Source: Stegostoma tigrinum (taxonomy: Eukaryota). From it: a DNA stretch of 64,000 bases. A program made the position numbers and the translations under genes. How positions within the stretch are numbered: the first letter of the stretch is position 1; each line of letters begins with the position of its first letter. The notes under the pieces are model-generated. The model did not search any database, was not told where the DNA came from, and was given only the letters and a program-made list of their open reading frames with translations. Positions 1 through 64,000 of this stretch are shown one piece after another. The stretch lies in assembly GCF_030684315.1 (NCBI RefSeq), contig NC_081366.1, positions 7,192,001 to 7,256,000 on the forward strand. Reading direction: 5' to 3'.

Positions 1-229
1 GTTAATTGATTCATTGATTGCGATAATGAGAACGGTGTCAGGATACAGTGTTATAGCCAGAGAAGGTGCAGGGAGGGAGAGCAGAATTAACATTGAGAGG
101 CCAATTCAAATTTTTGAAAATAGCTCAGAAGGAGCTGTTCATTTGATCAGGTTCCACATCATGTGTTATCGTAGAAAACTAAAGCTCATCGTGCATGGGG
201 TAACACCTTGGCACAGATAATAGGTTGCT

Positions 230-1780
230 GAGCAAATAAAGACACAAATCTTTTTTTTTCAATGTAATGCAAGGTGAGTTAAGTGGCATACCAACGAGAT
301 CGTGCTGGTGTTTTAGGGTTTTGTAATTTTCATAAATAACAAAAATTAAGGCATTGCAGGCATGGTTGCTAAATTGGCTGATGATGCAAAGCTCTGCAGC
401 AACGTAAATTATGGAGAGGACGCAAAGGTACAAAGAAATAGACATAGGTTAGGTAAGTATCCAAATACTTGCCAATTGGTGCTTCTGCGGGAATATGAGA
501 TATTTCATGTTTCCACAGCTAAAATGAACAAAATAAGTGTTTAATCTAAATATTGAGATACTGCAGAGGTGTTAGGAATAGAGGGTTCTTCTCAAAATTT
601 TAAGGTGGAAGAATAGCAAGTCATTATGAAGGCTAATATGGTGCAATCATTTATTGTGATGGATTCAATACAAAAGCAAATGGATTAAAGGGACACATTT
701 GGATTACTGTGTAAAGCATCTTCTTTATTTTATAGAAGGATGCAAGTTTCTTGGGAGCATTTCAAAGATATTTACTGGATTAACACGTGGGACAGGCTCG
801 CTAATTCATCGGGAACATTTGACGGTTTAGGTTTGTAAGCATTGGAGTTTCATAAACTAACAGGTGGCTTGATTGAAGCAAAGGTTGATGCCTCTGAAAA
901 GGGCATAGACGGGATGTTTCTTCTTATGGCATAAACTGGACTATGGTAAACAGTTCAAAATTAAATAGTCGCTCATTTATGTCAGATCTTTTCTTATCTC
1001 ATAGAGACTTGTAGATTTTTAGCATTCTATTCCTCAAAATGTGACAAGAGCAGAGTATTTGAGCATTTTAAGACAGATGTGGAGCAATTCTTTATAAGCA
1101 AGTGATAGCAAAATTATTGGGAACTGAAGGAAATGCAGGCAATCAGCTCCCGGTCTTATTGAATGATGGAGAAATCGACGGATGACTCTTGCTCTTTAGG
1201 AGTATGATACATGTACATGTGAACTGGTGAGACAACATCCGAACAATTGCGTACAATTTCTGTGTCCTTATTTCAAAAAGGGTACATGTGCGTTAGAAAC
1301 CGTTCAGAGAACATTTGCCCAACTCATAAGTCATTATGAAGACAGATTGAATACATTGCGACTTCAGCCACAAAAGTTTCGGAATATAAGATATAAAATA
1401 ATGATAACAAAAAAAATGAAAGATGTAATCTGTACTTGGGACTAGACAGGGTAGACCTTGACAGGGCACTTTCCCTCGCAGGAAATGCTACATCTATGTA
1501 ACCCAGTTGAAGGATAAGATGTCTGCTTTTAAAATTTATGAAGCAATTACTTTTCTCTCAGAAGGTCATTAATGTCTTGAGCTATCACCCACAGAAAACA
1601 AAGGATTTTGAGTCATTGAATTTCTTCAAGCTTGAGTTCGTTAGATTTCTCATATACATGGGAGGCAAAGATTATTACACGACAACAGCAAAATAAATTT
1701 GAGTTTACAATCGCATGAGTGATGGAATTAATCAATGGAAGAGCGGCTGAAAGGCCAAATCATCCGCTGCTACTTTTCAG
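230..1780 (+). mobile_element. Old CR1 LINE 3' remnants (two tandem fragments)
   Basis: MVAKLADDAK (degenerate FADDTK) at 362 and decayed CR1 3'-end sequence. Paralogous to 23690-24170 and 49340-49520. Confidence 0.6.
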
Positions 1781-2329
1781 TTCTATATTAAAATGCTGCC
1801 ATGTCCCAATATTATTTAATTATACCAACGAGGTGCAATGTATTTAAAAGTTGTAACATTACAAAACAAAATTCATTGCATTGTGTTCTCAGGAAGTTCA
1901 TTAGGATATGGTTTTACTTCCGAACAAACTTGTCCTACATGATCAATGCTGTCATAGTATTTATGAGATTTAATCACAATGATTTTCACTCTGTATCCTT
2001 CAAAATTGACATTATCAACAGATCCCCAAACAAACAACTTTGGCAAAGCCATCTTTGCAAATCAATGCCACCATATCCAAGTCCCGACCCCTCCCATCAT
2101 ATGCAAATAACTTTAATTCCTGCAAATGCATCAAAGTGTCGAGCCCTCCGGAATACATGCCCAGTTTTCTTTGAACCCGTGATGTTAAAGTAAATTTTCA
2201 TTCCTATCACAAAATCAAAGGTTTTCTTGTCAACTGTAAGATCATTTCCTATATGGCATTTGTAACTGTCATGTTTCTGTTCATTTCACCTTCACTAATA
2301 TGCATATTATCCCTGAATGGATCAAATAT

Positions 2330-3260
2330 TGCTCTTCCATTGTCCTTTAAAGGTTCTACAGCGTTTGGAATCTGCACTTACCTGGTTCACTTCTCATCGT
2401 CCAATCTTAGTCGCAAATTACTGCTTTAGCTATTCACACTTGGTTTGCTTGATTGTCCCCAACTACCCGCCTTGGCAAAATTCTGTTTATGTCTGCAGAC
2501 CACACTTGACACTATTTTACACTTTCATCATTGGCCTTGAAGTCTTTAAATTGTCAGACTACTTATTGAACGTCCAGTTTTGAATATCCTGAAACTTCCT
2601 TTAACTTTGTATTGGGGGGGAGGGGGGGAGAAGTCGTTGACTTTCAATACTGCTGCAACTGTTGAGACAATTTAACACATGGTGATAGAGTTGACCATTA
2701 CAAGAACTTTCAATCACATATTGAAGACACTTCTAACGCTGGCTGTTAGTATATCCATAAGCCTGTAAGTATCCACAGCTCTGCTTCTGAGATCTTCCTC
2801 AATCTATTTCATATTTCGAGACTTGACTATTCTGATGTTCCCTGGCTAATATTCCACATTATACCTGTTATAAACATAATGTCCCGCAGATCTGGCCTGG
2901 CTATGTCCTAAATCATACAAATTCCTTTTCACCAATGACATCCATCTCTGCTAGACTAATCTGATATTTGTCATCTGAATTTTTGATGTACAAGTCCTCA
3001 ATTTGTTTTCAATTACCTGAATGTATTGACTTCTCCCTGCCTCAGTAATCTCCTCCATTCTTTTAACTCTTCGTATCAATCCAGTGACTTGAAAATCCTC
3101 ATTTTTAGCATTTCCAAATTTGAAGCCTATGTTTTTTCTTATCTTGGATCTAACCTCCAGAATGGTCTCCCCAAAACTCTCAGCTTCTATGACTTGTTTC
3201 CCCTTTATCACACATATTAAAACAATTATTTTCAGAAACCTGAGAGACGCCTAAAGTACA
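2330..3260 (+). mobile_element. Old L2-like LINE remnant
   Basis: SALTWFTSH and TTGACTATTCTGATGTTC (LDYS-like) are reminiscent of L2 RT. Paralogous copy at about 49720-50640. Confidence 0.45.
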
Positions 3261-3594
3261 GACTCCTACTGGAGCTTGATGGTTGCATTAATTACTTTTG
3301 TTGTTTTAGTTTAAAGTCGCCGTGAAGCGATTTGAAATACTTTAAGTGGTTCTGCTTTTCATGCAAATTCAAACTATTGCTACGTTTGTTGTTGTACTTG
3401 GCATCCTGCTGCACACACCTAAGACTTTATCACTCAATAAGGCTTTATTGCAGTGCTTATGAGCGTATTAATGAGCACAGAAATTTGCCACTGGGTTCTC
3501 TCAATATTGTTTCACCACGTGATAAAATCATAGCTGATCATACTTTGACATCCCATATGTTTTAATCGCCACAAAATATGAGATTTACTCAAGG

Positions 3595-3955
3595 CCGCTC
3601 ACTAGATGATTCGTGCAGAAACTCAGGAAATGTTCTGGGGAGAGATAATGAGGGTAACGTCTTCACGTTATGTTCTGGGGATCTATGTTTGATCTGCTGT
3701 GGCAGATGGTGGAATTTAAGTTAATTAAAAGTCTAGAATAAAGAGGTTAATAATACATTGAAACCATTGCAGATTGTGGGGGGAAGTGCATCTAACTCGT
3801 CGAACAGTTTTTCGGGAAGTAAACTGTCATCTTTACCTGGTCTGGCCTACATGCAACTCCAGGCTCACAGCAATCAGATTTACCAATAACGTCCCCACAG
3901 TCGATTAGGGATTGGTAATAATTACTACATAACCACATCTCATGAATAAATAATA
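3595..3955 (+). mobile_element. tRNA-derived shark SINE (SacSINE-like)
   Basis: GGCAGATGGTGGAATTT...TACCTGGTCTGGCCTACATG..ACTCCAG. Related copies at 17610-17885 (-), 19020-19170 (-), 50960-51290 (+), 59650-59970 (-) and 62390-62740 (-). The family name is from recall. Confidence 0.6.
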
Positions 3956-5444
3956 ATTGCACATTGGCATACGGATTGTGAAGCAGAATTAAGCCGCACA
4001 TGCTGATTGAAATTTGAGAAGAATTTCAACTTCATGTTTCCTCCGACTTATGTGACTGTAGAGTGAAACTGGATTGAAACACTTTAAAGACATATGGGCC
4101 TGACAACATTTATGGAATTGTACGGAAGATGTGAAGTCCAGAATTTGCTGTGGCCCGAGTCAAGTCGATGGACTAAAGCTGCAATATTGGTATTTCTTTG
4201 ACAATGTGGGAACCTGGAGTGACTGGATTAATTGTACGTTTAATCTTTCCTCATAAGGCAAGCTATTCATCGCGGAAACTAATCTTGTAAATTTTCTCTA
4301 CACTTCCTTCCATGGTGTTACATCCTTCCTCAAGTTAGGATACTAAGATTGTATACTCCAGATTATCATTTGTTGTGAGGAGAATTGAATGCAAGAAAAA
4401 GTAAGGCAATGCTTATTATTTTGGACAACAATATAAACGATCCGGAGTCTATGCACGGTATTGATCATGCTATATCAAGAAAGATGTAATATATATTGAT
4501 GCAGAGTGGAAAAGATGCATTGGATTAATACCACGAATGACCAGTGTCTTATAATGAAAGTTTCAAAACACTATTTTGTACATGTTGGAGTTGGAAGAAG
4601 AGGAGGCAACTTGATTTAAAATATAAGATTCCAAAGAGTCTTGCTAGGGTAGAGAGATGGGTGATGTTTCATCGGTTACGACTTTCAAGAACTAACAGCC
4701 ACTATTTAAATGTAATTTTCCTTTAAAAAGTGAGACTAGTTTGGTTTTGCTTCTTAACGCCATTTTCAGTCTTTATAATAAGCTCACAGAAAACATCGTG
4801 GGAGAAGAATCCTTGACTCTTTTCTACAGAATGAAGTGGAAGTTACTGGTAAAGTAAGGTGGTGAGCTGTTTTCATGCCTAGCAGGGATTGAAGATTTCA
4901 TTTTACAATTAAATTAACTCAGACAAAATTGAATGGCGGCAAAAGGCAAGAAGTGTGGACTCGCACCTTCTGCTCCTTTTTTAGCGAATTTTAACAAAAT
5001 TAAACAGAATTTCACGTAACAAGTTGTGTTAATTATCTCAGTTATTTTGAATAATTTATATCATTCAGGAATATTTCTAAACCGACGACATTTTGTTCAA
5101 GCAATGTGATTCATTGCGTGACAAGCAGTGGCCAAAAGGCAATAAACAAACTGTTCAACCGAAGAGCTGCGCTTGAGGAATACATTTGTTATCACAGAGT
5201 TCTATATTTAAACTCAATAGATTAACTCTCTAAAACCCTCTCTAACTTTCAGCGTCTATTCTAATGTTAACGGCAAACACAAAATCGCATTTCAGACACT
5301 GCATCTCAAAAGTTTGCGGTCCATTTCTACTAGAAAGGAAGAGCAAGCATTTCAAAAACGAAGATAGTCTCGGGTTTCATTTTGTGGGGATACACATAGG
5401 TGTACAGATTCAAAATTAATTGTATTGCGCATTGGTTCGGTACA

Positions 5445-7817
5445 TTATCGGTCTGTGTCACAAATATTAATGTCATCCACAAGCAACGTCTGGTGACATG
5501 GTTTTAAAAACAAAAAATCGCTCTTAGATGACTCGGGTGAGAGACAGACCGTGTACTCGTATGAGTCCCGCATAGGCAGAGTTTGAACATTATCTGGATA
5601 ATTTAAATTTGCTTTTGCGACGCTTCTACAACGAGAGGCTCCGGTTGAAATATCCTGCCGGTAGCAGCAGCAAATATTCCGATCTTGTTGGCATTTCACA
5701 GTGGCCAGAAGAAGTATTATGATTAGAAATATGCAGGAAGTTGATCCTAAAATTATGATCAATAGAAAATTTAAATCTGAAAATAATTCTGGGCTTCTAA
5801 GTTTGTTTTTTCGTTCAAAGGTATTTTCACTAACGTTACCTTGGACTGTGAACAGAATTGAGACTGTATTCGAGAGACTCGGCTGTCCATTGTCATTGAC
5901 CAAAACTACAAGCTTCTGTCTGAGAGCATCTTGCTCCCTAAAATTTCGCATTATCCTAATTTCCCCGGAGGTATATCCGACACTAAAAATACTGTGATCA
6001 GTAGCTTCTAGGAGCTTATAGGAAAGTCGTGCATTCTGTCCAGAATCTGCGTCAGTAGCAATTATTTTGGTCACCAAGGATCCGGGAAGTGCCGAATTTG
6101 ACGCAATCGCAATCGAACTGTTGTCCTTTAACGGTGACAAAATGACTGGTGCATTATCATTTTGGTCCAGAATAATAATATTGACGAGAGCAGTGCTGGT
6201 GAGTGATGGAGTTCCATCATCCCGAGCCTGTACATTGATCTTAATTTGTTTCTGAATTTCATAATCAAAAGAACTTAGCGCGTAAATGCGCCCACTTTCG
6301 GAGTTAACACTAAAGTGACCAGACGCAGAACTTTCATGCACGAAACTGTCCAGGAGGAAATATGATATTTTGCTATTCTTGCCCAAATCAGGATCTAAAG
6401 CGGTAACGGCCAATATTGATGCACCAACAGCATTATTTTCCATCAAGAACACGTTATATAACGACTGTGTAAATTGTGGCGCATTGTCATTTATATCAGA
6501 AATTGAAATGTGGATAGTTTTATTTGTTGAAAGAGAGGGTAATCCTGCGTCCCAGGCTGAAATGGAAATGTTATAGAAAGGAGAGATTTCGCGATTCAAT
6601 GTATCGCTGACCACTAAACTGTATTGTTTGTGTGAAGATCTTTGAAGTTTAAACGGGATATATGGTGGCAACCTACACTGCACTTGTCCATTTTCACCGG
6701 AATCACGATCCATTACACTTATTATAGCGACCACAGTCCCACTTGTAGCATTTTCGCTTACTTCAATGGATAGCGAGTTTATTTTCAATTCCGGCGCGTT
6801 ATCATTAACGTCAATCAATTCAACAAGAACCTCGACGCGCCCAGCCAATGCGGGAGTACCTCTGTCCACAGCTTTTACTTCCAGTTGGTAAATCTTCTCT
6901 TCTTCATAGTCCAGTGAACCTTGAACTATAATATGTCCAGTTTCGGAGTCTAAACTGAACAACTCCCTCACCCGATGAGAAACGTGGCTGGTTAAATAGT
7001 ACCTTACTTCGCCATTTGTTCCTTGGTCTAAATCAACAGCATTTAACGTTAAGATCAAGCTACCTTTAGGTAAGCTCTCCAATGCGTTAACCCTGTATAA
7101 CTGATGATCAAATACTGGGGCATTATCGTTTACGTCTAGTACAGTGATGACTATTTCTGCAGTATCAGATTTTCGAGGAATTCCACCGTCAATGGCCGTC
7201 AGCGTCAGGTGAAAAGTGGAGTCTTGCTCACGGTCTAAGGGGTTTTCTAACATCAACTCTGCAATTTTACTGCCATCACTTCTGGTGTGAGCCTTCAAGC
7301 CAAAGTGCTTGTTTGTGCTGATTTCATAACTATTCACTGCATTTGTACCCACATCCGCATCGTGCGCACTCTCGAGTGGGAAAAGAGCTCCTGCTGCGGT
7401 TAACTCAGATATTTGTAAAGTGTATCTCGATTCGAGAAATCTGGGCGAATTATCATTTACATCCAATATTTCCACATCGACACGATGCATTTCCAGTGGA
7501 TTGTCAACCGCTATGTCCTGAGAAAGAGAACAGGTCGCGCTTCGTCCGCAGAGAATTTCCCTGTCAATTCTCTCGTTCACAACTAAAATACCATTCTCCA
7601 TGTTCACCTTCAGTAATTGCTTTCCGTCGTCAGAGACGAGCCGAAATTTGCGAAATGACATCTCTCCAATGCTTAGGCCTAAATCTTCCGCTATATTCCC
7701 CACAAAAGTACCGCGCTCCATTTCTTCCGGAACCACGTATTGCAGTCGGCCACAGATTAAATCCGAGACGCAAGCCAGTAACACAAAATAGATCAGCCGC
7801 TTGATGCTTTTCGCCAT
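5445..7817 (-). CDS. Clustered protocadherin large exon, copy A (790 aa): signal peptide, EC1-EC6, TM, short cytoplasmic tail
   Basis: Uninterrupted ORF with cadherin motifs (PEE, IDRE/LDRE/LDYE, DxNDNxP, DxD, AxDxGxP) and the EC1 Cys-X5-Cys motif CGRSATC typical of clustered Pcdhs. DADSGQNARLSY in EC6, hydrophobic TM FLLIIILGSTSCIFLIIILLLA, tail YTVCLSPESSKSDFLFLKPC. Subfamily not assignable by eye. Confidence 0.95.
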   Translation of the reverse strand: MAKSIKRLIYFVLLACVSDLICGRLQYVVPEEMERGTFVGNIAEDLGLSIGEMSFRKFRLVSDDGKQLLKVNMENGILVVNERIDREILCGRSATCSLSQDIAVDNPLEMHRVDVEILDVNDNSPRFLESRYTLQISELTAAGALFPLESAHDADVGTNAVNSYEISTNKHFGLKAHTRSDGSKIAELMLENPLDREQDSTFHLTLTAIDGGIPRKSDTAEIVITVLDVNDNAPVFDHQLYRVNALESLPKGSLILTLNAVDLDQGTNGEVRYYLTSHVSHRVRELFSLDSETGHIIVQGSLDYEEEKIYQLEVKAVDRGTPALAGRVEVLVELIDVNDNAPELKINSLSIEVSENATSGTVVAIISVMDRDSGENGQVQCRLPPYIPFKLQRSSHKQYSLVVSDTLNREISPFYNISISAWDAGLPSLSTNKTIHISISDINDNAPQFTQSLYNVFLMENNAVGASILAVTALDPDLGKNSKISYFLLDSFVHESSASGHFSVNSESGRIYALSSFDYEIQKQIKINVQARDDGTPSLTSTALVNIIILDQNDNAPVILSPLKDNSSIAIASNSALPGSLVTKIIATDADSGQNARLSYKLLEATDHSIFSVGYTSGEIRIMRNFREQDALRQKLVVLVNDNGQPSLSNTVSILFTVQGNVSENTFERKNKLRSPELFSDLNFLLIIILGSTSCIFLIIILLLATVKCQQDRNICCCYRQDISTGASRCRSVAKANLNYPDNVQTLPMRDSYEYTVCLSPESSKSDFLFLKPCHQTLLVDDINICDTDR

Positions 7818-8064
7818 TGTTCCGGATTAGACCCAATTGTAAATCTGCCAAAATGCCGTCCTACCTCTTCGTCTTATGTCGCTTTCAATGAAATGAAATA
7901 CATTTTCTGATGAAAAAATGTCGATATCAAAACGATAAACGTGAAATCTCGAAGTGACCTTTCAGCGCAAGATGGTTTAGGTGCGGGCGACTTTGCCTTG
8001 CTCTGTGATTCTGCGCTGTGTTCCGCAATGAAGGAGGAGGCTAAGTAGATCTCTTGGTTTTCCC

Positions 8065-8094
8065 ATTGGTAGACAGCGACACAAAGAGTCCTTA
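8065..8094 (-). promoter_or_regulatory. Protocadherin promoter CSE (CGCT box, predicted CTCF site), copy A
   Basis: Minus strand TAAGGACTCTTTGTGTCGCTGTCTACCAAT, 248 bp upstream of the ATG. Essentially identical in all three promoters and resembles the mammalian clustered-Pcdh CSE core (GTCGCTG...CCAA). Confidence 0.85.
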
Positions 8095-9597
8095 CCCATA
8101 ATTGCACCAGGCATTTCTTAAAGCAAAACTGCTCTCGAAGAGTAAGAATACCAGTGACTCTTGTGTTTAATAGTGCGCAACTAAAATCCCGTCTTGCAGT
8201 TGTTAATATTCCAAACAGCATTTTTAAATGAACATCATATTTTTGCCATTCACAATTAGCAATTAATAATAGCTTAATTTAGAAATAAAATAACTTTAAT
8301 CTAGATGTAACGATTTAAGGGCAGTCAATCATTATTTAAGCACTTTCGGAAACAACAATCTGAGCGGTATTGAAAAGTGATTCCTTAACGAGGGTGTATC
8401 GGTTCTACTGTATGTTTTTGCTGATTTGAATTATTTAGCTGCCCGACATTACTTGAGTATAACGGAAGCATTTTCATTGCTCTATTAAGAATTCGTTGAA
8501 CTGTTTATCTCTCGGTAAAATCATATTTTTGAGTAGAAATTTGACAACAAAATGACATGATATGAATGTGGAGTATGTTGACTTTACTAAATTTCGTTGT
8601 AACGCCAAATTATGAAATTTGCGATGGTGATGTCTATATGGCATTTGGTGGGGAAGGCACCTTATGAATCCACTCTGCCATTTGTATGCAATTCTCGGAT
8701 TGCTTATTGTCTTAACCCTGAGGTAGGAGTTTATGCCGCATAATTTCAAGAACGTAAATACATATGCAATCCCTAATAGCCCAGGATATTTTAAATACTA
8801 GGAAACTGTTCTGTCGATTGGAGATGAAATGCCTTAGAACCAATATGGTTTAGAGTGCGTTGCTGTTCACCCTTAGTATTCCGCAGTCTTTGATGAATCT
8901 GTGATGGGACGTTCTTTATACATCCCCAAAACCTTTGACCTGGTCGAAAGAAGGTGGTGTTTGCTTTCGCTGTAACGTTTTCCAATCTCGCAGTCACGTT
9001 CATGCTGCACTTCTTAATATATTTCATTTTACGATCTGGAAATCGAAACTGCACCATTCACCAATCTGAAAACTTTAAAACTGTTTCTCGTGATGCTAGG
9101 TTGGCCATTGCCGCTTGCTTGCACACACTGAAGACTAGATTTTCATTCTTTTTATGAGCAGTAACTTATTATTTTCCCACAATAATACACTGCAAACAAC
9201 AGACTGAAAGTGACAAATCGGGCATTTGTACTTATTAACTAGGCCACCCTGCCCTCAATATCTCGTGTCATTCTTGTGCCTTATCCTTTGACTTCCTGTA
9301 CTTGCAGTATTTAGAGTTATTTTCCACTGTTACAGCGAGTAAAGTGAATCTCATGCCTCACGATAAAGAATAGAAAAATTCGGTTTTGAACGGACATTAA
9401 TTTCCAACAATTACCTCTTTGCAAAGTAAACATGCTTTTTGAAAGCCACAAATAGCAATGAACAGATATAGCGAGTTTCAAAGTGTAAGTTTGGTTTCGT
9501 AATACATTGACTATATGTCGTGGATAACATACCAATGGTATCGCACCAGTTGATAGCTACCATTAGGCCAGTACATAGTAAGCCAACATTCTCAACA

Positions 9598-9693
9598 AAC
9601 TCTGATGAAGGGTCTAGGCCCGAAACGTCAGCTTTTGTGCTCCTGAGATGCTGCTTGGCCTGCTGTGTTCGTCCAGCCTCACATTTTATTCTC
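9598..9693 (+). mobile_element. Short Penelope-derived element carrying a hammerhead motif
   Basis: CTGATGA-A-GGG-tctagg-CCC-GAAA-CGTC at 9602-9629, followed by the shared tail GATGCTGCTTGGCCTGCTGTGTTC. Same family as 57805-57932 and 38315-38460. Confidence 0.8.
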
Positions 9694-10792
9694 AACCAAG
9701 GGTCTGGCTGACATTGTGCACAAATTCATGCTAAGTGTGGTTTCGAAGCGTTTTGGTTTCTCTATCTGGACCATAAAAATCATGAGTGACCATGAAGCCT
9801 TTGTCATATAGGCGATTTATTTGAGGTACAGAGCAATTGGGAGGATTGTGCAGTCAATCTGAGTGATTGTGTAAATGAAGGATGCTGACCAGAGTCGTTT
9901 ACTCTTCATCTGCGCCTTTGAAAGTGTGGACAAAGAAAAGCCTACGTTTCATATTTGCTTCGGAAGGTTAGAAACAAATGACATGCTTCCAGATGCGATA
10001 AATATCACATGGAATCCATCTTTAATTATCCTGACATTAATTATGATGCAGTAAGCCTGCACCTGAGATTTGCATTCTGTGTGCTACCACTCAGCTCCTG
10101 CCATTTCTGGATATTCATGCCACAAGTGGGTCATTTTTGGTCTTGGACAATTTCACAACACACACATATGTGACTACTGTTTCAGAGCCAAGTCTCCTAG
10201 AACCAATACTTTTTCAAGTCTCACATCACTGCACATACTCTTATGAGTCGGACTGTCAAGCAGCCCATTTATTGCTCCCTTCCCCAATTGATGGAGTCTG
10301 TTTCGTCTGCCTTTATTCTCTGACTGGTCTAGCAGTTTTCCACTTTACATTTTCCAGATAGAATTGCTGGAATACTCCCACACCTTGCCTTGGTTCTGCA
10401 TTAAACCTATACCAACATCTTCTGAGAACCTTGGATCATCTTTGACTCTTTGTGGTGCATAGATTTACAATGACATATTACGCTTGGATTAAAAAAAAAC
10501 TGAGCTGTCATTTCACCTGCACTCGTTTGTGCATTTTTCTTATTAAGTATTTCCACCCTCTCCTCTTGGCATTTGACTGTCCAACCGAACATTCATCTGA
10601 CTTTACATTTATTGTAATGACCTCTCAACAATACTACTTTGATGTAAACATCAGTTTCTATGTGGATTATGTGATAGGACAATAATCAGTTAAATCTACT
10701 ATTTTTTGCTCTTTGGGGAACATGTCCAAAACATGTACTTCAATATTTTGTCATCACACACTGCCTCTTTTTATTTACTTCAGATAGCTAGT

Positions 10793-10978
10793 TCAGAAGT
10801 CACATGACACCAAGTTATACTCCAACAGGTTTCTTCGAAACCACAATCTTTTGGGGTGCTGCCCCTTAGTTAGCGCTCAGATAGCTTATGATTTCAAAGA
10901 AACTATGTAGATCATAACGTGGTGTCGTATGGTTTCTGGCGTTGTCCACACCAGCCCTATACCAGCATCTTCACATTC
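10793..10978. mobile_element. Degenerate palindromic short element, probably a second Penelope-derived family
   Basis: Inverted arms AGAAGTCACATGACACCAAGTTAT...TTTCTTCGAAACCA / TGATTTCAAAGAAAC...ATAACGTGGTGTCGTATGGTTTCT. Family assignment is from recalled shark repeats. Confidence 0.5.
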
Positions 10979-12527
10979 AGTTAAAATTCACTTATTCACT
11001 CTTGCATCAGAATGCCACGTTTATGTTATGCATTATTGACTTTCAGTTTAACTTATCAACTGATCAGAACGGAAGAGAAAGCGTGCACATACTTCATGCT
11101 CTTCGTGTTTTCTGTTGAGAGAAGATTATCCAATTCAGTTATTTTTATGCATTTTAATGCATTTCATGCATATGGTCATACACATCTCCAAGATATCATC
11201 AAAATTGTTCGTTCATTGATTTCTTCCATGCATTCTTTTCACATGATATATTCTATTTAACTGTATTTAAAGAAAATTATTGCCACTCCACGTCGTGTCA
11301 TTTTCCCTCTTTTTTAAAAAATATATTCTCAGAGGATTATCTAATTCAGTAGAATTGAAAACGACTCAGGAACGCTAAGGAATTATACAGGCCAAAAGTG
11401 CCATTCACAATATATTACAAAAGTGAATTCAGTTACAAAACTGGACGATTTTAAGTACGGCTAAGTTCTGTTTGTATGTTCTACATTAAAACGGGCATAA
11501 ATTTTTATGAAAAGTAATTGCCTAGATAATGCTAGACCTTGCCTTCTTTTGAACTTATTCCAAATCAACATTGTTGAGGCTTTGCTTTGTGTTCACCTCA
11601 ATAGTGCTGTACAGATCCTTTCAGTACCAAATAATTTCTTACTGAAAAGTAAATCTCCTTCTGGCACGACATAAGGCTGTGTACATTGTTTCCAATTATT
11701 TTTGCAATGAGTATAGATTTAATCTTATTTGTCCCTTGAACTTCACATTCATTTCACGTTAATTGTTTGAAACATCAATTATTATCCATTACTTTTTCAA
11801 TCCCAATTCCAGAAATAAACAATGCTTTCATTTGAATACAAAAGTTATCAGAGTAATTTCAGGGTTCTTTCATTCTTCAAAATGTTGTCTCCAAATAGAA
11901 CAAAACGTATGGTTGTCCTTTCACCAAAATTTACAGTACAGTTCTTCACCTGCAAGATTCCTGTCACCTCGACTGTGTTATCAGTGCTTGGGTAGTTCTT
12001 CAAATCGTTTAAAATAGAATACAATACCCAGCCTGCCTATGGATATAATCCCACTTAAAATCAGATTATAACTGTAAATTTCGGACTGTACATTTATTAA
12101 TGTGGTAATTGGAAGGTTTATGATCATTTTTAAGCTGCTGTCAGCAGAAATAATAAGTAATTTTCTGATCTGAGAATAGAATTGATCCAAGTTATGATGT
12201 TACACCAACTAGCAATTTAACATATTTCATTTTATGAAAGTCTTGACACCTGCAAGTAAATCAATTTGTCATTTCAAATTGCGTATTCCTTGCTTTGATT
12301 TTACTCAAACATTCTGATTGTTTATAAATGCATTAATATATAAAACACTATATTTAACCTTCATAAGTGCATTTGACAAAGCACCTGTTCTACCTTGTCT
12401 TTTCTCTAAGATGTTACCACAGTTTCCAAATTAGGAATTCAAATGGCATAACTGCAAACTTCAGTTTTTCTGAGCATTTTATGCCTGTTTTGAAATTAAA
12501 TTTCACAAACAAAGTTGCTGTTAGTTT

Positions 12528-12541
12528 TTTCTTTCTTTCAT

Positions 12542-12600
<59 letters not shown>
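12528..12600 (+). repeat. (TTTC)n microsatellite
   Basis: Direct reading. Confidence 0.95.
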
Positions 12601-13102
12601 AACACATTTTTGATGCGTTGTTGGTTACCAACAACACCATCTGTTGTAACAGATTTAACCAGAATGAAATGAATGCAAGCACTGAAAAAGTTCTGTAATT
12701 TTGTTACAAATACGATATAATTTTCACAGTTGTCGTTTTAACTTCACTGGGAGAAAGGGGCTTGTACAGAATTTTGATGTTTTTGCTATTACTTCAGCAA
12801 AACCCTCCATTTCTTGTTTCCATCTTTTTATTAGTTCTGCTCTACCTGACATTGTAACACTCTTTGCTTTACATCACTCCATGAACAGTCGGTCAGAAGA
12901 ATAACCGATTTTAACTGTGCTATTTTGTCTTCTGGATCACTGGTAAACATCTTTTTCCCACACTTTACCACAGACATCATGCTTCCCGGAACTTCTCATG
13001 AGTTAGCAGTGGCAGCTTCAGCTTTTTTTTCAGATTTATGCTTGACAGTTTCCTTGATCACAACACTCAATCAGATTTTCTTTACATTCAGTTCAATGTC
13101 AT

Positions 13103-15330
13103 GCGTAATGGGCCAGGCCAGACACTCTCAAAATATTTTAAGAAGATAGCCCAGATACTGCTTTTATTTTGTTTGTTTGTTTTGTTTTCCCTTATTTTAA
13201 AGGTAGATATGAAGTGTGTGTGTCAGAAGTGATGCAACTAGTCAAACCACTCGGCGTTAAGAAAAATAATTTAAATGAACACTGTGGTAAAAACACAAAC
13301 AAAAGAAAGAGGAATTTAGGATGACAACTATTGGAAACATGACCAAATACTAGATACAGTGATTATAACTAATTAACTGTTCGAATATAGCAACAATCCA
13401 CAATTCCGAATTTGGAAATTGTGGTAACATCTTAGAGAAAAGAAAAGGTAGAACACCCATTGGCAAAAAGGTAAATTCAAACACAGAGTCTCATCGGCCG
13501 ATTTCCAAACCAGGAGGGAACGCAAGAGGCATTTCAGAGAAAGTCACAGTTAGGAATCTTTTACTGAAGCTTGTGTTCCTTCTGGGACCCAAGTATCTTG
13601 TGACTGCTGCAGCTTAAAAAAAATAGAAAGCCTGATCTGGGAAAACTGGCCACTCCCATTCCATTGTTAAACTGTTTCCTTTTTAAAGAAAAAGACCTAA
13701 AAGCCTCTAAACCGTTGATGTCGGTCTGCTCTTCGATACACCTGTCTTTACAACCTCTTTTCAAGAAAACCCAGAACAAAGTAACCTTTTTAAAGTAATA
13801 TCATCACACCACCACCCCTTTAAAAAAACATCTATGTACAAAGATGACTTCATTTTAAAACCCTTAGTCTTACTCTAATAGTAAACTATAATACAGAAGC
13901 ATTGCATTTACACGAAGCATATAAGCATTCATTAGTACATTGTATTTCATTCTGCGTGCTCCTCCCATCGAAAGCCTCCACTTTTAATCATCCAATTCGC
14001 AACAACGCAGCAGCAATTGTGTTTTCTAGTCCTGCCACGTGTAAAAGTTTCAAATTGAATGGTTACAATAATACGCTTCATCCAAAGAGACTTTTATGAG
14101 TTCTGATCAGTATATATAATTGTCTCAGACACATTACTGACAACACATAAACCAAAAGAGCTGAGGACGTTGTAGATCAGAAACAAAAACAGAGTTACTG
14201 GAAAAGCTCAGCGGGTCTGGCAGTATCTGCAAAGAGAAATCAATGTTATTGTTTCAGGTCGAGCGACACTTTCTCAACATATAAATGTTGAAATGCTGTA
14301 ATACCAACACCAAGCTCAAGGTTTCCTTCTCAATCTTGGAATCTTTCTGTTGATGAGCATTTAACTTCCTGGAAAAATACCCGCTAGGTCTTTCTAGATT
14401 CTCATTAACTTCTTATGAGAGTCCAACACTAACACTCATATTACTCACATCAAAACATAACCACTGGGGAAGTGGTTAGCACAGTTTTCAGATTGTCAAA
14501 TGCCTTCTGACATGTTGCCATCCAATGAAGTTTTCTGCACTTCTTCAATAAGTCAGTCAGTGGAACAGCCACGCTGCTGGCATTTGGTATTAAGTTCTGA
14601 TAAAGCCCACTCAATCTCAGGAATTGTAGTACTGCTCTCTTCATCGATGATATGGGAAACTCTTCAATAACCTTTATTTTTAAATCCTGTGGAACCATCT
14701 GTTCATGTCTGCTAACATGGCACAGGAATGTGACTTGGGCTTTTGTAACTTCTCGCTTAGCCAGTTTTATCACTGTGCCTGTCTCGAAAAGTCAATTGTA
14801 TAAAACTGCGAACTGCTGTAAATGTTCCTTTCATACATAACTAAACATCATCAGGTTGTCGATGTACACCACGTAATTAGAAATCCAGAACGTCCCCTTC
14901 GTATTCATCCAGCTCCACACTTTGTTATCTTGGATTCTCCTGCATCTGCAGTTCCCACTATCTCTCATATGGTCACCAGCCACTTCTTTCCTTTAGCTGC
15001 TTTCTGAAATGAAAACAAAAGGGATGCTACATCCTTCTCTCGAAATTTACGCAATGCTTGGATACTTGTAACAATCAGGCCTTTAACAAGGATATTTTAG
15101 CTCATCATCAATATCCGCAACATTGTGTATGCCTTCATCCACTTAGGTCGACTTTACGGCCTAATTGCCAACTTTTGAAGTTCAAACTCTCTCTGTTTCT
15201 CCGTTCTTCTGTGAGGTCCTTCCTCTCCTTTTCATTTTGTTCTTCCAGGACCTTTCTTTCCTTTTCATTTTGGCTCTGCCATAGTTATTCCTGTGAGCTA
15301 AGGCTTCAGGCATCAGACTTGTGCCTTGTT
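13103..15330 (-). mobile_element. Heavily deleted Gypsy LTR retrotransposon remnant (LTR about 13103-13808, PPT, pol and gag fragments)
   Basis: ORF 14450-14773 resembles the Gypsy RT/RNase H connection (KAQVTFL, FLRLSGLYQ, PLTDLLKK, CQKAFDNLK). A purine tract at 13809-13828 (minus) is followed by TGTGA. Gag-like IQALRKFREKDV near 15030-15065. Homology to the paralogous unit breaks at about 13100. Confidence 0.7.
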
Positions 15331-15361
15331 CGTGGAGAACTCAGAGCCAGGAATGATTTTA

Positions 15362-15550
15362 ATTATAGAATCATCGAATACTTACAGAATGGAAACAGGC
15401 CATTTGACCATTGTGTGCACAACATCCCTTCAAAGAACATCCCACCCAAACACACCCACTGCACCCTACCCCGTAACTCTTCATTTCCCATGGTTAATCC
15501 TCCGAGCCTGCCAACCCTTGAAATTACAAGGCAAATTAGCATGACCATCT
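15362..15550 (-). mobile_element. HE1-like SINE 3' fragment (second copy at 24472-24583)
   Basis: ACAGAATGGAAACAGGCC...CATCCCACCCA...ATTAGCATGACCA shares the CR1-type tail. The copy at 24472 abuts a (CAT)n tract. Confidence 0.5.
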
Positions 15551-16334
15551 ATGAAACTGCATATTTTTGGACTGGATTACAACCAGTGTGCTGCATTGGG
15601 GCGAAGTTATCTAATTTAATACAACCGCAAACAAGCATTCATAATGATTATGTGCATATGTGGCAGAGATCCGGTGCCAGAGAGGGTCTCAGTGACGTTT
15701 TACCATCCATTTAGCTCAAGGAAGGGAGATAGAAATTCTTTGGTTTCTTGTAGAATTATGAAGCATGGAGAATGGGATGTAAAGTACATCCGTGAGAAAA
15801 TATGACCCATGTTCAGCGTAGAAAAAGGCACAAAGAACGTTCTAATCTAAGGCTGCCCCTGTGTTTTTTTCCTGTTTTTGTGATGATGATTATGCAAGAT
15901 GGAGGAATCAATTTGATTTAGTTCACTTGTGGTCTAACAGCTAACATTCTGATCCTGTGAAATACTGAAATTTTCTGAAGAAGATGTCATGAAAGGATTA
16001 GAGACTAAATTACCATGGATGCTGGAGTCCAAGGTAGACAAACAGGAGGCTGAAAGAACACAGCAAACCAGGAAGGATCTGGAGGAAAGGAGCAGTCCTG
16101 AAGAAGAGTAATAGCGAAAACACTGATCTTTTTTCCTCCAGATCCTGTCTGGCTTTCTGTGTTCTTTCAATCTCTTAAAAAGGATTTCATGGCTTCACAG
16201 AAGTGTTGATGCAGTATCGTTATTTTGTTGCCTGGTTATTGAAGGAAATACGTCCATTGTGCTCGAGACCGCTAATTATTGCTTAAATAGTACCCACTGA
16301 ACTTGTTTTGCAAATAAAGCATCAGACAATACCG

Positions 16335-17596
16335 ATTACATTGTTGCAGGAAATGACCGCAAGTAGTGTCATTATGTCTGCATTTATTAAAAGGAATCAA
16401 CAAATGTTTTGAATTATATAAGGTGGAATGGATGAAATCTGAGCAGGTGTATTAAATCAAAAAAGTTAGAGGACGAGAGAGAAAAATATTAATGGAGATT
16501 ACTTTCTTAAAGATCTGCAGTTCTCAGAAAGATGGAGAGTACAAGTATCAAACTCTAAGCATAAGAAGGGCCCCCATTCCTGAAGGTAACATAGATTTCA
16601 AATTGTGGATGTAAATGCAAAACTTGTGAATAAACAAGTAAAACAACTATTAAATACATTAACTACTACAGATAATAAAATATAGAATAGCCATTGAGCG
16701 CAAAGATTTCACAGTGTTCACTCTCTTCAGACGCTGTCAGATCTGTTGATTTTCACCAGCACTTTCAGTTTAAAATTAGACAAAGGTAGGATAAGTAAGC
16801 CGAATGGAAACAATATTAACGAAACAGTAATGGATAATTAAAGAGGAACATACAAATGAATGGACTGATAGTTTGCTATTTACGGAACTGGATGCAAATT
16901 TCTATAAATGTATGGAAATAGGTAAGCTTACAGCTTTTAAAAGGCATCAGTGGTTGGGGGAATTGGGGTTGGGGTGTTGATCCATGATTGGGCAGGGTTT
17001 TGGCAAAAAGGTGGCAAATGGGACCAGGTAACTTTATCCTATCCTCACGACACAAATGAGCTAGACACAGGGTCTGCTTTCATGCTGCATAACTCTCTGA
17101 TTCTAACTGCAAATGGAATAACAGGGAGGAACTGGGAAAAGATATATCACATTCTTGAGTGAAGGAGTTCTGATAGCATTCGTGGAGCTGTGGGCTGACA
17201 AATGCGAACTGCTGATGGCTTTTATCCTGGTATTGTAAAATAAAAGGGTTGTGCAAATTCTGTGCATGTATCATCTGTTGCAATTCAAAGTATGCCATGT
17301 ACCTTGAGAAAAATTGACAGTCAATGTCAATCAGAGATAACAAGGTGTAGAACTGGATGGACACAGCAGGCCATAAATCCACTTGTTCTCTCCATCTTTC
17401 TGAGAACTGCAGATCTTTAAGAAAGTAATCTCCATTAATGTTTTTCTCTCTTGTCATCTCACTTTTTTGATTTAACACATCTGCTCAAATTTCATCCATT
17501 TCACCTTTTATATAATCCAAAACCTTCGTTGATTTCTTTTAATAAATGCAAAGAGATAATGACACTACTCACAGTTATTTCCTGAAACAATGTAAT
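16335..17596. repeat. Inverted duplication: 16335-16546 vs 17381-17596
   Basis: TAATGGAGATTACTTTCTTAAAGATCTGCAGTTCTCAGAAAGATGGAGAG is present exactly in reverse complement. The outer part of the arms is more diverged. Confidence 0.9.
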
Positions 17597-20500
17597 GTAG
17601 CTTTCATTGTCCAGAGAGCAGTTAAGACTCAATCACATTGTTGTGGGTCTGGAGTCACATGTCGGCCAGAGGAGGTGAGGATGGCAGTTTCCTCCCAGAT
17701 GGGTTTTCCCCCAAAAATCAGCAATGGCTTAATGGTCATCATTTGACACTCAATTCCAGATATTTATTGAATTCACTTTCCACCACCTGCCGTGGCAGGA
17801 TTCGAGCCTGGGTACCCAGAACATCATTGGGGCCTCTTGATTGACAGTTCAGTGATAATACCACCAGGTCATCGCCTCCCCGTCTGGGATTATCCCACTT
17901 AATAATCGATTCCCTTTAATAAACCAACTGAGAGTTCCTGAATAAATGTTGTCTTAAACCTAGTGTGAAGTAAACTGTGTTTATATTTACGTGTTAAAAT
18001 GCCCCAGAGAACAGTTAATGATCTGCTCTTGCATATTCTCAAAACAGACATCGATGGGTCACTTGGTACCAAGCATACCTGGGATAAGGTAACAATCTGA
18101 GAAGTTGAAGGAATTCAACTGTGTACTTATTGTGCGGCAGAGTAGTCTAAAGGGGCTTTTAAAAAAAAATACTGCCTGAGTATTACATTCTTCTGTTCTT
18201 ATTCTTAAAGATTTGTTAGATGAAAAAAAAGGAAAACTGAATTCAATGGGATGGTGCCAATGTGAAAGACAAAGCCTCGTATACCTTGGGTTTTACCCAA
18301 CAAGATGAGAAACCAAAGTCAAAACAATTGCACTGATATATTATTTTAATTAAATGCGACGGTATAAATAAGTCTTGCAAATAGCAGAATATGATTTTAT
18401 TTTTAAAAAGTGAAAAATTGAACAAAGTCTAATGTCTCATAAATGAATTTTGCAAATTTTACGCAATAAATGTTTCAAGAATGCTCTAGTAGAACACCGA
18501 AGAGTCAGGATAAAGGTAACGGTAGACAAGATGAAGATATAACTCCAACTCTCGCAGTGAAGGAAATAGTGGCTGACATCAATCAAAATGAAATGCCATT
18601 TTCAGCGGATATTATCTTTTGAATTTTTTGAATAAGTGACTGTTAATAATTTTCAAAAATGAGCTGAATAGTCGGATAAGCTAAGTAGGCGATCTCTGAA
18701 ATATATTGATAATCAGTGACATAAAAAAATCTGGAGTTTGGCCCACCAGTGGCCAATTCACAAGGCCAAAACATTAGGTTGTTTGTCCTATTCATTCACG
18801 GATTTGAACACCACCGATGGCGACATTTTCTTTCATCCATCCCGATTTGAATTTTACCTGGATGATTTACTTGATTTTTGTAATAAAATTATAGAAACAT
18901 CGAAAATGCTTGGGATTGTACCATTGCTGGGTTGTTAATCCAGAAAATCTCCTGTCACACTCAATAGAGGTTAATCTGAAATAGCCTACTCACCAGCCTG
19001 AACATTTTTTATTATTATTATTCATTCACGCGATGAGGGTGTCGCTAGCAAGGCAGCATTTATTGCCCAGAGAGCAGTTAATACTCAACCACATTGTTGT
19101 GGGTCTGGAGTCACATGTAGGCCAGAGGAGGTGAGGATGGCAGTTTCCTCCCAGATGGGTTTTTTCCAGGTGAAAAATCAAGGTGATTTCAGAGGGACAT
19201 TAACAGTAAATCATACTGATGTCGATCCGGAATCACATACAGGCTAACTTTTACCCATCCCTTTGTCTTCCCACCTATTATACACTTTATCTGGGCTCTC
19301 TCACCACATAGCATTTATCCTCACAACGACCCATATTCGGCTTATATGCCAACTATTATCTAACTGTGATCCATTCTGAATAAGAATCACTTGTCGGCAA
19401 GCCTTAACTCTGCCTTCTCTCCACAGATGCTGTCAGACCAACTGAAACTTTCCAGCAATTTCTGTTTGTGTTTCTCATATCCGGCATGTGCAGTTCTTTA
19501 TTCTATTTTACTTCTGTTTAACGTACCTAGGGGGTTTATATTACTCTGCAAAATAGCGGAATAGCATTAGCAAAATGGCCATTCAATCAACTGAGTTAAT
19601 CTGCCATCAGAATGATCACGGTTTTATTACTGCAGGATTTATCAATGGTCACATGAACACCAAGGCAGATCATAACATTTTCTCTTCTTATAGAACACTT
19701 TTAAGTGGTACTTGCATGACGCGAATATTACTTGTCACTTAAGAGGTCAGACTCAGAACTGACCAGTACATGAATTGCTTCAGTACCTGAGGAATGATAA
19801 AGATCACAAAAGAATCATGAATATACATGCCCATTTCTGACAACAAGACCATGCAGCAGGGTAAACTGATTGGTGCAAGGACACTACCCTGACACACTCG
19901 AGCAGTTCAAATTTTAGCCCAAATAGCATCATAAAACAATCATTACAACTTTCCTTTGAGCGAGGTACGACCATCCTTTTAGAATGACAAATCCCAAAAA
20001 AATGACAGAGTACAACCAGTGTCTATTCCGTCCGATGTGCCTGCACTGGTTTGTCAAATGAGCTTCATTACTCAGAATTAATCTCCTGCTTTCCACGACG
20101 ACCCCATCTTATCATTGCATGTTATCTATATCCAAATAACTATCCAACGCATTCTTGAATGTGTGAAATAAATCTGTCCTTGCCACAATTCTAGACTGTG
20201 CATTTCATTCCATCTACGTGACAAGTGAAAATTACTTTAAATATTCGCCCTCTCCTCTTTTTTACCCTTTACCAACAGGAAGCATTTTTACCTATCTACT
20301 CTATCAATCTCATTCATGATTTTTCAAAGTTCTACCAAATCCTTGTAAGCTTTCATCTCAAAATGATCCAAAATTCTTCAAATTGTTGTCATAACCAAAG
20401 TTCCTCATCCCTGATTTTCTTTTTTCAATTCTGCACTCTCTACAATGCATTTGCATCGTTCCGATGATACAGTCATAAATGTACACAATCCTCCAGATCA

Positions 20501-21074
20501 GGCCTACAAGAGGAGGGATTTCCCTGATTCCATTCTCTTTAAGAATGCAGTGATTGCTCAAACGAAAACGCAGTAAAACGATAACATTAAAACAATGGGA
20601 CACTTTATCACTTCTCTCGTGATTTTACCTTTTTTTTCACTAATACCAGTGCCTCTGTCTTTGCAATCCAAACTGATCTCTGTTGAGCAGATTGTTCCTG
20701 TTTAAGTGACATTTCAAAGCATTTCTGTGAATAAAATTCATGGGTTCATTTGTGATTGAAATTACTGAAGAAGCATTGATTTGCTGAATTGATTTTTTTT
20801 TCATGTCTTGTGAAATTTACTGCCAATTGTTGCATAATTGCAGAGATGGCAGGTAACTGTGGCTATCATGGCAAACATGTCAATTGGTAAGGAAAGGACG
20901 AGAACAAAAGATGTCAGCTCATTTGAAGCAAAGTTTAATCATTTAATTCACCTCCAGATGAAGATGATTACAAATACCTATCATTTCCACTTGTATTCTC
21001 GGCTCCATGACCATCAAAGTTGGTTGTATTTGTGAAACATACTTCTTCCCTTAATTTCTTAATAATTATCTTTA

Positions 21075-22939
21075 TATAACACTTTCAACGGCTCACATCG
21101 AACTCTCTGTTCACTTAAGTTCGGTAACTTCACTCATATTTTCCACTGATTCCCCATTTTTCTTCTAAAGTTGACGTTCCCATGTTATCCTACATCGTGC
21201 CCATTCTGCTACTTTTATTTTTGCTTGTTCGTTTCATTTCTGTATGGTCCTTTACATCATCATTAATAATTAGATTTGAGTGCATTGCAATGATTTGATG
21301 TGATTTGATTCAGGATTACTTTGCTCTACATATCTAAAGCTACTTTGAAGTTTTGATAAACTTTCAGCTGTAGTCTCACCAGAGAAAATGGAGACCAATT
21401 GGCTGAATTTTGATTTCAGCTACTGCCACCACTGGATTATCATATTTTGGAATCAAACGTGGTTTGATAGATCATTAGTTTTTTTTTTATTATCAATGTC
21501 GTGATTAGTCAATGAAACAATGTCAAACATATCTGAAGTTATTCTTTAATGAGAGAAAATAAATTTATTCCACACGTAAAAGTGCATAAGAGCTACATAT
21601 TGATTATATGTTCATTGTATTATTTGCAAAAATTAGAACAGAAACTTCAAAAACAATTCAATCCAAGTTCCAGCGTCAACCGCTAGAGATATTTAAATCC
21701 AGAGAACTACAAACCACCTCAACTGTTTAGTTATGACATCACTTCAGTGGACCGTGGACACCATTCATTAATTTCTTTCTGAGAATGCTGACATGAAGAA
21801 CTCAGAAATATGAGTGCCTAAACTTTCATAATTCTAATAATCGCCAGTTTCTACCCAATCTAACCTTGTCTGGAAGCTTTACAAACTAACCGGTTCTGTT
21901 GAGTTAGCTGGCTTTCCCCTCAACTACCCTGGAGTGCGAGAGGATTCCCAAACTTATTTCTGAAATGAGCTGTGCTGTTTTTTAACACCTCGTTGAAAAG
22001 TCTTCTCATGAACTCCATCCAGAACTCCTTTGAAGCGACCAGTAAACATAGCTTGCAGCCTTCATGTGTTAACATTGACTGCTATAAATTGAAATGTCCA
22101 CCCATCTTTTAGTTAACTCTGTAGAGGTCCACAAGTACTCGCCCTCTGAGCAAAATATAATATAGCTCACTGTCGCAGAATATTTGCAGACAGCATTTTT
22201 CAAACTTAAAGTGAATGACCAATATCAATCTGGGTCTCTTTTAAACTTATTCTGGTTCAATAATGATAATAATGCACGTTACAAACCTTTTTACTATGGT
22301 TGTAATGCACAAAAATTCTTTCAAATCTGTAAGAGTCACAACTCCTTGGAAATTAGCGCTGCAATAGAATTGTTGAAAACAGTTTACTACACAAAAGTTA
22401 AGCGAGTGTTAAATTGGATAGAAAGAGCAAAGATAAAACTAAATACAGCACCGGAACAGGCCCTTCAGCTGCCAAACCTGCGCGATACCTTTGCCCTTCC
22501 ATACTAAAAATATCTTTACTTACAGAATCTGTATCCCTCTATTATTCTTCGTATTTATCTCTTCATTCAAGTCTAGGCTAAAAGATTGATTTGTCAGCAT
22601 GATACAGAGATAAATAGCGTTTTCAGATTGTCTAGCTGTATATAATACTTACAATCTATAGCAAAAAAATGGATTTTGGCATTTGAATGAGCATAGGTAA
22701 ATTTGCCTAAGGCCCTGGAAAAAGTAAGAATGTCTGTGACAAGATAAAGCATAAAGTCTGCAAAGGACCATACAGAAATGAAACGAACAAGCAAAAATAA
22801 AAGTAGCAGAATGGCACAATGTAGGATAACATGGGAACGTCAACTTTACAGGAAGAATGGAGAATCAGTGGAAAATTTGAGTGAAGTTACCGAACATAAG
22901 TGAACAGAGAGTTCGATGTGAGCTTTTGAAAGTGTTATA
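21075..22939. repeat. Inverted duplication: 21075-21253 vs 22762-22939
   Basis: CCATTCTGCTACTTTTATTTTTGCTTGTTCGTTTCATTTCTGTATGGTCCTTT and GCTCACATCGAACTCTCTGTTCACTTA match in reverse complement. Confidence 0.9.
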
Positions 22940-24438
22940 CGATATTGAGTTAGCTGGCAAATGCAGTTAACAGGGCAAAATAAATTATTGATTGTAGTGA
23001 AGGAACTAGAAATAAAAGCAAGGACAGTTCACTTCAGTTAGACATGATCTTTCACATCTTTGAACCAAAAGCTCGTGAAATAGACTCATAAAGAAGTCTC
23101 TTGTGAGATAACGTCTGGGTTTGAATTTCTATATATTGTCCACATTCAGATTCAGTAAGGTCGGAAAATAGTTATGTTCAAAATGAAGGGAGACAGAAGA
23201 CAGCCATCTATATATATCAGCTAGTGAACATCTGTGGTAGGGAAGGTTCTTGCAGTTAGTATTCATGCATCATTACACACATCGAAAGACAACTTCAAAA
23301 TCAAAGTAATCAGGAAATAAATCAAAATGGCGTTATGAAGGAGAAATCTTGGTAAAACAGGTTATTAGATGTCTCTGAGGAAGTAATTTTGCTCTGGATA
23401 GACGGGATTGATTGATTAACCACTGTCGCATGCACGGAGATAGTGAAAAGTACTGTTTTTTACATGTTATTCAGGCAGATCGCACCTTACAAAATGCATC
23501 AGGGTAGGAGACCAGAGTGCAGAGTACAGTGTCACAGCCACAGAGAAGATGCAATAGACAGATCAAAATTAACGTGAGAGTTCCACACAAAAGTCTGCTA
23601 ACAGCACTTAAGCAGCTGTACTTGAGTCTATTTTAGGACAAATTTGACGCAATGTATTTTTTTCTACCAAAAGGCATTTGATCAAGTAACACATCAAATA
23701 TTAATGCAGAAAAATAAGCCACATGGTTCAGGAAGTAACACATTGGCATGGATAATGGATTGGCGAACTAACGAAGAAGAAAGTCTTTTGCTTATGTAAT
23801 GCTCACGCGCATTGCAAGGTAGAATAAGTGGTGTACCAAACGGATCAGTGCAGGTGCCTCAACGTTCTGCAATTTGCAAAACACAGACCAAGAAATGCAA
23901 GGTATCTTTGCTAAATTAGCTGGTAACATTAAACTCGACAGGAAAATAAGCTGTGGACAGGACATCAGGGTTCAAATCGATAAATAGACAAGGAGTTGTC
24001 AACTCGTGCTTAATGTGGAATTATGTGATATTTTATATTTCAAAAGGTAAAATGAAGGAAAGAGAAGTTTATCATCTAAATATTGATATACTACAGCGAT
24101 CTGAGGAGTAGGTGTTGATACGTGTACTGTGCATTCTTCTCAAAGATTTACATTGGGTTTACAGCAAGCAATTAAGTACAGCATTGAGAGTCTTCTTTGA
24201 ATATCTTTCTGAAAAGATTGTGCGAGAAGGATCTGTGATGATAAAAGTGAAAAGTTTCTTCTGAAGCCACTGATGAAATGTTATCGTGGATAGGAGGCAA
24301 TAGAGAGTTCATACTGCAATTTCGCCAACTCTGATGAAATTGAATGTCGGGTCAGGCACGAGGGGCTGAATAGCACACCGCTGCTCCTTGTTCGAATATT
24401 CCATAAAGTTAATTAGAACTTTATATTATCACCCATGT

Positions 24439-24471
<33 letters not shown>
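24439..24471 (+). repeat. (ATC)n microsatellite
   Basis: Direct reading; adjoins the SINE tail. Confidence 0.95.
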
Positions 24472-24472
<1 letters not shown>

Positions 24473-24991
24473 GAGTCCCTACTGTGTGGAAGCAGGGCCT
24501 TCCGACCAACAAGTCCACACCAATCCTCAGAACATCCCACCCAGAACCATCCCCTATAACACATCTAATCCACACATCCCTGATGTTTATGTAATTTAAA
24601 TAACTGAAAATGTTTCTACACCTAGGATATTTTGCAAAAACAGTGTAATTCTTTTCGTGACAAGCAGTTACCAAACTACAATACACAAACTGAAAATAAA
24701 AGGTTCCATAGAAGGGCTGTGTTTGTTGCGATTCAATTGTTAACACAGGTTTCTGAACTTAAACTGAACAGATTATTTTTTAAAATACCTCAGTTTTTAT
24801 TCTAATGTTGACAGAAATCACAAAACAGCATTCGAGACATCGCATTTCCAACGTTATCGTCCGAAACTGATAATACAAAAGTGGAGCAAGAATTCCAGAG
24901 AAAACATTCGAATAGAGTTTGATTTGAGGGGTGGGGGATGCATACAGATGTATAAACTTCAAATTAATTGCATACACATGGACATATTGCG

Positions 24992-27379
24992 TTATTTCTC
25001 CATATCACCAATATTAATATCATCCAGAGGCAATGTCGGGTCACACGGTTTTAAGAACAAAAAGTCGCTCTTAGAGGATTCGGGAGAGAGACAGACAGTG
25101 TAATTGTATGATGCACGAACAGGCAGAGTTTGAGCAGAATCTAGATAACTTAAACTTGCTTTTCCGACGTCTCTGCACTGAGAGGCATCGGCTGAATTCC
25201 TTTGTCTGTAACAACGGATTCTGGACGTGTAACAGCACGTATTCCTATCTTGTTTGCATTTCACAGCCACCAGAAAAACTATTATAAAGAGAAATATGCC
25301 GGAAGTTGAGCTTAAAATTATGATCAATAGAAAATTTAAATCTGAAAATAATTCAGGATTTTTCGGTTGTCTTTTTTGTTCAAAGGTATTTTCGGTAATG
25401 TTACCTTGGCCTGACAACAGAATTGAGACTGTGCTCGAGAGACTCGGCTGTCCATTGTCTTTGACCAAAACTATGAGAGTCTGTCTGAGAGCATCTTGCT
25501 CCCTAAAATTTCGCGTTATTCTAATTTCCCCAGAGGTAAATCCGACACTAAAAATACGGTGATCAGTAGCTTCTATGATTTGATAGGAAAGTCGTGCATT
25601 CTGTCCAGAATCTGCGTCTGTAGCAATTACCTTGGTCACCAAGGATCCGGGAAGTGCCGAATTTGACGCAATCACAATCGAACTGTTGTTTGAAGGTGAC
25701 AAAATGACTGGGGCATTGTCGTTTTGGTCCAAAATAATAACATTGACGAGAGCAGTGCTGGTGAGCGATGGAGTTCCATCATCCCGAGCCTGAACTTTGA
25801 TCTTAATTTTTTTCTGCACTTCATAGTCAAAAGAGCCTAGCGCGTAAATGCACCCACTTTCGGAGTTAACACTAAAGTGGCCAGACGCAGAACTTTCAGG
25901 TATGAAACTGTCCAATAAGAAATACGATATCTCGCTATTCTTGCCCAAGTCCGGGTCTAAAGCGGTGACAGCAAATATTGATGCACCTGGAGCATTGTTT
26001 TCCATCAAGAACACATTATATAACGGCTGTGTAAACTGCGGCGCATTGTCATTTATATCAGAAATTGAAATGTGGATAATTTTATTTGTGGAAAGAGAGG
26101 GTGACCCAGCATCCCGGGCCGAAATGGAAACGTTATAGGACGGAGAGATTTCTCGATTCAGTGAGTCACTCACTACGAAATTGTATTGCCTGTTCGAAGA
26201 TTTTTGGAGTTTAAATGGGATATTTGGTGGCAGCTGACATTGCACTTGTCCATTTTCGCCTGAGTCACGATCCATTGCATCTATTATAGCGATCACAGTA
26301 CCTCTTGCAGCATCTTCACGTACCTCGATGGGTAGCGAGTTTATTTTTAACTCCGGCGCGTTATCATTAACGTCAAGTAATTCAACAAGAACCTCGGCGC
26401 GCCCAATTAATGCGGGCGTACCATTGTCCACAGCTTCTATATCAAGTTGGTAAACCTTCTCTTCTTCATAGTCCAGTGGCCCTTCAACTCTGATCTGTCC
26501 AGTTACGGGGTTCAAATTGAACAATTCACTCACACTGCGAGAAACATGATTGCTAAAATAGTACTTTACTTCACCGTTTGTTCCCTGGTCTAAATCAACA
26601 GCATTTATTCTCATGATCAAGGTACCTTTAGGTAAATTTTCCAATGCGTTAATTCTATATATCTGATGATCAAATATTGGGGCATTATCATTTCCGTCCA
26701 GTACAGTGATGACTATTTCTGCAGTACCAGATCTACGAGGAGTCCCGCCGTCAACGGCCGTCAGTATCATTTGAAAACTAGAGTGTTGCTCGCGGTCTAA
26801 CGGGTTTTCTAACACCAGCTCTGCAATTTTACTGCCATCGCTTCTGATCCGAGTCTTCAGGCCAAAGTGCTTATTTGTGCTGATTTCATAATTACTCACC
26901 GCATTTGTACCTACATCTGCATCGTGCGCTTTCTCCAGTGGGAAAAGAGCTCCTGCTGTAGTTAATTCAGATATTTGCAAAGCGTATTTCATTTTAGGAA
27001 ATCTGGGCGAGTTATCATTTACATCCAATATCTCCACGTCGACACGATGCATTTCCAATGGATTTTCTACCGCTATATCCTGAGAAACAGAACAAGATGC
27101 ACTTCGTCCGCAGAGAATTTCCCTGTCGATTCTCTCGTTCACAACTAAAATACCATTCCCTATGTTCACCTTAAATAATTGCTTTCCGTCTTCAGAGACG
27201 AGCCGAAATTTGCGAAATGACATCTCTCCAATGGTTAGGCCTAAATCCTCTGCGATATTCCCAACAAAAGCACCGCGCTCCATTTCTTCTGGGATCACGT
27301 AATGCGTTTGAGCGAAAATTAGATCTGAAACGCAAGTCAGGAATACGAAATAGAACAGCCGGTTGAGTCTTATCGCCAT
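24992..27379 (-). CDS. Clustered protocadherin large exon, copy B (795 aa from the ATG at 27379)
   Basis: Same domain layout as copy A. The ATG at 27379 (MAIRLNRLFYFVFL) aligns with the starts of copies A and C and shares their context CCGGAACAATGGCG. The 53-codon upstream extension in the ORF track is not conserved in A or C. Confidence 0.95.
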   Translation of the reverse strand: MAIRLNRLFYFVFLTCVSDLIFAQTHYVIPEEMERGAFVGNIAEDLGLTIGEMSFRKFRLVSEDGKQLFKVNIGNGILVVNERIDREILCGRSASCSVSQDIAVENPLEMHRVDVEILDVNDNSPRFPKMKYALQISELTTAGALFPLEKAHDADVGTNAVSNYEISTNKHFGLKTRIRSDGSKIAELVLENPLDREQHSSFQMILTAVDGGTPRRSGTAEIVITVLDGNDNAPIFDHQIYRINALENLPKGTLIMRINAVDLDQGTNGEVKYYFSNHVSRSVSELFNLNPVTGQIRVEGPLDYEEEKVYQLDIEAVDNGTPALIGRAEVLVELLDVNDNAPELKINSLPIEVREDAARGTVIAIIDAMDRDSGENGQVQCQLPPNIPFKLQKSSNRQYNFVVSDSLNREISPSYNVSISARDAGSPSLSTNKIIHISISDINDNAPQFTQPLYNVFLMENNAPGASIFAVTALDPDLGKNSEISYFLLDSFIPESSASGHFSVNSESGCIYALGSFDYEVQKKIKIKVQARDDGTPSLTSTALVNVIILDQNDNAPVILSPSNNSSIVIASNSALPGSLVTKVIATDADSGQNARLSYQIIEATDHRIFSVGFTSGEIRITRNFREQDALRQTLIVLVKDNGQPSLSSTVSILLSGQGNITENTFEQKRQPKNPELFSDLNFLLIIILSSTSGIFLFIIVFLVAVKCKQDRNTCCYTSRIRCYRQRNSADASQCRDVGKASLSYLDSAQTLPVRASYNYTVCLSPESSKSDFLFLKPCDPTLPLDDINIGDMEK

Positions 27380-27655
27380 TGTTCCGGATTCGATCCAATT
27401 GTATATCTGCCAAAATGCTGACCAACCTCGTTGTTTTACATCGCTCTCTGTGAAATGAAATAAATTATCTGATGAAGAAAAATAATAACGTTGAAACGAT
27501 AGACGTGAAATCTCTAACTGACCAATCTTTCGGTGCAAAATGGATTAGGTGCTGGCGACTTTGTCCAGCTCTTTGCTCTGCGCTGTGTTTCCTATGATAG
27601 GAGGGGTGGGGGCGGGGTGTGGGGAGATAGATCTCTTGCAACGTTTGGTTTTCTT

Positions 27656-27685
27656 ATTGGTAGACAGCGACACAAAGAGTCCTTA
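27656..27685 (-). promoter_or_regulatory. Protocadherin promoter CSE, copy B
   Basis: Identical 30-mer to copy A, 277 bp upstream of the ATG. Confidence 0.85.
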
Positions 27686-29899
27686 ATCATTATTGCACCA
27701 AGCATTTCTTAAAGCAGAATTGCTCCCAACGATGAACAGTAACTCGAATCGTATATTTAGTAGTGCGCAATTAAAATCCCCTCGCGCTGGTTCATATTGT
27801 CCAAGGTTGTTTTTTTTTTCGCGAAAGGCAATTGTTTGCCATTGAAAATCAATTGTGTAATTTAGAAATAAACTGTCTTTAACTCAGGTGAAATAATTTA
27901 AGGGTCGTCAATCTTATTATTTAAAAACTTTACATTAGTGCCTGTTGGGTTAAATCTACCTGATTCAAAAATGTGAAATTTGTTGAAAAAAACAATCTTT
28001 GATGCGGGTGTATCGATTTGAAATCCATGTTTCTGCTGATTTTAATTACTAATTATTAATTTTAATTATTGGGCAGACCCAAAATGAAGGCAACAGTTTT
28101 TTTCTTGCTGTATTGTGTTTTTGTTGAACTGTTTTTTCTACAGTTAAAATCAATCTTTTGAGTTGAAAACTGACAAGAAAACTCATTACATTAATCCAGA
28201 GTATCTTGACATTAATAGATTTTATAGCAACTACCAACTATGGAATTTAGTAAAGATGGTGCCCATACGACATTTGGTGCAGTACATGTCTAATGTAATC
28301 TGCATACAATTTACATGCAACTTTAGGATGGTTTATCCTGTTAATCGCGAAGCAACTGTTAGATATGATACATAATTTAATTCTGGGTGAAAACAAATTT
28401 ACAACCCATGATAAATGAGAACAGTATAAATATTCGGAAGTTGTTCTCTAGAACGGAGAGGAGGTGCTTCAGAAACCCAATGGTTTAGAGTGCTGGTTTA
28501 TTCATTCCTGATTCTTCTCAATCTCTGGTAATTGAATGATTGGAACTTTCTTCACTTTTCCTTCGAATATTTGGCTCGTTGCAAAGAAGATGATGTCTCT
28601 TTTCCCTGCAACCGCTCCCTCTCTCACAGTCTTTCTGTGAACGTTACTTCTCCACCTCAATATATTTTAGTTTGCAAACTGGAAATCTGTAGTGTCAATC
28701 ACCAATCTGAAAATTTTAAGTCAATGACTTGGACTGCTACTGAAGATGTTGGGATGACCATTGTCACTTGCCTGCCCGCACTCAACAGTAGATTGTTAAA
28801 TATATATATATATATTTCTCTCAAAACGGTACATTGATAGTAGAGTAGCTTAGTTGCATAGCAGAAATTGTTGCGAGTTCACTAGGCCTTCATAACCTAA
28901 GTATTTCACGTAATTCTTAAATCTTTTCTTTTGATTTCATGTGATCGCTATATGCAAAGATAGTTTCTGCTGTAACAACAGTCATATTAAATCACAAGCC
29001 ATATAGTAAATAATAAGAAAACTCCTCTTTGAAAGGAAACTAATTTCCAACGCTGCTCTCTTTGAGAAGGGAAAATGCCTTTAGACATTCACAACTAATC
29101 TCTCCAGTCTTAAAGTGCAAGGTTGATTCCCTAATATTTTGATTACCTTTTACAGAAAACATGCAAATAATATCAGACCGGTTGATATCAGCCAGAAAGT
29201 GACTACTTAACATGAACCAACATTCTCAGTGAAGGGATCCAGGTGACATTGTATACACAGTCGTGCCAATTGTTCTCTCCTAGCATTCCAGTTTATTTTT
29301 CATCTGGGTGATACTAACTAGATGTGATCATGATGCATTTATCATTTAGAGGATTTATTTGAAGTACAAGGATTGTGGGAGGGTTTGGTGGCCAAATGGA
29401 GAAATAGAATAAATGCAACATGCTGATGGAGTCATTTTCACTTACTCTCTGACTTGAGAAGTATGGACAAAGAGAAATGTCTTCCTTTTACATTTGATTT
29501 AGAATGTTAGAAACAGAAGGCAGATTTCCAGATGGGATAACTAGCGCAACCAAACCATTTTTCATTGTCCTAATATTAACTAGTAGGTCTGCATTTGGAC
29601 ATTCTGCATATGAAACTCAGGATTGACACTTTCTGAACACTCATGCCACCAGTGAGTTGTTCTAGGTGTCGGATGAAGACGACTTACAGCACAACCCAGG
29701 GTTTCTCAACAACACACGTAAGGCACTCCTCTGTCAGGGCAAACAGTAGTAGAATCGAAACTGTTTCATGTCTGATAATCATGTATGCACTCGTAAGTCA
29801 GAGTGACAACCAATCTACTTTTTGTTCCTTTTCCAAATTTTGGCAGCCTGTTTCTTCTTGTTTTGTTCTCCACCAGCATTTCTCTGCTTTTTAGTTTCT

Positions 29900-29941
29900 T
29901 CCCCCTCCCCCCCCCCCCCCGCCCCCCCCCCCCCCCCCGCC
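29900..29941 (+). repeat. Poly-C tract
   Basis: Interrupted C run, giving a G-run on the minus strand. Confidence 0.9.
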
Positions 29942-30244
29942 ACATATTGAGTTGCTGGATTCCTCCCTCTATTTTCCTGGTTCTACTTTGAAACTATCCA
30001 AACATCATCTGAGGACTTTCGATAATCATTGGCACTATTTGGCACATACAGTTACAACAAAATATTATGCTTGGACTTAAAAGATTCTGATTTTTCAGTT
30101 CATCTGTACCTAATTGTGGAGTTTTCTTATTAACTATTTACCACACCTCTTAGTTTTCAACTGTCTGGTCACACATGCGCCTTACTTTATATTTATTGTA
30201 ATGACCTCTCACCAATACTACTTTGATATAAAAGTCAGTTCCTA

Positions 30245-33200
30245 TTTATTTTCATTGGCGGTCCCTTGCTGACAAGGATGGCTCTCTTCCCTTCTCAGGG
30301 TGAGTCTGCAGATGACTGCACAGAGCAATGTGGCTGCTGCAGGCTTTGTTACACTTGAGAGAGAAGGTGCAGGAAGAGGTGGGTGGGGAGTTAATGTAGC
30401 AGCACGCTCCTTTTGCTGTTTTCATCTGGCTTACACTTTCTTACAATGGCAATTCTTGAAGTGCACAACACAACAACCTTGGGCCAGTGATTCCAAGATG
30501 TGTGTGGGAATGCTTCACTTCACCAGTGAGGCCTTGAGGGTAAAATTGATGCATTTCCTCTCTTCTCCTCGGGATCGAGTGCCATTTCAAAGCTGCGAAT
30601 AGAGCACCTGGTTGGGGATTCTCATTTCAGTCAAATGGATGATGTGTTAAGGCCATAATAGCTGATCAAGGGCAGTCAGTGATTTGCTGTTGGGGATATT
30701 GACCTGGTCAAGGATGCTCGTGTACCTTTGTTGCCAGCTGATTCACAGGATCTTGTACAGGTGGCATTGGTGGTTCTACTCAAGCAACGTGAGGGGTTTG
30801 CTGTTGACATTTCAGGTCTGAGAGCCGTACAAGAACGAGGGAACCACTCCACAGATCTGTAAACCGAACACCCTTTTCCTCAGGCGACTCTGGATCCCTT
30901 CCTCTACAGTTGATTGGTTCAACAGTACAATTCTGAAGTATTGGAAGTGATCAACATTCTCCAAGGACTCTACGTGGACCTTGATGATTAGAGGTTCCCT
31001 CCACAATGTCAGGCCATTTTGGCTGAGGACTTCGTTTTGTGGATGAGCAGGATGAGAACCATGCTCTCATATTCCCCCATAAATGTGTTGACGATGATCT
31101 GGAGTACATAATCTGAGACTGCACATGCGCAAGCATCATCTACATGAGAATCTTGTCAGTGATGAGGAGAAGCTACACAGTGAGGTAGATTGAGAACAGT
31201 GTTGCGATAATGACACTGCCTTGCTTGACACCATCCTGCACAGGGAATGGGTCAGTGGTGAAGCCATTTGTCATTTTTACGATTTCCATGTCTTCATGGA
31301 GCAGTTGCAGCATGATGCCAAACTTCATGGTGCAACCTAAGTGAATAATGATCCTCCGTGTGGCTTCCCAATAGAATGTATTAAAGGCATTTAAATGTTT
31401 GAAGAGGGTCCCGTACAGGGGTAGGTTTTCTTACTCTATATTTCTCCTTTAGTTGTCATGTGTCTCAATTCATATCCATTGTGCACCTCATGGTTGGAAG
31501 CCACATTGTAATTTTGGGAGGAGTTCCTCAGTCACATAGAGGACACAGTTGAGGAGGACCTTGGGGATGACTTTTCCAATGGTTGATAGCAGGGAGATCC
31601 CCTGTAGTTACTGCAATTGGACTTGTTCCCTTTTTTGAAAATGCTCACAATGGTAGCATCTTGGAGCACTGCTGGGTTGTTATCCTCCTTCCAGATAAGG
31701 CAGAAAACGACATAAAGCTTCAACAGGAGCTCTTTACCCCCACACTTAAATGCCTTAGTGGGGATACTGTCTGCTCCAGCAGCGTTGTTGTTGTTAAGCT
31801 GGCAGACAGCAGATTTCTCTGCTTCCTGCTGGGCTGGGCTGTTGCTGACATCCATTCAATGATGCTCCAATCAACGACAGACCATTGGTTGATGAGGACT
31901 CTGATGTGTCCCCCGTGTTGTTTGATGGTATCTTTATCTTTGGTAGGAGTCTCTCTGTCCTTGGCCAACTGTGGGGGCTGGGGGGTGGAGGGAGGGTGCT
32001 TTGGTATTTCGTCCATAGGTGGTCTCAAAAACACAGAACAAACCATGCATATCATGGTTGTCAGCATTCACTGGGGCTCCAGTGCTTTCTTCATATACCC
32101 GCTGAAATTTATCTTGCAGGTTTGTTGTTGAACCTCGGCCTTCAGTTACATTTTAGCCTGTCTTTCCTCTTCTGAGTTCCATCTGTTCTGAGGAAGGGTC
32201 AATGGACCTGAAATATTAATTCTGATTTCTCTTCACAGATGTTTAATGCTCTAAAGTGCCATGCTGTTCCAGCATAATATTTTTAGATTTTCTGATCATT
32301 CTCATCTAACCAGTTTTGGTGTTTCCTTGTTCAGTGACTGACCAGGTTTTTTTTTCAAGTATTGATGATGGTGGTCTCAAGGTCAGACCAGAGATTGTTG
32401 GGATTCCGTGACTCAACACAGTCAAAGGTGTTAGGTTTGTGGAGAGAATGTGGTTGCATGAGGCCATTTTTTCCCCTGCCTCTGAGTGCTTCAATGTTGA
32501 ACTTTTTATGGCACTACTTCTGCCGCCTCCACTGTGGCAGGGATAGATTTCTGTTGATCGTGGATGGGATCTTGCAATGCTCTGTCCAGCAGCCATCTGC
32601 TCTTTTCATGGTGAGAATAATGTTAATGTCATTCCGATTCCTCACTTTGACCATGACACAGTCAAGGAGGTGTCAGCGTTTGGATTATGGGTGTTGCCAT
32701 GTGTTCTTGTCCCTTTGGCAGGACAGTGTATTGCTGATGAGGATGTTGACTTAGCAGAATTTGGCCAGGAGAAGGGTGTCATTGGAGGTTTCCTTCCTTA
32801 CTGCCATTTTCCCAATTACACGATTACAAAGTTGTGCACTTTTGCTGACTGGTTTATTGGTGGACTTGTAGTTTATCCAATACATATAGCTGTGAAAGAG
32901 ATTGTTCAACATTGGAGTAGAAGTCCTCCTTAACTTCAGCTACTGCATCGAGCAACCGTGAATATGCACTGAAAACCATAACACACAGGTTCCAATCACA
33001 GATGAATCGGAGTGTCATGAAATATCCACTCCTTCTGCAGGGGAGTCTTTGAATTAGCCCACCAGTTCATTTGTGAAGATAAAGCCAACTCCATGGATGT
33101 GACACACTTTCTTGGTCTTGTCTTTCAAGAAAAATGCTTAACAACCAACCTGTTCTCTGAGCTGCCCTTCCTCTGCCATCGGGTTTCACTCAGGGCTGCG

Positions 33201-33420
33201 ACGTCAATTTCATAGCTCCTGAGCTCCAAAGCAGTGATGGTGGTGTGACACTTCAGTTTGTCACTAGTGGGACTGTCCATAACAGTCTTCACATTCAGTG
33301 TCCCAAACTTTAACCGGTTGGTGTGGAAGATGTCTGTGCAAGAGTTCTTTTAACATAAGGAAACTACTACACTCTGGTTATAATGTGGGTTTAGGAGGGT
33401 ATAGTCTTGGATAAGTCACG
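30245..33420 (-). mobile_element. Decayed RTE-clade LINE
   Basis: Endonuclease start KFGTLNVKTVMD near 33275-33310. RT-N region AAGADSIPTKAFKCGG...LQDATIVSIFKKGNKSNCSNYRG (31532-31855) and LENVDHFQY (30812-31006). It interrupts intergenic homology with unit A. Confidence 0.75.
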
Positions 33421-33644
33421 AGGGGTGTCGAAGACCACGCATTGCGATTTGACCTTAGACTTCCTGCGGTGGAGTGCAGACAAATATTTCGCTGCAGGGC
33501 AGTAACCACCCCGGGTTACTGCGAGGTCAGAGGTGAGGAGAGTGGGAGGAAAGAGAGAGGACAAGAATGCCTGCGCAGCTTCTGGCATTGTGCTGGCCAT
33601 TATCTATCTGTGATATGGACATTGCAGAGCTGGGGTGAGGATTT

Positions 33645-34205
33645 CTAAGATCAGTGGGTTGACGGAGGTTGTAAAATCACTGGGCTGGGCACACAGGGCG
33701 CTTATAAAGAAGAGCATCAGCTGGGCTGGGGGTTTGTTACATCATTGAATTGGTGTGTGAGAAGTTTATACGATTACTGGGCTTCTAGGAGTTTATGTAG
33801 TTTCTGAGCTGGGGGTGTGTTGTAAGATTACTGGGCTGGGGCGATTACCAAAGCACTGCTATGGGCAGGAGCGTTTTATAAATCATTAGGCTGTCTAGTG
33901 TTGTTAATAAGGGAAAAATATCACAGGGTTGTGGGGTGTTATAAAATTACCGGGTAAGGCATAGAAACACTAGGCTGGGGGGTTGTTATACAAGTGTTTG
34001 GGTTATATAAACATTGGATTCGGGGTTGTCTTATAAAATTATAAAAGCAGTGGGTTGGGGGTTTATATATGCACTCGAGTGGGAGTGTGACGAAATTACT
34101 GGGCTAGGGAAATTGTCATAAAATTATTGGGGTTTATATAAAGATTAGGCTGGGGAATTAGACAAATACTGGAATGAGAGTTGTTGTAACATTATTAAGG
34201 GGTTA
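33645..34205 (+). repeat. Degenerate minisatellite-like array
   Basis: Recurring (A)CTGGGCTGGGGG...TTATAAAA(T) units about every 25-35 bp. Confidence 0.65.
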
Positions 34206-37200
34206 ACGAAATCGCTGGAAAAGTAGTCATTTTTGTACACTTGCACCATATGCCAAGTTCATGTCATGCATGATTTTCAGCTGACCTTGTCGAAAGATCT
34301 AAATGGAGGAGAAGGCATATACGTCCTTACTGCGAGGTCTTCGTCTTTCACGTGGAGATGAAATCACCCGATTTATTTCTCCTTACATAGAAAAAATCAT
34401 CAGTACAGCCATATATATTTCCAAGACAGCTCCAAAGCTGTCAATGAATCAACTTTGTCCACACATTGTTTTCAAATGATATATTCTATTTACTGTATCT
34501 AAAGTAAGTTATGCCATTCCATGTTGTGTCATTTTCCCCATCATTATTGTTTTATTCTAATGGGATCATCAAATTAAATACCAATCAAGTGATTCAGGCG
34601 CTCTGAAGAAACTTTATCGTTCAAAACATTATTCACAATATTTCACAAAACTGAATTCAATCATTTCTGTATGGTTCCAAGTATGATGACTCAGTTCTAT
34701 TTACGTGTCCTTTCTTAAAACATACATGCAATTTTCTGAGAAATAACTGGCTAGATTGTGCCGACCTTACCTTCCTTTAAACTTATTCCGAACCAAATAT
34801 GGCAACAACATTCTCGAGGTTTTGCTTTGTGTTCCCCTGAGCACTGGTGCTCGGCTGGCAGATTCTGTCAGTTGACAAATCATTTACTTCTGACGCAACT
34901 TTTCGCATTCTGATGCAATTTAAAACTACCTACGCTGCTTCCATTTATTTTTTGGTTGCCTATTGAGCCGTGCAATTGCTTCCCATTGGTTGTTGAAATA
35001 GAAACTGAGGAAATTATTTTTGTCAATTCCATTTTCAGAAATCATCTAAGCTCGATAATTTTCCGCAATGCTTTCGCATTGAATTAAAAAAAGTGATAGG
35101 AGTCAGTAGTGTTATTTACTTTTCCAACGCGTTGTCTCCGAGTATAACAAAATATATTATTGCTCTTTCGACCAAATTTGACAAGTGGAGTCAGTTCTTC
35201 AGTCTCCAATATTCCTGGTTTCCCCACTGTGTAGTCGACACTTGGGTAGACCCAAAACTGTTTAAAAATGGTAAATAACATCCAGTCTGCCTCTATGCAT
35301 TAGCCCACTTGGATAATAATATCCAATCATAACTACATTTAGGAATGTAAATTTTTCAATTTGGAAATTGGAAAATTTATGGTAAAATTGTAAACAGCTG
35401 TGGGCAGAAATAACTAGTGCTCTTCTCAGTTGAAAACCGACAGGACCCAAGACACGAAGTGACAACATTCGGTAATTTGACATATTTTGTTTTAAGATTA
35501 TCCTGAAATCTGCCGGTAATCGCAATCTGTGTTGAAATTTCATTGACTTTTCTTTGACGTTAAAATATGCTGATTGTCTAAAAACAAGTACATTCTTACA
35601 TAATACAAACTTGAAAAATATGTATGCATGCAAATAAGCTACTTGTCCCTCCCATTTTTGGCAAGTTCCCACAAATTTCAAACTCAAATTCAAATTGAAT
35701 GTCTGCTAAATTCAGTTTACTTCTTTGCGGGAAAAAGTTGCGACTTCCACAGCACAGGATGCTTTTTTTTTGTAAAAATTAAATTTGAAAAATAAAGTTT
35801 TCACCACTTCCAAACATTTAAGCTTCTTTCTACTGTAATTTTGTTTCTTTTTACAACACTGTGTTAGAACAGATTTAACCAGAAGGAAATGAATGCTTGA
35901 AATGCAGAAGTGATATAATCTCTTTGTAAGTACGATCTAATTTTCACTGTGGACCTCTAACTTCGCTGGGGGAAAGAGCTTGTGCAAATTGTGAAGTTTT
36001 TGCTACCTTTGCTCCATGGCTCTCCATCTGTTGCTTTGTGTTAGCTTTGTTCTGCCTAAAACTGTATGCGTGCTTTCCGTCATTTTAGGAACAATCGGTC
36101 AGAATAATAACCGATATTAATTGTGTGACTTCACTCGTTGGAATCACTGGGGGATTTTTTTTTCTCCCACGCTTTCCCAGAAACACCATAGTTATCAGCC
36201 CTTTGTATGAGATAGCAGTCATAACATCCCGCTGTTTGCAGATTTATGCCTGAACCTTTTTTTGATCCCAGCACTCAGTCAGATTTTCTCAACATTCAAT
36301 TCAATGCCACGTGACCTATGTTTTGAATCTTCTCAGAATTTGTGGTCAGCATTTAGTGGACCTTGGGCAAGAATCCCAGTAATAGTGCCAAGTGAGTCAC
36401 TGGCAACTCGCAGTAACTGCTGAAGGTCTGCTCCATCAGCTAGACAGGTTAGAGGTCTTCAGCACACATCTTACCAGCGACGGGAAAACATGTTTCCCAG
36501 GGAGGCATGTAGCATCAGAAGTAACTCTGCTTGTTAACCGAGCATTGTTGTGTATCACGGAGTGACCTGTCGAACCCGTTCTGAAACTCATTGCCCTCTG
36601 TTTCTGCCTCTCTCTGCCTGAATGCTGTTCAACACTTTCGCAAATACTCTGTGGGAGAGCGAGCAGGTGGGGTAGACTTGCTCACCTTCTCAGGCTGTTA
36701 CGCGTGATATTTACCACAACAATCGCAAGGCCAAATGCAGAAGAAACAGCATATTTGGGGCCCCTCTTTACACAATGTCCAGTGGTCCTCAACGGCTGTT
36801 GCCTAATAAAATGCGAACTTAGTCAAATTTGACGGCTGCGCAGTCCGCAGGTTTTGTATGCGCAATTGTTCAGCCGCCCTGTTTATTCACTGATGCACAA
36901 TCCAATGCGCCATTGATTGATGGCTGGAGCACTGCAGAAAGAGGATGTAGCAGCTTGGGAGATGAGGTAATCACCACTTTTTGGGTCCTTTCCTTCCTCT
37001 GAGTGAGTCTTTTAATAACACTCATGAAAAGTCTGGCAAAGAAATCGGTAGTTACTTTTCATTAAACTGGAATATCCAGAAGGGTAAAACCAACAGTTTA
37101 AAACAAGCAGCAATCTTTCTTTGTAATTAAAGAAACAACTGATGAAGAGTGAGCGTCTATGAATTAGTGAAAAATATGCTCAAATGAAAATTGCCAGAAA

Positions 37201-37589
37201 ATTATACTTCATTTGAAAATACATGATTGTAAATCGTATCTCCACTTATGTTGTCCATTTACATCCAAAATTGCAATGCGTGACACAGGCCACAGTTTCC
37301 GAAGGTATTACAATTATTATAGCGTCCCTTGAAATCCTTCTGTTCAGTCGGAATATTTTCTTTTGAAGTTTTAGATAGGTGATGCATTCCTAAACTATCG
37401 GGTAACATTTTGGAACATATTTTCATGGATTTCACGCATTTGAAACAGGAATTGCAACAGTTCTGTTTCAAATTTTATGATAACAATTTTAATATATTCC
37501 TTTCCAGCCTTTTAAACTATGACCTCAATATTAAGAAAAATTAATGAGGCAGTCAAAATAGCGCCAGTGGTATATCAAAACAGAAAAAA

Positions 37590-37965
37590 TAAGAACTGCA
37601 TGCAGACGAAACATAGCGTAGAGGCGGAGGAAGGCAGCAGCCCAGGCAGCATCAGAAGAGCAGGAAAGTCGATGTTTCGGGTTGGGACCATTCTTCAGAA
37701 ATTTCAGCAAGTCTTATGACACCGAGGTATCTCTAAATAAAAAAACCAAAAGAACTGCGGATGCTGTAAATCAGTTACAGGAACAAAAATTGCTAGAAAT
37801 GCTCAGCAGGTCTGACAGCATCTCGTGAGAAAAAAAATCACAGTTAGCGTATCAGAACAGGCTCTGAAGAAAAGTCACCAGACGGAAATTGTTAACTGTT
37901 TTTTTTTGTCGCCACAGATGCTGCCAGAACTGCTGAGCATCGCCAACAAACTCTGTTTTTGTACC
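37590..37965. mobile_element. Cluster of Penelope-derived short elements, including a head-to-head inverted pair
   Basis: Minus-strand copy 37635-37700 (CTGAAGA...CCCGAAACATC). 37741-37965 has inverted arms CTCAGCAGGTCTGACAGCATCT / AGATGCTGCCAGAACTGCTGAG around a degenerate hammerhead at 37863-37897. Confidence 0.7.
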
Positions 37966-37984
37966 AAGGTGTCTTTGCTCTACA

Positions 37985-39480
37985 ACACCATCTAGGGCCC
38001 TTCCATTAACTATATAAGTCCTGTCCTTCATTTAACCAAAATGCAATATCTTGCGTTTGTCAAAATTAACTTGATCTTCCACTCCTCAGTTCATTGGTCC
38101 AAGAATCTAGATCCTTTTCTAATTTGGGATAACTTACTTCATTGTCAACTCTGCCATCAGCTTTCGTGTCATCTGCAAACTTACTAACCATGCCTCCTAA
38201 TTCTTCATCTAACCCGCTTATAAACACGACAAACATCAATAGACCCAGCACCAATCCCTGTAGAACATTATGCGTCACAGGTCTCCAATCTGAAAAAAAC
38301 AACCCTCTACCATCTACAGAGATAGGAGGAACTGTCGAAGAAGAGTCCCGACCCGAAACGTCAAGCTTTCCTGCTCCTCTGATGCTGCTTGGCCTGCTGT
38401 GTTCATCCAACTTCACACCGTGTTATCTCAGATTCTCCAGCATCGGCAGTTCCTACTATCCCGCTACCATCCACCTTCTGTTTCCTATTTTCAAGCTAAT
38501 TTTGTATCCAATTGACACACTTCCCCTGAATTCCATGTGATCCAACTTTACTAAGCAGTCTATCATCTTTAAACTTCTCAAATGTCCACATAGAAACATA
38601 AAAACATATACTATATGAGCAGAAGGAGGCCATTAGACCCTTCGAGCCTACTTCCCCATTCTTACAAACCTATAGCCTATAGCCAATAGCCATCTCCATC
38701 GTTGATTGTCTAACTTAATAGCCTAATCCTGCTTTCTCCACATAACTTTTTATCCCATTCGCCCCAGGTGCTATATGTAGTCACCTCTTGACTATATTTT
38801 TGTTTTGGCATTAACTACTTCCTGCAGTAATAAATTCCACAGGCTCACCACAATTTTGGTAAAGAAATGTCTACTCATCTCCGCCCTAAATCGTCTCCGA
38901 ATTCTCAAACTGTGAACCCTGGTTCGGTACTCACTCACCATCGTGAACATCCGTCCTGCATCTACACTGTCCAGTCCTGTTAGAATTTTAAAAAACATCG
39001 TCTACCACTCTGGGCTCATCACTCTTTTCATTTATTTCCTCAAATAAGTAAATCGTGTTTGTGAGACGCCATTTCCCACGGACCAAGACATGCTGATTCC
39101 CCGAAATCAGACCTTCCCTTTCCAAATGCTTTTGAATTCTATCACTCAGAATCCAGTCCAAAAACTGGGCTACCACGGATGTCAGGCTCATTAATTTGTA
39201 ATTCTCCAGCTTTCCTTGCAGTCTTCTTTAAATAAAGGCATAACATCAGCCATCACCAAGTCCTCCAGAACATTTACCGTGGCAACAGACGTTACAACTA
39301 TCTGGGGTGGAGGCCCTGCAATTTCTTCTCTAACTTCCCACAACTTTCTAGGGTACACTTGATCAGCTCCGAGACATTAATTCATCTTTATGCTTTTTTT
39401 TAAACCTCCAGCACCTCCTCTTCAGTAATGTAGACTGTTTTCAAGACATCAATATTTATTTCCCCGAGTTTGTTAGCCGC
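37985..39480 (-). mobile_element. Nested CR1 LINE fragments
   Basis: VLQGLVLGLLMFVVFI...SKFADDTK (38066-38300) and SLTSVV...NQHVLVRGK (38988-39191) are interrupted by a second CR1 3' end (38590-38990, TRVHSLRIR...FFTKIVVSLWN). Confidence 0.8.
38315..38460 (+). mobile_element. Short Penelope-derived element with a 5' inverted end, inserted in a CR1 remnant
   Basis: GAGATAGGAGGAACTG is the inverted copy of the 3' end CAGTTCCTACTATC. Damaged hammerhead (GAAGA...CCCGAAACGTC). CTACCATC on both flanks is a candidate TSD. Confidence 0.7.
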
Positions 39481-39679
39481 CATGTATTTGCGGTGTAACC
39501 CGACCATAATTCATGCTCCCAAGCCACACTCACCCGCACCACCTCCCACGGCCCCCGCCCATCAAGGTTCAAAAGGAGAGCAAATAAAATGTTCTGACAC
39601 AAGTAGTGAATGCTGCATTGCTGCTTCTAACTTGTAATAAAATGATAGATACACCAAGAATGCATAGGATTGTATGCTC

Positions 39680-40282
39680 TGGCAAGTTTTGTGAAGATTT
39701 GTAGCTCAGGCTGAGGTTCTGGATGTACACACTAAAACAGCAGCTAAAGAACTTAAAAGACCCTATACAGACAACAAGCAAAACGAACGGCATTTACAAA
39801 ATACCTTGCAAGAACTGTGACAAACACTACATTGGACAAACTGGCAGAAAGCTAGCTACCAGGATACATGAACATCAACTAGCCACAAAACGACATGACT
39901 CACTATCACTAATACCCTTACATACAGATGAGGAAGGACACCACTTTGATTGGGACAACACATCCATCCTAGGACAAGCCAAACAGAGACACGCACGAGA
40001 ATTCCTAGAAGCATGGCATTCCAACCGGAACTCCATCAACAAACACATTGAGCCAATCTGCCATCCTCTGAGAAAAAGAACAGGAAATGACACCACCAAC
40101 ACAGGAAATGACATCAACACAGGAAATGACATCACCAACTCAAGGAACCCTAAACACAGAACTGGAAAGCCGGAAGTAACACCAGCACTTCACCGGAGGC
40201 TCACTGATGATGTTACCTAGGATGGTAACGAAACGTCTGGGAACAAATCTTCCAGCTCAGTGAATCAGCTTACATCTGGAAC
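39680..40282 (+). mobile_element. 5'-truncated Penelope-like element (GIY-YIG endonuclease end plus pLTR) with a short inverted terminal segment
   Basis: ORF 39723-40220 has GIYKIPCKNCDKHYIGQTGRKLATRIHEHQ...AREFLEAWHS (GIY-YIG). It is followed by a hammerhead motif. 39680-39727 reads as the inverted continuation of the pLTR end (minus strand TACATCCAGAACCTCAGCCTGAGCTAC). Confidence 0.88.
40200..40241 (+). ncRNA. Minimal type I hammerhead ribozyme motif (Penelope pLTR)
   Basis: CTCA-CTGATGA-T-GTTACC-taggat-GGTAAC-GAAA-CGTC-TGGG: intact core, perfect 6-bp stem II, palindromic ACGT stem III, GUC cleavage triplet and 4-bp stem I (one G-U). Confidence 0.8.
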
Positions 40283-40441
40283 AAAATAAAGACCCACTCT
40301 TTTGTGGACTGAGAAGAGGACAGCGCGACGGTGTTGGAGGTGGAAGGAAGATGTCGGGTTAGCTGTGCACCCTTGCAACAGATGGATCTTAATGCTGGTT
40401 TCAGCATAACACTGGTTCAGGGTAGCAGCCAACCTGCAACG

Positions 40442-41887
40442 CTGGCTGCAGCGAGTGCTCGTGCCCCGGGTCAGGGGGTCCGGAACACCAGTGTTTCCGT
40501 GAAGAAGGTGGATGAAGGTGCACCTGTGGACCGCACCTTCTTCGTGAAGAGGGCCCTGTTGGACTGTTGTGGGTTCACTGCTGTGGACATTTACTGCCTG
40601 CAGGATTTCCCTGGAGGAGGTTTTTATGATGTAACCTTCAGGAGCGCCAAGCTTTGCGAGCACTTCCAAGAAGTTTTGAAGGAGAAAGGAGGTGAGGGCC
40701 CCCTCTCTGTACTGACCGCTGTCCCACTGTTCATGATGCCAGTGCAGAGGAACCGTATGGTAACTGTACACATGTACAATCTGCATGTGCCAGCAGTTGG
40801 TGTCCTGACCCTCCTCAGAAGGTATGTGAAGGTGGAAGAGGAGCTAACCAACGTCGTGGACCCCTTCAGGATCTGGACCAGTAAGAGGCAGGTCAGGGTG
40901 ACGCTGAGGATGGGCTCGGACGGGAACATCGTACACCCACCGTCCAGCTTCGCGATCGGTGGGAGCAAGGGCGACCTGACCTACGCAGGGCAACATAAAG
41001 TCTACCATGCCTGTGATAGGTCAGGTCACGTGGCGGCCGACTGCAAAGCCACCATCTGCAGGAACTGCAGGGAGGAGGGAAACCTTGCAAAGGATTGCCC
41101 AAAAGAAAAAAGCTGCAACCTTTGCGGGAAAGCGGGCCACCTCTACAGGGCATGCCCGCAGCTGGGGACCACATTCGCCCAGGTCGCCGGCAGGGGCAAT
41201 GCAGGGCAAGCCCACCCGGAGGAGAGGAAGGCACCAGGGCCCTGCAAGGACCCCCCTAGTGTGCCAGAGGGCCAGGTCGTGCAGGAGGGCCCAACCCCGC
41301 AGGATGGACCTGAGGCCAGCAAAGCGCCCCTGCAGGCTCCACTCTCCCCCGACAACCCGGAGTCAATGGAGGAGGTGAGAGGTGACCCAGGGGAGTGGAC
41401 GACGGTCTGGAAAGCAAGGAGGAAGGCATGCCGGCAGGCCCAGGTGGGAAAAGGCAGCTACAGGGGAGCTATAAGAGCTCCTCTGACGAGGGAGATTCGG
41501 AGGAGGGCCACCCAAAGCAGAAGCTAAAAATCTCAAGAGAGGAGGAAAGCAGCACCCCACTCCCAGGTGACGGGAGGCATCTTGAGGCTCCCTCTGACAT
41601 CCAGCCACACGCTGCTGGGGCCCTGGAGGGCCCCCCGGAACTTTCAGGCAGGAAGGAGGAAACAGCATGTCCCCAGCCTGACCCAGAGCCGGACTGTCCT
41701 GCCTCCGCACCCCCAACGGGGAGTTGCCACCCGGGAAGGCAGCATGGATGGTTTCCTGAGCCCGGAGAGCGTCCAGCAGTTAGCCCGGGCAATGGGCATG
41801 AAGGGACAAATGGAGGGGCTGGACCTTGGACTTGGGGAGGGTACTGCGGTCACTGCCCACAATGGGGTTACGAGTTGCGAGCATTAA
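40442..41887 (+). pseudogene. Tx1 ORF1 (ZCCHC3-like, three CCHC knuckles), frameshifted
   Basis: FYDVTFRS...DPFRIWTSKR...HPPSSFAIG followed by three knuckles (the first two damaged, CNLCGKAGHLYRAC intact). The likely start codon reads CTG. The frame shifts near 41450 and again near 41700-41730. Confidence 0.8.
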
Positions 41888-44800
41888 TGTGCACAAAATC
41901 AAGTCCACTGCAAGATGTGTGTCCACGTTGGCCTACCTGACCACCATCAAGGCAGACCTCCTGTTTCTGCAGGAGTGTGGGATACCGCACCTCAGCAGGT
42001 ATGGGAAACGGTCAGGCACCTGGACCTGTGAGCCTTCGATCTGGTTGGGGGGTAACGACTGTCGGTCCTCAGGCCTGGCTATTCTGCTGTGGGGGCGCAA
42101 CTTCACCATTTCTCAAGTTCAGGAGGTGGTGGGGGGTGCGCCTCCTAGCGGCTGATGTCACCTACAGGAATGCTCCCCTGAGGCTGATCAACATGTACGC
42201 CCCAGCGGTACAGAGTGAGCGGTTGGCTGTCCTGCAGCGGCTTCCACCCCTGCTGGCTACGTCCAGGCCAGTCATCCTAGGCGGAGACTTCAACTGCATC
42301 ATCAATGCAGATGGAAGATCCGGCGTGGGGACAGCGGGTGGGGGGAGTCAACTGGACGTCACGTCCAGATTCCTGATGGGCACGGTGAAGGACACCAAGC
42401 TGCTCGACGTCTCCAGCGCCCCTGCAGACGGACCGCAGCGGAGATACACCTGGTCGCGGCCAGACAGGTCTACCCGCTCAAGGATAGACTTCCTGTTTGT
42501 GTCACGGGCGTTTTTGGTCAGGTCCACTAGCGTCGAGCCGGTGTTCTTCTCTGACCACTGCCTCCTGCTGGCCGACTGTCACTTACAGGACCACCAGAAG
42601 GCCGGCAAGGGGACGTGGAAGCTCAACACGATTCTGTTGACCCCAGAGAACATCGAGGAGCTTAAGAGGGATTACGCCGGTTGGAGAACCATGAAACCCC
42701 TCTTTGAATCTCCGGGCGACTGGTGGGAGACAGTGAAGGAGAACATCAAGAGGTTCTTTGTCCTCAAGGGTGTTCAGAAGGTGAGAGAGAGGCGGGGAAA
42801 GCTGTCGCAACTCCAGAAAAGGGTGCAGAACCTGCTCCTCCTGCAGTTGATGCGGGTCGATGTCACAGAGGACCTCCGCGAGGTGAGGGGCCAGCAAGCC
42901 TCGCTCTTCACCGCGGAGGCCTCCAGGATAATCTTCCATTCCAGGGTCCGCTCCGTGCAGCAGGACGAGACGTGCTCATGTTTCTTCTTTCAGAAGGTGC
43001 ACAAAGAGAGCTCTGTGCTTTGCCGGCTGAAGGAGGATGGCAGCTCGGTGATATCAGCATGTCCCAACATTTTGAGGATCAGCAGATCATTCTATGCCGG
43101 ACTGTACGACACAAAGCCCATGGACAGCACGGCCTCCGAGTCGTTCCTGTCGTCTATCACGGAGGTCTTAGATGATGGCACGAGGGAGTGGCTGGGCCAG
43201 CCAATATCCCTGGACGAGCTGACCAGAGCCCTCAAGTCCTTGGAGAGGAATAAGACTCCTGGGAGCGACGGTTTACCGGGCGATCTGTATTCTGCTCTGT
43301 GGGACCTGGCCGGCCAGCACCTGCTGGAGGTGTACGATAGTGCGCTTCGGGCAGGGGAAATGTGCAAGTCCATGAGGAAGGGCATCATCACCCTCATTTA
43401 CAAGAGGAAGGCGGAGAGGGAAGAAATTAAGAATTGACATCCCATTTCACTATTGAACGTGGACTACAAAATCCTGGCCAATGTCATAGCCAACAGGGTC
43501 AGGTCTGTCCTGGAGTCAGTGATTCACCCTGACCAAACCTGTGCTGTGCCAGGCAGGAAGATCGCTGAGAGCCTAGCGCTCATCAGGGATATGATCGCCT
43601 ACGTGCAGGACAGGCGGGTGGACACCTGCCTCGTCAGCCTGGACCAGGAGAAGGCCTTCAACAGGGTCCCTCATGCTTACATGAGGGACATCCTCTCCAA
43701 ATTGAGGTTCGGGGGGGCATCCGCAATTGGATCCAGCTGCTCTACACCAACATCGTTAGCGCAGTCTTGATCAACGGGTGGGAATCAGACAGTTTTCCCG
43801 TCAGATCTGGAGTCAGGCAGGGCTGCCCGCTCTCTCCTGCCTTGTTCGTGTGCTGTGTGGAGCCCTTCACCACATCCATCAGGAAGGACGTGGGCCTGAA
43901 GGGCGTGACTATCCCAGGCAGCGGAGGCCTTCAGGTCAAGACCTCCCTGTACATGGATGATGTCGCCGTCTTCTGCACCGATCGTTGGTTGATGAGTAGG
44001 CTGTTGGACATCTGTGGCCAGTTTGAACTGGCCTCGGGTGCCAAAGTCAATAGGGGTAAGAGCGAGGCCATGTTCTTCGGGAACTGGGATGACTGCTCCT
44101 TCATCCCCTTCACCATCAGGACAGACTACCTGAAGGTGCTGGGTGTTTGGTTTGGTGGAGCTGGGGCATGCACTAAGACCTGGGAGGAGCGTATCACCAA
44201 ACTGAAGCAGAATCTGGGCAGGTGGACGCTCCGGTCCCTCTCCATTGCTGGTAAGAACCTGGTTGTCAGGTGCAAGGGGCTTTCGGTACTGTTGTATGTG
44301 GTGCAGGCCTGGCCTATTCCCTGGACCAGCGCCGTTGCGGTCACCCGGGCCATCTTCCACTTCATTTGGGGGTCGAGGATGGACCAGGTCCGCAGACACA
44401 CCACGTACAAAGACCTGGAAAATGGGGGAAAGGGCATCCCGAATGCCACCCTTGCCCTGATGGCTACCTTTGTGTGCGGCTGCATCAAGCTGTGCGTAGA
44501 TCCTCAGTGCACAAACACCAAGTGTCACTACTTACTGATGTTCTGCCTGTCCCCAGTGTTGCGAAGGATGGGCCTGGCCTCGTTGCCGCGGAATGCTCCG
44601 AGTAGTTGGACCGTCCCATACCACCTGTCCTTCGTGGAGAAATTTTTGAAATGAAACACCTTTGACCACAAGGCCGTCAGGCAGTGGTCAGCATGTAGTA
44701 TCCTCGAGACCCTTCGGGAAAAGGAGAGGGTGGATCCTGTCATGTGGTTCGCCATGCAGACTGCCAAAGTCATTTGGCAGAATGCCTCATTGCCAGAACT

Positions 44801-45292
44801 TTCAAACAAGCACAAGGACATTGCTTGGCTGGTGGTGAGAAGGCTCTGCCAGTGAGATCCTTTATGCATGCCCGGAATCTCTGCACCACCACATGCTGCC
44901 CTTGAGGTGGCTGCGGGGTGGGGGGGTGGGGGGATGAGACTGTCGATCACCTCCTTCTGGAGTGTGCCTATGTGCAGGAGGTCTGGAGGGGGATGCAGTG
45001 GCATTTGTCGAGGTTCGTCCCGAGCAGCTCCGTGACGCGGGACTCCGTGCTCTACGGGCTGTTTCCCGGGACGCACACCGAGACCAACATCAACTGTGCC
45101 TGGAGGGCCATCAATGTGGAGAAAGACGCTCTTTGGTCTGCCCGCAACTTGCTGGTCTGCCAGCTGAAAGAACTGACCCTGACCGAGTGTTGCAGACTGG
45201 CACACTCCAAGGTCCAGGACTACGTGCTGAGGGATGCGCTAAAGCTTGGGGCAACCGCCGCCAAAGCGCGGTGGGGAAAGACCACCGTATGA
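41862..45292 (+). pseudogene. Tx1 ORF2 (APE endonuclease, reverse transcriptase, zf-RVT), disrupted
   Basis: MGLRVASINV, FLQE, GGDFN, SRIDFLF and SDH (endonuclease); KTPGSDGLP, NVDYKIL, DQEKAFNRV, GVRQGCPLSP and YMDD (RT); ETVDHLLLEC (zinc finger). Stops at 43437 and 44654 and frameshifts near 42135, 43715 and 44845. Confidence 0.9.
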
Positions 45293-45566
45293 AACCCCTC
45301 ATCCAGAACAGAAAAAAAGGGTCGTATCTTTTAACTGGGCTCAGCTGGCGCCAACCCCAACTGGTCAGTGGGCCAACGGGGACAGTGCGGGGAGACGACT
45401 GCAGGGGTATTTTCTTTGCTTTGTTTTTTTTCTTTTTTTTCCTTTAGTTGGTGTACGTACCCCCTGGGAAACCCGGAGCGGCTTGCATGACTGGGTAGGT
45501 GTATAAATATGTTTTAATTTTTGTACATCCTATGAATAAAGTATATTTTTACAAATACAAAAAAAA

Positions 45567-45620
45567 GGTGACGAAACGTCTGAAAATGAACCTTCCAGCT
45601 CAGCGAGCAAACTTATATCC
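45567..45620 (+). mobile_element. Second Penelope pLTR segment beginning at the 3' strand of hammerhead stem II
   Basis: GGTGACGAAACGTCTGAAAATGAACCTTCCAGCTCAGCGAGCAAACTTATATCC aligns ungapped with 40224-40277 (about 13 mismatches in 54). Confidence 0.75.
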
Positions 45621-45809
45621 ATTTTATGCTCCATTGGTATTATCATCGACTGTTTATCCAGGAATATCCCTGTTCAAATCATGTTATGGCAGAATTCCCT
45701 AATAGATGGACTAGACCAAATGCCCTTCAGATGTATCAAGGGCATTGCCCAGATCCCAAACTTCATTTAAAGCCAGGTGTAAGATATTCTGTTGCAGGTG
45801 GAGTTTGAT

Positions 45810-47345
45810 TGATCACACTACAAAACTTCCAGTAAACCATGCCTTATTCTTCCCTCTAGTTAATACAATAAAAGAAAAGTTCGTCTAACTTTAATAACTC
45901 TCCTAGAAAAGTTAACTGAGAGAGAGAGGTGTAGCAGCTTTCACAACTAACTTAAAAACCCCATCAACAACAAACTAAATTAAAACCATGATTGTGTGCG
46001 AGTCTGACTCCATCCATTAATCCTATCTCTATTAGGCTAACATTAAAAAAAACAATGCATCCCGAATGATTTGTTACTGGCTTGTTCTTTTTTTTTATTT
46101 TCTCAATCATTTGTTCAAACGCATCCACTGACAAATTAACTTCAACTTCTTTACCTTAATTCTTGGATTTCTCCTCACAATTCAACTTGTGGCTTTGTCA
46201 CCTTGTCACTAAGCAGTCAGGAAAAATTCCAGGATATGCTTTCTGTAACAATACCGTTGCCTAATTTTACATTGCCTTTTCAACCACAGTAGGCATCACT
46301 CCCACTTGTGATCCAGCTATATCATTGTCGAAGATAAGCTGTACTTCCAGAACAGAGAACTTGCTTACTACAGCTTCAGCTTAAATAACAGAACACTACT
46401 CATTTTACCAAGTATTATCACCTTTTCTGGCATTACTTCTTCCAACGTACATCTCACCATCAATGTTTGACTTGCTCCTGTGCCTCTTAAAATTCTGATT
46501 TCTTTACCTATTCTTCCGAGTACACACTAATAAATTTTATCTACACAGATAAATTCTTGGAAGAAATCTAGTACTTTCTTATTAACCAAACACTGACTAG
46601 GCAATGCATTCTTTTGCAGTTCTTCAACTGTCATTGTGATCCCCTTTACTACTTTAATAAACCCCACTGGCTTATTCTGTTTTACTACATGTGTCTTCCT
46701 ATTGCTGTTTGTACTGCACCAAAGCAGTGATTTCATGAATGTGACTTTATTATATTAAAAACGCCCCAAGTTCTTTTTATCTTTTCTTCCATCCTCGTGG
46801 CTTTCCTTTTTACCCTAAGGTAAACTAAATTTATTACATTTACTAACCTTTTCTTTACGACGTGAATATTTTTCTTTCCCCAGTTTCTATCCGTCATTGA
46901 TTGAAATTGATGTCGGAAGTCAAACTTTGATTTATGAAACAATTCCTAATCACCTGCCATTTCAACTCGTAACCTTGCAGTCTTAACTCTCTGTTCTTCC
47001 ACACGAGTTCCACTCTTTCAGTAAGTGAATTTTTGAACTCCTCCAAAATAAGTGTCTTCCAAAGTGTCCTGTGTCTGATGTGTTTTAAATGCCCCAATCA
47101 ACATTACAAAATTAATTTGTTTGCGCCTTTCAAACTCAGTGCACGTTTGACCATGTTTCCTCCTTAGTTTCCAATAACTTTGTCTACAGGCTTCTGGCAC
47201 TAGTTCATACACACATAAGATGGCATTTTTCAACTCCACATACTCCTCAGATACCGCCTCTGACAGTGATGTGAATACCGCGCTAACCGACCTCCTACCT
47301 TTGTTTGAATCGTCAATATCTACACGGGCACTGGTCATTTCATTT
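45810..47345 (-). mobile_element. Gypsy remnant (gag region plus probable LTR part)
   Basis: ORF 47018-47338 YVELKNAILCVYELVPEACRQ...EFERRKQINF and the next frame LILEEFKNSL match vertebrate Gypsy gag with a SCAN-like capsid region. Confidence 0.65.
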
Positions 47346-50300
47346 CAAATTCTTCAAACTTTCGTAATGTTTAGAAAAAACTGGTTGGTATGAGAACACT
47401 ATCCTGACGAACTCTTACAGGTCAAATTTAAGATTGAAATTATTGCCACGAAACTTCATTGAGATTTACCTTGTACCACGTATGACTGCAACACGAATTC
47501 ACAAATTGGTTGAGCACAGACGGCTGTGTCTGCGGCTCTTCAAAAGAACATCATTGCTTAGTGACAGCTTCCTGCTTTCTACCACCACCACCATTGTGCA
47601 TTACCGATAATCAAATAGCTCTGATGCATTCTTGAATGCCTCTAAAGAAGCTGCATTTGCCATATTTCCAGACTGTGTATTTCACTCGATCGACATACGA
47701 AGTGAAAATTACTTTAACATTTGCCTTCTCCTTCTTGTTTCTTTTTGGGTCATTCTTCGCTTCTGCACCCTTGACAATACAATCACAAGTTTCCGATAAA
47801 CTGTATACAATCTTCCAGTTGAGGCCTAACAGTGGAGAGTTTTCCCTGATTCCCCTCCTCTTTAACTATGCAATGGTTACTTGGAATAAAACACAGCCAA
47901 ACAATACTTACAACCAAATGAACTCTTTATGAATTCTCTCCTGATATTGTCTTTTTGTTCAACTGTAGCTGCAATGGTAAACATGATATTGGGCATGACA
48001 AATACTGGAACAAAAGACCTCAGCTCCTTTCCTGGAAGCCAAGATGGTTCAATCACTTAGTTCACGTCTGGCTGCAAGATGATTGCAAATACTTTAGCCT
48101 TAACAATTCTACTTTTTGGTGGGGGGCTCCATTACCACTAAACTTGGGTATATTTGTGAAGACTACTTCTCCCCTTAGTTTCTTAATTGTCCATCATCAG
48201 TAATGGGTGGATTTGAAAGGATTGCACAGATTTGATTTTTCTGTATTGTGATCGCTTAGCTCTCGCCATTTAAAGCAGTTTCAGAAGTTTAATAAGCATT
48301 TAGTTAAAGCTTCACCAGGCAAAAGAGAAAACATATTGATTAAGTTTTGATGTTAGTTGTGGATAGACATATTATGTAGTCAAGCCTGGCTCGACAGATC
48401 ATTTGCTTTTATTATTAATATCATGAAAATTGGTCAAACTAGTCTGAAGACGTTATTTAATATGTGAAGATAGTTTATTATACACAAATAATAAAACATA
48501 CAAGCAATATATTTATATATTTGCATTGCAGTCAGAAGGAAATTAATATAAACATGAATACAACATTTCAATATGGTTTCCAACTCTATTTGAGGGATTT
48601 AAATCCAGCGAACTCCAACCGCATTTCAACTGTTTTAGTTACACCATCGCTTCAAACGGATTTGGACACCTTTTCTTGATTCCTGTTTGAGTCTTCTGGC
48701 ATGAAGGGTTCAGTCGTTCGTTTGTTTTAGGTTGTCGAGCTGTAACTTACGATCTGTAGCAAAGGCTTGGCTTTTGGTTATTGAATGAACACATCTAAAT
48801 TTGCCAGTGACACTGAATAAAGTAAGAATGCCTGTTGACAAGATGGTGTGTGCAAAGTCTGCAAAGGAACATAGATAAACGAATTGAAAAGGCAATTAAT
48901 TAGCAGAATGAGCATGACGTGTTATAACGTGAAACGTCAACTTTAGAGAAAGAATGGAGAATCAGTATACAACTAAGAGAAGTCAACGAATGTGAGCGGA
49001 GTGAAGGATCTCGGTGTTCTGGTGCAGGTCTAAGACTGTATTAGCTTGCAACTAAACCAAGTGGTGAACAGGATAAAGGAAATTGTTCATTGTTGTGAAT
49101 GAGATAGAATAAAAGCAGGGACATTTTACGTCAGTAGGACGTCATCTTTAATATTGATAAAGCAATGGCTCATGAAGAAGCTTGCAAGGGATTTTCCACT
49201 GAGATCGTTAATTTGCGTTATTTTGTTTCGAATTGCCTGCATTTAGATGCGGTTACATTGAAAAAATGGTTATGTTCCAAATCAAGGGAGACAGAACGCA
49301 GCAAGGTATCCAGCAGTTGGCTCAACATCAGTTATCAAGAAGGTTATTGAGTCATTAAATTTCTTCAAGTTTGGGTTCGATAGATTTCTCATATTCAAAG
49401 GAGATATATATTATAACACAAAACTTGCAAAATCAAATTGAGACAACAATCACAAGAGATAGAAATAATGAAAAGAAGAACAGGCCGGAGAGCCCAAATG
49501 GCCTGAGCTGCTCCTCGGAACTTTATTAATATGCCACCATGTCAAAATATGCTTTAATGATATCGGTGGGATATGATGTGTTTTAGAATTTCCAAGAGAA
49601 CAAAGCAATGTTTCATGATGTTAAGGATTTAAAATTTCATTAGGATTTCTTCTCGTCCTATCAAAATTGTACTATATGTTCAATATTGCCATAATTACAC
49701 ATTGCCGTTCCATTGACCGTCTGCAGTCCTACAGGTTGTTGGATCTGCACTTGTCTTGTTCACTTCTTATCTATCTAATCTTAATCAGAAATTACTGCGT
49801 CAGCTATTCCTGCTTGGTTGGCTTGGATATCGCGAATGACCCATGTTGGTGTATTCCTATTTATGCTGGCCCCCATAACAATTTTACGTTATCACTATTG
49901 CTCACAATTGCATTTTCAGTGCGTAAATTGTCAGGTTGTTTATCCTACGTCCAGTGAAGACTATCCTGAAACTCACTCTAATTAAATATTGGTAAACAGA
50001 AGTCGTTGGCTTAAAATCCTGCCATAGTTACTCAGACAGCTTACCACTTGGTGGCATGGCTGAACACTGCAAGAGATTTCAGTCACACATTGAGGACTTT
50101 ACTAATGCGAACCCTGTGCTCATTGTACGTCCATAAGCATGTAAATAACCACACTTGCCTGAGCTCTTCTGCTTCTAAGACACTCCTCAATGTAGTTCAC
50201 ATATCTATACTGAACAATTCGAACATTCTCCTGACCGGCCTTCCAAAATTCTATCCATCACAAATGCAAGGTCCGGAAAACCAAATCTCCCAATGTCAAA

Positions 50301-52793
50301 AATCAGACCAAGAAATATTTTCACCACTCATATCTGTGATAGACTATGCGGACTTTCATTACCTGCTTCTCTGATGTATATATTCTCAACTTGTTTTGAA
50401 TACCTGAATAGTCTAGTCTCACTTGGCCTTGGTAATCTCCGCCAGCCTTTTAACTCATTTGTGCAATTCTGGTCGCTTGAGAAGCCCCAATGTTAACATC
50501 TCCGGATTTGAGATCTGTACTTAGTCCAACCTTGACCCTAATGGCTGGAATGCTCTCACAAAATTTCTCAGCCTCTGTAAGTTCTTTTCCCCTTTAATAC
50601 ACATTTTGAATCAATTATTCAACAAAGCTTAGAGTCACCAAAAGTACAATCGACTACTGGGGTTTAGTGCCAGTGTTATATTTTGCTTTGGCTTAAAATC
50701 TCTGTGAAGTACTTTGGAATATTTTTATATGATTCCTGTTTCCATGTAAGTACAATCTATTGCTGCCTCTGTTGTTTTACTGTGTACCATGGTGCTCAGT
50801 CTTGAGGCCTTGACATTCAAGAAAGTTTCATTATAGTACAAATGAATGTACTAACAAGTTTACAAATTTGCAAAGAGATCCTATCAATCCTGTTCCACAT
50901 CATAATAAAGTCACATATTTTGACATCCGATATATATGAACTGTCGCACAAATAGACTCATGGGCTTGTAGCTAGACTATTAACGCAGAAACTCAGGAAC
51001 TGTTCTAGGGACCCGTGTTTGACGTGCCACGGCGAATGATAGAATTTAAATTAATTAAGAATCTGGAATTTAGACCCAATAAGACAATGAAATCATTGTG
51101 GGGGAAAAAACGTATCTATTTCCCTAATGTTCTTTCGGGAAGTAAACTGTCATTCTTACCACCTCGTCTGACAGACATGCAGTTCCAGGCTTACAAAAGG
51201 ATTTCCTTGTAACTGTTCTATGGTCAATTCGGAATAGACAATAACTTGTTGCAAAATTATCGATGCCTTCATCCCATGAATGAATGACAAAAACACACTG
51301 CCATGGGCACTGTGAAGCAAAATTAACATCGAAGTATTCTTTGAATTTTGAGAAATATTCGAACTTTATCGATTCTTTTCATTATGTGACTATAGCGTGA
51401 AACTAGGATGAAGGTTTTTACAAGATAATCTTCCTGCAATAGTTCTCAAATTGCAACCTCCAGAAGTTGTTGGGCCCTGAATCAAGTTGACTCAATGAAG
51501 CTACAACACTGGTATTTACCTATCAATATGAAAAAAAAATAGAGGTGACTAACTTAATTGCATTTTCAATCTCTCCTCATAAGGCAAGACTTTCATATTT
51601 AGGATTAACACAGTTAACCTTTTATGAGTTTTCTTCAATGGTGTTAAATCCTCCCTCAAATTAGGGATCAAGACTGCAAACCTTATTCCAGGTTGTCATG
51701 TACTGTGAGGTGAATTAAATGTAAGAAGTAGTAAGGTTATCTGAAGTTCACCGGGGCAGTGATGAAGCCGATCTGGAGTGCTGTGCATTGAATTGAATAT
51801 GTTATATCATGAAGAACCCAAATATTTTGAAGGCGTTCGGGAAAGGTTTACCGGATTAATACCTGAAATAAGTGGGCATCTTATAATAAAGTTTGAATAG
51901 GCGATTTTGTACATTTTTGAATTTTGAAGAGAAGGAGGTGGCTTGATTAAACCAAATGAGATTTCAAGTAGTTTTGATCAGATGAATCTTTAGAGGATGT
52001 TTCATTGTTTACTATTTTCGAGAACTAACCGTCACTACTTAAAAATCAAAGTTTCCCTGTTTAAAAGAAAGATGAGGTGTTTTATTTCATGTCCCTAGGG
52101 TACTGTCAACCTTTATAATTTTCTTCCTGAAAAGATCGTAGGAGAAGAATACTTGATTCCTTTTCATAGACAAAGTGAAAAGTTTCTCGTGAAGTAAAAT
52201 GGTGAAATGTTATAATGGATACCAGAGATTACAGATTTCAGGCGATAATCACATCAACTCAACCGGAGTTAAATGCTCGGGAAGGCGTCAGGTGTTGAAT
52301 AGCTTACTTGTGATCCTTGTTCGGATACTCCACAAACTTAATCACACTTCAAAGTCGCCAATCATGTGTTAATTGTCTCAATGTATTTGAAGAATTCAAA
52401 TTAGCCATGAATATTCTGTACCGAAAGCAGCTTGTTGAAGCAATGTGATTCATTGCATGACAAGGAATGTCCAAACTATGACGCCTAAACTGAAAATAAA
52501 ACGTACCATAGAAGTTCTGCGCTTGTCGTGACGCGTTTGTTATCGCAGTGTTCAGAACTCAAATTGAAGAGATTAAATCTCTAAAAAGGTCTGAATCTAT
52601 TCTAATATTAACAGAAATCACAAAGTAGCATTACAGATACTGCATCGACAAGGTTTCCGTCTGTCTCTAATAATAGATAGCAGGTGCAAGCATTTCATTT
52701 AAAACAAATCCGGTGAACGTTTGAATTTTTTTTCTTGTATATACGTAGTTGCACAAACTGCAAATTAATTTCAGTGCAGATTGACATATTACA

Positions 52794-55184
52794 TTATCTC
52801 GCCGTATCACGAATACTAATATCATCCAGAAGCAATGTCGGGTGACACGGTTTTAAAAACAAAAAATCGGTCTTCGAGGATTCTGGTGAGAGACAGACAG
52901 TGTAATTACATGATTCCCGAATAGGCAGAGTTTGTGCAGAATCTGGATAATTTAAATTTGTTTTTGCAACAGCTCGACTATGAGAAGCATCGGCTGAATT
53001 TCTTTGTCTGTAACAACTGATTCTGGACGTGTGACAGCATGTATTCCGGTCTTGTTTGCATTTCACAGCCACCAGAAAAACTATTATTGAGAGAAATATG
53101 CAGGAAGTTGATCCTAAAATAATGATCAATAGAAAATTTAAATCTGAAAATATTTCTGGATTTCGAGGTTTGCTTTTTTGTTCGAAAGTGTATTCAGTAA
53201 TGTTACCTCGGATTGTAAAGAAAATTGAAACTGTACTGGAGAGGCTCGGTTGCCCGTTGTCCCTGACCAAAACAACAATCGTCTGTCTATGAGCATCTCG
53301 CTCGCTAAACGTCCGACGCGTTCTAATTTCGCCAGAGGTAAACCCAATGCTAAAGCTGCTGTGATCAGTAGCTTCTATGAGCTGATAGGAAAGTCTTGCA
53401 TTCTGCCCAGAATCTGCGTCTGTAGCAATTACTTTGGTCACCAAGTATCCGGGATGTGCAGATTTTGGTACAATCACTATGGACAGGTTGTAATTTGAAG
53501 GTGATACAATGACTGGGGCGTTGTCGTTTTGGTCCAGGATAATAATATTTACGAGAGTAGTGCCGGTCAGTGAGGGAGTTCCACCATCCTGAGCCTGAAC
53601 TTTGATCTGAAAATTCTTCTGTATTTCATAATCAAAAGAGCGTAGCGCGTGAAGGCTCCCGCTTTCCGAGTTAACACTAAAGTGACCAGACGCAGAACTT
53701 TCATGAATGAAACTGTCCAATAAGAAGTACGATATCTCGCTATTCTTGCCGAAGTCAGGGTCTAAAGCAGTAACAGTAAATATTGATGCACCTGGAGCAT
53801 TGTTTTCCATCAGGAACACATTATATAACGGCTGTGTAAATTGCGGTGCATTGTCATTTATATCAGAAATTGAAATGTGGATAGTTTTATTTGTGGAAAG
53901 AGGGGGTGACCCAGCATCCCAGGCCGAAATGGAGATGTTATAGAAAGGCGAGATTTCGCGATTCAGCGCATCGCTGACCACTAAACTGTATTGTTTGTTT
54001 GAAGATTTTTGGAGCGTAAATGGGATATTTGGTGGCAGCTGACATTGCACTTGTCCATTTTGACCTGAATCACGATCCATCGCATTTATTATGGCGATTA
54101 CCGTACCTCTTGCAGCATCTTCACGTACCTCGATGGGTAGCGAGTTTATTTTTAACTCCGGCGCATTATCATTAACGTCAAGTAATTCAACAAGAACCTC
54201 GGCGCGCCCAATTAATGCGGGCGTACCATTGTCCACAGCTTCTACATCAAGTTGGTAAACTTTCTTTTCTTCATAGTCCAGTGACCCTTGAACTCTGATC
54301 TGTCCAGTTGCTTGGTTCAAACGGAACAATTCACTCACGCTGCGAGAAACGTGGCTGCTTAAATAATACTTTATCTCGCCATTTGTTCCCTGGTCTAAAT
54401 CAATGGCGTTTATTGTTGTAATTATTGAACCTTCAGGCAAATTCTCCAATAAGTTAATTTTGTATATCTGATGATCAAATACTGGGGCGTTATCGTTTAC
54501 ATCCAGTACAGTGATGACTATTTCTGCACTACCAGATCTACGAGGAGTCCCGCCGTCAATGGCCGTCAGTGTCAGATGAAAACTAGAGTGTTGCTCGCGG
54601 TCTAACGGGTTTTCTAACATCAACTCTGCAATTTTACTTCCATCGCTTCTGATCCGAGTCTTCAGGCCAAAGTGCTTATTTGTGCTGATTTCATAATTAC
54701 TCACCGCATTTGTACCTACATCCGCATCGTGCGCTTTCTCCAGTGGGAAAAGAGCTCCTGCTGTAGTTAACTCAGATATTTCTAAAGTATATCTCATTTT
54801 AGGAAATCTGGGCGAGTTATCATTTACATCCAATATCTCCACGTCGACACGATGCATTTCCAATGGATTTTCCACCGCTATGTCCTGGGAAACAGAACAA
54901 GTCGCACTTTGCCCACAGAGAGTATCCCTGTCGATTCTCTCGTTCACAGCTAAAATACCATTCCCTATGTTTACCTTAAATACCTGCATTCCGTCATCTG
55001 AGACAAGCCGAAATTTGCGAAATGACATCTCTCCAATGGTTAGGCCTAAATCCTCTGCGATATTCCCAACAAAAGCACCACGCTCCATTTCTTCGGGGAT
55101 CGCGTATTGTATTTGACCGAAAATTAGATCGGACACGCAAGTCAGCAATACAAAATAGAATGGGTGGCTGACCCCTTTCGCCAT
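52794..55184 (-). CDS. Clustered protocadherin large exon, copy C (796 aa)
   Basis: Intact ORF paralogous to A and B, with CGQSATC in EC1, six cadherin repeats, TM and tail YTVCLSPESSKTDFLFLKPC. Confidence 0.95.
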   Translation of the reverse strand: MAKGVSHPFYFVLLTCVSDLIFGQIQYAIPEEMERGAFVGNIAEDLGLTIGEMSFRKFRLVSDDGMQVFKVNIGNGILAVNERIDRDTLCGQSATCSVSQDIAVENPLEMHRVDVEILDVNDNSPRFPKMRYTLEISELTTAGALFPLEKAHDADVGTNAVSNYEISTNKHFGLKTRIRSDGSKIAELMLENPLDREQHSSFHLTLTAIDGGTPRRSGSAEIVITVLDVNDNAPVFDHQIYKINLLENLPEGSIITTINAIDLDQGTNGEIKYYLSSHVSRSVSELFRLNQATGQIRVQGSLDYEEKKVYQLDVEAVDNGTPALIGRAEVLVELLDVNDNAPELKINSLPIEVREDAARGTVIAIINAMDRDSGQNGQVQCQLPPNIPFTLQKSSNKQYSLVVSDALNREISPFYNISISAWDAGSPPLSTNKTIHISISDINDNAPQFTQPLYNVFLMENNAPGASIFTVTALDPDFGKNSEISYFLLDSFIHESSASGHFSVNSESGSLHALRSFDYEIQKNFQIKVQAQDGGTPSLTGTTLVNIIILDQNDNAPVIVSPSNYNLSIVIVPKSAHPGYLVTKVIATDADSGQNARLSYQLIEATDHSSFSIGFTSGEIRTRRTFSERDAHRQTIVVLVRDNGQPSLSSTVSIFFTIRGNITEYTFEQKSKPRNPEIFSDLNFLLIIILGSTSCIFLSIIVFLVAVKCKQDRNTCCHTSRISCYRQRNSADASHSRAVAKTNLNYPDSAQTLPIRESCNYTVCLSPESSKTDFLFLKPCHPTLLLDDISIRDTAR

Positions 55185-55432
55185 TGTTCCGGGTTCGATC
55201 CAATTATAAATCTGTCAAAATGCCGCTCAACTTCGTTGTTTTGTGGAATGGAATATCCTTTCACGTGAAGAGAAATGTCGATATTAAAACGAGAGACGTG
55301 AAATCTCCAACTGTCCGATCTTTTAGTGCGAGATGGTTCATATGCGACCAACGCTGGCCCTGCTCTGTGCTTCTGTGCCGTGTGTTGTGTGAAAGGAGAG
55401 GAGGTAGATCTCTTACAGTGTCAGGTTCTCTT

Positions 55433-55462
55433 ATTGGTAGACAGCGACGCAAAGAGTCCTTA
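55433..55462 (-). promoter_or_regulatory. Protocadherin promoter CSE, copy C
   Basis: Same 30-mer with one substitution, 249 bp upstream of the ATG. Confidence 0.85.
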
Positions 55463-57804
55463 CCCATAACTGCATCAAGCTTTTCTTAAAGGAAGACTGT
55501 TTACATGGACAGACGATACCAATAAGCTATATATTTAACGGTGCGCAATGAAAATTTCTTCCTGCTTTAGTTGATATTCCCAAAGTTTTTTTTTGTTTTG
55601 TCGAACTATAATTCTTTGAAATTGACCTATGGCTATTAATAATAACGGAAATAAAAAGAAATTACATTCATCCAAGTGAAATGATGCAAGAGATGTTGAT
55701 ATTATTTCAACATTTTAATTCAATTTGCTGGAATGCTGAATTAATCTGATTCAATTCACTGAAATAAATGAAAAAAAAGACGTTTTCTTGAGTTTGGACC
55801 AGTTCTAAATGCACTAATTTCTGCTGAGCTTGATAATTCTGCGGATCAACATATTGATTGACTATGAAGAAGCCTTTTGCGCATTGGATTATGACAATGT
55901 TCCTACTTTCAGAATCAAAATTCTCAGATGGAAATTGACAAGAGAAAAATGTATTGCAATACCCAATTGCAAAACATACAATGATCATGATCATATGACA
56001 CTTGGAAAGGTAACTGTCCATATTAGGGAGTCAACCATAAGTGTTAAGTTTTCGGGTATTTTATTGTGTTTATTATGCCGCAGCAGTTTTGATATGTTGC
56101 GTTATTTCATTAGGGGAAATTAACAAATCTGCGTTGTCCAAGTCATCCAAATCCGTTTACTATTTAAAACAAAGTCACGGGCGCGGCCAATTACATGCCC
56201 AAGATATTTCCAAGGGTATCAATTAATCAATTTCACCTCTCCATTCCTATGACTTGACGTATTCCATTTAGTCATACAGAACATGAGTTATTCTGACTTA
56301 ATATTATGTCATCTTCCTTTTATTACTCTTTTATGATAAGTCAACTACCCGGCTAATTGCCATTTAAGTGGATTAGGGAGCTTTGGAGAAAACTTACTGC
56401 CCCAAAATGTAATTCATAATAATTACAAAACATAATGCAAACGTTTCTGTATGGCTCCAAATAAATGCAAAATTCTACACATATACTTTTCTTGAAAGTT
56501 AATTTTTAGATTATGTTTGTTCTTTTCCCTGCTTTCAACATTCTTTTAAATCCAAATGTGGCAACATTTTTGAAGGTCTTGTTTTGACTTCACCTCAGCA
56601 GTGCCATTGACCCGAGAGATTCAGTTGGTGTCTAAACAATTCCCTACTAAAACAAACTTTACTGTTTTTGGACAAATTAAAACTACCTCGGATGTTGATG
56701 CTTGTTTTATCTTGAAACTTTAAAATTTTCCCTTTTAACTTCAGAGATATTTCTCATTGATATTTGAAATGGCAACTTGTATCAGGTTACTTTATCAATT
56801 CTAACATCAGAAACAATTAAGTCCAGGCTTGGTGATTTTAAACTATTTAAATATTTCTTTGGCGATTTTAAATAATACTGTCATATTAGAGGTAAAAGTG
56901 ATTGGAGTAAATTCAGGATTCTCCCATTCTCTAACCCATTGTGTCCCATTATAATACATTGCATTATTGATCTTCAGTATGATTCTGATGCCTGGAGGTA
57001 GATTATTGAATCTGCAAGATTCCTGGATTCTTGACTATGGTATCAGTACTTGGGAAATCTTTGTAAACTGATTTTAAAAAGGAAAACAATACCCTCTCTG
57101 TCTCTAGATAGAACCCAAAGGGATAATAACATCCAAACATATCTGTAAATTTGGAAACGTAAATTTGTTAATGTCCAAAACCGCACTTACAGCAATATTG
57201 AAGGCTTTTGGAATCATTTTAAAATTCACAGAGAAAGAAAAAATAGTACTATACTTTTCTGAGAAGGGAAGGGTCCCAAGTTACTCAATTATACAATATG
57301 CTAATTTTACACATTTTGGTTTCAGAAATGTTAAAATCTCCCAATTTTTAGGAACTGTCTTTTGAATTTTCATTGTCCTTTCTATGACATTGATAGGCGT
57401 TCTGGTTATATTAAAAACTGTGAGTAATCTTTCCATAACGCCAAATTTAACAGAAGTGCAAGCCTACAGAGCAAGGTGTTGCTCGCATCTGTGTTGTACC
57501 ATATTTTGCCCTTAAAACATTTTCCCAATTCTGAATTAAATGTAATTATCGGTCAAATTCAGCTTACGCGAATCTTTTACGAAAAGAAAATTGCAGTTTC
57601 CACAGCTCAGAAAATTTGTTTCTAATTTACATTTGCAATGTAAATTTGGCACCATTTTCAAACAATTTTTTTTCTCAAAACGTTTTTAAAGTCTTTCGTA
57701 TTTGCGAAAAGCACCATGCTTTGCAAATGGTTTAACTGGAATGAAGTGAATGCTCACATGTAGAAGTCATGTAATCTCTTTGTGAATCCAACTGACTATC
57801 ACAC

Positions 57805-58180
57805 TGAGATAATGGGAACTGCAGATGCTGAAGAATCCAAGATAACAAAGTGTGAAGCTGAATGAACACAGCAGGCCAAGCAGCATCTCAGGAGCACAAA
57901 GGTTGACGTTTCGGGCCTAGACCCTTCATCAGAGAGGGGATGGGGAGAGGGTTCTGGAATAAATAGGGAGAGAGGGGGAGGTGGTCCGAAGATGAAGAGA
58001 TGCAGTGGGAGAGAGTTCTCCTGAGGTTGGTCTGGAGGGAGGAGGGGGAACTTCTTCAGGTTAGGCATCCCTGGAAGAGGCTTCGCAGTGAGGTTAAAAT
58101 TATGATCAGAGATAATGGGAACTGCAGATGCTGGAGAATCCAAGATAACAACGTGTGAAGCTGGATGAACACAGCAGGCC
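57805..58180 (-). mobile_element. Penelope-derived element with hammerhead and tandemly repeated terminal segment
   Basis: Hammerhead core on the minus strand at 57905-57932, identical to 9602-9629. The segment GAGATAATGGGAACTGCAGATGCTG...CAGCAGGCC occurs twice (57805 and 58108). Confidence 0.8.
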
Positions 58181-58509
58181 TTGCTGCTTGGGAAACATAC
58201 CGTCGTAGATCGGCTAGAGACTATAAATCCAAAACTAAAGGAATGATTAGTCAAGACGTTTCAAAAAAATAATTTTAGCTATAAAGGCCCCGTATCTGAA
58301 TCTGTGTAACTTTCAAGCTAAAACAATTGGCTGACAGCTAAAATAAAAATGAGTTAAGATCTGATAGCTCTTACATCGACATGGCTAGAAAATCAGATTG
58401 ATTGGATCCAGAATATTGAATGGCTTGTGATAGATAGGAAAGGACGGACTCTAAGAATAAAATAAAACGCGAGAGGAACGAGTTAGTCTGCTAATTGATA
58501 TTTGTGTTG

Positions 58510-58710
58510 CCGATTAAAAGGGTAATCCCGCCACGGTACTACCGAACACATGCAGCTTTCTTACTAGAGGGAATCGAATGGTGGTGGTAGTTTCATGTGA
58601 GGATCACAACGACTCAGACGATGCGACAGATTGATAAGGAAGGTCCTCCATGCTGACCTCAGGCATAGTGGGGGCTGCTCACACGCACAAGCTGCCAGCC
58701 AACTGAGCTA
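58510..58710 (-). mobile_element. tRNA-headed SINE remnant
   Basis: The minus strand begins TAGCTCAGTTGGCTGG (A-box-like). A second head fragment lies at about 60875-60929. Confidence 0.5.
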
Positions 58711-59074
58711 CTCGACACCAAAATTCTGTTCGTTCGATACGAAGGGTTGAACTATTTTCAGGGATAAAGCAAGCAGTTTCGGTCGATACGGTCATCCGAT
58801 AATAAAAGACTACCTAGAAGAAAACTTCATTGAATGTTTTCGAAGTTGTTCATTTGAATAATAGACTTTGCAGCTAATCAGAGAGCTGGCTATGATTAAA
58901 TCTGGTAATAGCAGCTAGATAGGATTAGTTGATGGTCTCATCAGAAACAAAAAGAGATATTAGTGCAAAACTCAGCAGATTTACCAGGAATTGTGAGAAG
59001 AAAGCTGAATTAATGTTTCGGGTCCAGTGACTATTCATCAGAATACTTACAGAATTTTTCCAGCATTTACGTAT

Positions 59075-60670
59075 GGCACACTCTTCTGCCAGAGTACATA
59101 AATAATGGAGCGAGTGAACGCCAAGGTAGTGCATGGCACAACAATAAAGTGGGCTGCTTTGTCCTCGGGTAAGTTGAGCTTAATGATTGTCACTAGAGGC
59201 ACACTTATCCAGACAAGTGAACAGCATTCAAAAGCATTTTTAAGTTTTGTCTTTTCGAAAACAAGCAATATTTGAAGTTTCAAAAGAGTGAGCTAGTCAA
59301 CACAGAATTTTCATAAATGATTTCAGTTTATTTCAGTCTACTGCAAGACAAAGATAAGGCAAGCCAGATGATTGGACACAGTGCGAACAAAACAACAGCA
59401 AATAATCGCAAAAGCAAAACGGGGAAAGGCTAGCTGGAAATATACGTTCACATTGATTTCAAAAGCCATCAGTTTTCCAATGGAAAGTGCGTCTGGAGAG
59501 CCATAAATGGGAACTACTCCTATGAGGTAAGCAGGTAGTTTCTGCTGTATTGATGATGTACAGTGGTAAGTGAGATTTCTATAGGATGGTTCAGTGTGTT
59601 GCATCAGTGGTCAGTTCACAAAACCAAAGTATTAGAACACTATTATTATTTCACAGAATGTGGGCATCACTGGCTAGAAAATTGTACTTCAATTGAATAG
59701 TTTACGAGACCATTTCAAAGGGAAGTTAACAATCAACAACACTGATGAATGAACTCATGTACAGTTCATACAGAATAAGAATGACAAATATTCTTCTGTA
59801 TAGGACATTATTAAACCGGGTGGACATTTATGATAACCAATGATTTCATTGTCACCACAAGTGCCAGACTATATCAATCAAAAGTTCACAATATATCATG
59901 TTGGGAATAACGTTCCCAGTACATTAAATTGGATTTTCTGGATTATTAGCCCAGAGGCATTACCATGACTCAACTATGGCAACTAGTAAATAGAGTGAAA
60001 ATAATGTTTGAGTTAAGCGGCATTTCTTTGAGGTGCAACAAGAGTGAAGTAATGCTCCACTTCAGTAATAGTAGGGGATATTTTATTATTTGGGCAGAAA
60101 CTTTTCTTCTTTACTTTCATGTGAGGCAGAATCACTGGAAAGGCTACCATTTGTGGATCATTGGAAGGTGATTATGATTTGTCTATTTGAACCATTGCAT
60201 TTTAGGCAGATATATCTCTCAAAATACTTACAATGCTTGTGGAAGTGAATTACAGGATTTTGATCCAATAACACAAAGCAATATTAAGATATTGATTAAG
60301 TTTGACTTTGTGAGATTATACAAGGGATTGTGTTACAATGCATTTGCTGCTGGTTGCCCTCTGAATCATGGAAGATGCTGGTTTGGAAAAGTCAGGAAGT
60401 TTTGTGAGTAACTTCATTGTGACTTATAGAAAGCACACATTGTTGCCAGAATACATTGATGATAGAGGGAGAGAATGCCAAATTACTGCATGGCATATTA
60501 ATAAGGTAGACTGTTTTGTCCTCAGTTAAGTTCACCTTAATGATGGCAATTGCAAGCACACTCACCCAGGCAAGTGAACAGCATTCAATGGCATTCCTAA
60601 CTTTTTTTTCTTTTAGAAAACAAGCCATATTTCAAGGGTCAAGAGAGTGAGCTACTCACCACAGAATTAT
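59075..60670. repeat. Direct duplication of a decayed LINE block: 59075-59310 vs 60432-60670
   Basis: Shared TGCCAGA.TACAT, TGCATGGCA, TTTGTCCTC, CAAGTGAACAGCATTCAA, GAAAACAAGC and AGAGTGAGCTA in the same order and spacing. Confidence 0.75.
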
Positions 60671-62389
60671 CATCCTTGAACTGCTGTTGCTGCCACAGTG
60701 TCCACTGTAGTGTGCTTAGCTAATATGTTTGAAATTAAGTTTAGATCGGCCTTGTTATACAAACTGCTGTCTGGTAAGTGTTGACCAGCAGTGAGTTTAA
60801 AGAGAAATTTAGCACACCTCAGCAATAGTTGATGTTGGCATTCTGGGACCTTTTAGCCAAGACATGTTAATTTCCCATGCGGTTGTCATCACTCTGCATA
60901 AGTAAGCAGTTATACAACCAACTGAGCTATGTGATTGTTTCTATATGTGCACATCACAACAACTATATGCACTCTCATTCTTGTTCTTTTTTATTGGAGG
61001 AAACAGCTTCTTCCTATCTTCTCAAAGCTGCTATGAACAAGGCAAACCTTCGAAAAACATGTCAAGGAGATTGCCTAGATGTTAAATTTTCTTATTTTTG
61101 AGGCATGTGCCAGATGTTGTATTCCAGATGTAATTCAATTTATCAAACTATCAAGCTTGAAGCAACACATTTTATTCGCACATGACAGTCAAAATACAGA
61201 CACATTAAAAACAAGAGAAAATATTCAGCTAAAATGTAACTGAAATACTTAACAAAATCATAAACTACTTATTCACTGTTTCAATATAATAACAGTTCAT
61301 AAGCATACCTGTGGCAGAGGGAAATTCAGTAACATGGATCGACTCACATGCATTTCCAGCTGCAAGAAGACAACTCCTGCTTTTAGCAGAGGCAAAAGGT
61401 GGTGTATGCTTGTGGAGCCGGGGCGGGGGGGAGGTGGTGGTGGTGGCGAGAGAGAGAGGGGGGGATGTAATGGCTTTCATAACCCCAATAGCTACTGAAA
61501 GCTAAAGGTCAAATCGTAAAAAAAATCAAATTTGGCTTGAAGCAGACTGCTCTGCACATCTGCGTTAATCTCTCTTCATAAGAAAATGACAAAATATAAC
61601 TTTTAGAGCCATAATATCATTACATCTCCAATGTTAAAAAAGACCATTAATCCAAAGTTGGCTTCATTTATAAGAGCATTTAGCCATACACTTATTTTTT
61701 ACAGCATATCTATTACATTGACTCTAAGCATGCAAGCATTCACTACTACCATCCGCTTCAGTCCATTTTTCCCATCACAGAATGCCCCATCTTCCTTCAT
61801 TAAAGTCATGACAAGACATCAGCAATCACATTCTTTTGTCCTGCAAAGTGTATATTTTTTATTTTGAAATGGATGGCTGCTATAATAATCTCAATTTAAA
61901 TTGTCCAAAATTTTTATCTTTTTTTTCTAAAAACTTTGAGAGGTTCAGATCGGTGTACATAACTGTCTCACACACAATACTGGTAATATAAATGTGGAAA
62001 TGGCGCAATGCCAGCACAAAACTCAATGTCTCCTTCTGAATTGTGCCTTTTTTTTTGATTATTTACTTATCTGGAAAAATAACCAATAGGTGTTTCTGTA
62101 TTCTCATTATCTTTTTGCAAGAGTACAGCACCAATATTCACAGGGCTTTTTATTGTCAGCTACTTTGAATGGTTTTGCATAATCAAGTGTGGCTAACATT
62201 GATGGAGTGGTTAACACAGCTTTCAGACTGTGAAATGCCTTCTGATATTCCTTCATCCACTTGTTTTATGCACTTGTTCAACAATCAGTAGAGCAAGCAC
62301 ACTGCTAAAATTAGGTATGAACTTCTCATAAAAACCACACAGACTCTGCAATCATAGTTCTTCCCTCTTCATCGTTTGTATTTTCTTTA

Positions 62390-62740
62390 TTCTTTAGCAG
62401 GATGAGGGCATCGCTGGATAAGCAGCCTTTATTGTCCACCCCAATTGCCCAGAGCGCCGTTCAGTGTCAGCCACATTGCTGTGAGTCTGGAGTCACATGT
62501 AGGACAGACAAGGTAAGGATGACAGTTTCCATCCCTAAAGGACATCAATAAATACAAAAAGAGGTTTTCAAACAATCAACAACGGATTCATGGCCATCAT
62601 TTGATGCTTAAAGACAGATAATTTAGTTAATTCAAATCCTACCATCTGCCATGACAGCATTCAAACCCAGGTCCCCAGAATGTTATCTGGATCTCTAATT
62701 AACAGTCCAACAATAATACCATGAGGCTATTGTCTCCCCG
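62390..62740 (-). mobile_element. tRNA-derived shark SINE, best-preserved copy
   Basis: GATGAGGGCATCGCTGG...TCTGGAGTCACATGTAGG...ACCATCTGCCATG..ATTCAAACCCAGGTCCCCAGAA, with a B-box-like GGGTTTGAAT on the minus strand. Confidence 0.65.
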
Positions 62741-62807
62741 TGCATGTATGGGAAACTCTACAAAAACTTTTGTTTGCACATCCTGAGGGACTATTTGAAT
62801 ATAAAAC

Positions 62808-63900
62808 ATGGAACATAGAACATAGAACAATACAGTGCAGAACAGGCCCTTCAGTCCTTGATGTTGCGCTGACCTGTGAACTAATCTAAGCCCCTCCCCC
62901 TACACTATCCCTTCATCATCCATATGCTTATCCAAGGACTGTTTAAATGCCCCTAATGTGGCAGAGTTATCTACATTGGCAGGCAGGGTGTTCCACACCC
63001 TTATCACTCTCTGAGTAAAGAATCTGCCTCTGACATATGTCTTAAATCTATCACCCCTCAATTTGTAGTTATGTCCCCTTGTACAAGCTGAAGTCATCAT
63101 CCTCAGAAAAAGACTCTCACTGTCCACCCTATCTAATCCTGAAATCATCTTGTATGTCTCTATTAAATCCCCTCTTAGCCTCCTTCTCTCCAATGAGGAC
63201 AGACCCAAGTCCCTCAGCCTTTCTTCATAGGGCCTGTGCTCCAGACCAGGCAACATCCTGGTAGATCTCCTTTTCACCTTTTCCAATGCTTCCACATCCT
63301 TCCTGTAATGGTGTGACCAGAACTGCATACAATATTACAAATGAGGCCACACTAGCATTTTGTACAGTTGCAGCATGACATCACAGCTCTGGAACTTAGT
63401 CTCTCTAGAACTTAACACACCATAAGCCTTCTTAACAGCGTTATCAACCTGGGTGGCAACTTTCAGGGGTCTATGTACATGGACACCAAGATCGGTCTGC
63501 ACATCCACACTACCAAGAATCTTTCCATTGACCCGGTATTCTGCCTTCCTATTATTCCTCCCACCATCACCTCACATTTATCCGCATTAAACTCCATTTG
63601 CCACCTTTCAACCCAATTCTGCAGTTTATCCATGTCTCCCTGCAACCTGCAACATTCTTCCACACTGTCCACCACTCCACCAACTTTAGTGTCATCTGCA
63701 AACTTACTAACCCATCCACCTATGCCTGCGTCCAAGTCATTTATAAAAATGGCAAACAGTAGTGGTCCCAAAACAGATCCTTGAGGCACACCACTAGTGA
63801 CCTGACTCCAGGCTGAATATTTTCCATCAACCACCACTCGTTGCCTTCATGCAGAAAGCCAGATTCTAATCCAAACTGCTAAATCTCCCTCAATCCCGTG
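62808..63900 (-). mobile_element. CR1-clade LINE 3' fragment (HER1-like), relatively well preserved
   Basis: VTSGVPQGSVLGPLLFAIFINDLD, SKFADDTK, LERRRLRGDLIETYK, TRGH, FFTQRV and a (CATAGAA)n-type tail at 62808-62828. Confidence 0.9.
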
Positions 63901-64000
63901 CCAATCCCATATCTAATAATGTGGTTTAGAATAGGGTCTGGGGTTTTTATGAACTCATTTTTGTCCAGATTTATCACCTAGGCTGCCTGCCAAAATTGAT

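What the first reader, a model, noticed from the sequence alone, without database searches (positions are those of the whole stretch)
9598..59045. Dispersed family of minimal hammerhead-ribozyme elements throughout a protocadherin cluster
Seen: a hammerhead consensus CTGAnGA-n-[stem II]-GAAA-CGTC is intact at 9602-9629 (+), 40204-40237 (+) and 57905-57932 (-). Degenerate versions occur at about 14245-14278 (-), 19376-19420 (+), 32188-32220 (+), 37671-37698 (-), 37863-37897 (+), 38335-38362 (+) and 59012-59041 (-). Stem II sequences differ between families but stay paired (GGG/CCC, GTTACC/GGTAAC, GGTC/GACC), which is covariation. All carry one extra base after A9 and a loopless palindromic ACGT stem III. 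Established: Penelope-like elements carry minimal type I hammerheads thought to work as dimers, and non-autonomous retrozymes exist in animals. Inference: these are 100-400 bp non-autonomous Penelope-mobilised ribozyme elements of several subfamilies, at more than one per 10 kb here. They would usually be masked as anonymous repeats. Stem I is imperfect in the 9602 and 57905 copies.
Basis: partly seen in the sequence, partly recalled or inferred. Interest (0 to 1): 0.75.

Follow-up and report, generated by a model that had tools for sequence, protein, structure and literature searches.

The report
Penelope ribozyme stubs among shark protocadherins
The scattered hammerhead-ribozyme motifs are real; one sits at the end of a broken Penelope-like jumping gene, and the rest are likely short, mostly decayed end-pieces of such genes, a kind already described, rather than a self-spreading ribozyme family.

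Summary
Three exact minimal-hammerhead cores are present (9602+, 40204+, 57905-; 3 against 0.03 by chance). The other seven listed sites are decayed homologues. They are termini (pLTRs) of Penelope-like retrotransposons (PLEs) in a shark-type genome. The 40204 motif follows a GIY-YIG endonuclease fragment. That insertion has an inverted tail and an 11-nt target duplication, and was later split inside the ribozyme by a 5.3-kb Tx1-like LINE. The others are 90-380-nt stubs with PLE hallmarks: two fixed 3' ends 34 nt apart, inverted 5' pieces and target duplications. Their coding parent was not found here. None is a tandem array, so the retrozyme test fails. 'All carry ACGT' holds for 4 of 10 sites, and stem II shows no compensatory covariation. 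Cervera and de la Pena (2014) described this motif class, mostly as single copies from truncated PLEs. The stubs start at the ribozyme's front edge, and some contig junctions start exactly at the cut site, a possible record of cleavage in vivo. This scan noted the same stubs, footprints and Tx1 targeting many times elsewhere in this genome. New member of a known kind; low interest.

The parts
9597..9687 (+). Family B pLTR stub, 91 nt; exact hammerhead core 9602-9629; starts just before C3, ends at the short 3' end; 9-nt target duplication 9588-9596 / 9688-9696; absent from the paralogous position near 29220
14152..14274 (-). Family C pLTR relic; 11-nt target duplication (1 mismatch) 14141 / 14275 puts its 5' end inside the core, so the first half of the core is missing; 9/12
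14901..14968 (+). Family B tail fragment without ribozyme, ending at the long 3' end
16000..16178 (.). Gives the spurious Rfam microRNA hits
16685..16771 (+). Faint family C relic, core not recognisable (7/12)
17329..17373 (-). Family B tail fragment without ribozyme
19376..19513 (+). Family C relic; tail clearly homologous, core 9/12, stem II lost
32188..32304 (+). Family C relic; core 12/12 with H17=U, stem II 5 pairs, ATAT in place of ACGT, stem I 3 bp
37585..37698 (-). Older family B relic; core 12/12, stem II 3 pairs, ACAT
37735..37969 (.). Family C fold-back: inverted arm 37735-37861 (longer at its 3' end) and direct arm 37864-37969 with broken core (10/12)
38315..38463 (+). Family B stub: about 20-nt inverted tail piece, then pLTR 38335-38463 (core 10/12, C3 and U4 lost); target duplication 38307 / 38464
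39680..39726 (-). Inverted tail of the family A (Poseidon-type) pLTR at the 5' end of the insertion
   Evidence: (loose ends and opposite-strand joints at 39725-39727)
39727..40220 (+). 5'-truncated 3' end of a PLE ORF: GIY-YIG endonuclease piece; 87-91% identical to Stegostoma tigrinum proteins P0001/P0002 (P0002 also carries the RT family PF00078)
40204..40237 (+). Family A hammerhead core; 40224-40239 is either the left copy of a 16-nt duplication made by the LINE or the start of the LINE's leader; the 3' arm of stem I runs into LINE leader sequence
40224..45566 (+). About 5.3-kb L1/Tx1-like LINE (ZCCHC3-type RNA-binding and zinc-knuckle ORF1, AP endonuclease, RT, poly-A) inserted inside the family A hammerhead, with a pLTR-like leader up to about 40282
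45567..45620 (+). True right half and 3' end of the family A pLTR; 11-nt target duplication of the whole PLE insertion 39669-39679 / 45621-45631
57806..58189 (-). Family B internally deleted partial tandem: pLTR tail (58189-58110), parent-body piece (about 58105-58000), pyrimidine-rich 3' segment (about 57994-57936), pLTR with exact core 57905-57932 and long 3' end at 57806
58925..59043 (-). Family C relic; core 12/12 with H17=U, stem II 3 pairs, ACAT

Best explanation
The motifs are minimal hammerheads in the terminal repeats (pLTRs) of Penelope-like retrotransposons, shown for the 40204 copy and likely for the rest, and they likely reached this locus as one-off, dead-end insertions that now decay as passengers. 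Steps: (1) A parent PLE is transcribed with its 5' end close to the ribozyme (inferred from where the copies start). (2) The PLE protein cuts target DNA and starts reverse transcription inside the RNA at one of two sites about 34 nt apart at the pLTR tail (two fixed ends shown in contigs; mechanism taken from the Anolis PLE, PMC11167929). (3) If it starts on the upstream pLTR it reaches the RNA's 5' end after 90-130 nt and leaves a stub that begins at the ribozyme. If it starts on a downstream pLTR it runs into the ORF and leaves a 5'-truncated copy such as 39727-45620 (products shown, route inferred). Copying from the second strand of the cut would give the inverted pieces and fold-backs (inferred). 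(4) Most stubs lack the RNA downstream of the tail that the protein binds, so they would not move again (inferred). (5) The ribozyme would work on the parent RNA, as a dimer through the ACGU palindrome or with protein help. A lone genomic copy is predicted to fold into an inactive hairpin in which the core pairs with itself. (6) A Tx1-like LINE later inserted into the one Poseidon-type hammerhead (shown by the flanking target duplication).
For: GIY-YIG ORF piece runs into the 40204 core, best hits shark proteins, some with an RT family. The insertion is bounded by an 11-nt duplication starting with ATT; 0 of up to 300 random flank pairs match as well. Inverted tail at its 5' end. An ATG in the core opens a short frame, as in the Anolis PLE whose ORF starts at stem II. 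Family B 3' ends pile up at 57806 and 57840/41, 34 nt apart, the '30-40 bp tail' of PLEs (PMC8557442, PMC11167929); window copies end at or near one or the other. Target duplications at 5 of 11 insertions examined (9602, 14245, 16010, 38335, family A) and an empty paralogous site for 9602. No shared sequence upstream of about -2 among 5 family C and 5 family B copies (2 of 20 pairs nominally significant). CpG-type decay of ACGT. Monomer folds pair the core with the GUC segment in the 9602, 57905 and 40204 copies. No tandem arrays. Cervera and de la Pena report thousands of single min-HHRs per genome, 'probably related to truncated PLEs' (PMC4209133).
Against: No RT or endonuclease sequence was linked to families B and C here (tblastn; one search found nothing), so their PLE parentage rests on end structure, and their clade is untested. 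The shared 5' start and very high contig depth would also fit a short self-transcribed element. The 57905 copy keeps the body piece downstream of the tail and could be a mobile internally deleted derivative. No duplication was found at 6 of 11 insertions. No genome and no RNA reads were available. Family B's majority stem I is only 2 bp, shorter than the 4-5 bp described for min-HHRs, so it is unclear that this family cleaves at all.
Confidence: 0.8

Rival explanations
1. The stubs are an independent non-autonomous family (SINE-like or monomeric retrozyme) transcribed from their own copies and moved in trans by PLE proteins.
For: Uniform starts at the ribozyme edge, own target duplications, very high contig depth. 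pLTR sequence alone sufficed for mobilisation in trans in Adineta (PMC3846280). Retrozymes are proposed to derive from pLTRs and include monomer copies (bioRxiv 10.64898/2026.07.22.740005).
Against: No tandem arrays. Hammerheads are minimal, not canonical. Most stubs end at the tail and lack the downstream RNA required in vitro (PMC11167929). Ends vary from copy to copy (fold-backs, inverted pieces, a start inside the core at 14274). The family A copy is a truncated coding PLE.
Confidence: 0.12
2. Some copies have been kept by the host as ribozymes that act on protocadherin pre-mRNA.
For: The exact core at 57905 lies on the protocadherin sense strand.
Against: Its stem I is 1 bp after private changes at 57901 and 57903. 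4 of 10 listed sites are sense and 6 antisense. The 9602 stub is missing from the paralogue. Older copies decay in core and stems.
Confidence: 0.03
3. Families B and C are hammerhead look-alikes that no longer cleave, or are kept for another job (start codon context, promoter, structure), so the 'ribozyme' label is only a motif match.
For: Stem I of 2 bp in the family B majority. No Rfam hammerhead family matches. Low or no activity of min-HHRs in vitro (PMC4209133); 8 of 9 Xenopus dimers did not cleave (bioRxiv 2026). Cleavage was not needed for insertion in vitro, and no RNA reads began at the cut site in Anolis (PMC11167929).
Against: Junctions that start exactly at N1.1 in 5 of the 12 rows shown in table 5c (114 more not shown). 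A variant at the free position 7 occurs with the rest of the core kept (loose end at 57936).
Confidence: 0.2

Closest known systems
Minimal hammerheads (min-HHR) in pLTRs of metazoan PLEs (Cervera and de la Pena 2014, PMC4209133)
   Same: Core, extra base between A9 and 10.1, G10.1-C11.1 pair, palindromic 15.2-16.2, no helix III, several families per genome, mostly single dispersed copies tied to truncated PLEs (Xena, Poseidon, Neptune in fish, coelacanth, Xenopus, reptiles).
   Different: Sharks are not named in the two of four parts read (supplements not opened). Family B has a 4-bp stem II and only a 2-bp stem I.
Poseidon element of Anolis carolinensis, PAc (Frangieh et al. 2024, PMC11167929) and EN+ PLE insertion structure (PMC8557442, PMC3846280)
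   Same: RT + C-terminal GIY-YIG, start codon at the ribozyme, two 3' ends 30-40 nt apart, ATT at two of the five target duplications, 5' truncation, inverted 5' piece, partial tandems.
   Different: Here most insertions are terminus-only stubs beginning at the ribozyme. Some contig junctions begin at the cut site, whereas no Anolis RNA reads were found to begin there.
Metazoan non-LTR retrozymes (PMC7229834; bioRxiv 10.64898/2026.07.22.740005)
   Same: Type I hammerheads, non-coding, a few hundred bases, linked to PLE pLTRs; reported in one chondrichthyan genome.
   Different: Defined by tandem units each with a complete (usually canonical) hammerhead and by circular RNAs. Here copies are single, minimal, and carry PLE insertion ends.
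Tx1 LINEs that target other transposons (crocodilian Tx1-Mar, Tx1-8_Crp, Tx1-9_AMi; PMC4494074)
   Same: A Tx1-like LINE sitting inside another mobile element.
   Different: The target here is a PLE hammerhead and the LINE carries a target-like leader. One copy in this window; preference was not tested here.

Membership tests
min-HHR of PLEs | Conserved core C3-A9, G12-A15.1, U16.1, H17 | tested here: met
   12/12 in 6 of 10 listed sites (9602, 32188, 37671, 40204, 57905, 59012)
min-HHR of PLEs | Extra base between A9 and 10.1, G10.1-C11.1 closing stem II | tested here: met
   9602, 40204, 57905; G-U at 32188; broken in several older copies
min-HHR of PLEs | Palindromic 15.1-16.1, no helix III | tested here: met
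   ACGT in 4 of 10, ATAT in 1; decayed in 5
min-HHR of PLEs | Helix I of about 4-5 bp | tested here: inconclusive
   4 bp at 40204 (with LINE leader; 3 bp against the far half), 2 bp in 9602 and the family B majority, 0-3 in relics
min-HHR of PLEs | Self-cleavage as dimer or with protein | not testable with these tools
   Only an indirect genomic footprint at N1.1
EN+ PLE insertion (family A) | pLTR adjoining an RT + GIY-YIG ORF | tested here: met
   GIY-YIG piece 39727-40220 (Pfam E 4.5e-4, below the curated cut-off); 87-91% identical to shark proteins, P0002 with RT; ORF continues upstream in other copies
Penelope/Poseidon clade (family A) | No zinc-finger linker between RT and endonuclease | tested here: met
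   By eye on P0002 and P0004 against the definition in PMC8557442; no tree built
EN+ PLE insertion (families B, C) | pLTR adjoining an RT + GIY-YIG ORF | tested here: inconclusive
   No coding match in the window; search with the 65-residue body piece found nothing
EN+ PLE insertion (families B, C) | 30-40-nt optional tail, inverted 5' piece, partial tandem, target duplication | tested here: met
   Family B ends 34 nt apart; inverted pieces at 16010, 37735, 38315; partial tandem at 57806-58189; duplications at 4 of 10 B/C insertions
Neptune clade (families B, C) | Zinc-finger linker in the ORF | not tested
   No ORF in hand; named only in earlier scan notes
Non-LTR retrozyme | Tandem array of two or more units, each with a complete hammerhead | tested here: not met
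   No such array in the window; the 57806-58189 repeat holds one core
Non-LTR retrozyme | Canonical type I hammerhead with helix III and loop contacts | tested here: not met
   No helix III; no Rfam hammerhead match at E up to 5
Non-LTR retrozyme | Linear and circular monomer RNAs | not testable with these tools
   No RNA holder listed

The most novel reading that the evidence does not exclude
The mass of stubs is a fossil map of the Penelope template RNA. One class of 5' ends sits at the front edge of the ribozyme (RNA start) and a second exactly at the cut site, so the hammerhead does cleave in the shark germ line and the cleaved RNA is used as template. That would answer the open question of what PLE hammerheads do. 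The Tx1-like LINE adds a retroelement that targets this ribozyme.
Probability: 0.35. Interest if true: 0.55.

Novelty: new member of a known kind. Interest (0 to 1): 0.2.

Why it matters
As motifs, little: minimal hammerheads in PLE termini, scattered by the thousand, were described in 2014. The residual value is mechanistic. The role of PLE hammerheads is called unclear (PMC8557442), and cleavage was dispensable in vitro (PMC11167929). Copies that start at the cut site would make cleavage in vivo testable from genome sequence alone. Nothing here ties the motifs to protocadherin regulation.

Tried and rejected
No whole genome is held, so genome-wide counts and subfamily trees could not be made. 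Rfam gave no hammerhead family; its microRNA hits at 16049-16171 are the fold-back stub. A pattern scan of metagenome contigs found nothing. No RNA holder listed. The search for a coding parent of family B with the 65-residue body piece found none among 44 candidates, which is weak evidence. Earlier-findings look-up by sequence was empty. The near-match at 378-406 is rejected: it is the ADD codons of an RT fragment (CR1 label recalled). Hits at 24209 and 27472 are chance-level. Reading 40224-40277 and 45567-45620 as one long target duplication is disfavoured: 15/16 identical then 26/38, and diverged contigs carry 40252-40398 joined to the LINE. A 16-nt duplication remains possible. Covariation test not significant; the alignment forces a fifth pair with a 2-nt loop on family B, whose stem II is 4 bp. 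In one search the C3 position of the 37671 copy was entered one base off, which affects only the -1/-2 identity figure for family B. Contig depth was not used as a copy number.
Full report
Observation. A strict scan finds exactly these three, against 0.03 in 30 shuffles; with one mismatch per half-core it finds 6 against 3.6, so degenerate sites need homology evidence. Self-blastn and nhmmer supply it (the profiles include the copies themselves). There are three groups: A (40204 and a half copy at 45567), B (9602, 57905, 38335, 37671, plus 16098 and tail fragments) and C (14245, 19376, 32188, 37864, 59012). B and C cross-match at E about 1e-6; A matches neither. Rfam has no hammerhead hit. Three tandem protocadherin ORFs lie on the minus strand. 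The best protein hits are carpet sharks.

Grading the motifs. Six of the ten listed sites keep all 12 core letters, but only 9602, 32188, 40204 and 57905 also keep stem II; ACGT survives in four. ACAT and ATAT are what CpG decay of ACGT would give (inference). The covariation claim fails. GGG/CCC and GGTC/GACC are the same stem, and the covariation score on 11 aligned B/C rows is reached by 34 of 500 shuffles. For family A, 91% of contig depth in run X1 reads G at 40227, so the majority pair is U-G. A and G both occur in runs X10 and X12, a one-sided change that keeps the pair (83 further rows not shown). Stem I is 1-4 bp. The three exact copies fold as monomers into a hairpin that pairs the first half of the core with the GUC segment, a predicted inactive state.

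Family A is a truncated PLE. An open frame ending at 40220 holds a GIY-YIG piece that is 87-91% identical to Stegostoma proteins, one of which also carries an RT family. Contigs show the ORF continuing upstream of 39727 in other copies, and show that 39680-39726 is an inverted pLTR tail. An 11-nt duplication beginning with ATT (39669 / 45621, one mismatch; 0 of up to 300 random flank pairs) brackets everything from there to 45620. So 45567-45620 is the real end of this pLTR, which the read-through protein P0001 also indicates. The 5.3-kb L1/Tx1-like LINE between (the Tx1 label is recalled from the ORF1 domains, no tree) inserted inside the hammerhead. Its front carries a pLTR-like leader: diverged contigs in X1 and X2 span 40252-40398, while X10 and X12 have no cover beyond 40287. 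Whether 40224-40239 is target duplication or leader is open.

Families B and C have PLE insertion ends. In four runs laid on 57780-58125, 3' ends gather at 57806 and 57840/41 in three runs (X1, X5, X7), 34 nt apart. That is the 30-40-nt optional tail which Frangieh et al. map to two internal reverse-transcription starts (PMC11167929, parts 1-2 of 4 read). The 9602 stub has a 9-nt duplication and is absent from the paralogue. 38315-38463 has an inverted tail piece. 16000-16178 and 37735-37969 are fold-backs with one arm longer at its 3' end. 57806-58189 is an internally deleted partial tandem; no listed contig bridges its internal junction. Duplications were found at 5 of 11 insertions. Such inverted, tailed and partial-tandem forms are described for EN+ PLEs (PMC8557442 and PMC3846280, passages). 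Against this reading: no coding parent for B or C was found.

Where copies start. Upstream of about -2 from C3 the window copies share nothing. Among the 15 joints shown (169 more not shown, and X1 was too deep to count fully), 10 leave at 57927-57936, around C3, and 2 at 57900. In table 5c, 5 of 12 rows shown continue from 57900 with AGCT and then leave, which is exactly N1.1, the first base after the predicted cut. This suggests two kinds of template 5' end: an RNA start at the ribozyme's edge, and a cleaved end. Contigs cannot show RNA ends, and stalling at the hairpin base is not excluded. In Anolis no RNA reads began at the cut site, and cleavage needed protein and was not needed for insertion (PMC11167929).

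Mechanism. Reverse transcription that starts at the tail of the upstream pLTR would run off the RNA after 90-130 nt and leave a stub starting at the ribozyme. A start at a downstream pLTR gives 5'-truncated coding copies. PAc needs the first 172 nt of its ORF on the template, and all stubs here but 57905 lack the equivalent region, so they would be dead on arrival (inference). The ribozyme's work, if any, is on the parent RNA.

Comparison. Cervera and de la Pena (PMC4209133, parts 1-2 of 4 read, supplements not opened) list the extra base after A9, the G10.1-C11.1 pair and the palindromic 15.2-16.2 as features of min-HHRs, found in thousands of single copies in coelacanth and Xenopus. Retrozymes are defined by tandem units (PMC7229834, passages; bioRxiv 10.64898/2026.07.22.740005, parts 1-3 of 5, supplements closed, one chondrichthyan included whose families I could not see); that test is not met. 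Tx1 elements that target other transposons are known (PMC4494074, passages). PMC6155905 was seen as passages. Searches for shark or cartilaginous-fish hammerheads and for Tx1 with Penelope listed no paper on these elements, judged from listings; the unseen supplements may hold them. Earlier notes of this scan report the same stubs, cut-site footprints and Tx1 targeting on other pieces of this genome. They are not independent support; the leader idea and the 'dead-end stub' wording come from them.

Verdict. Real, correctly linked to Penelope, but an ordinary by-product of PLE retrotransposition and not a separate ribozyme element. New member of a known kind, interest 0.2.

Noticed in passing
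window 40224-45566 (+): Near full-length L1/Tx1-like LINE inserted inside the Poseidon-type hammerhead, with a pLTR-like leader; frames broken by shifts.
   Followed up: partly
window 5445-7826, 24992-27544, 52794-55214 (-): Three tandem single-ORF protocadherins (793-850 aa stop to stop) with long paralogous flanks 65-75% identical.
   Followed up: partly
window 16335-17596, 21075-22939, 12386-13455: Three non-coding elements with long terminal inverted repeats (about 215, 180 and 54 nt), likely non-autonomous DNA transposons; the second begins and ends with TATAAC/GTTATA.
   Followed up: no
window 62900-63846 (-) and about 330-460 (+): RT fragments of a CR1-like LINE (label recalled); the one at 378-406 mimics a hammerhead core through its ADD codons.
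   Followed up: partly
window 57953-57990 (-): A polypyrimidine run ending in CAG lies about 20 nt upstream of the family B core; it resembles a splice acceptor, and PLE introns are reported to end near helix I in Drosophila virilis (PMC4209133).
   Followed up: no
window 57806-57841, table 5: The two best-supported joints are opposite-strand junctions between the long and short 3' ends of family B, the same form as the inverted tail piece at 38315.
   Followed up: no
window 40080-40139: 18-nt tandem repeat (3 copies) in the last codons of the Poseidon-type ORF, variable among copies.
   Followed up: no

Follow-up and report, generated by a model that had tools for sequence, protein, structure and literature searches.

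Target-specific Tx1 elements are known, and some of them insert into other transposons. In the sections of PMC4494074 consulted, Xenopus Tx1L goes into Tx1D, the crocodilian Tx1-Mar into Mariner-N4_AMi, Tx1-8_Crp/Tx1-4_AMi into LTR elements, and Tx1-9_AMi into Harbinger. R2 cuts with a restriction-like endonuclease, inserts into 28S rDNA and depends on an HDV-like ribozyme of its own; in earwig R2 a 22 bp duplication of downstream target, with substitutions, is propagated with the element (PMC3774820, parts consulted). No paper on Tx1 in Penelope was found in the literature searched, and a curated Repbase entry may exist.

The window, the whole 64,000-nucleotide stretch of Stegostoma tigrinum DNA that was analysed, harbors one decayed member of a Tx1-like LINE family of at least 1,401 copies. 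It is nested in a Penelope insertion, and the compound has the following parts:

39669..39679, plus strand: left target-site duplication (TSD) of the Penelope host insertion, score 9 against a null maximum of 8
39679..39726, minus strand: inverted Penelope tail, the second arm, tail positions 49-96, 94% to a natural empty tail
39727..40223, plus strand: 5'-truncated Penelope direct arm, with the GIY-YIG end of the ORF, the pLTR and the hammerhead 5' half up to loop II
40204..40237, plus strand: minimal type-I hammerhead rebuilt over the 5' junction, sequence-intact, predicted cut after 40237
40224..40283, plus strand: element-borne head, 60 nt that duplicate, in diverged form, the target sequence lying 3' of the insertion site; it regenerates the target
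40313..41527, plus strand: ORF1 remnant encoding CCHC knuckles and two RNA-binding domains of the ZCCHC3 type
41862..45292, plus strand: ORF2 (APE endonuclease, RT, zf-RVT), with frameshifts and stops in this copy
45293..45566, plus strand: 3' UTR, with AATAAA at 45535-45540 and a short A-tract at 45557-45566
45567..45620, plus strand: target 3' half, with the stem II 3' strand, GAAACGTC and the short form of the Penelope tail
45621..45631, plus strand: right TSD of the Penelope host insertion

The inverted tail at 39679-39726 identifies the host as a two-armed Penelope insertion. RT and GIY-YIG in one arm, a pLTR with a minimal hammerhead (min-HHR), a tail and an inverted arm are all found in this host type; the GIY-YIG match in the window arm (PF01541, 20.9 bits) lies below the 22.6 cut-off, and the RT domain is present in longer copies of the same direct arm. 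The Penelope arms are short, with a median of 326-405 nt upstream, and no full-length, autonomous Penelope copy was recovered. The first-pass annotation had named the 11-bp pair 39669-39679/45621-45631 as a candidate duplication bracketing the Penelope and LINE compound. The pair is present, identical at 10/11 positions and scoring 9 against a maximum of 8 in all 342 mismatched-locus controls, but it is the TSD of the Penelope host itself, as in 14/19 other comparable loci, where host-type duplications score 10-15.

The hammerhead consists of the core CTGATGA (40204-40210), stem II (40212-40217/40224-40229), loop II (40218-40223) and GAAACGTC (40230-40237), an architecture matching the minimal type in the described portion of PMC4209133. 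The motif scan detects it and stem II is recovered in the fold; the folding z-scores of the region are weak, -1.4 to -2.1, and an Rfam search of the window gave no hammerhead match. A Penelope segment lies on both sides of the LINE, as annotated, in the form of a 53-nt direct repeat (40224-40276/45567-45619) of 77% identity, with 12 differences, or 13 when position 54 is counted. The right segment indeed begins at the stem II 3' strand, immediately 3' of the A-tract. The two segments were also rightly judged too diverged for a TSD; the left one is element-borne, and together they are no plain TSD.

In an intact copy ORF1 spans 554 codons stop-to-stop, and the uninterrupted ORF2 of young copies runs to 1,139 codons. 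Domain matches are PF23057, PF23058 and PF00098 in ORF1, and PF03372, PF00078 and PF13966 in ORF2. An ORF1 with CCHC knuckles, an ORF2 with APE, RT and a C-terminal zinc motif, and an A-tail make the family Tx1-like by its domains. The nearest ORF2 proteins are from Ranitomeya (CAJ0966526.1) and Pleurodeles (KAJ1167540.1), at 46-47% identity, followed by Takifugu BAD04856.1 at 37% over the whole length and a Danio 'transposon TX1 149 kDa protein' at 37%; all four have the same domain order as the family ORF2. The amphibian proteins and the family ORF2 form a clade with SH-aLRT 100 in a quick tree built without verified Tx1L, Keno, Kibi, Koshi, Dewa or L1 references. Metagenome relatives are distant (27-41%), and the plus-strand min-HHR motif occurred in 0/80 of them. 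Among the pieces listed from four sequencing runs, which consisted of contigs, none from another organism spanned either junction.

That ribozyme-bearing Penelope repeats are the target of this LINE, as the first-pass annotation had suggested, is strongly supported. In 155/156 distinct 3' ends, sampled as best-scoring or first-listed matches and not at random, the A-tail joins directly to loop II of the Penelope minimal hammerhead, GAAT^G^GTGAC. This tally of flanks, which the annotation had proposed, returned the target half after the A-tail instead of random flanks. At the 5' side, 159/168 ends lie behind the other half of this hammerhead or behind the tail of another copy. None of 300 random flanks passed the same junction test, and the first exact matches on one contig, chosen by position, carried the fixed junction in 30/30. 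One sequence in >20% of flanks marks target specificity in the consulted part of PMC4494074, and the present family exceeds this. The 3' junction is fixed with a 1-nt wobble: GG in 80 of 142 ends, G in 57 (one of them, L239, spurious), GGG in 1 and other forms in 4; L247 shows a re-primed form. The A-tract or linker is 8-9 nt long in 98/138 classified ends. The flanks are Penelope pLTR and none of the known Tx1 target groups (U2 snRNA, tRNA spacer, microsatellite, DNA transposon, LTR element), and an Rfam search gave neither an snRNA nor a tRNA family at the window junctions. Chance nesting is rejected by the same junction recurring family-wide.

The left, 77%-identical segment belongs to the element itself: it is a 60-nt head that copies the target in diverged form, and 29/30 such heads then continue into LINE sequence. 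Post-insertion divergence of a 54-bp TSD is rejected, as the left segment is specific to the family and changes with the subfamily. Rejected, too, is a 14-bp TSD with its end at the ribozyme cut: the base at +12 comes from the element, and that at +11 never equals the 3' flank. The true target duplication probably spans about 7-10 bp. From +6 onward the 3' flanks derive from the target. Concordance between the 5' and 3' sides has p 0.012 at +6 and p 0.043 at +7, which is weak and absent in the 23 older copies, and it is 0/5 at +11. The regenerated site is used again, forming tandem stacks of copies. Several 'mosaic' heads, considered as crossover products, fit better as heads of greater age and lower divergence (5/15 loci; L291 partner).

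Filled and empty sites differ in the state of their hammerheads. An intact core with GUC is found at 161/1,401 element-linked sites (11%) and at 8,280/11,959 empty sites (69%), and core A6>T at 680/1,401 versus 138/11,959. A6>T, at -17 (17 nt upstream of the site), is thus in about half of the copies, while their own inverted arm has A. A at +12 is found in 36/38 young heads versus 5/25 3' flanks of empty type at these loci. Older heads bear GGATT/TGATT forms of GAAAC, G12 is lost in 15/38 young copies, and the young head is without its own cut site, with the core often kept. The element carries mutations predicted to inactivate the ribozyme. With cores intact in 69% of empty but 11% of LINE-linked sites, this natural experiment suggests that such minimal ribozymes cut in vivo, to the harm of a passenger RNA.

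Insertions have been repeated and recent. All 38 young copies are full length, 0.26-1.25% from the column majority, and ORF2 is open for at least 1,074 codons in 37 of them. Thirteen of the 38 sit directly before the head of another copy at the same base; the partner is 1.85-10.6% away in 8/12 measured young tandems and hence belongs to an older subfamily. Inverted arms contain older copies in 5/7. A filled arm and its own empty inverted arm have 7.9 versus 1.7 rare variants per kb in common, a value reached in 0/500 shuffles over 26 loci (the wrong boundary of L069 inflates unshared counts only), and the 3' flanks agree with the locus's own second arm in L276, L281, L290 and L298. The 5'-truncated L318 shows a 17-bp duplication without a single mismatch, one of its bases being a rare T. 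Over 72 copies, ORF2 omega is 1.04 for private variants and 0.31 for those in at least 3 copies (p 3e-7), and non-CpG shared variants in ORF1 are 12 synonymous versus 2 non-synonymous. Within the young copies the omega test is not significant (p 0.33), because these were selected for open ORF2. The young-before-older tandems, the sharing between flank and second arm and the purifying ORF2 changes indicate that the site was targeted repeatedly and that the copies do not stem from one fossil composite. Open ORFs and purifying selection also set the family apart from a non-autonomous Penelope derivative or retrozyme. Five copies truncated at element position 4539/4540 have no private variant in common, leaving one amplified deletion derivative unsupported; L101, once taken as truncated, is interrupted by a 4.3-kb insertion.

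Could one or a few old insertions have given a Penelope-LINE composite that Penelope's enzyme then amplified as passive cargo, the LINE itself being without any target? Some loci look like this. Penelope-type inverted arms hold LINE sequence within an outer 10-14 bp duplication, and in L068, L063 and three further pairs each arm finds its best match in the other, with 9-15 common variants that are spread along the arms and absent from 66 other copies (controls 0.13 per kb). L068 lacks Penelope sequence between its arms, and the narrow A-tract length also fits cargo. However, cargo should decay neutrally, yet the shared ORF2 variants are purifying and the young subfamily ORFs are open; young copies adjoin older subfamilies at the same base; the Penelope arms are short against a complete 5.3-kb LINE in 38/38 young loci; and the arms are unrelated in 6/11 two-armed loci. 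The age-discordant tandems refute passive cargo as the sole explanation, which is extremely improbable, and it survives only as a secondary route. Because both arms come from one template in the other 5/11 loci, the LINE is probably copied by Penelope's enzyme as well, which makes a minor second route. The 5'-truncated L067, L082, L085, L094, L095 and L098 adjoin an inverted arm or follow a long direct-arm deletion, not a hammerhead half; together with the one-template loci they show that targeting alone does not make such loci. The composite unit of the first-pass annotation is thus retained as this minor route and abandoned as the main explanation. Independent insertion holds for the family, and a minority hitchhiked.

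Two other explanations give the hammerhead a working role. The rebuilt upstream hammerhead might cut a co-transcript and set the 5' end of the LINE RNA, as the annotation had also raised. R2 uses its ribozyme so (PMC3774820, parts consulted), and on insertion the hammerhead becomes complete again over the 5' junction, with an intact motif in the window copy and the 161 sites. The bases 5' of the cut are inherited, however (A at +12, A6>T at -17, GGATT/TGATT for GAAAC in older heads); in the consulted text of PMC4209133 minimal hammerheads are inactive as monomers, and that of PMC11167929 reports for the anole no reads ending at the cut. With these inherited variants and the depletion of intact cores at element-linked sites, this genomic test does not place the family among ribozyme-processed LINEs of the R2 type; the proposal is unsupported, and we consider it very unlikely. 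Alternatively, the 5' catalytic half might pair with the half-hammerhead after the A-tract in read-through RNA and cut there; the 3' end would then be fixed, would share 13-14 nt with the target and would prime insertion precisely. We rate this as very unlikely. Dimeric minimal hammerheads do work (PMC4209133, same portion), GAAACGTC is retained in the 3' flank, A-tract length is narrow, and the young head has lost its cut site while often retaining the core. Against such a split ribozyme stand A6>T in about half of copies, the loss of G12, an AATAAA about 17 nt before the A-tract, a G/GG junction type independent of subclades, and the target-derived 3' flanks.

Repeated independent insertion at loop II, likely after a nick by the element's own endonuclease, likely with R2-like 5' pairing and with minor Penelope hitchhiking, is very probably the correct explanation as a whole. 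The LINE would be transcribed from the Penelope pLTR, borrowing the host promoter. Its endonuclease would nick the bottom strand at GAAT^G^GTGAC for target-primed reverse transcription, and the top strand would be cut about 7-10 nt downstream. The narrow A-tracts are odd for priming in free poly(A) and count against this explanation. For 5' joining, the target-like head and upstream Penelope sequence of the RNA likely pair with the target, as in R2 in rDNA, and cDNA and target would anneal with a variable crossover. Source copies with a dead ribozyme would be favoured by selection, since cleavage at +14 would strip the cap and the homology. The Penelope enzyme likely copies some LINE-bearing Penelope RNA. 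A two-way hyperparasite is a quite possible but tentative extension: the LINE would be active and home on another retrotransposon at its ribozyme loop and fifth codon, capture the promoter, rebuild the site at its own head, have evolved repeatedly to silence the hammerhead, and also be spread by the host's telomerase-like enzyme.

The Penelope ribozyme, within a mobile retroelement, is a new target class for Tx1 elements, and the 5' joining would be of R2 style in an APE-type LINE. An intact young ORF2, single-base fidelity in 155/156 ends and mostly full-length copies offer a substrate for questions of APE target reading and second-strand priming. The filled and empty sites bear on the in vivo role of Penelope hammerheads.

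The host arm resembles Penelope/Poseidon in having RT with a C-terminal GIY-YIG, a pLTR that contains a min-HHR, a tail with either of two 3' ends, and an inverted 5'-truncated second arm (PMC4209133, PMC8557442, PMC11167929). Unlike those known elements, about 10% of the pattern-matching pLTRs here carry the LINE. Like the transposon-targeting Tx1 families, the present one is a two-ORF APE LINE inserted in a repeated mobile element, with tandem stacks at the target; hitchhiking was likewise considered there and tested with truncated copies (PMC4494074). Unlike them, it targets one base in the ribozyme of a Penelope pLTR, carries a diverged target copy at its head, and sits in a retroelement able to copy it. 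With R2 and earwig R2 it has in common uniform 5' junctions, upstream target sequence in the RNA and a propagated diverged duplication, of 60 bp here versus 22 bp. In contrast to R2, its enzyme is of the APE type, and the ribozyme is the host's hammerhead, mostly mutated.

All features listed by the first-pass annotation are present in the window sequence. The LINE is 5.3 kb long and shares 91% identity with an intact copy at another place in the 3.2 Gb genome; its ORF1 is ZCCHC3-like with a CCHC motif, and its APE-RT ORF2 is broken. On its 5′ side is a truncated Penelope arm that contains a minimal type-I hammerhead, and on the 3′ side an A-tract is followed immediately by the stem II 3′ strand and a short Penelope tail. 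Two further features are used below:

39679-39726, inverted Penelope tail
40224-40283, element-borne, target-like head of 60 nt

The 11-bp pair, annotated as a candidate TSD bracketing the whole compound, does exist; it lies outside the inverted tail, and with these two the structure is that of a typical two-armed Penelope insertion, as described in PMC8557442.

Another Penelope-like family, distinct from the first, lies 2 kb upstream; it has inverted arms (37610-37963 and 38337-38424) and the motif GAAACGTC. A copy related to it, with RT and GIY-YIG motifs, interrupts locus L077 (oriented locus 2137-4466). No LINE of the present family was seen at the hammerhead of this second family. The inverted-repeat stretch at 16049-16171 scored below threshold for a miRNA family (37 bits vs 80) and is probably a hairpin repeat rather than a miRNA.

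The junction extends across the family. Flanks like those in the window accompany 30/30 best 3′ matches and 30/30 best 5′ matches (window copy counted), and an exact 33-mer of the LINE 3′ end, occurring 718 times in the genome, carries the junction in 30/30 matches that come first by position along contig C1. Tabulating the flanks of all 3′ ends fetched, as the first-pass annotation had proposed, found (G)GTGAC joined to 155 of 156 distinct ends, against 0/300 random flanks. It leads into an empty-type tail (as at an unoccupied Penelope site) in 137, into another copy's head in 17, and in one it is joined and then interrupted. The sole exception, L334, is an internal rearrangement with the A-tract on element position ~2660 and a site starting GGTCC. 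What precedes the LINE at 168 5′ ends is the 5′ half of the hammerhead in 143, the A-tract of another copy in 16 and something else in 9. Exact patterns count at least 1,401 element-linked and at least 11,959 empty-type sites, and 1 of 20 long Penelope tails sampled carries the LINE. Throughout, the copies sampled were the top-scoring or the first in order, rather than drawn at random. Six copies with regular ~61-kb spacing at G000:C45 2426953-2734122 represent a large tandem duplication.

A fixed junction is compatible with a single Penelope-LINE composite amplified by Penelope as well as with a target-specific LINE. Four tests (selection, age-discordant neighbours, arm sharing and per-event junctions) favor the earlier suggestion that the LINE targets ribozyme-bearing Penelope repeats. 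In ORF2 of 72 copies, non-CpG variants confined to a single copy behave neutrally (omega 1.04), whereas those in at least three copies show purifying selection (44 synonymous and 35 non-synonymous, omega 0.31, p 3e-7); shared non-CpG variants of ORF1 are 12 synonymous vs 2 non-synonymous. In the young subfamily the open ORF2 spans up to 1,160 codons between stops, and 38/38 young copies fetched are full length, 0.26-1.25% from the column majority. Thirteen of these immediately precede the head of another copy, the joint again being A-tract/(G)GTGAC; the neighbor belongs to an older subfamily, 1.85-10.6% away, in 8/12 measured, and is equally young in 4/12. Inverted arms holding the LINE are older in 5/7. 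Insertions of unlike age at the identical base are not a single event, contradicting the single composite. Rare variants are common to a filled arm and its own empty inverted arm at 7.9 vs 1.7 per kb (26 loci, 0/500 shuffles), with 12.5 vs 2.7 in empty two-armed controls, and individual 3′ flanks match their own second arm at L276, L281, L290 and L298, indicating that the host Penelope copy predates the LINE. Junction detail also differs per event: G or GG, non-A linkers and, in L247, a re-primed joint. In the truncated copy L318 a 17-bp duplication is perfect and includes a rare T. The phenomenon is real and family-wide, the element has been recently active, and we are confident that it is a Tx1-like LINE that uses the Penelope hammerhead loop as its specific target.

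Five 5′-truncated copies genome-wide (L316-L320) all end at element position 4539/4540 and are fused to target positions +15 to +17; they have no private variants in common and only 2-3 nt microhomology at the joints, a truncation hotspot. Along the element the markers that define subfamilies conflict with one another, a sign that copies often recombine or that templates are switched between them.

Hitchhiking on Penelope is a likely secondary route. Both arms contain the LINE at 11 older loci. The arms are mutually closest in five of these (L068, L063 and three further pairs), with 9-15 common variants spread along the arms and absent from 66 other copies (control rate 0.13 per kb), and an outer duplication of 10-14 bp encloses each of these five loci. 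Between the arms of L068 there is no Penelope sequence, and several truncated LINE copies adjoin an inverted arm. Penelope appears to have made such loci by copying a LINE-bearing RNA; the alternative, conversion between the inverted arms, may account for one block in one locus. The composite unit proposed earlier is retained as a minor route; the arms are unrelated in 6/11.

The segment at 40224-40283 was considered as a decayed TSD and rejected: as the first-pass annotation had recognized, it is no plain Tx1 TSD, for a variant form precedes the LINE in 29/30 cases and evolves by subfamily. Heads of older copies are closer to the target sequence, and A at +12 downstream of the site occurs in 36/38 young heads vs 5/25 empty-type 3′ flanks. 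Young copies have target-derived bases at +6 (p 0.012) and +7 (p 0.043) yet not at +11 (0/5), so the true duplication is probably 7-10 bp, masked by homology; the +6/+7 signal is absent in 23 older copies. The core change A6>T, 17 nt upstream of the site, is found in 680/1,401 element-linked vs 138/11,959 empty-type sites, 5/15 of the latter, read individually, being in fact element-linked. The inverted arm of the same locus retains A, which argues that the LINE RNA would begin upstream of the insertion site, overwriting the target in about half of insertions. The upstream pLTR, the hammerhead-bearing Penelope repeat, is at least 104 nt in 67/67 element-linked sites and below 85 nt in 15/49 empty ones (p 6e-7), consistent with a start or homology need ~100 nt upstream. 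Regeneration of the target by the head explains the stacks, though not their frequency in young copies (13/38), about three times the 10% site occupancy.

If the Penelope ORF begins at stem II, as it does in the anole element, the insertion site would lie in its fifth codon; no full-length Penelope was recovered for checking that frame. The head (window 40224-40270; L268 3240-3285) carries a TGA (CAG TGA for CAG CGA) in frame with the presumptive Penelope start codons, so that this frame stops within a few codons, ahead of ORF1.

Minimal hammerheads have no stem III and must form dimers to act; their cleavage in vitro is weak (PMC4209133). Cutting by the anole Penelope hammerhead is protein-assisted and dispensable for insertion (PMC11167929). 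Core and GUC are intact in 8,280/11,959 empty-type (69%) vs 161/1,401 linked sites (11%), where three or more distinct changes account for the loss (A6>T, GTC>ATC and GAAAC>GGATT/TGATT). Although A6 is restored from the target in about half of insertions, A6>T stays near 50% over several subfamilies, which suggests that ribozyme-dead loci are better source copies. This deficit, and the A6>T that goes with the element, speak against the earlier idea that the upstream hammerhead defines the LINE RNA 5′ end. The single-copy view pointed the opposite way because the window copy is among the few linked sites with an intact motif.

By domains and best matches the element is provisionally assigned to the Tx1 type; the ORF2 proteins closest to it come from amphibians (46-48%), followed by fish (37%). 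Among the Pleurodeles sister proteins (P0003 cluster) there are series of almost consecutive locus tags, which suggests tandem arrays. Hammerheads occur in newt satellite 2. Runs X1, X7 and X8 (organisms A, C and B) contain the same Penelope family and a diverged ORF2 relative, with little of the head or ORF1. Known Tx1 targets include U2 genes, microsatellites, DNA transposons and LTR elements (PMC4494074, PMC3747384). No published account of Penelope or a hammerhead as the target of a Tx1 element was found in the literature, with Repbase, most subscription papers and supplements outside the search, and the accessible text of a 2026 animal-retrozyme preprint (10.64898/2026.07.22.740005) mentions none. 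R2 elements are described whose RNA carries upstream 28S sequence, among them earwig R2, which propagates a substituted downstream-target duplication (PMC3774820). The 5′ pattern here is alike, with upstream target putatively in the RNA and a propagated, diverged downstream duplication; the element resembles R2 in its 5′-end mode, yet is no R2.
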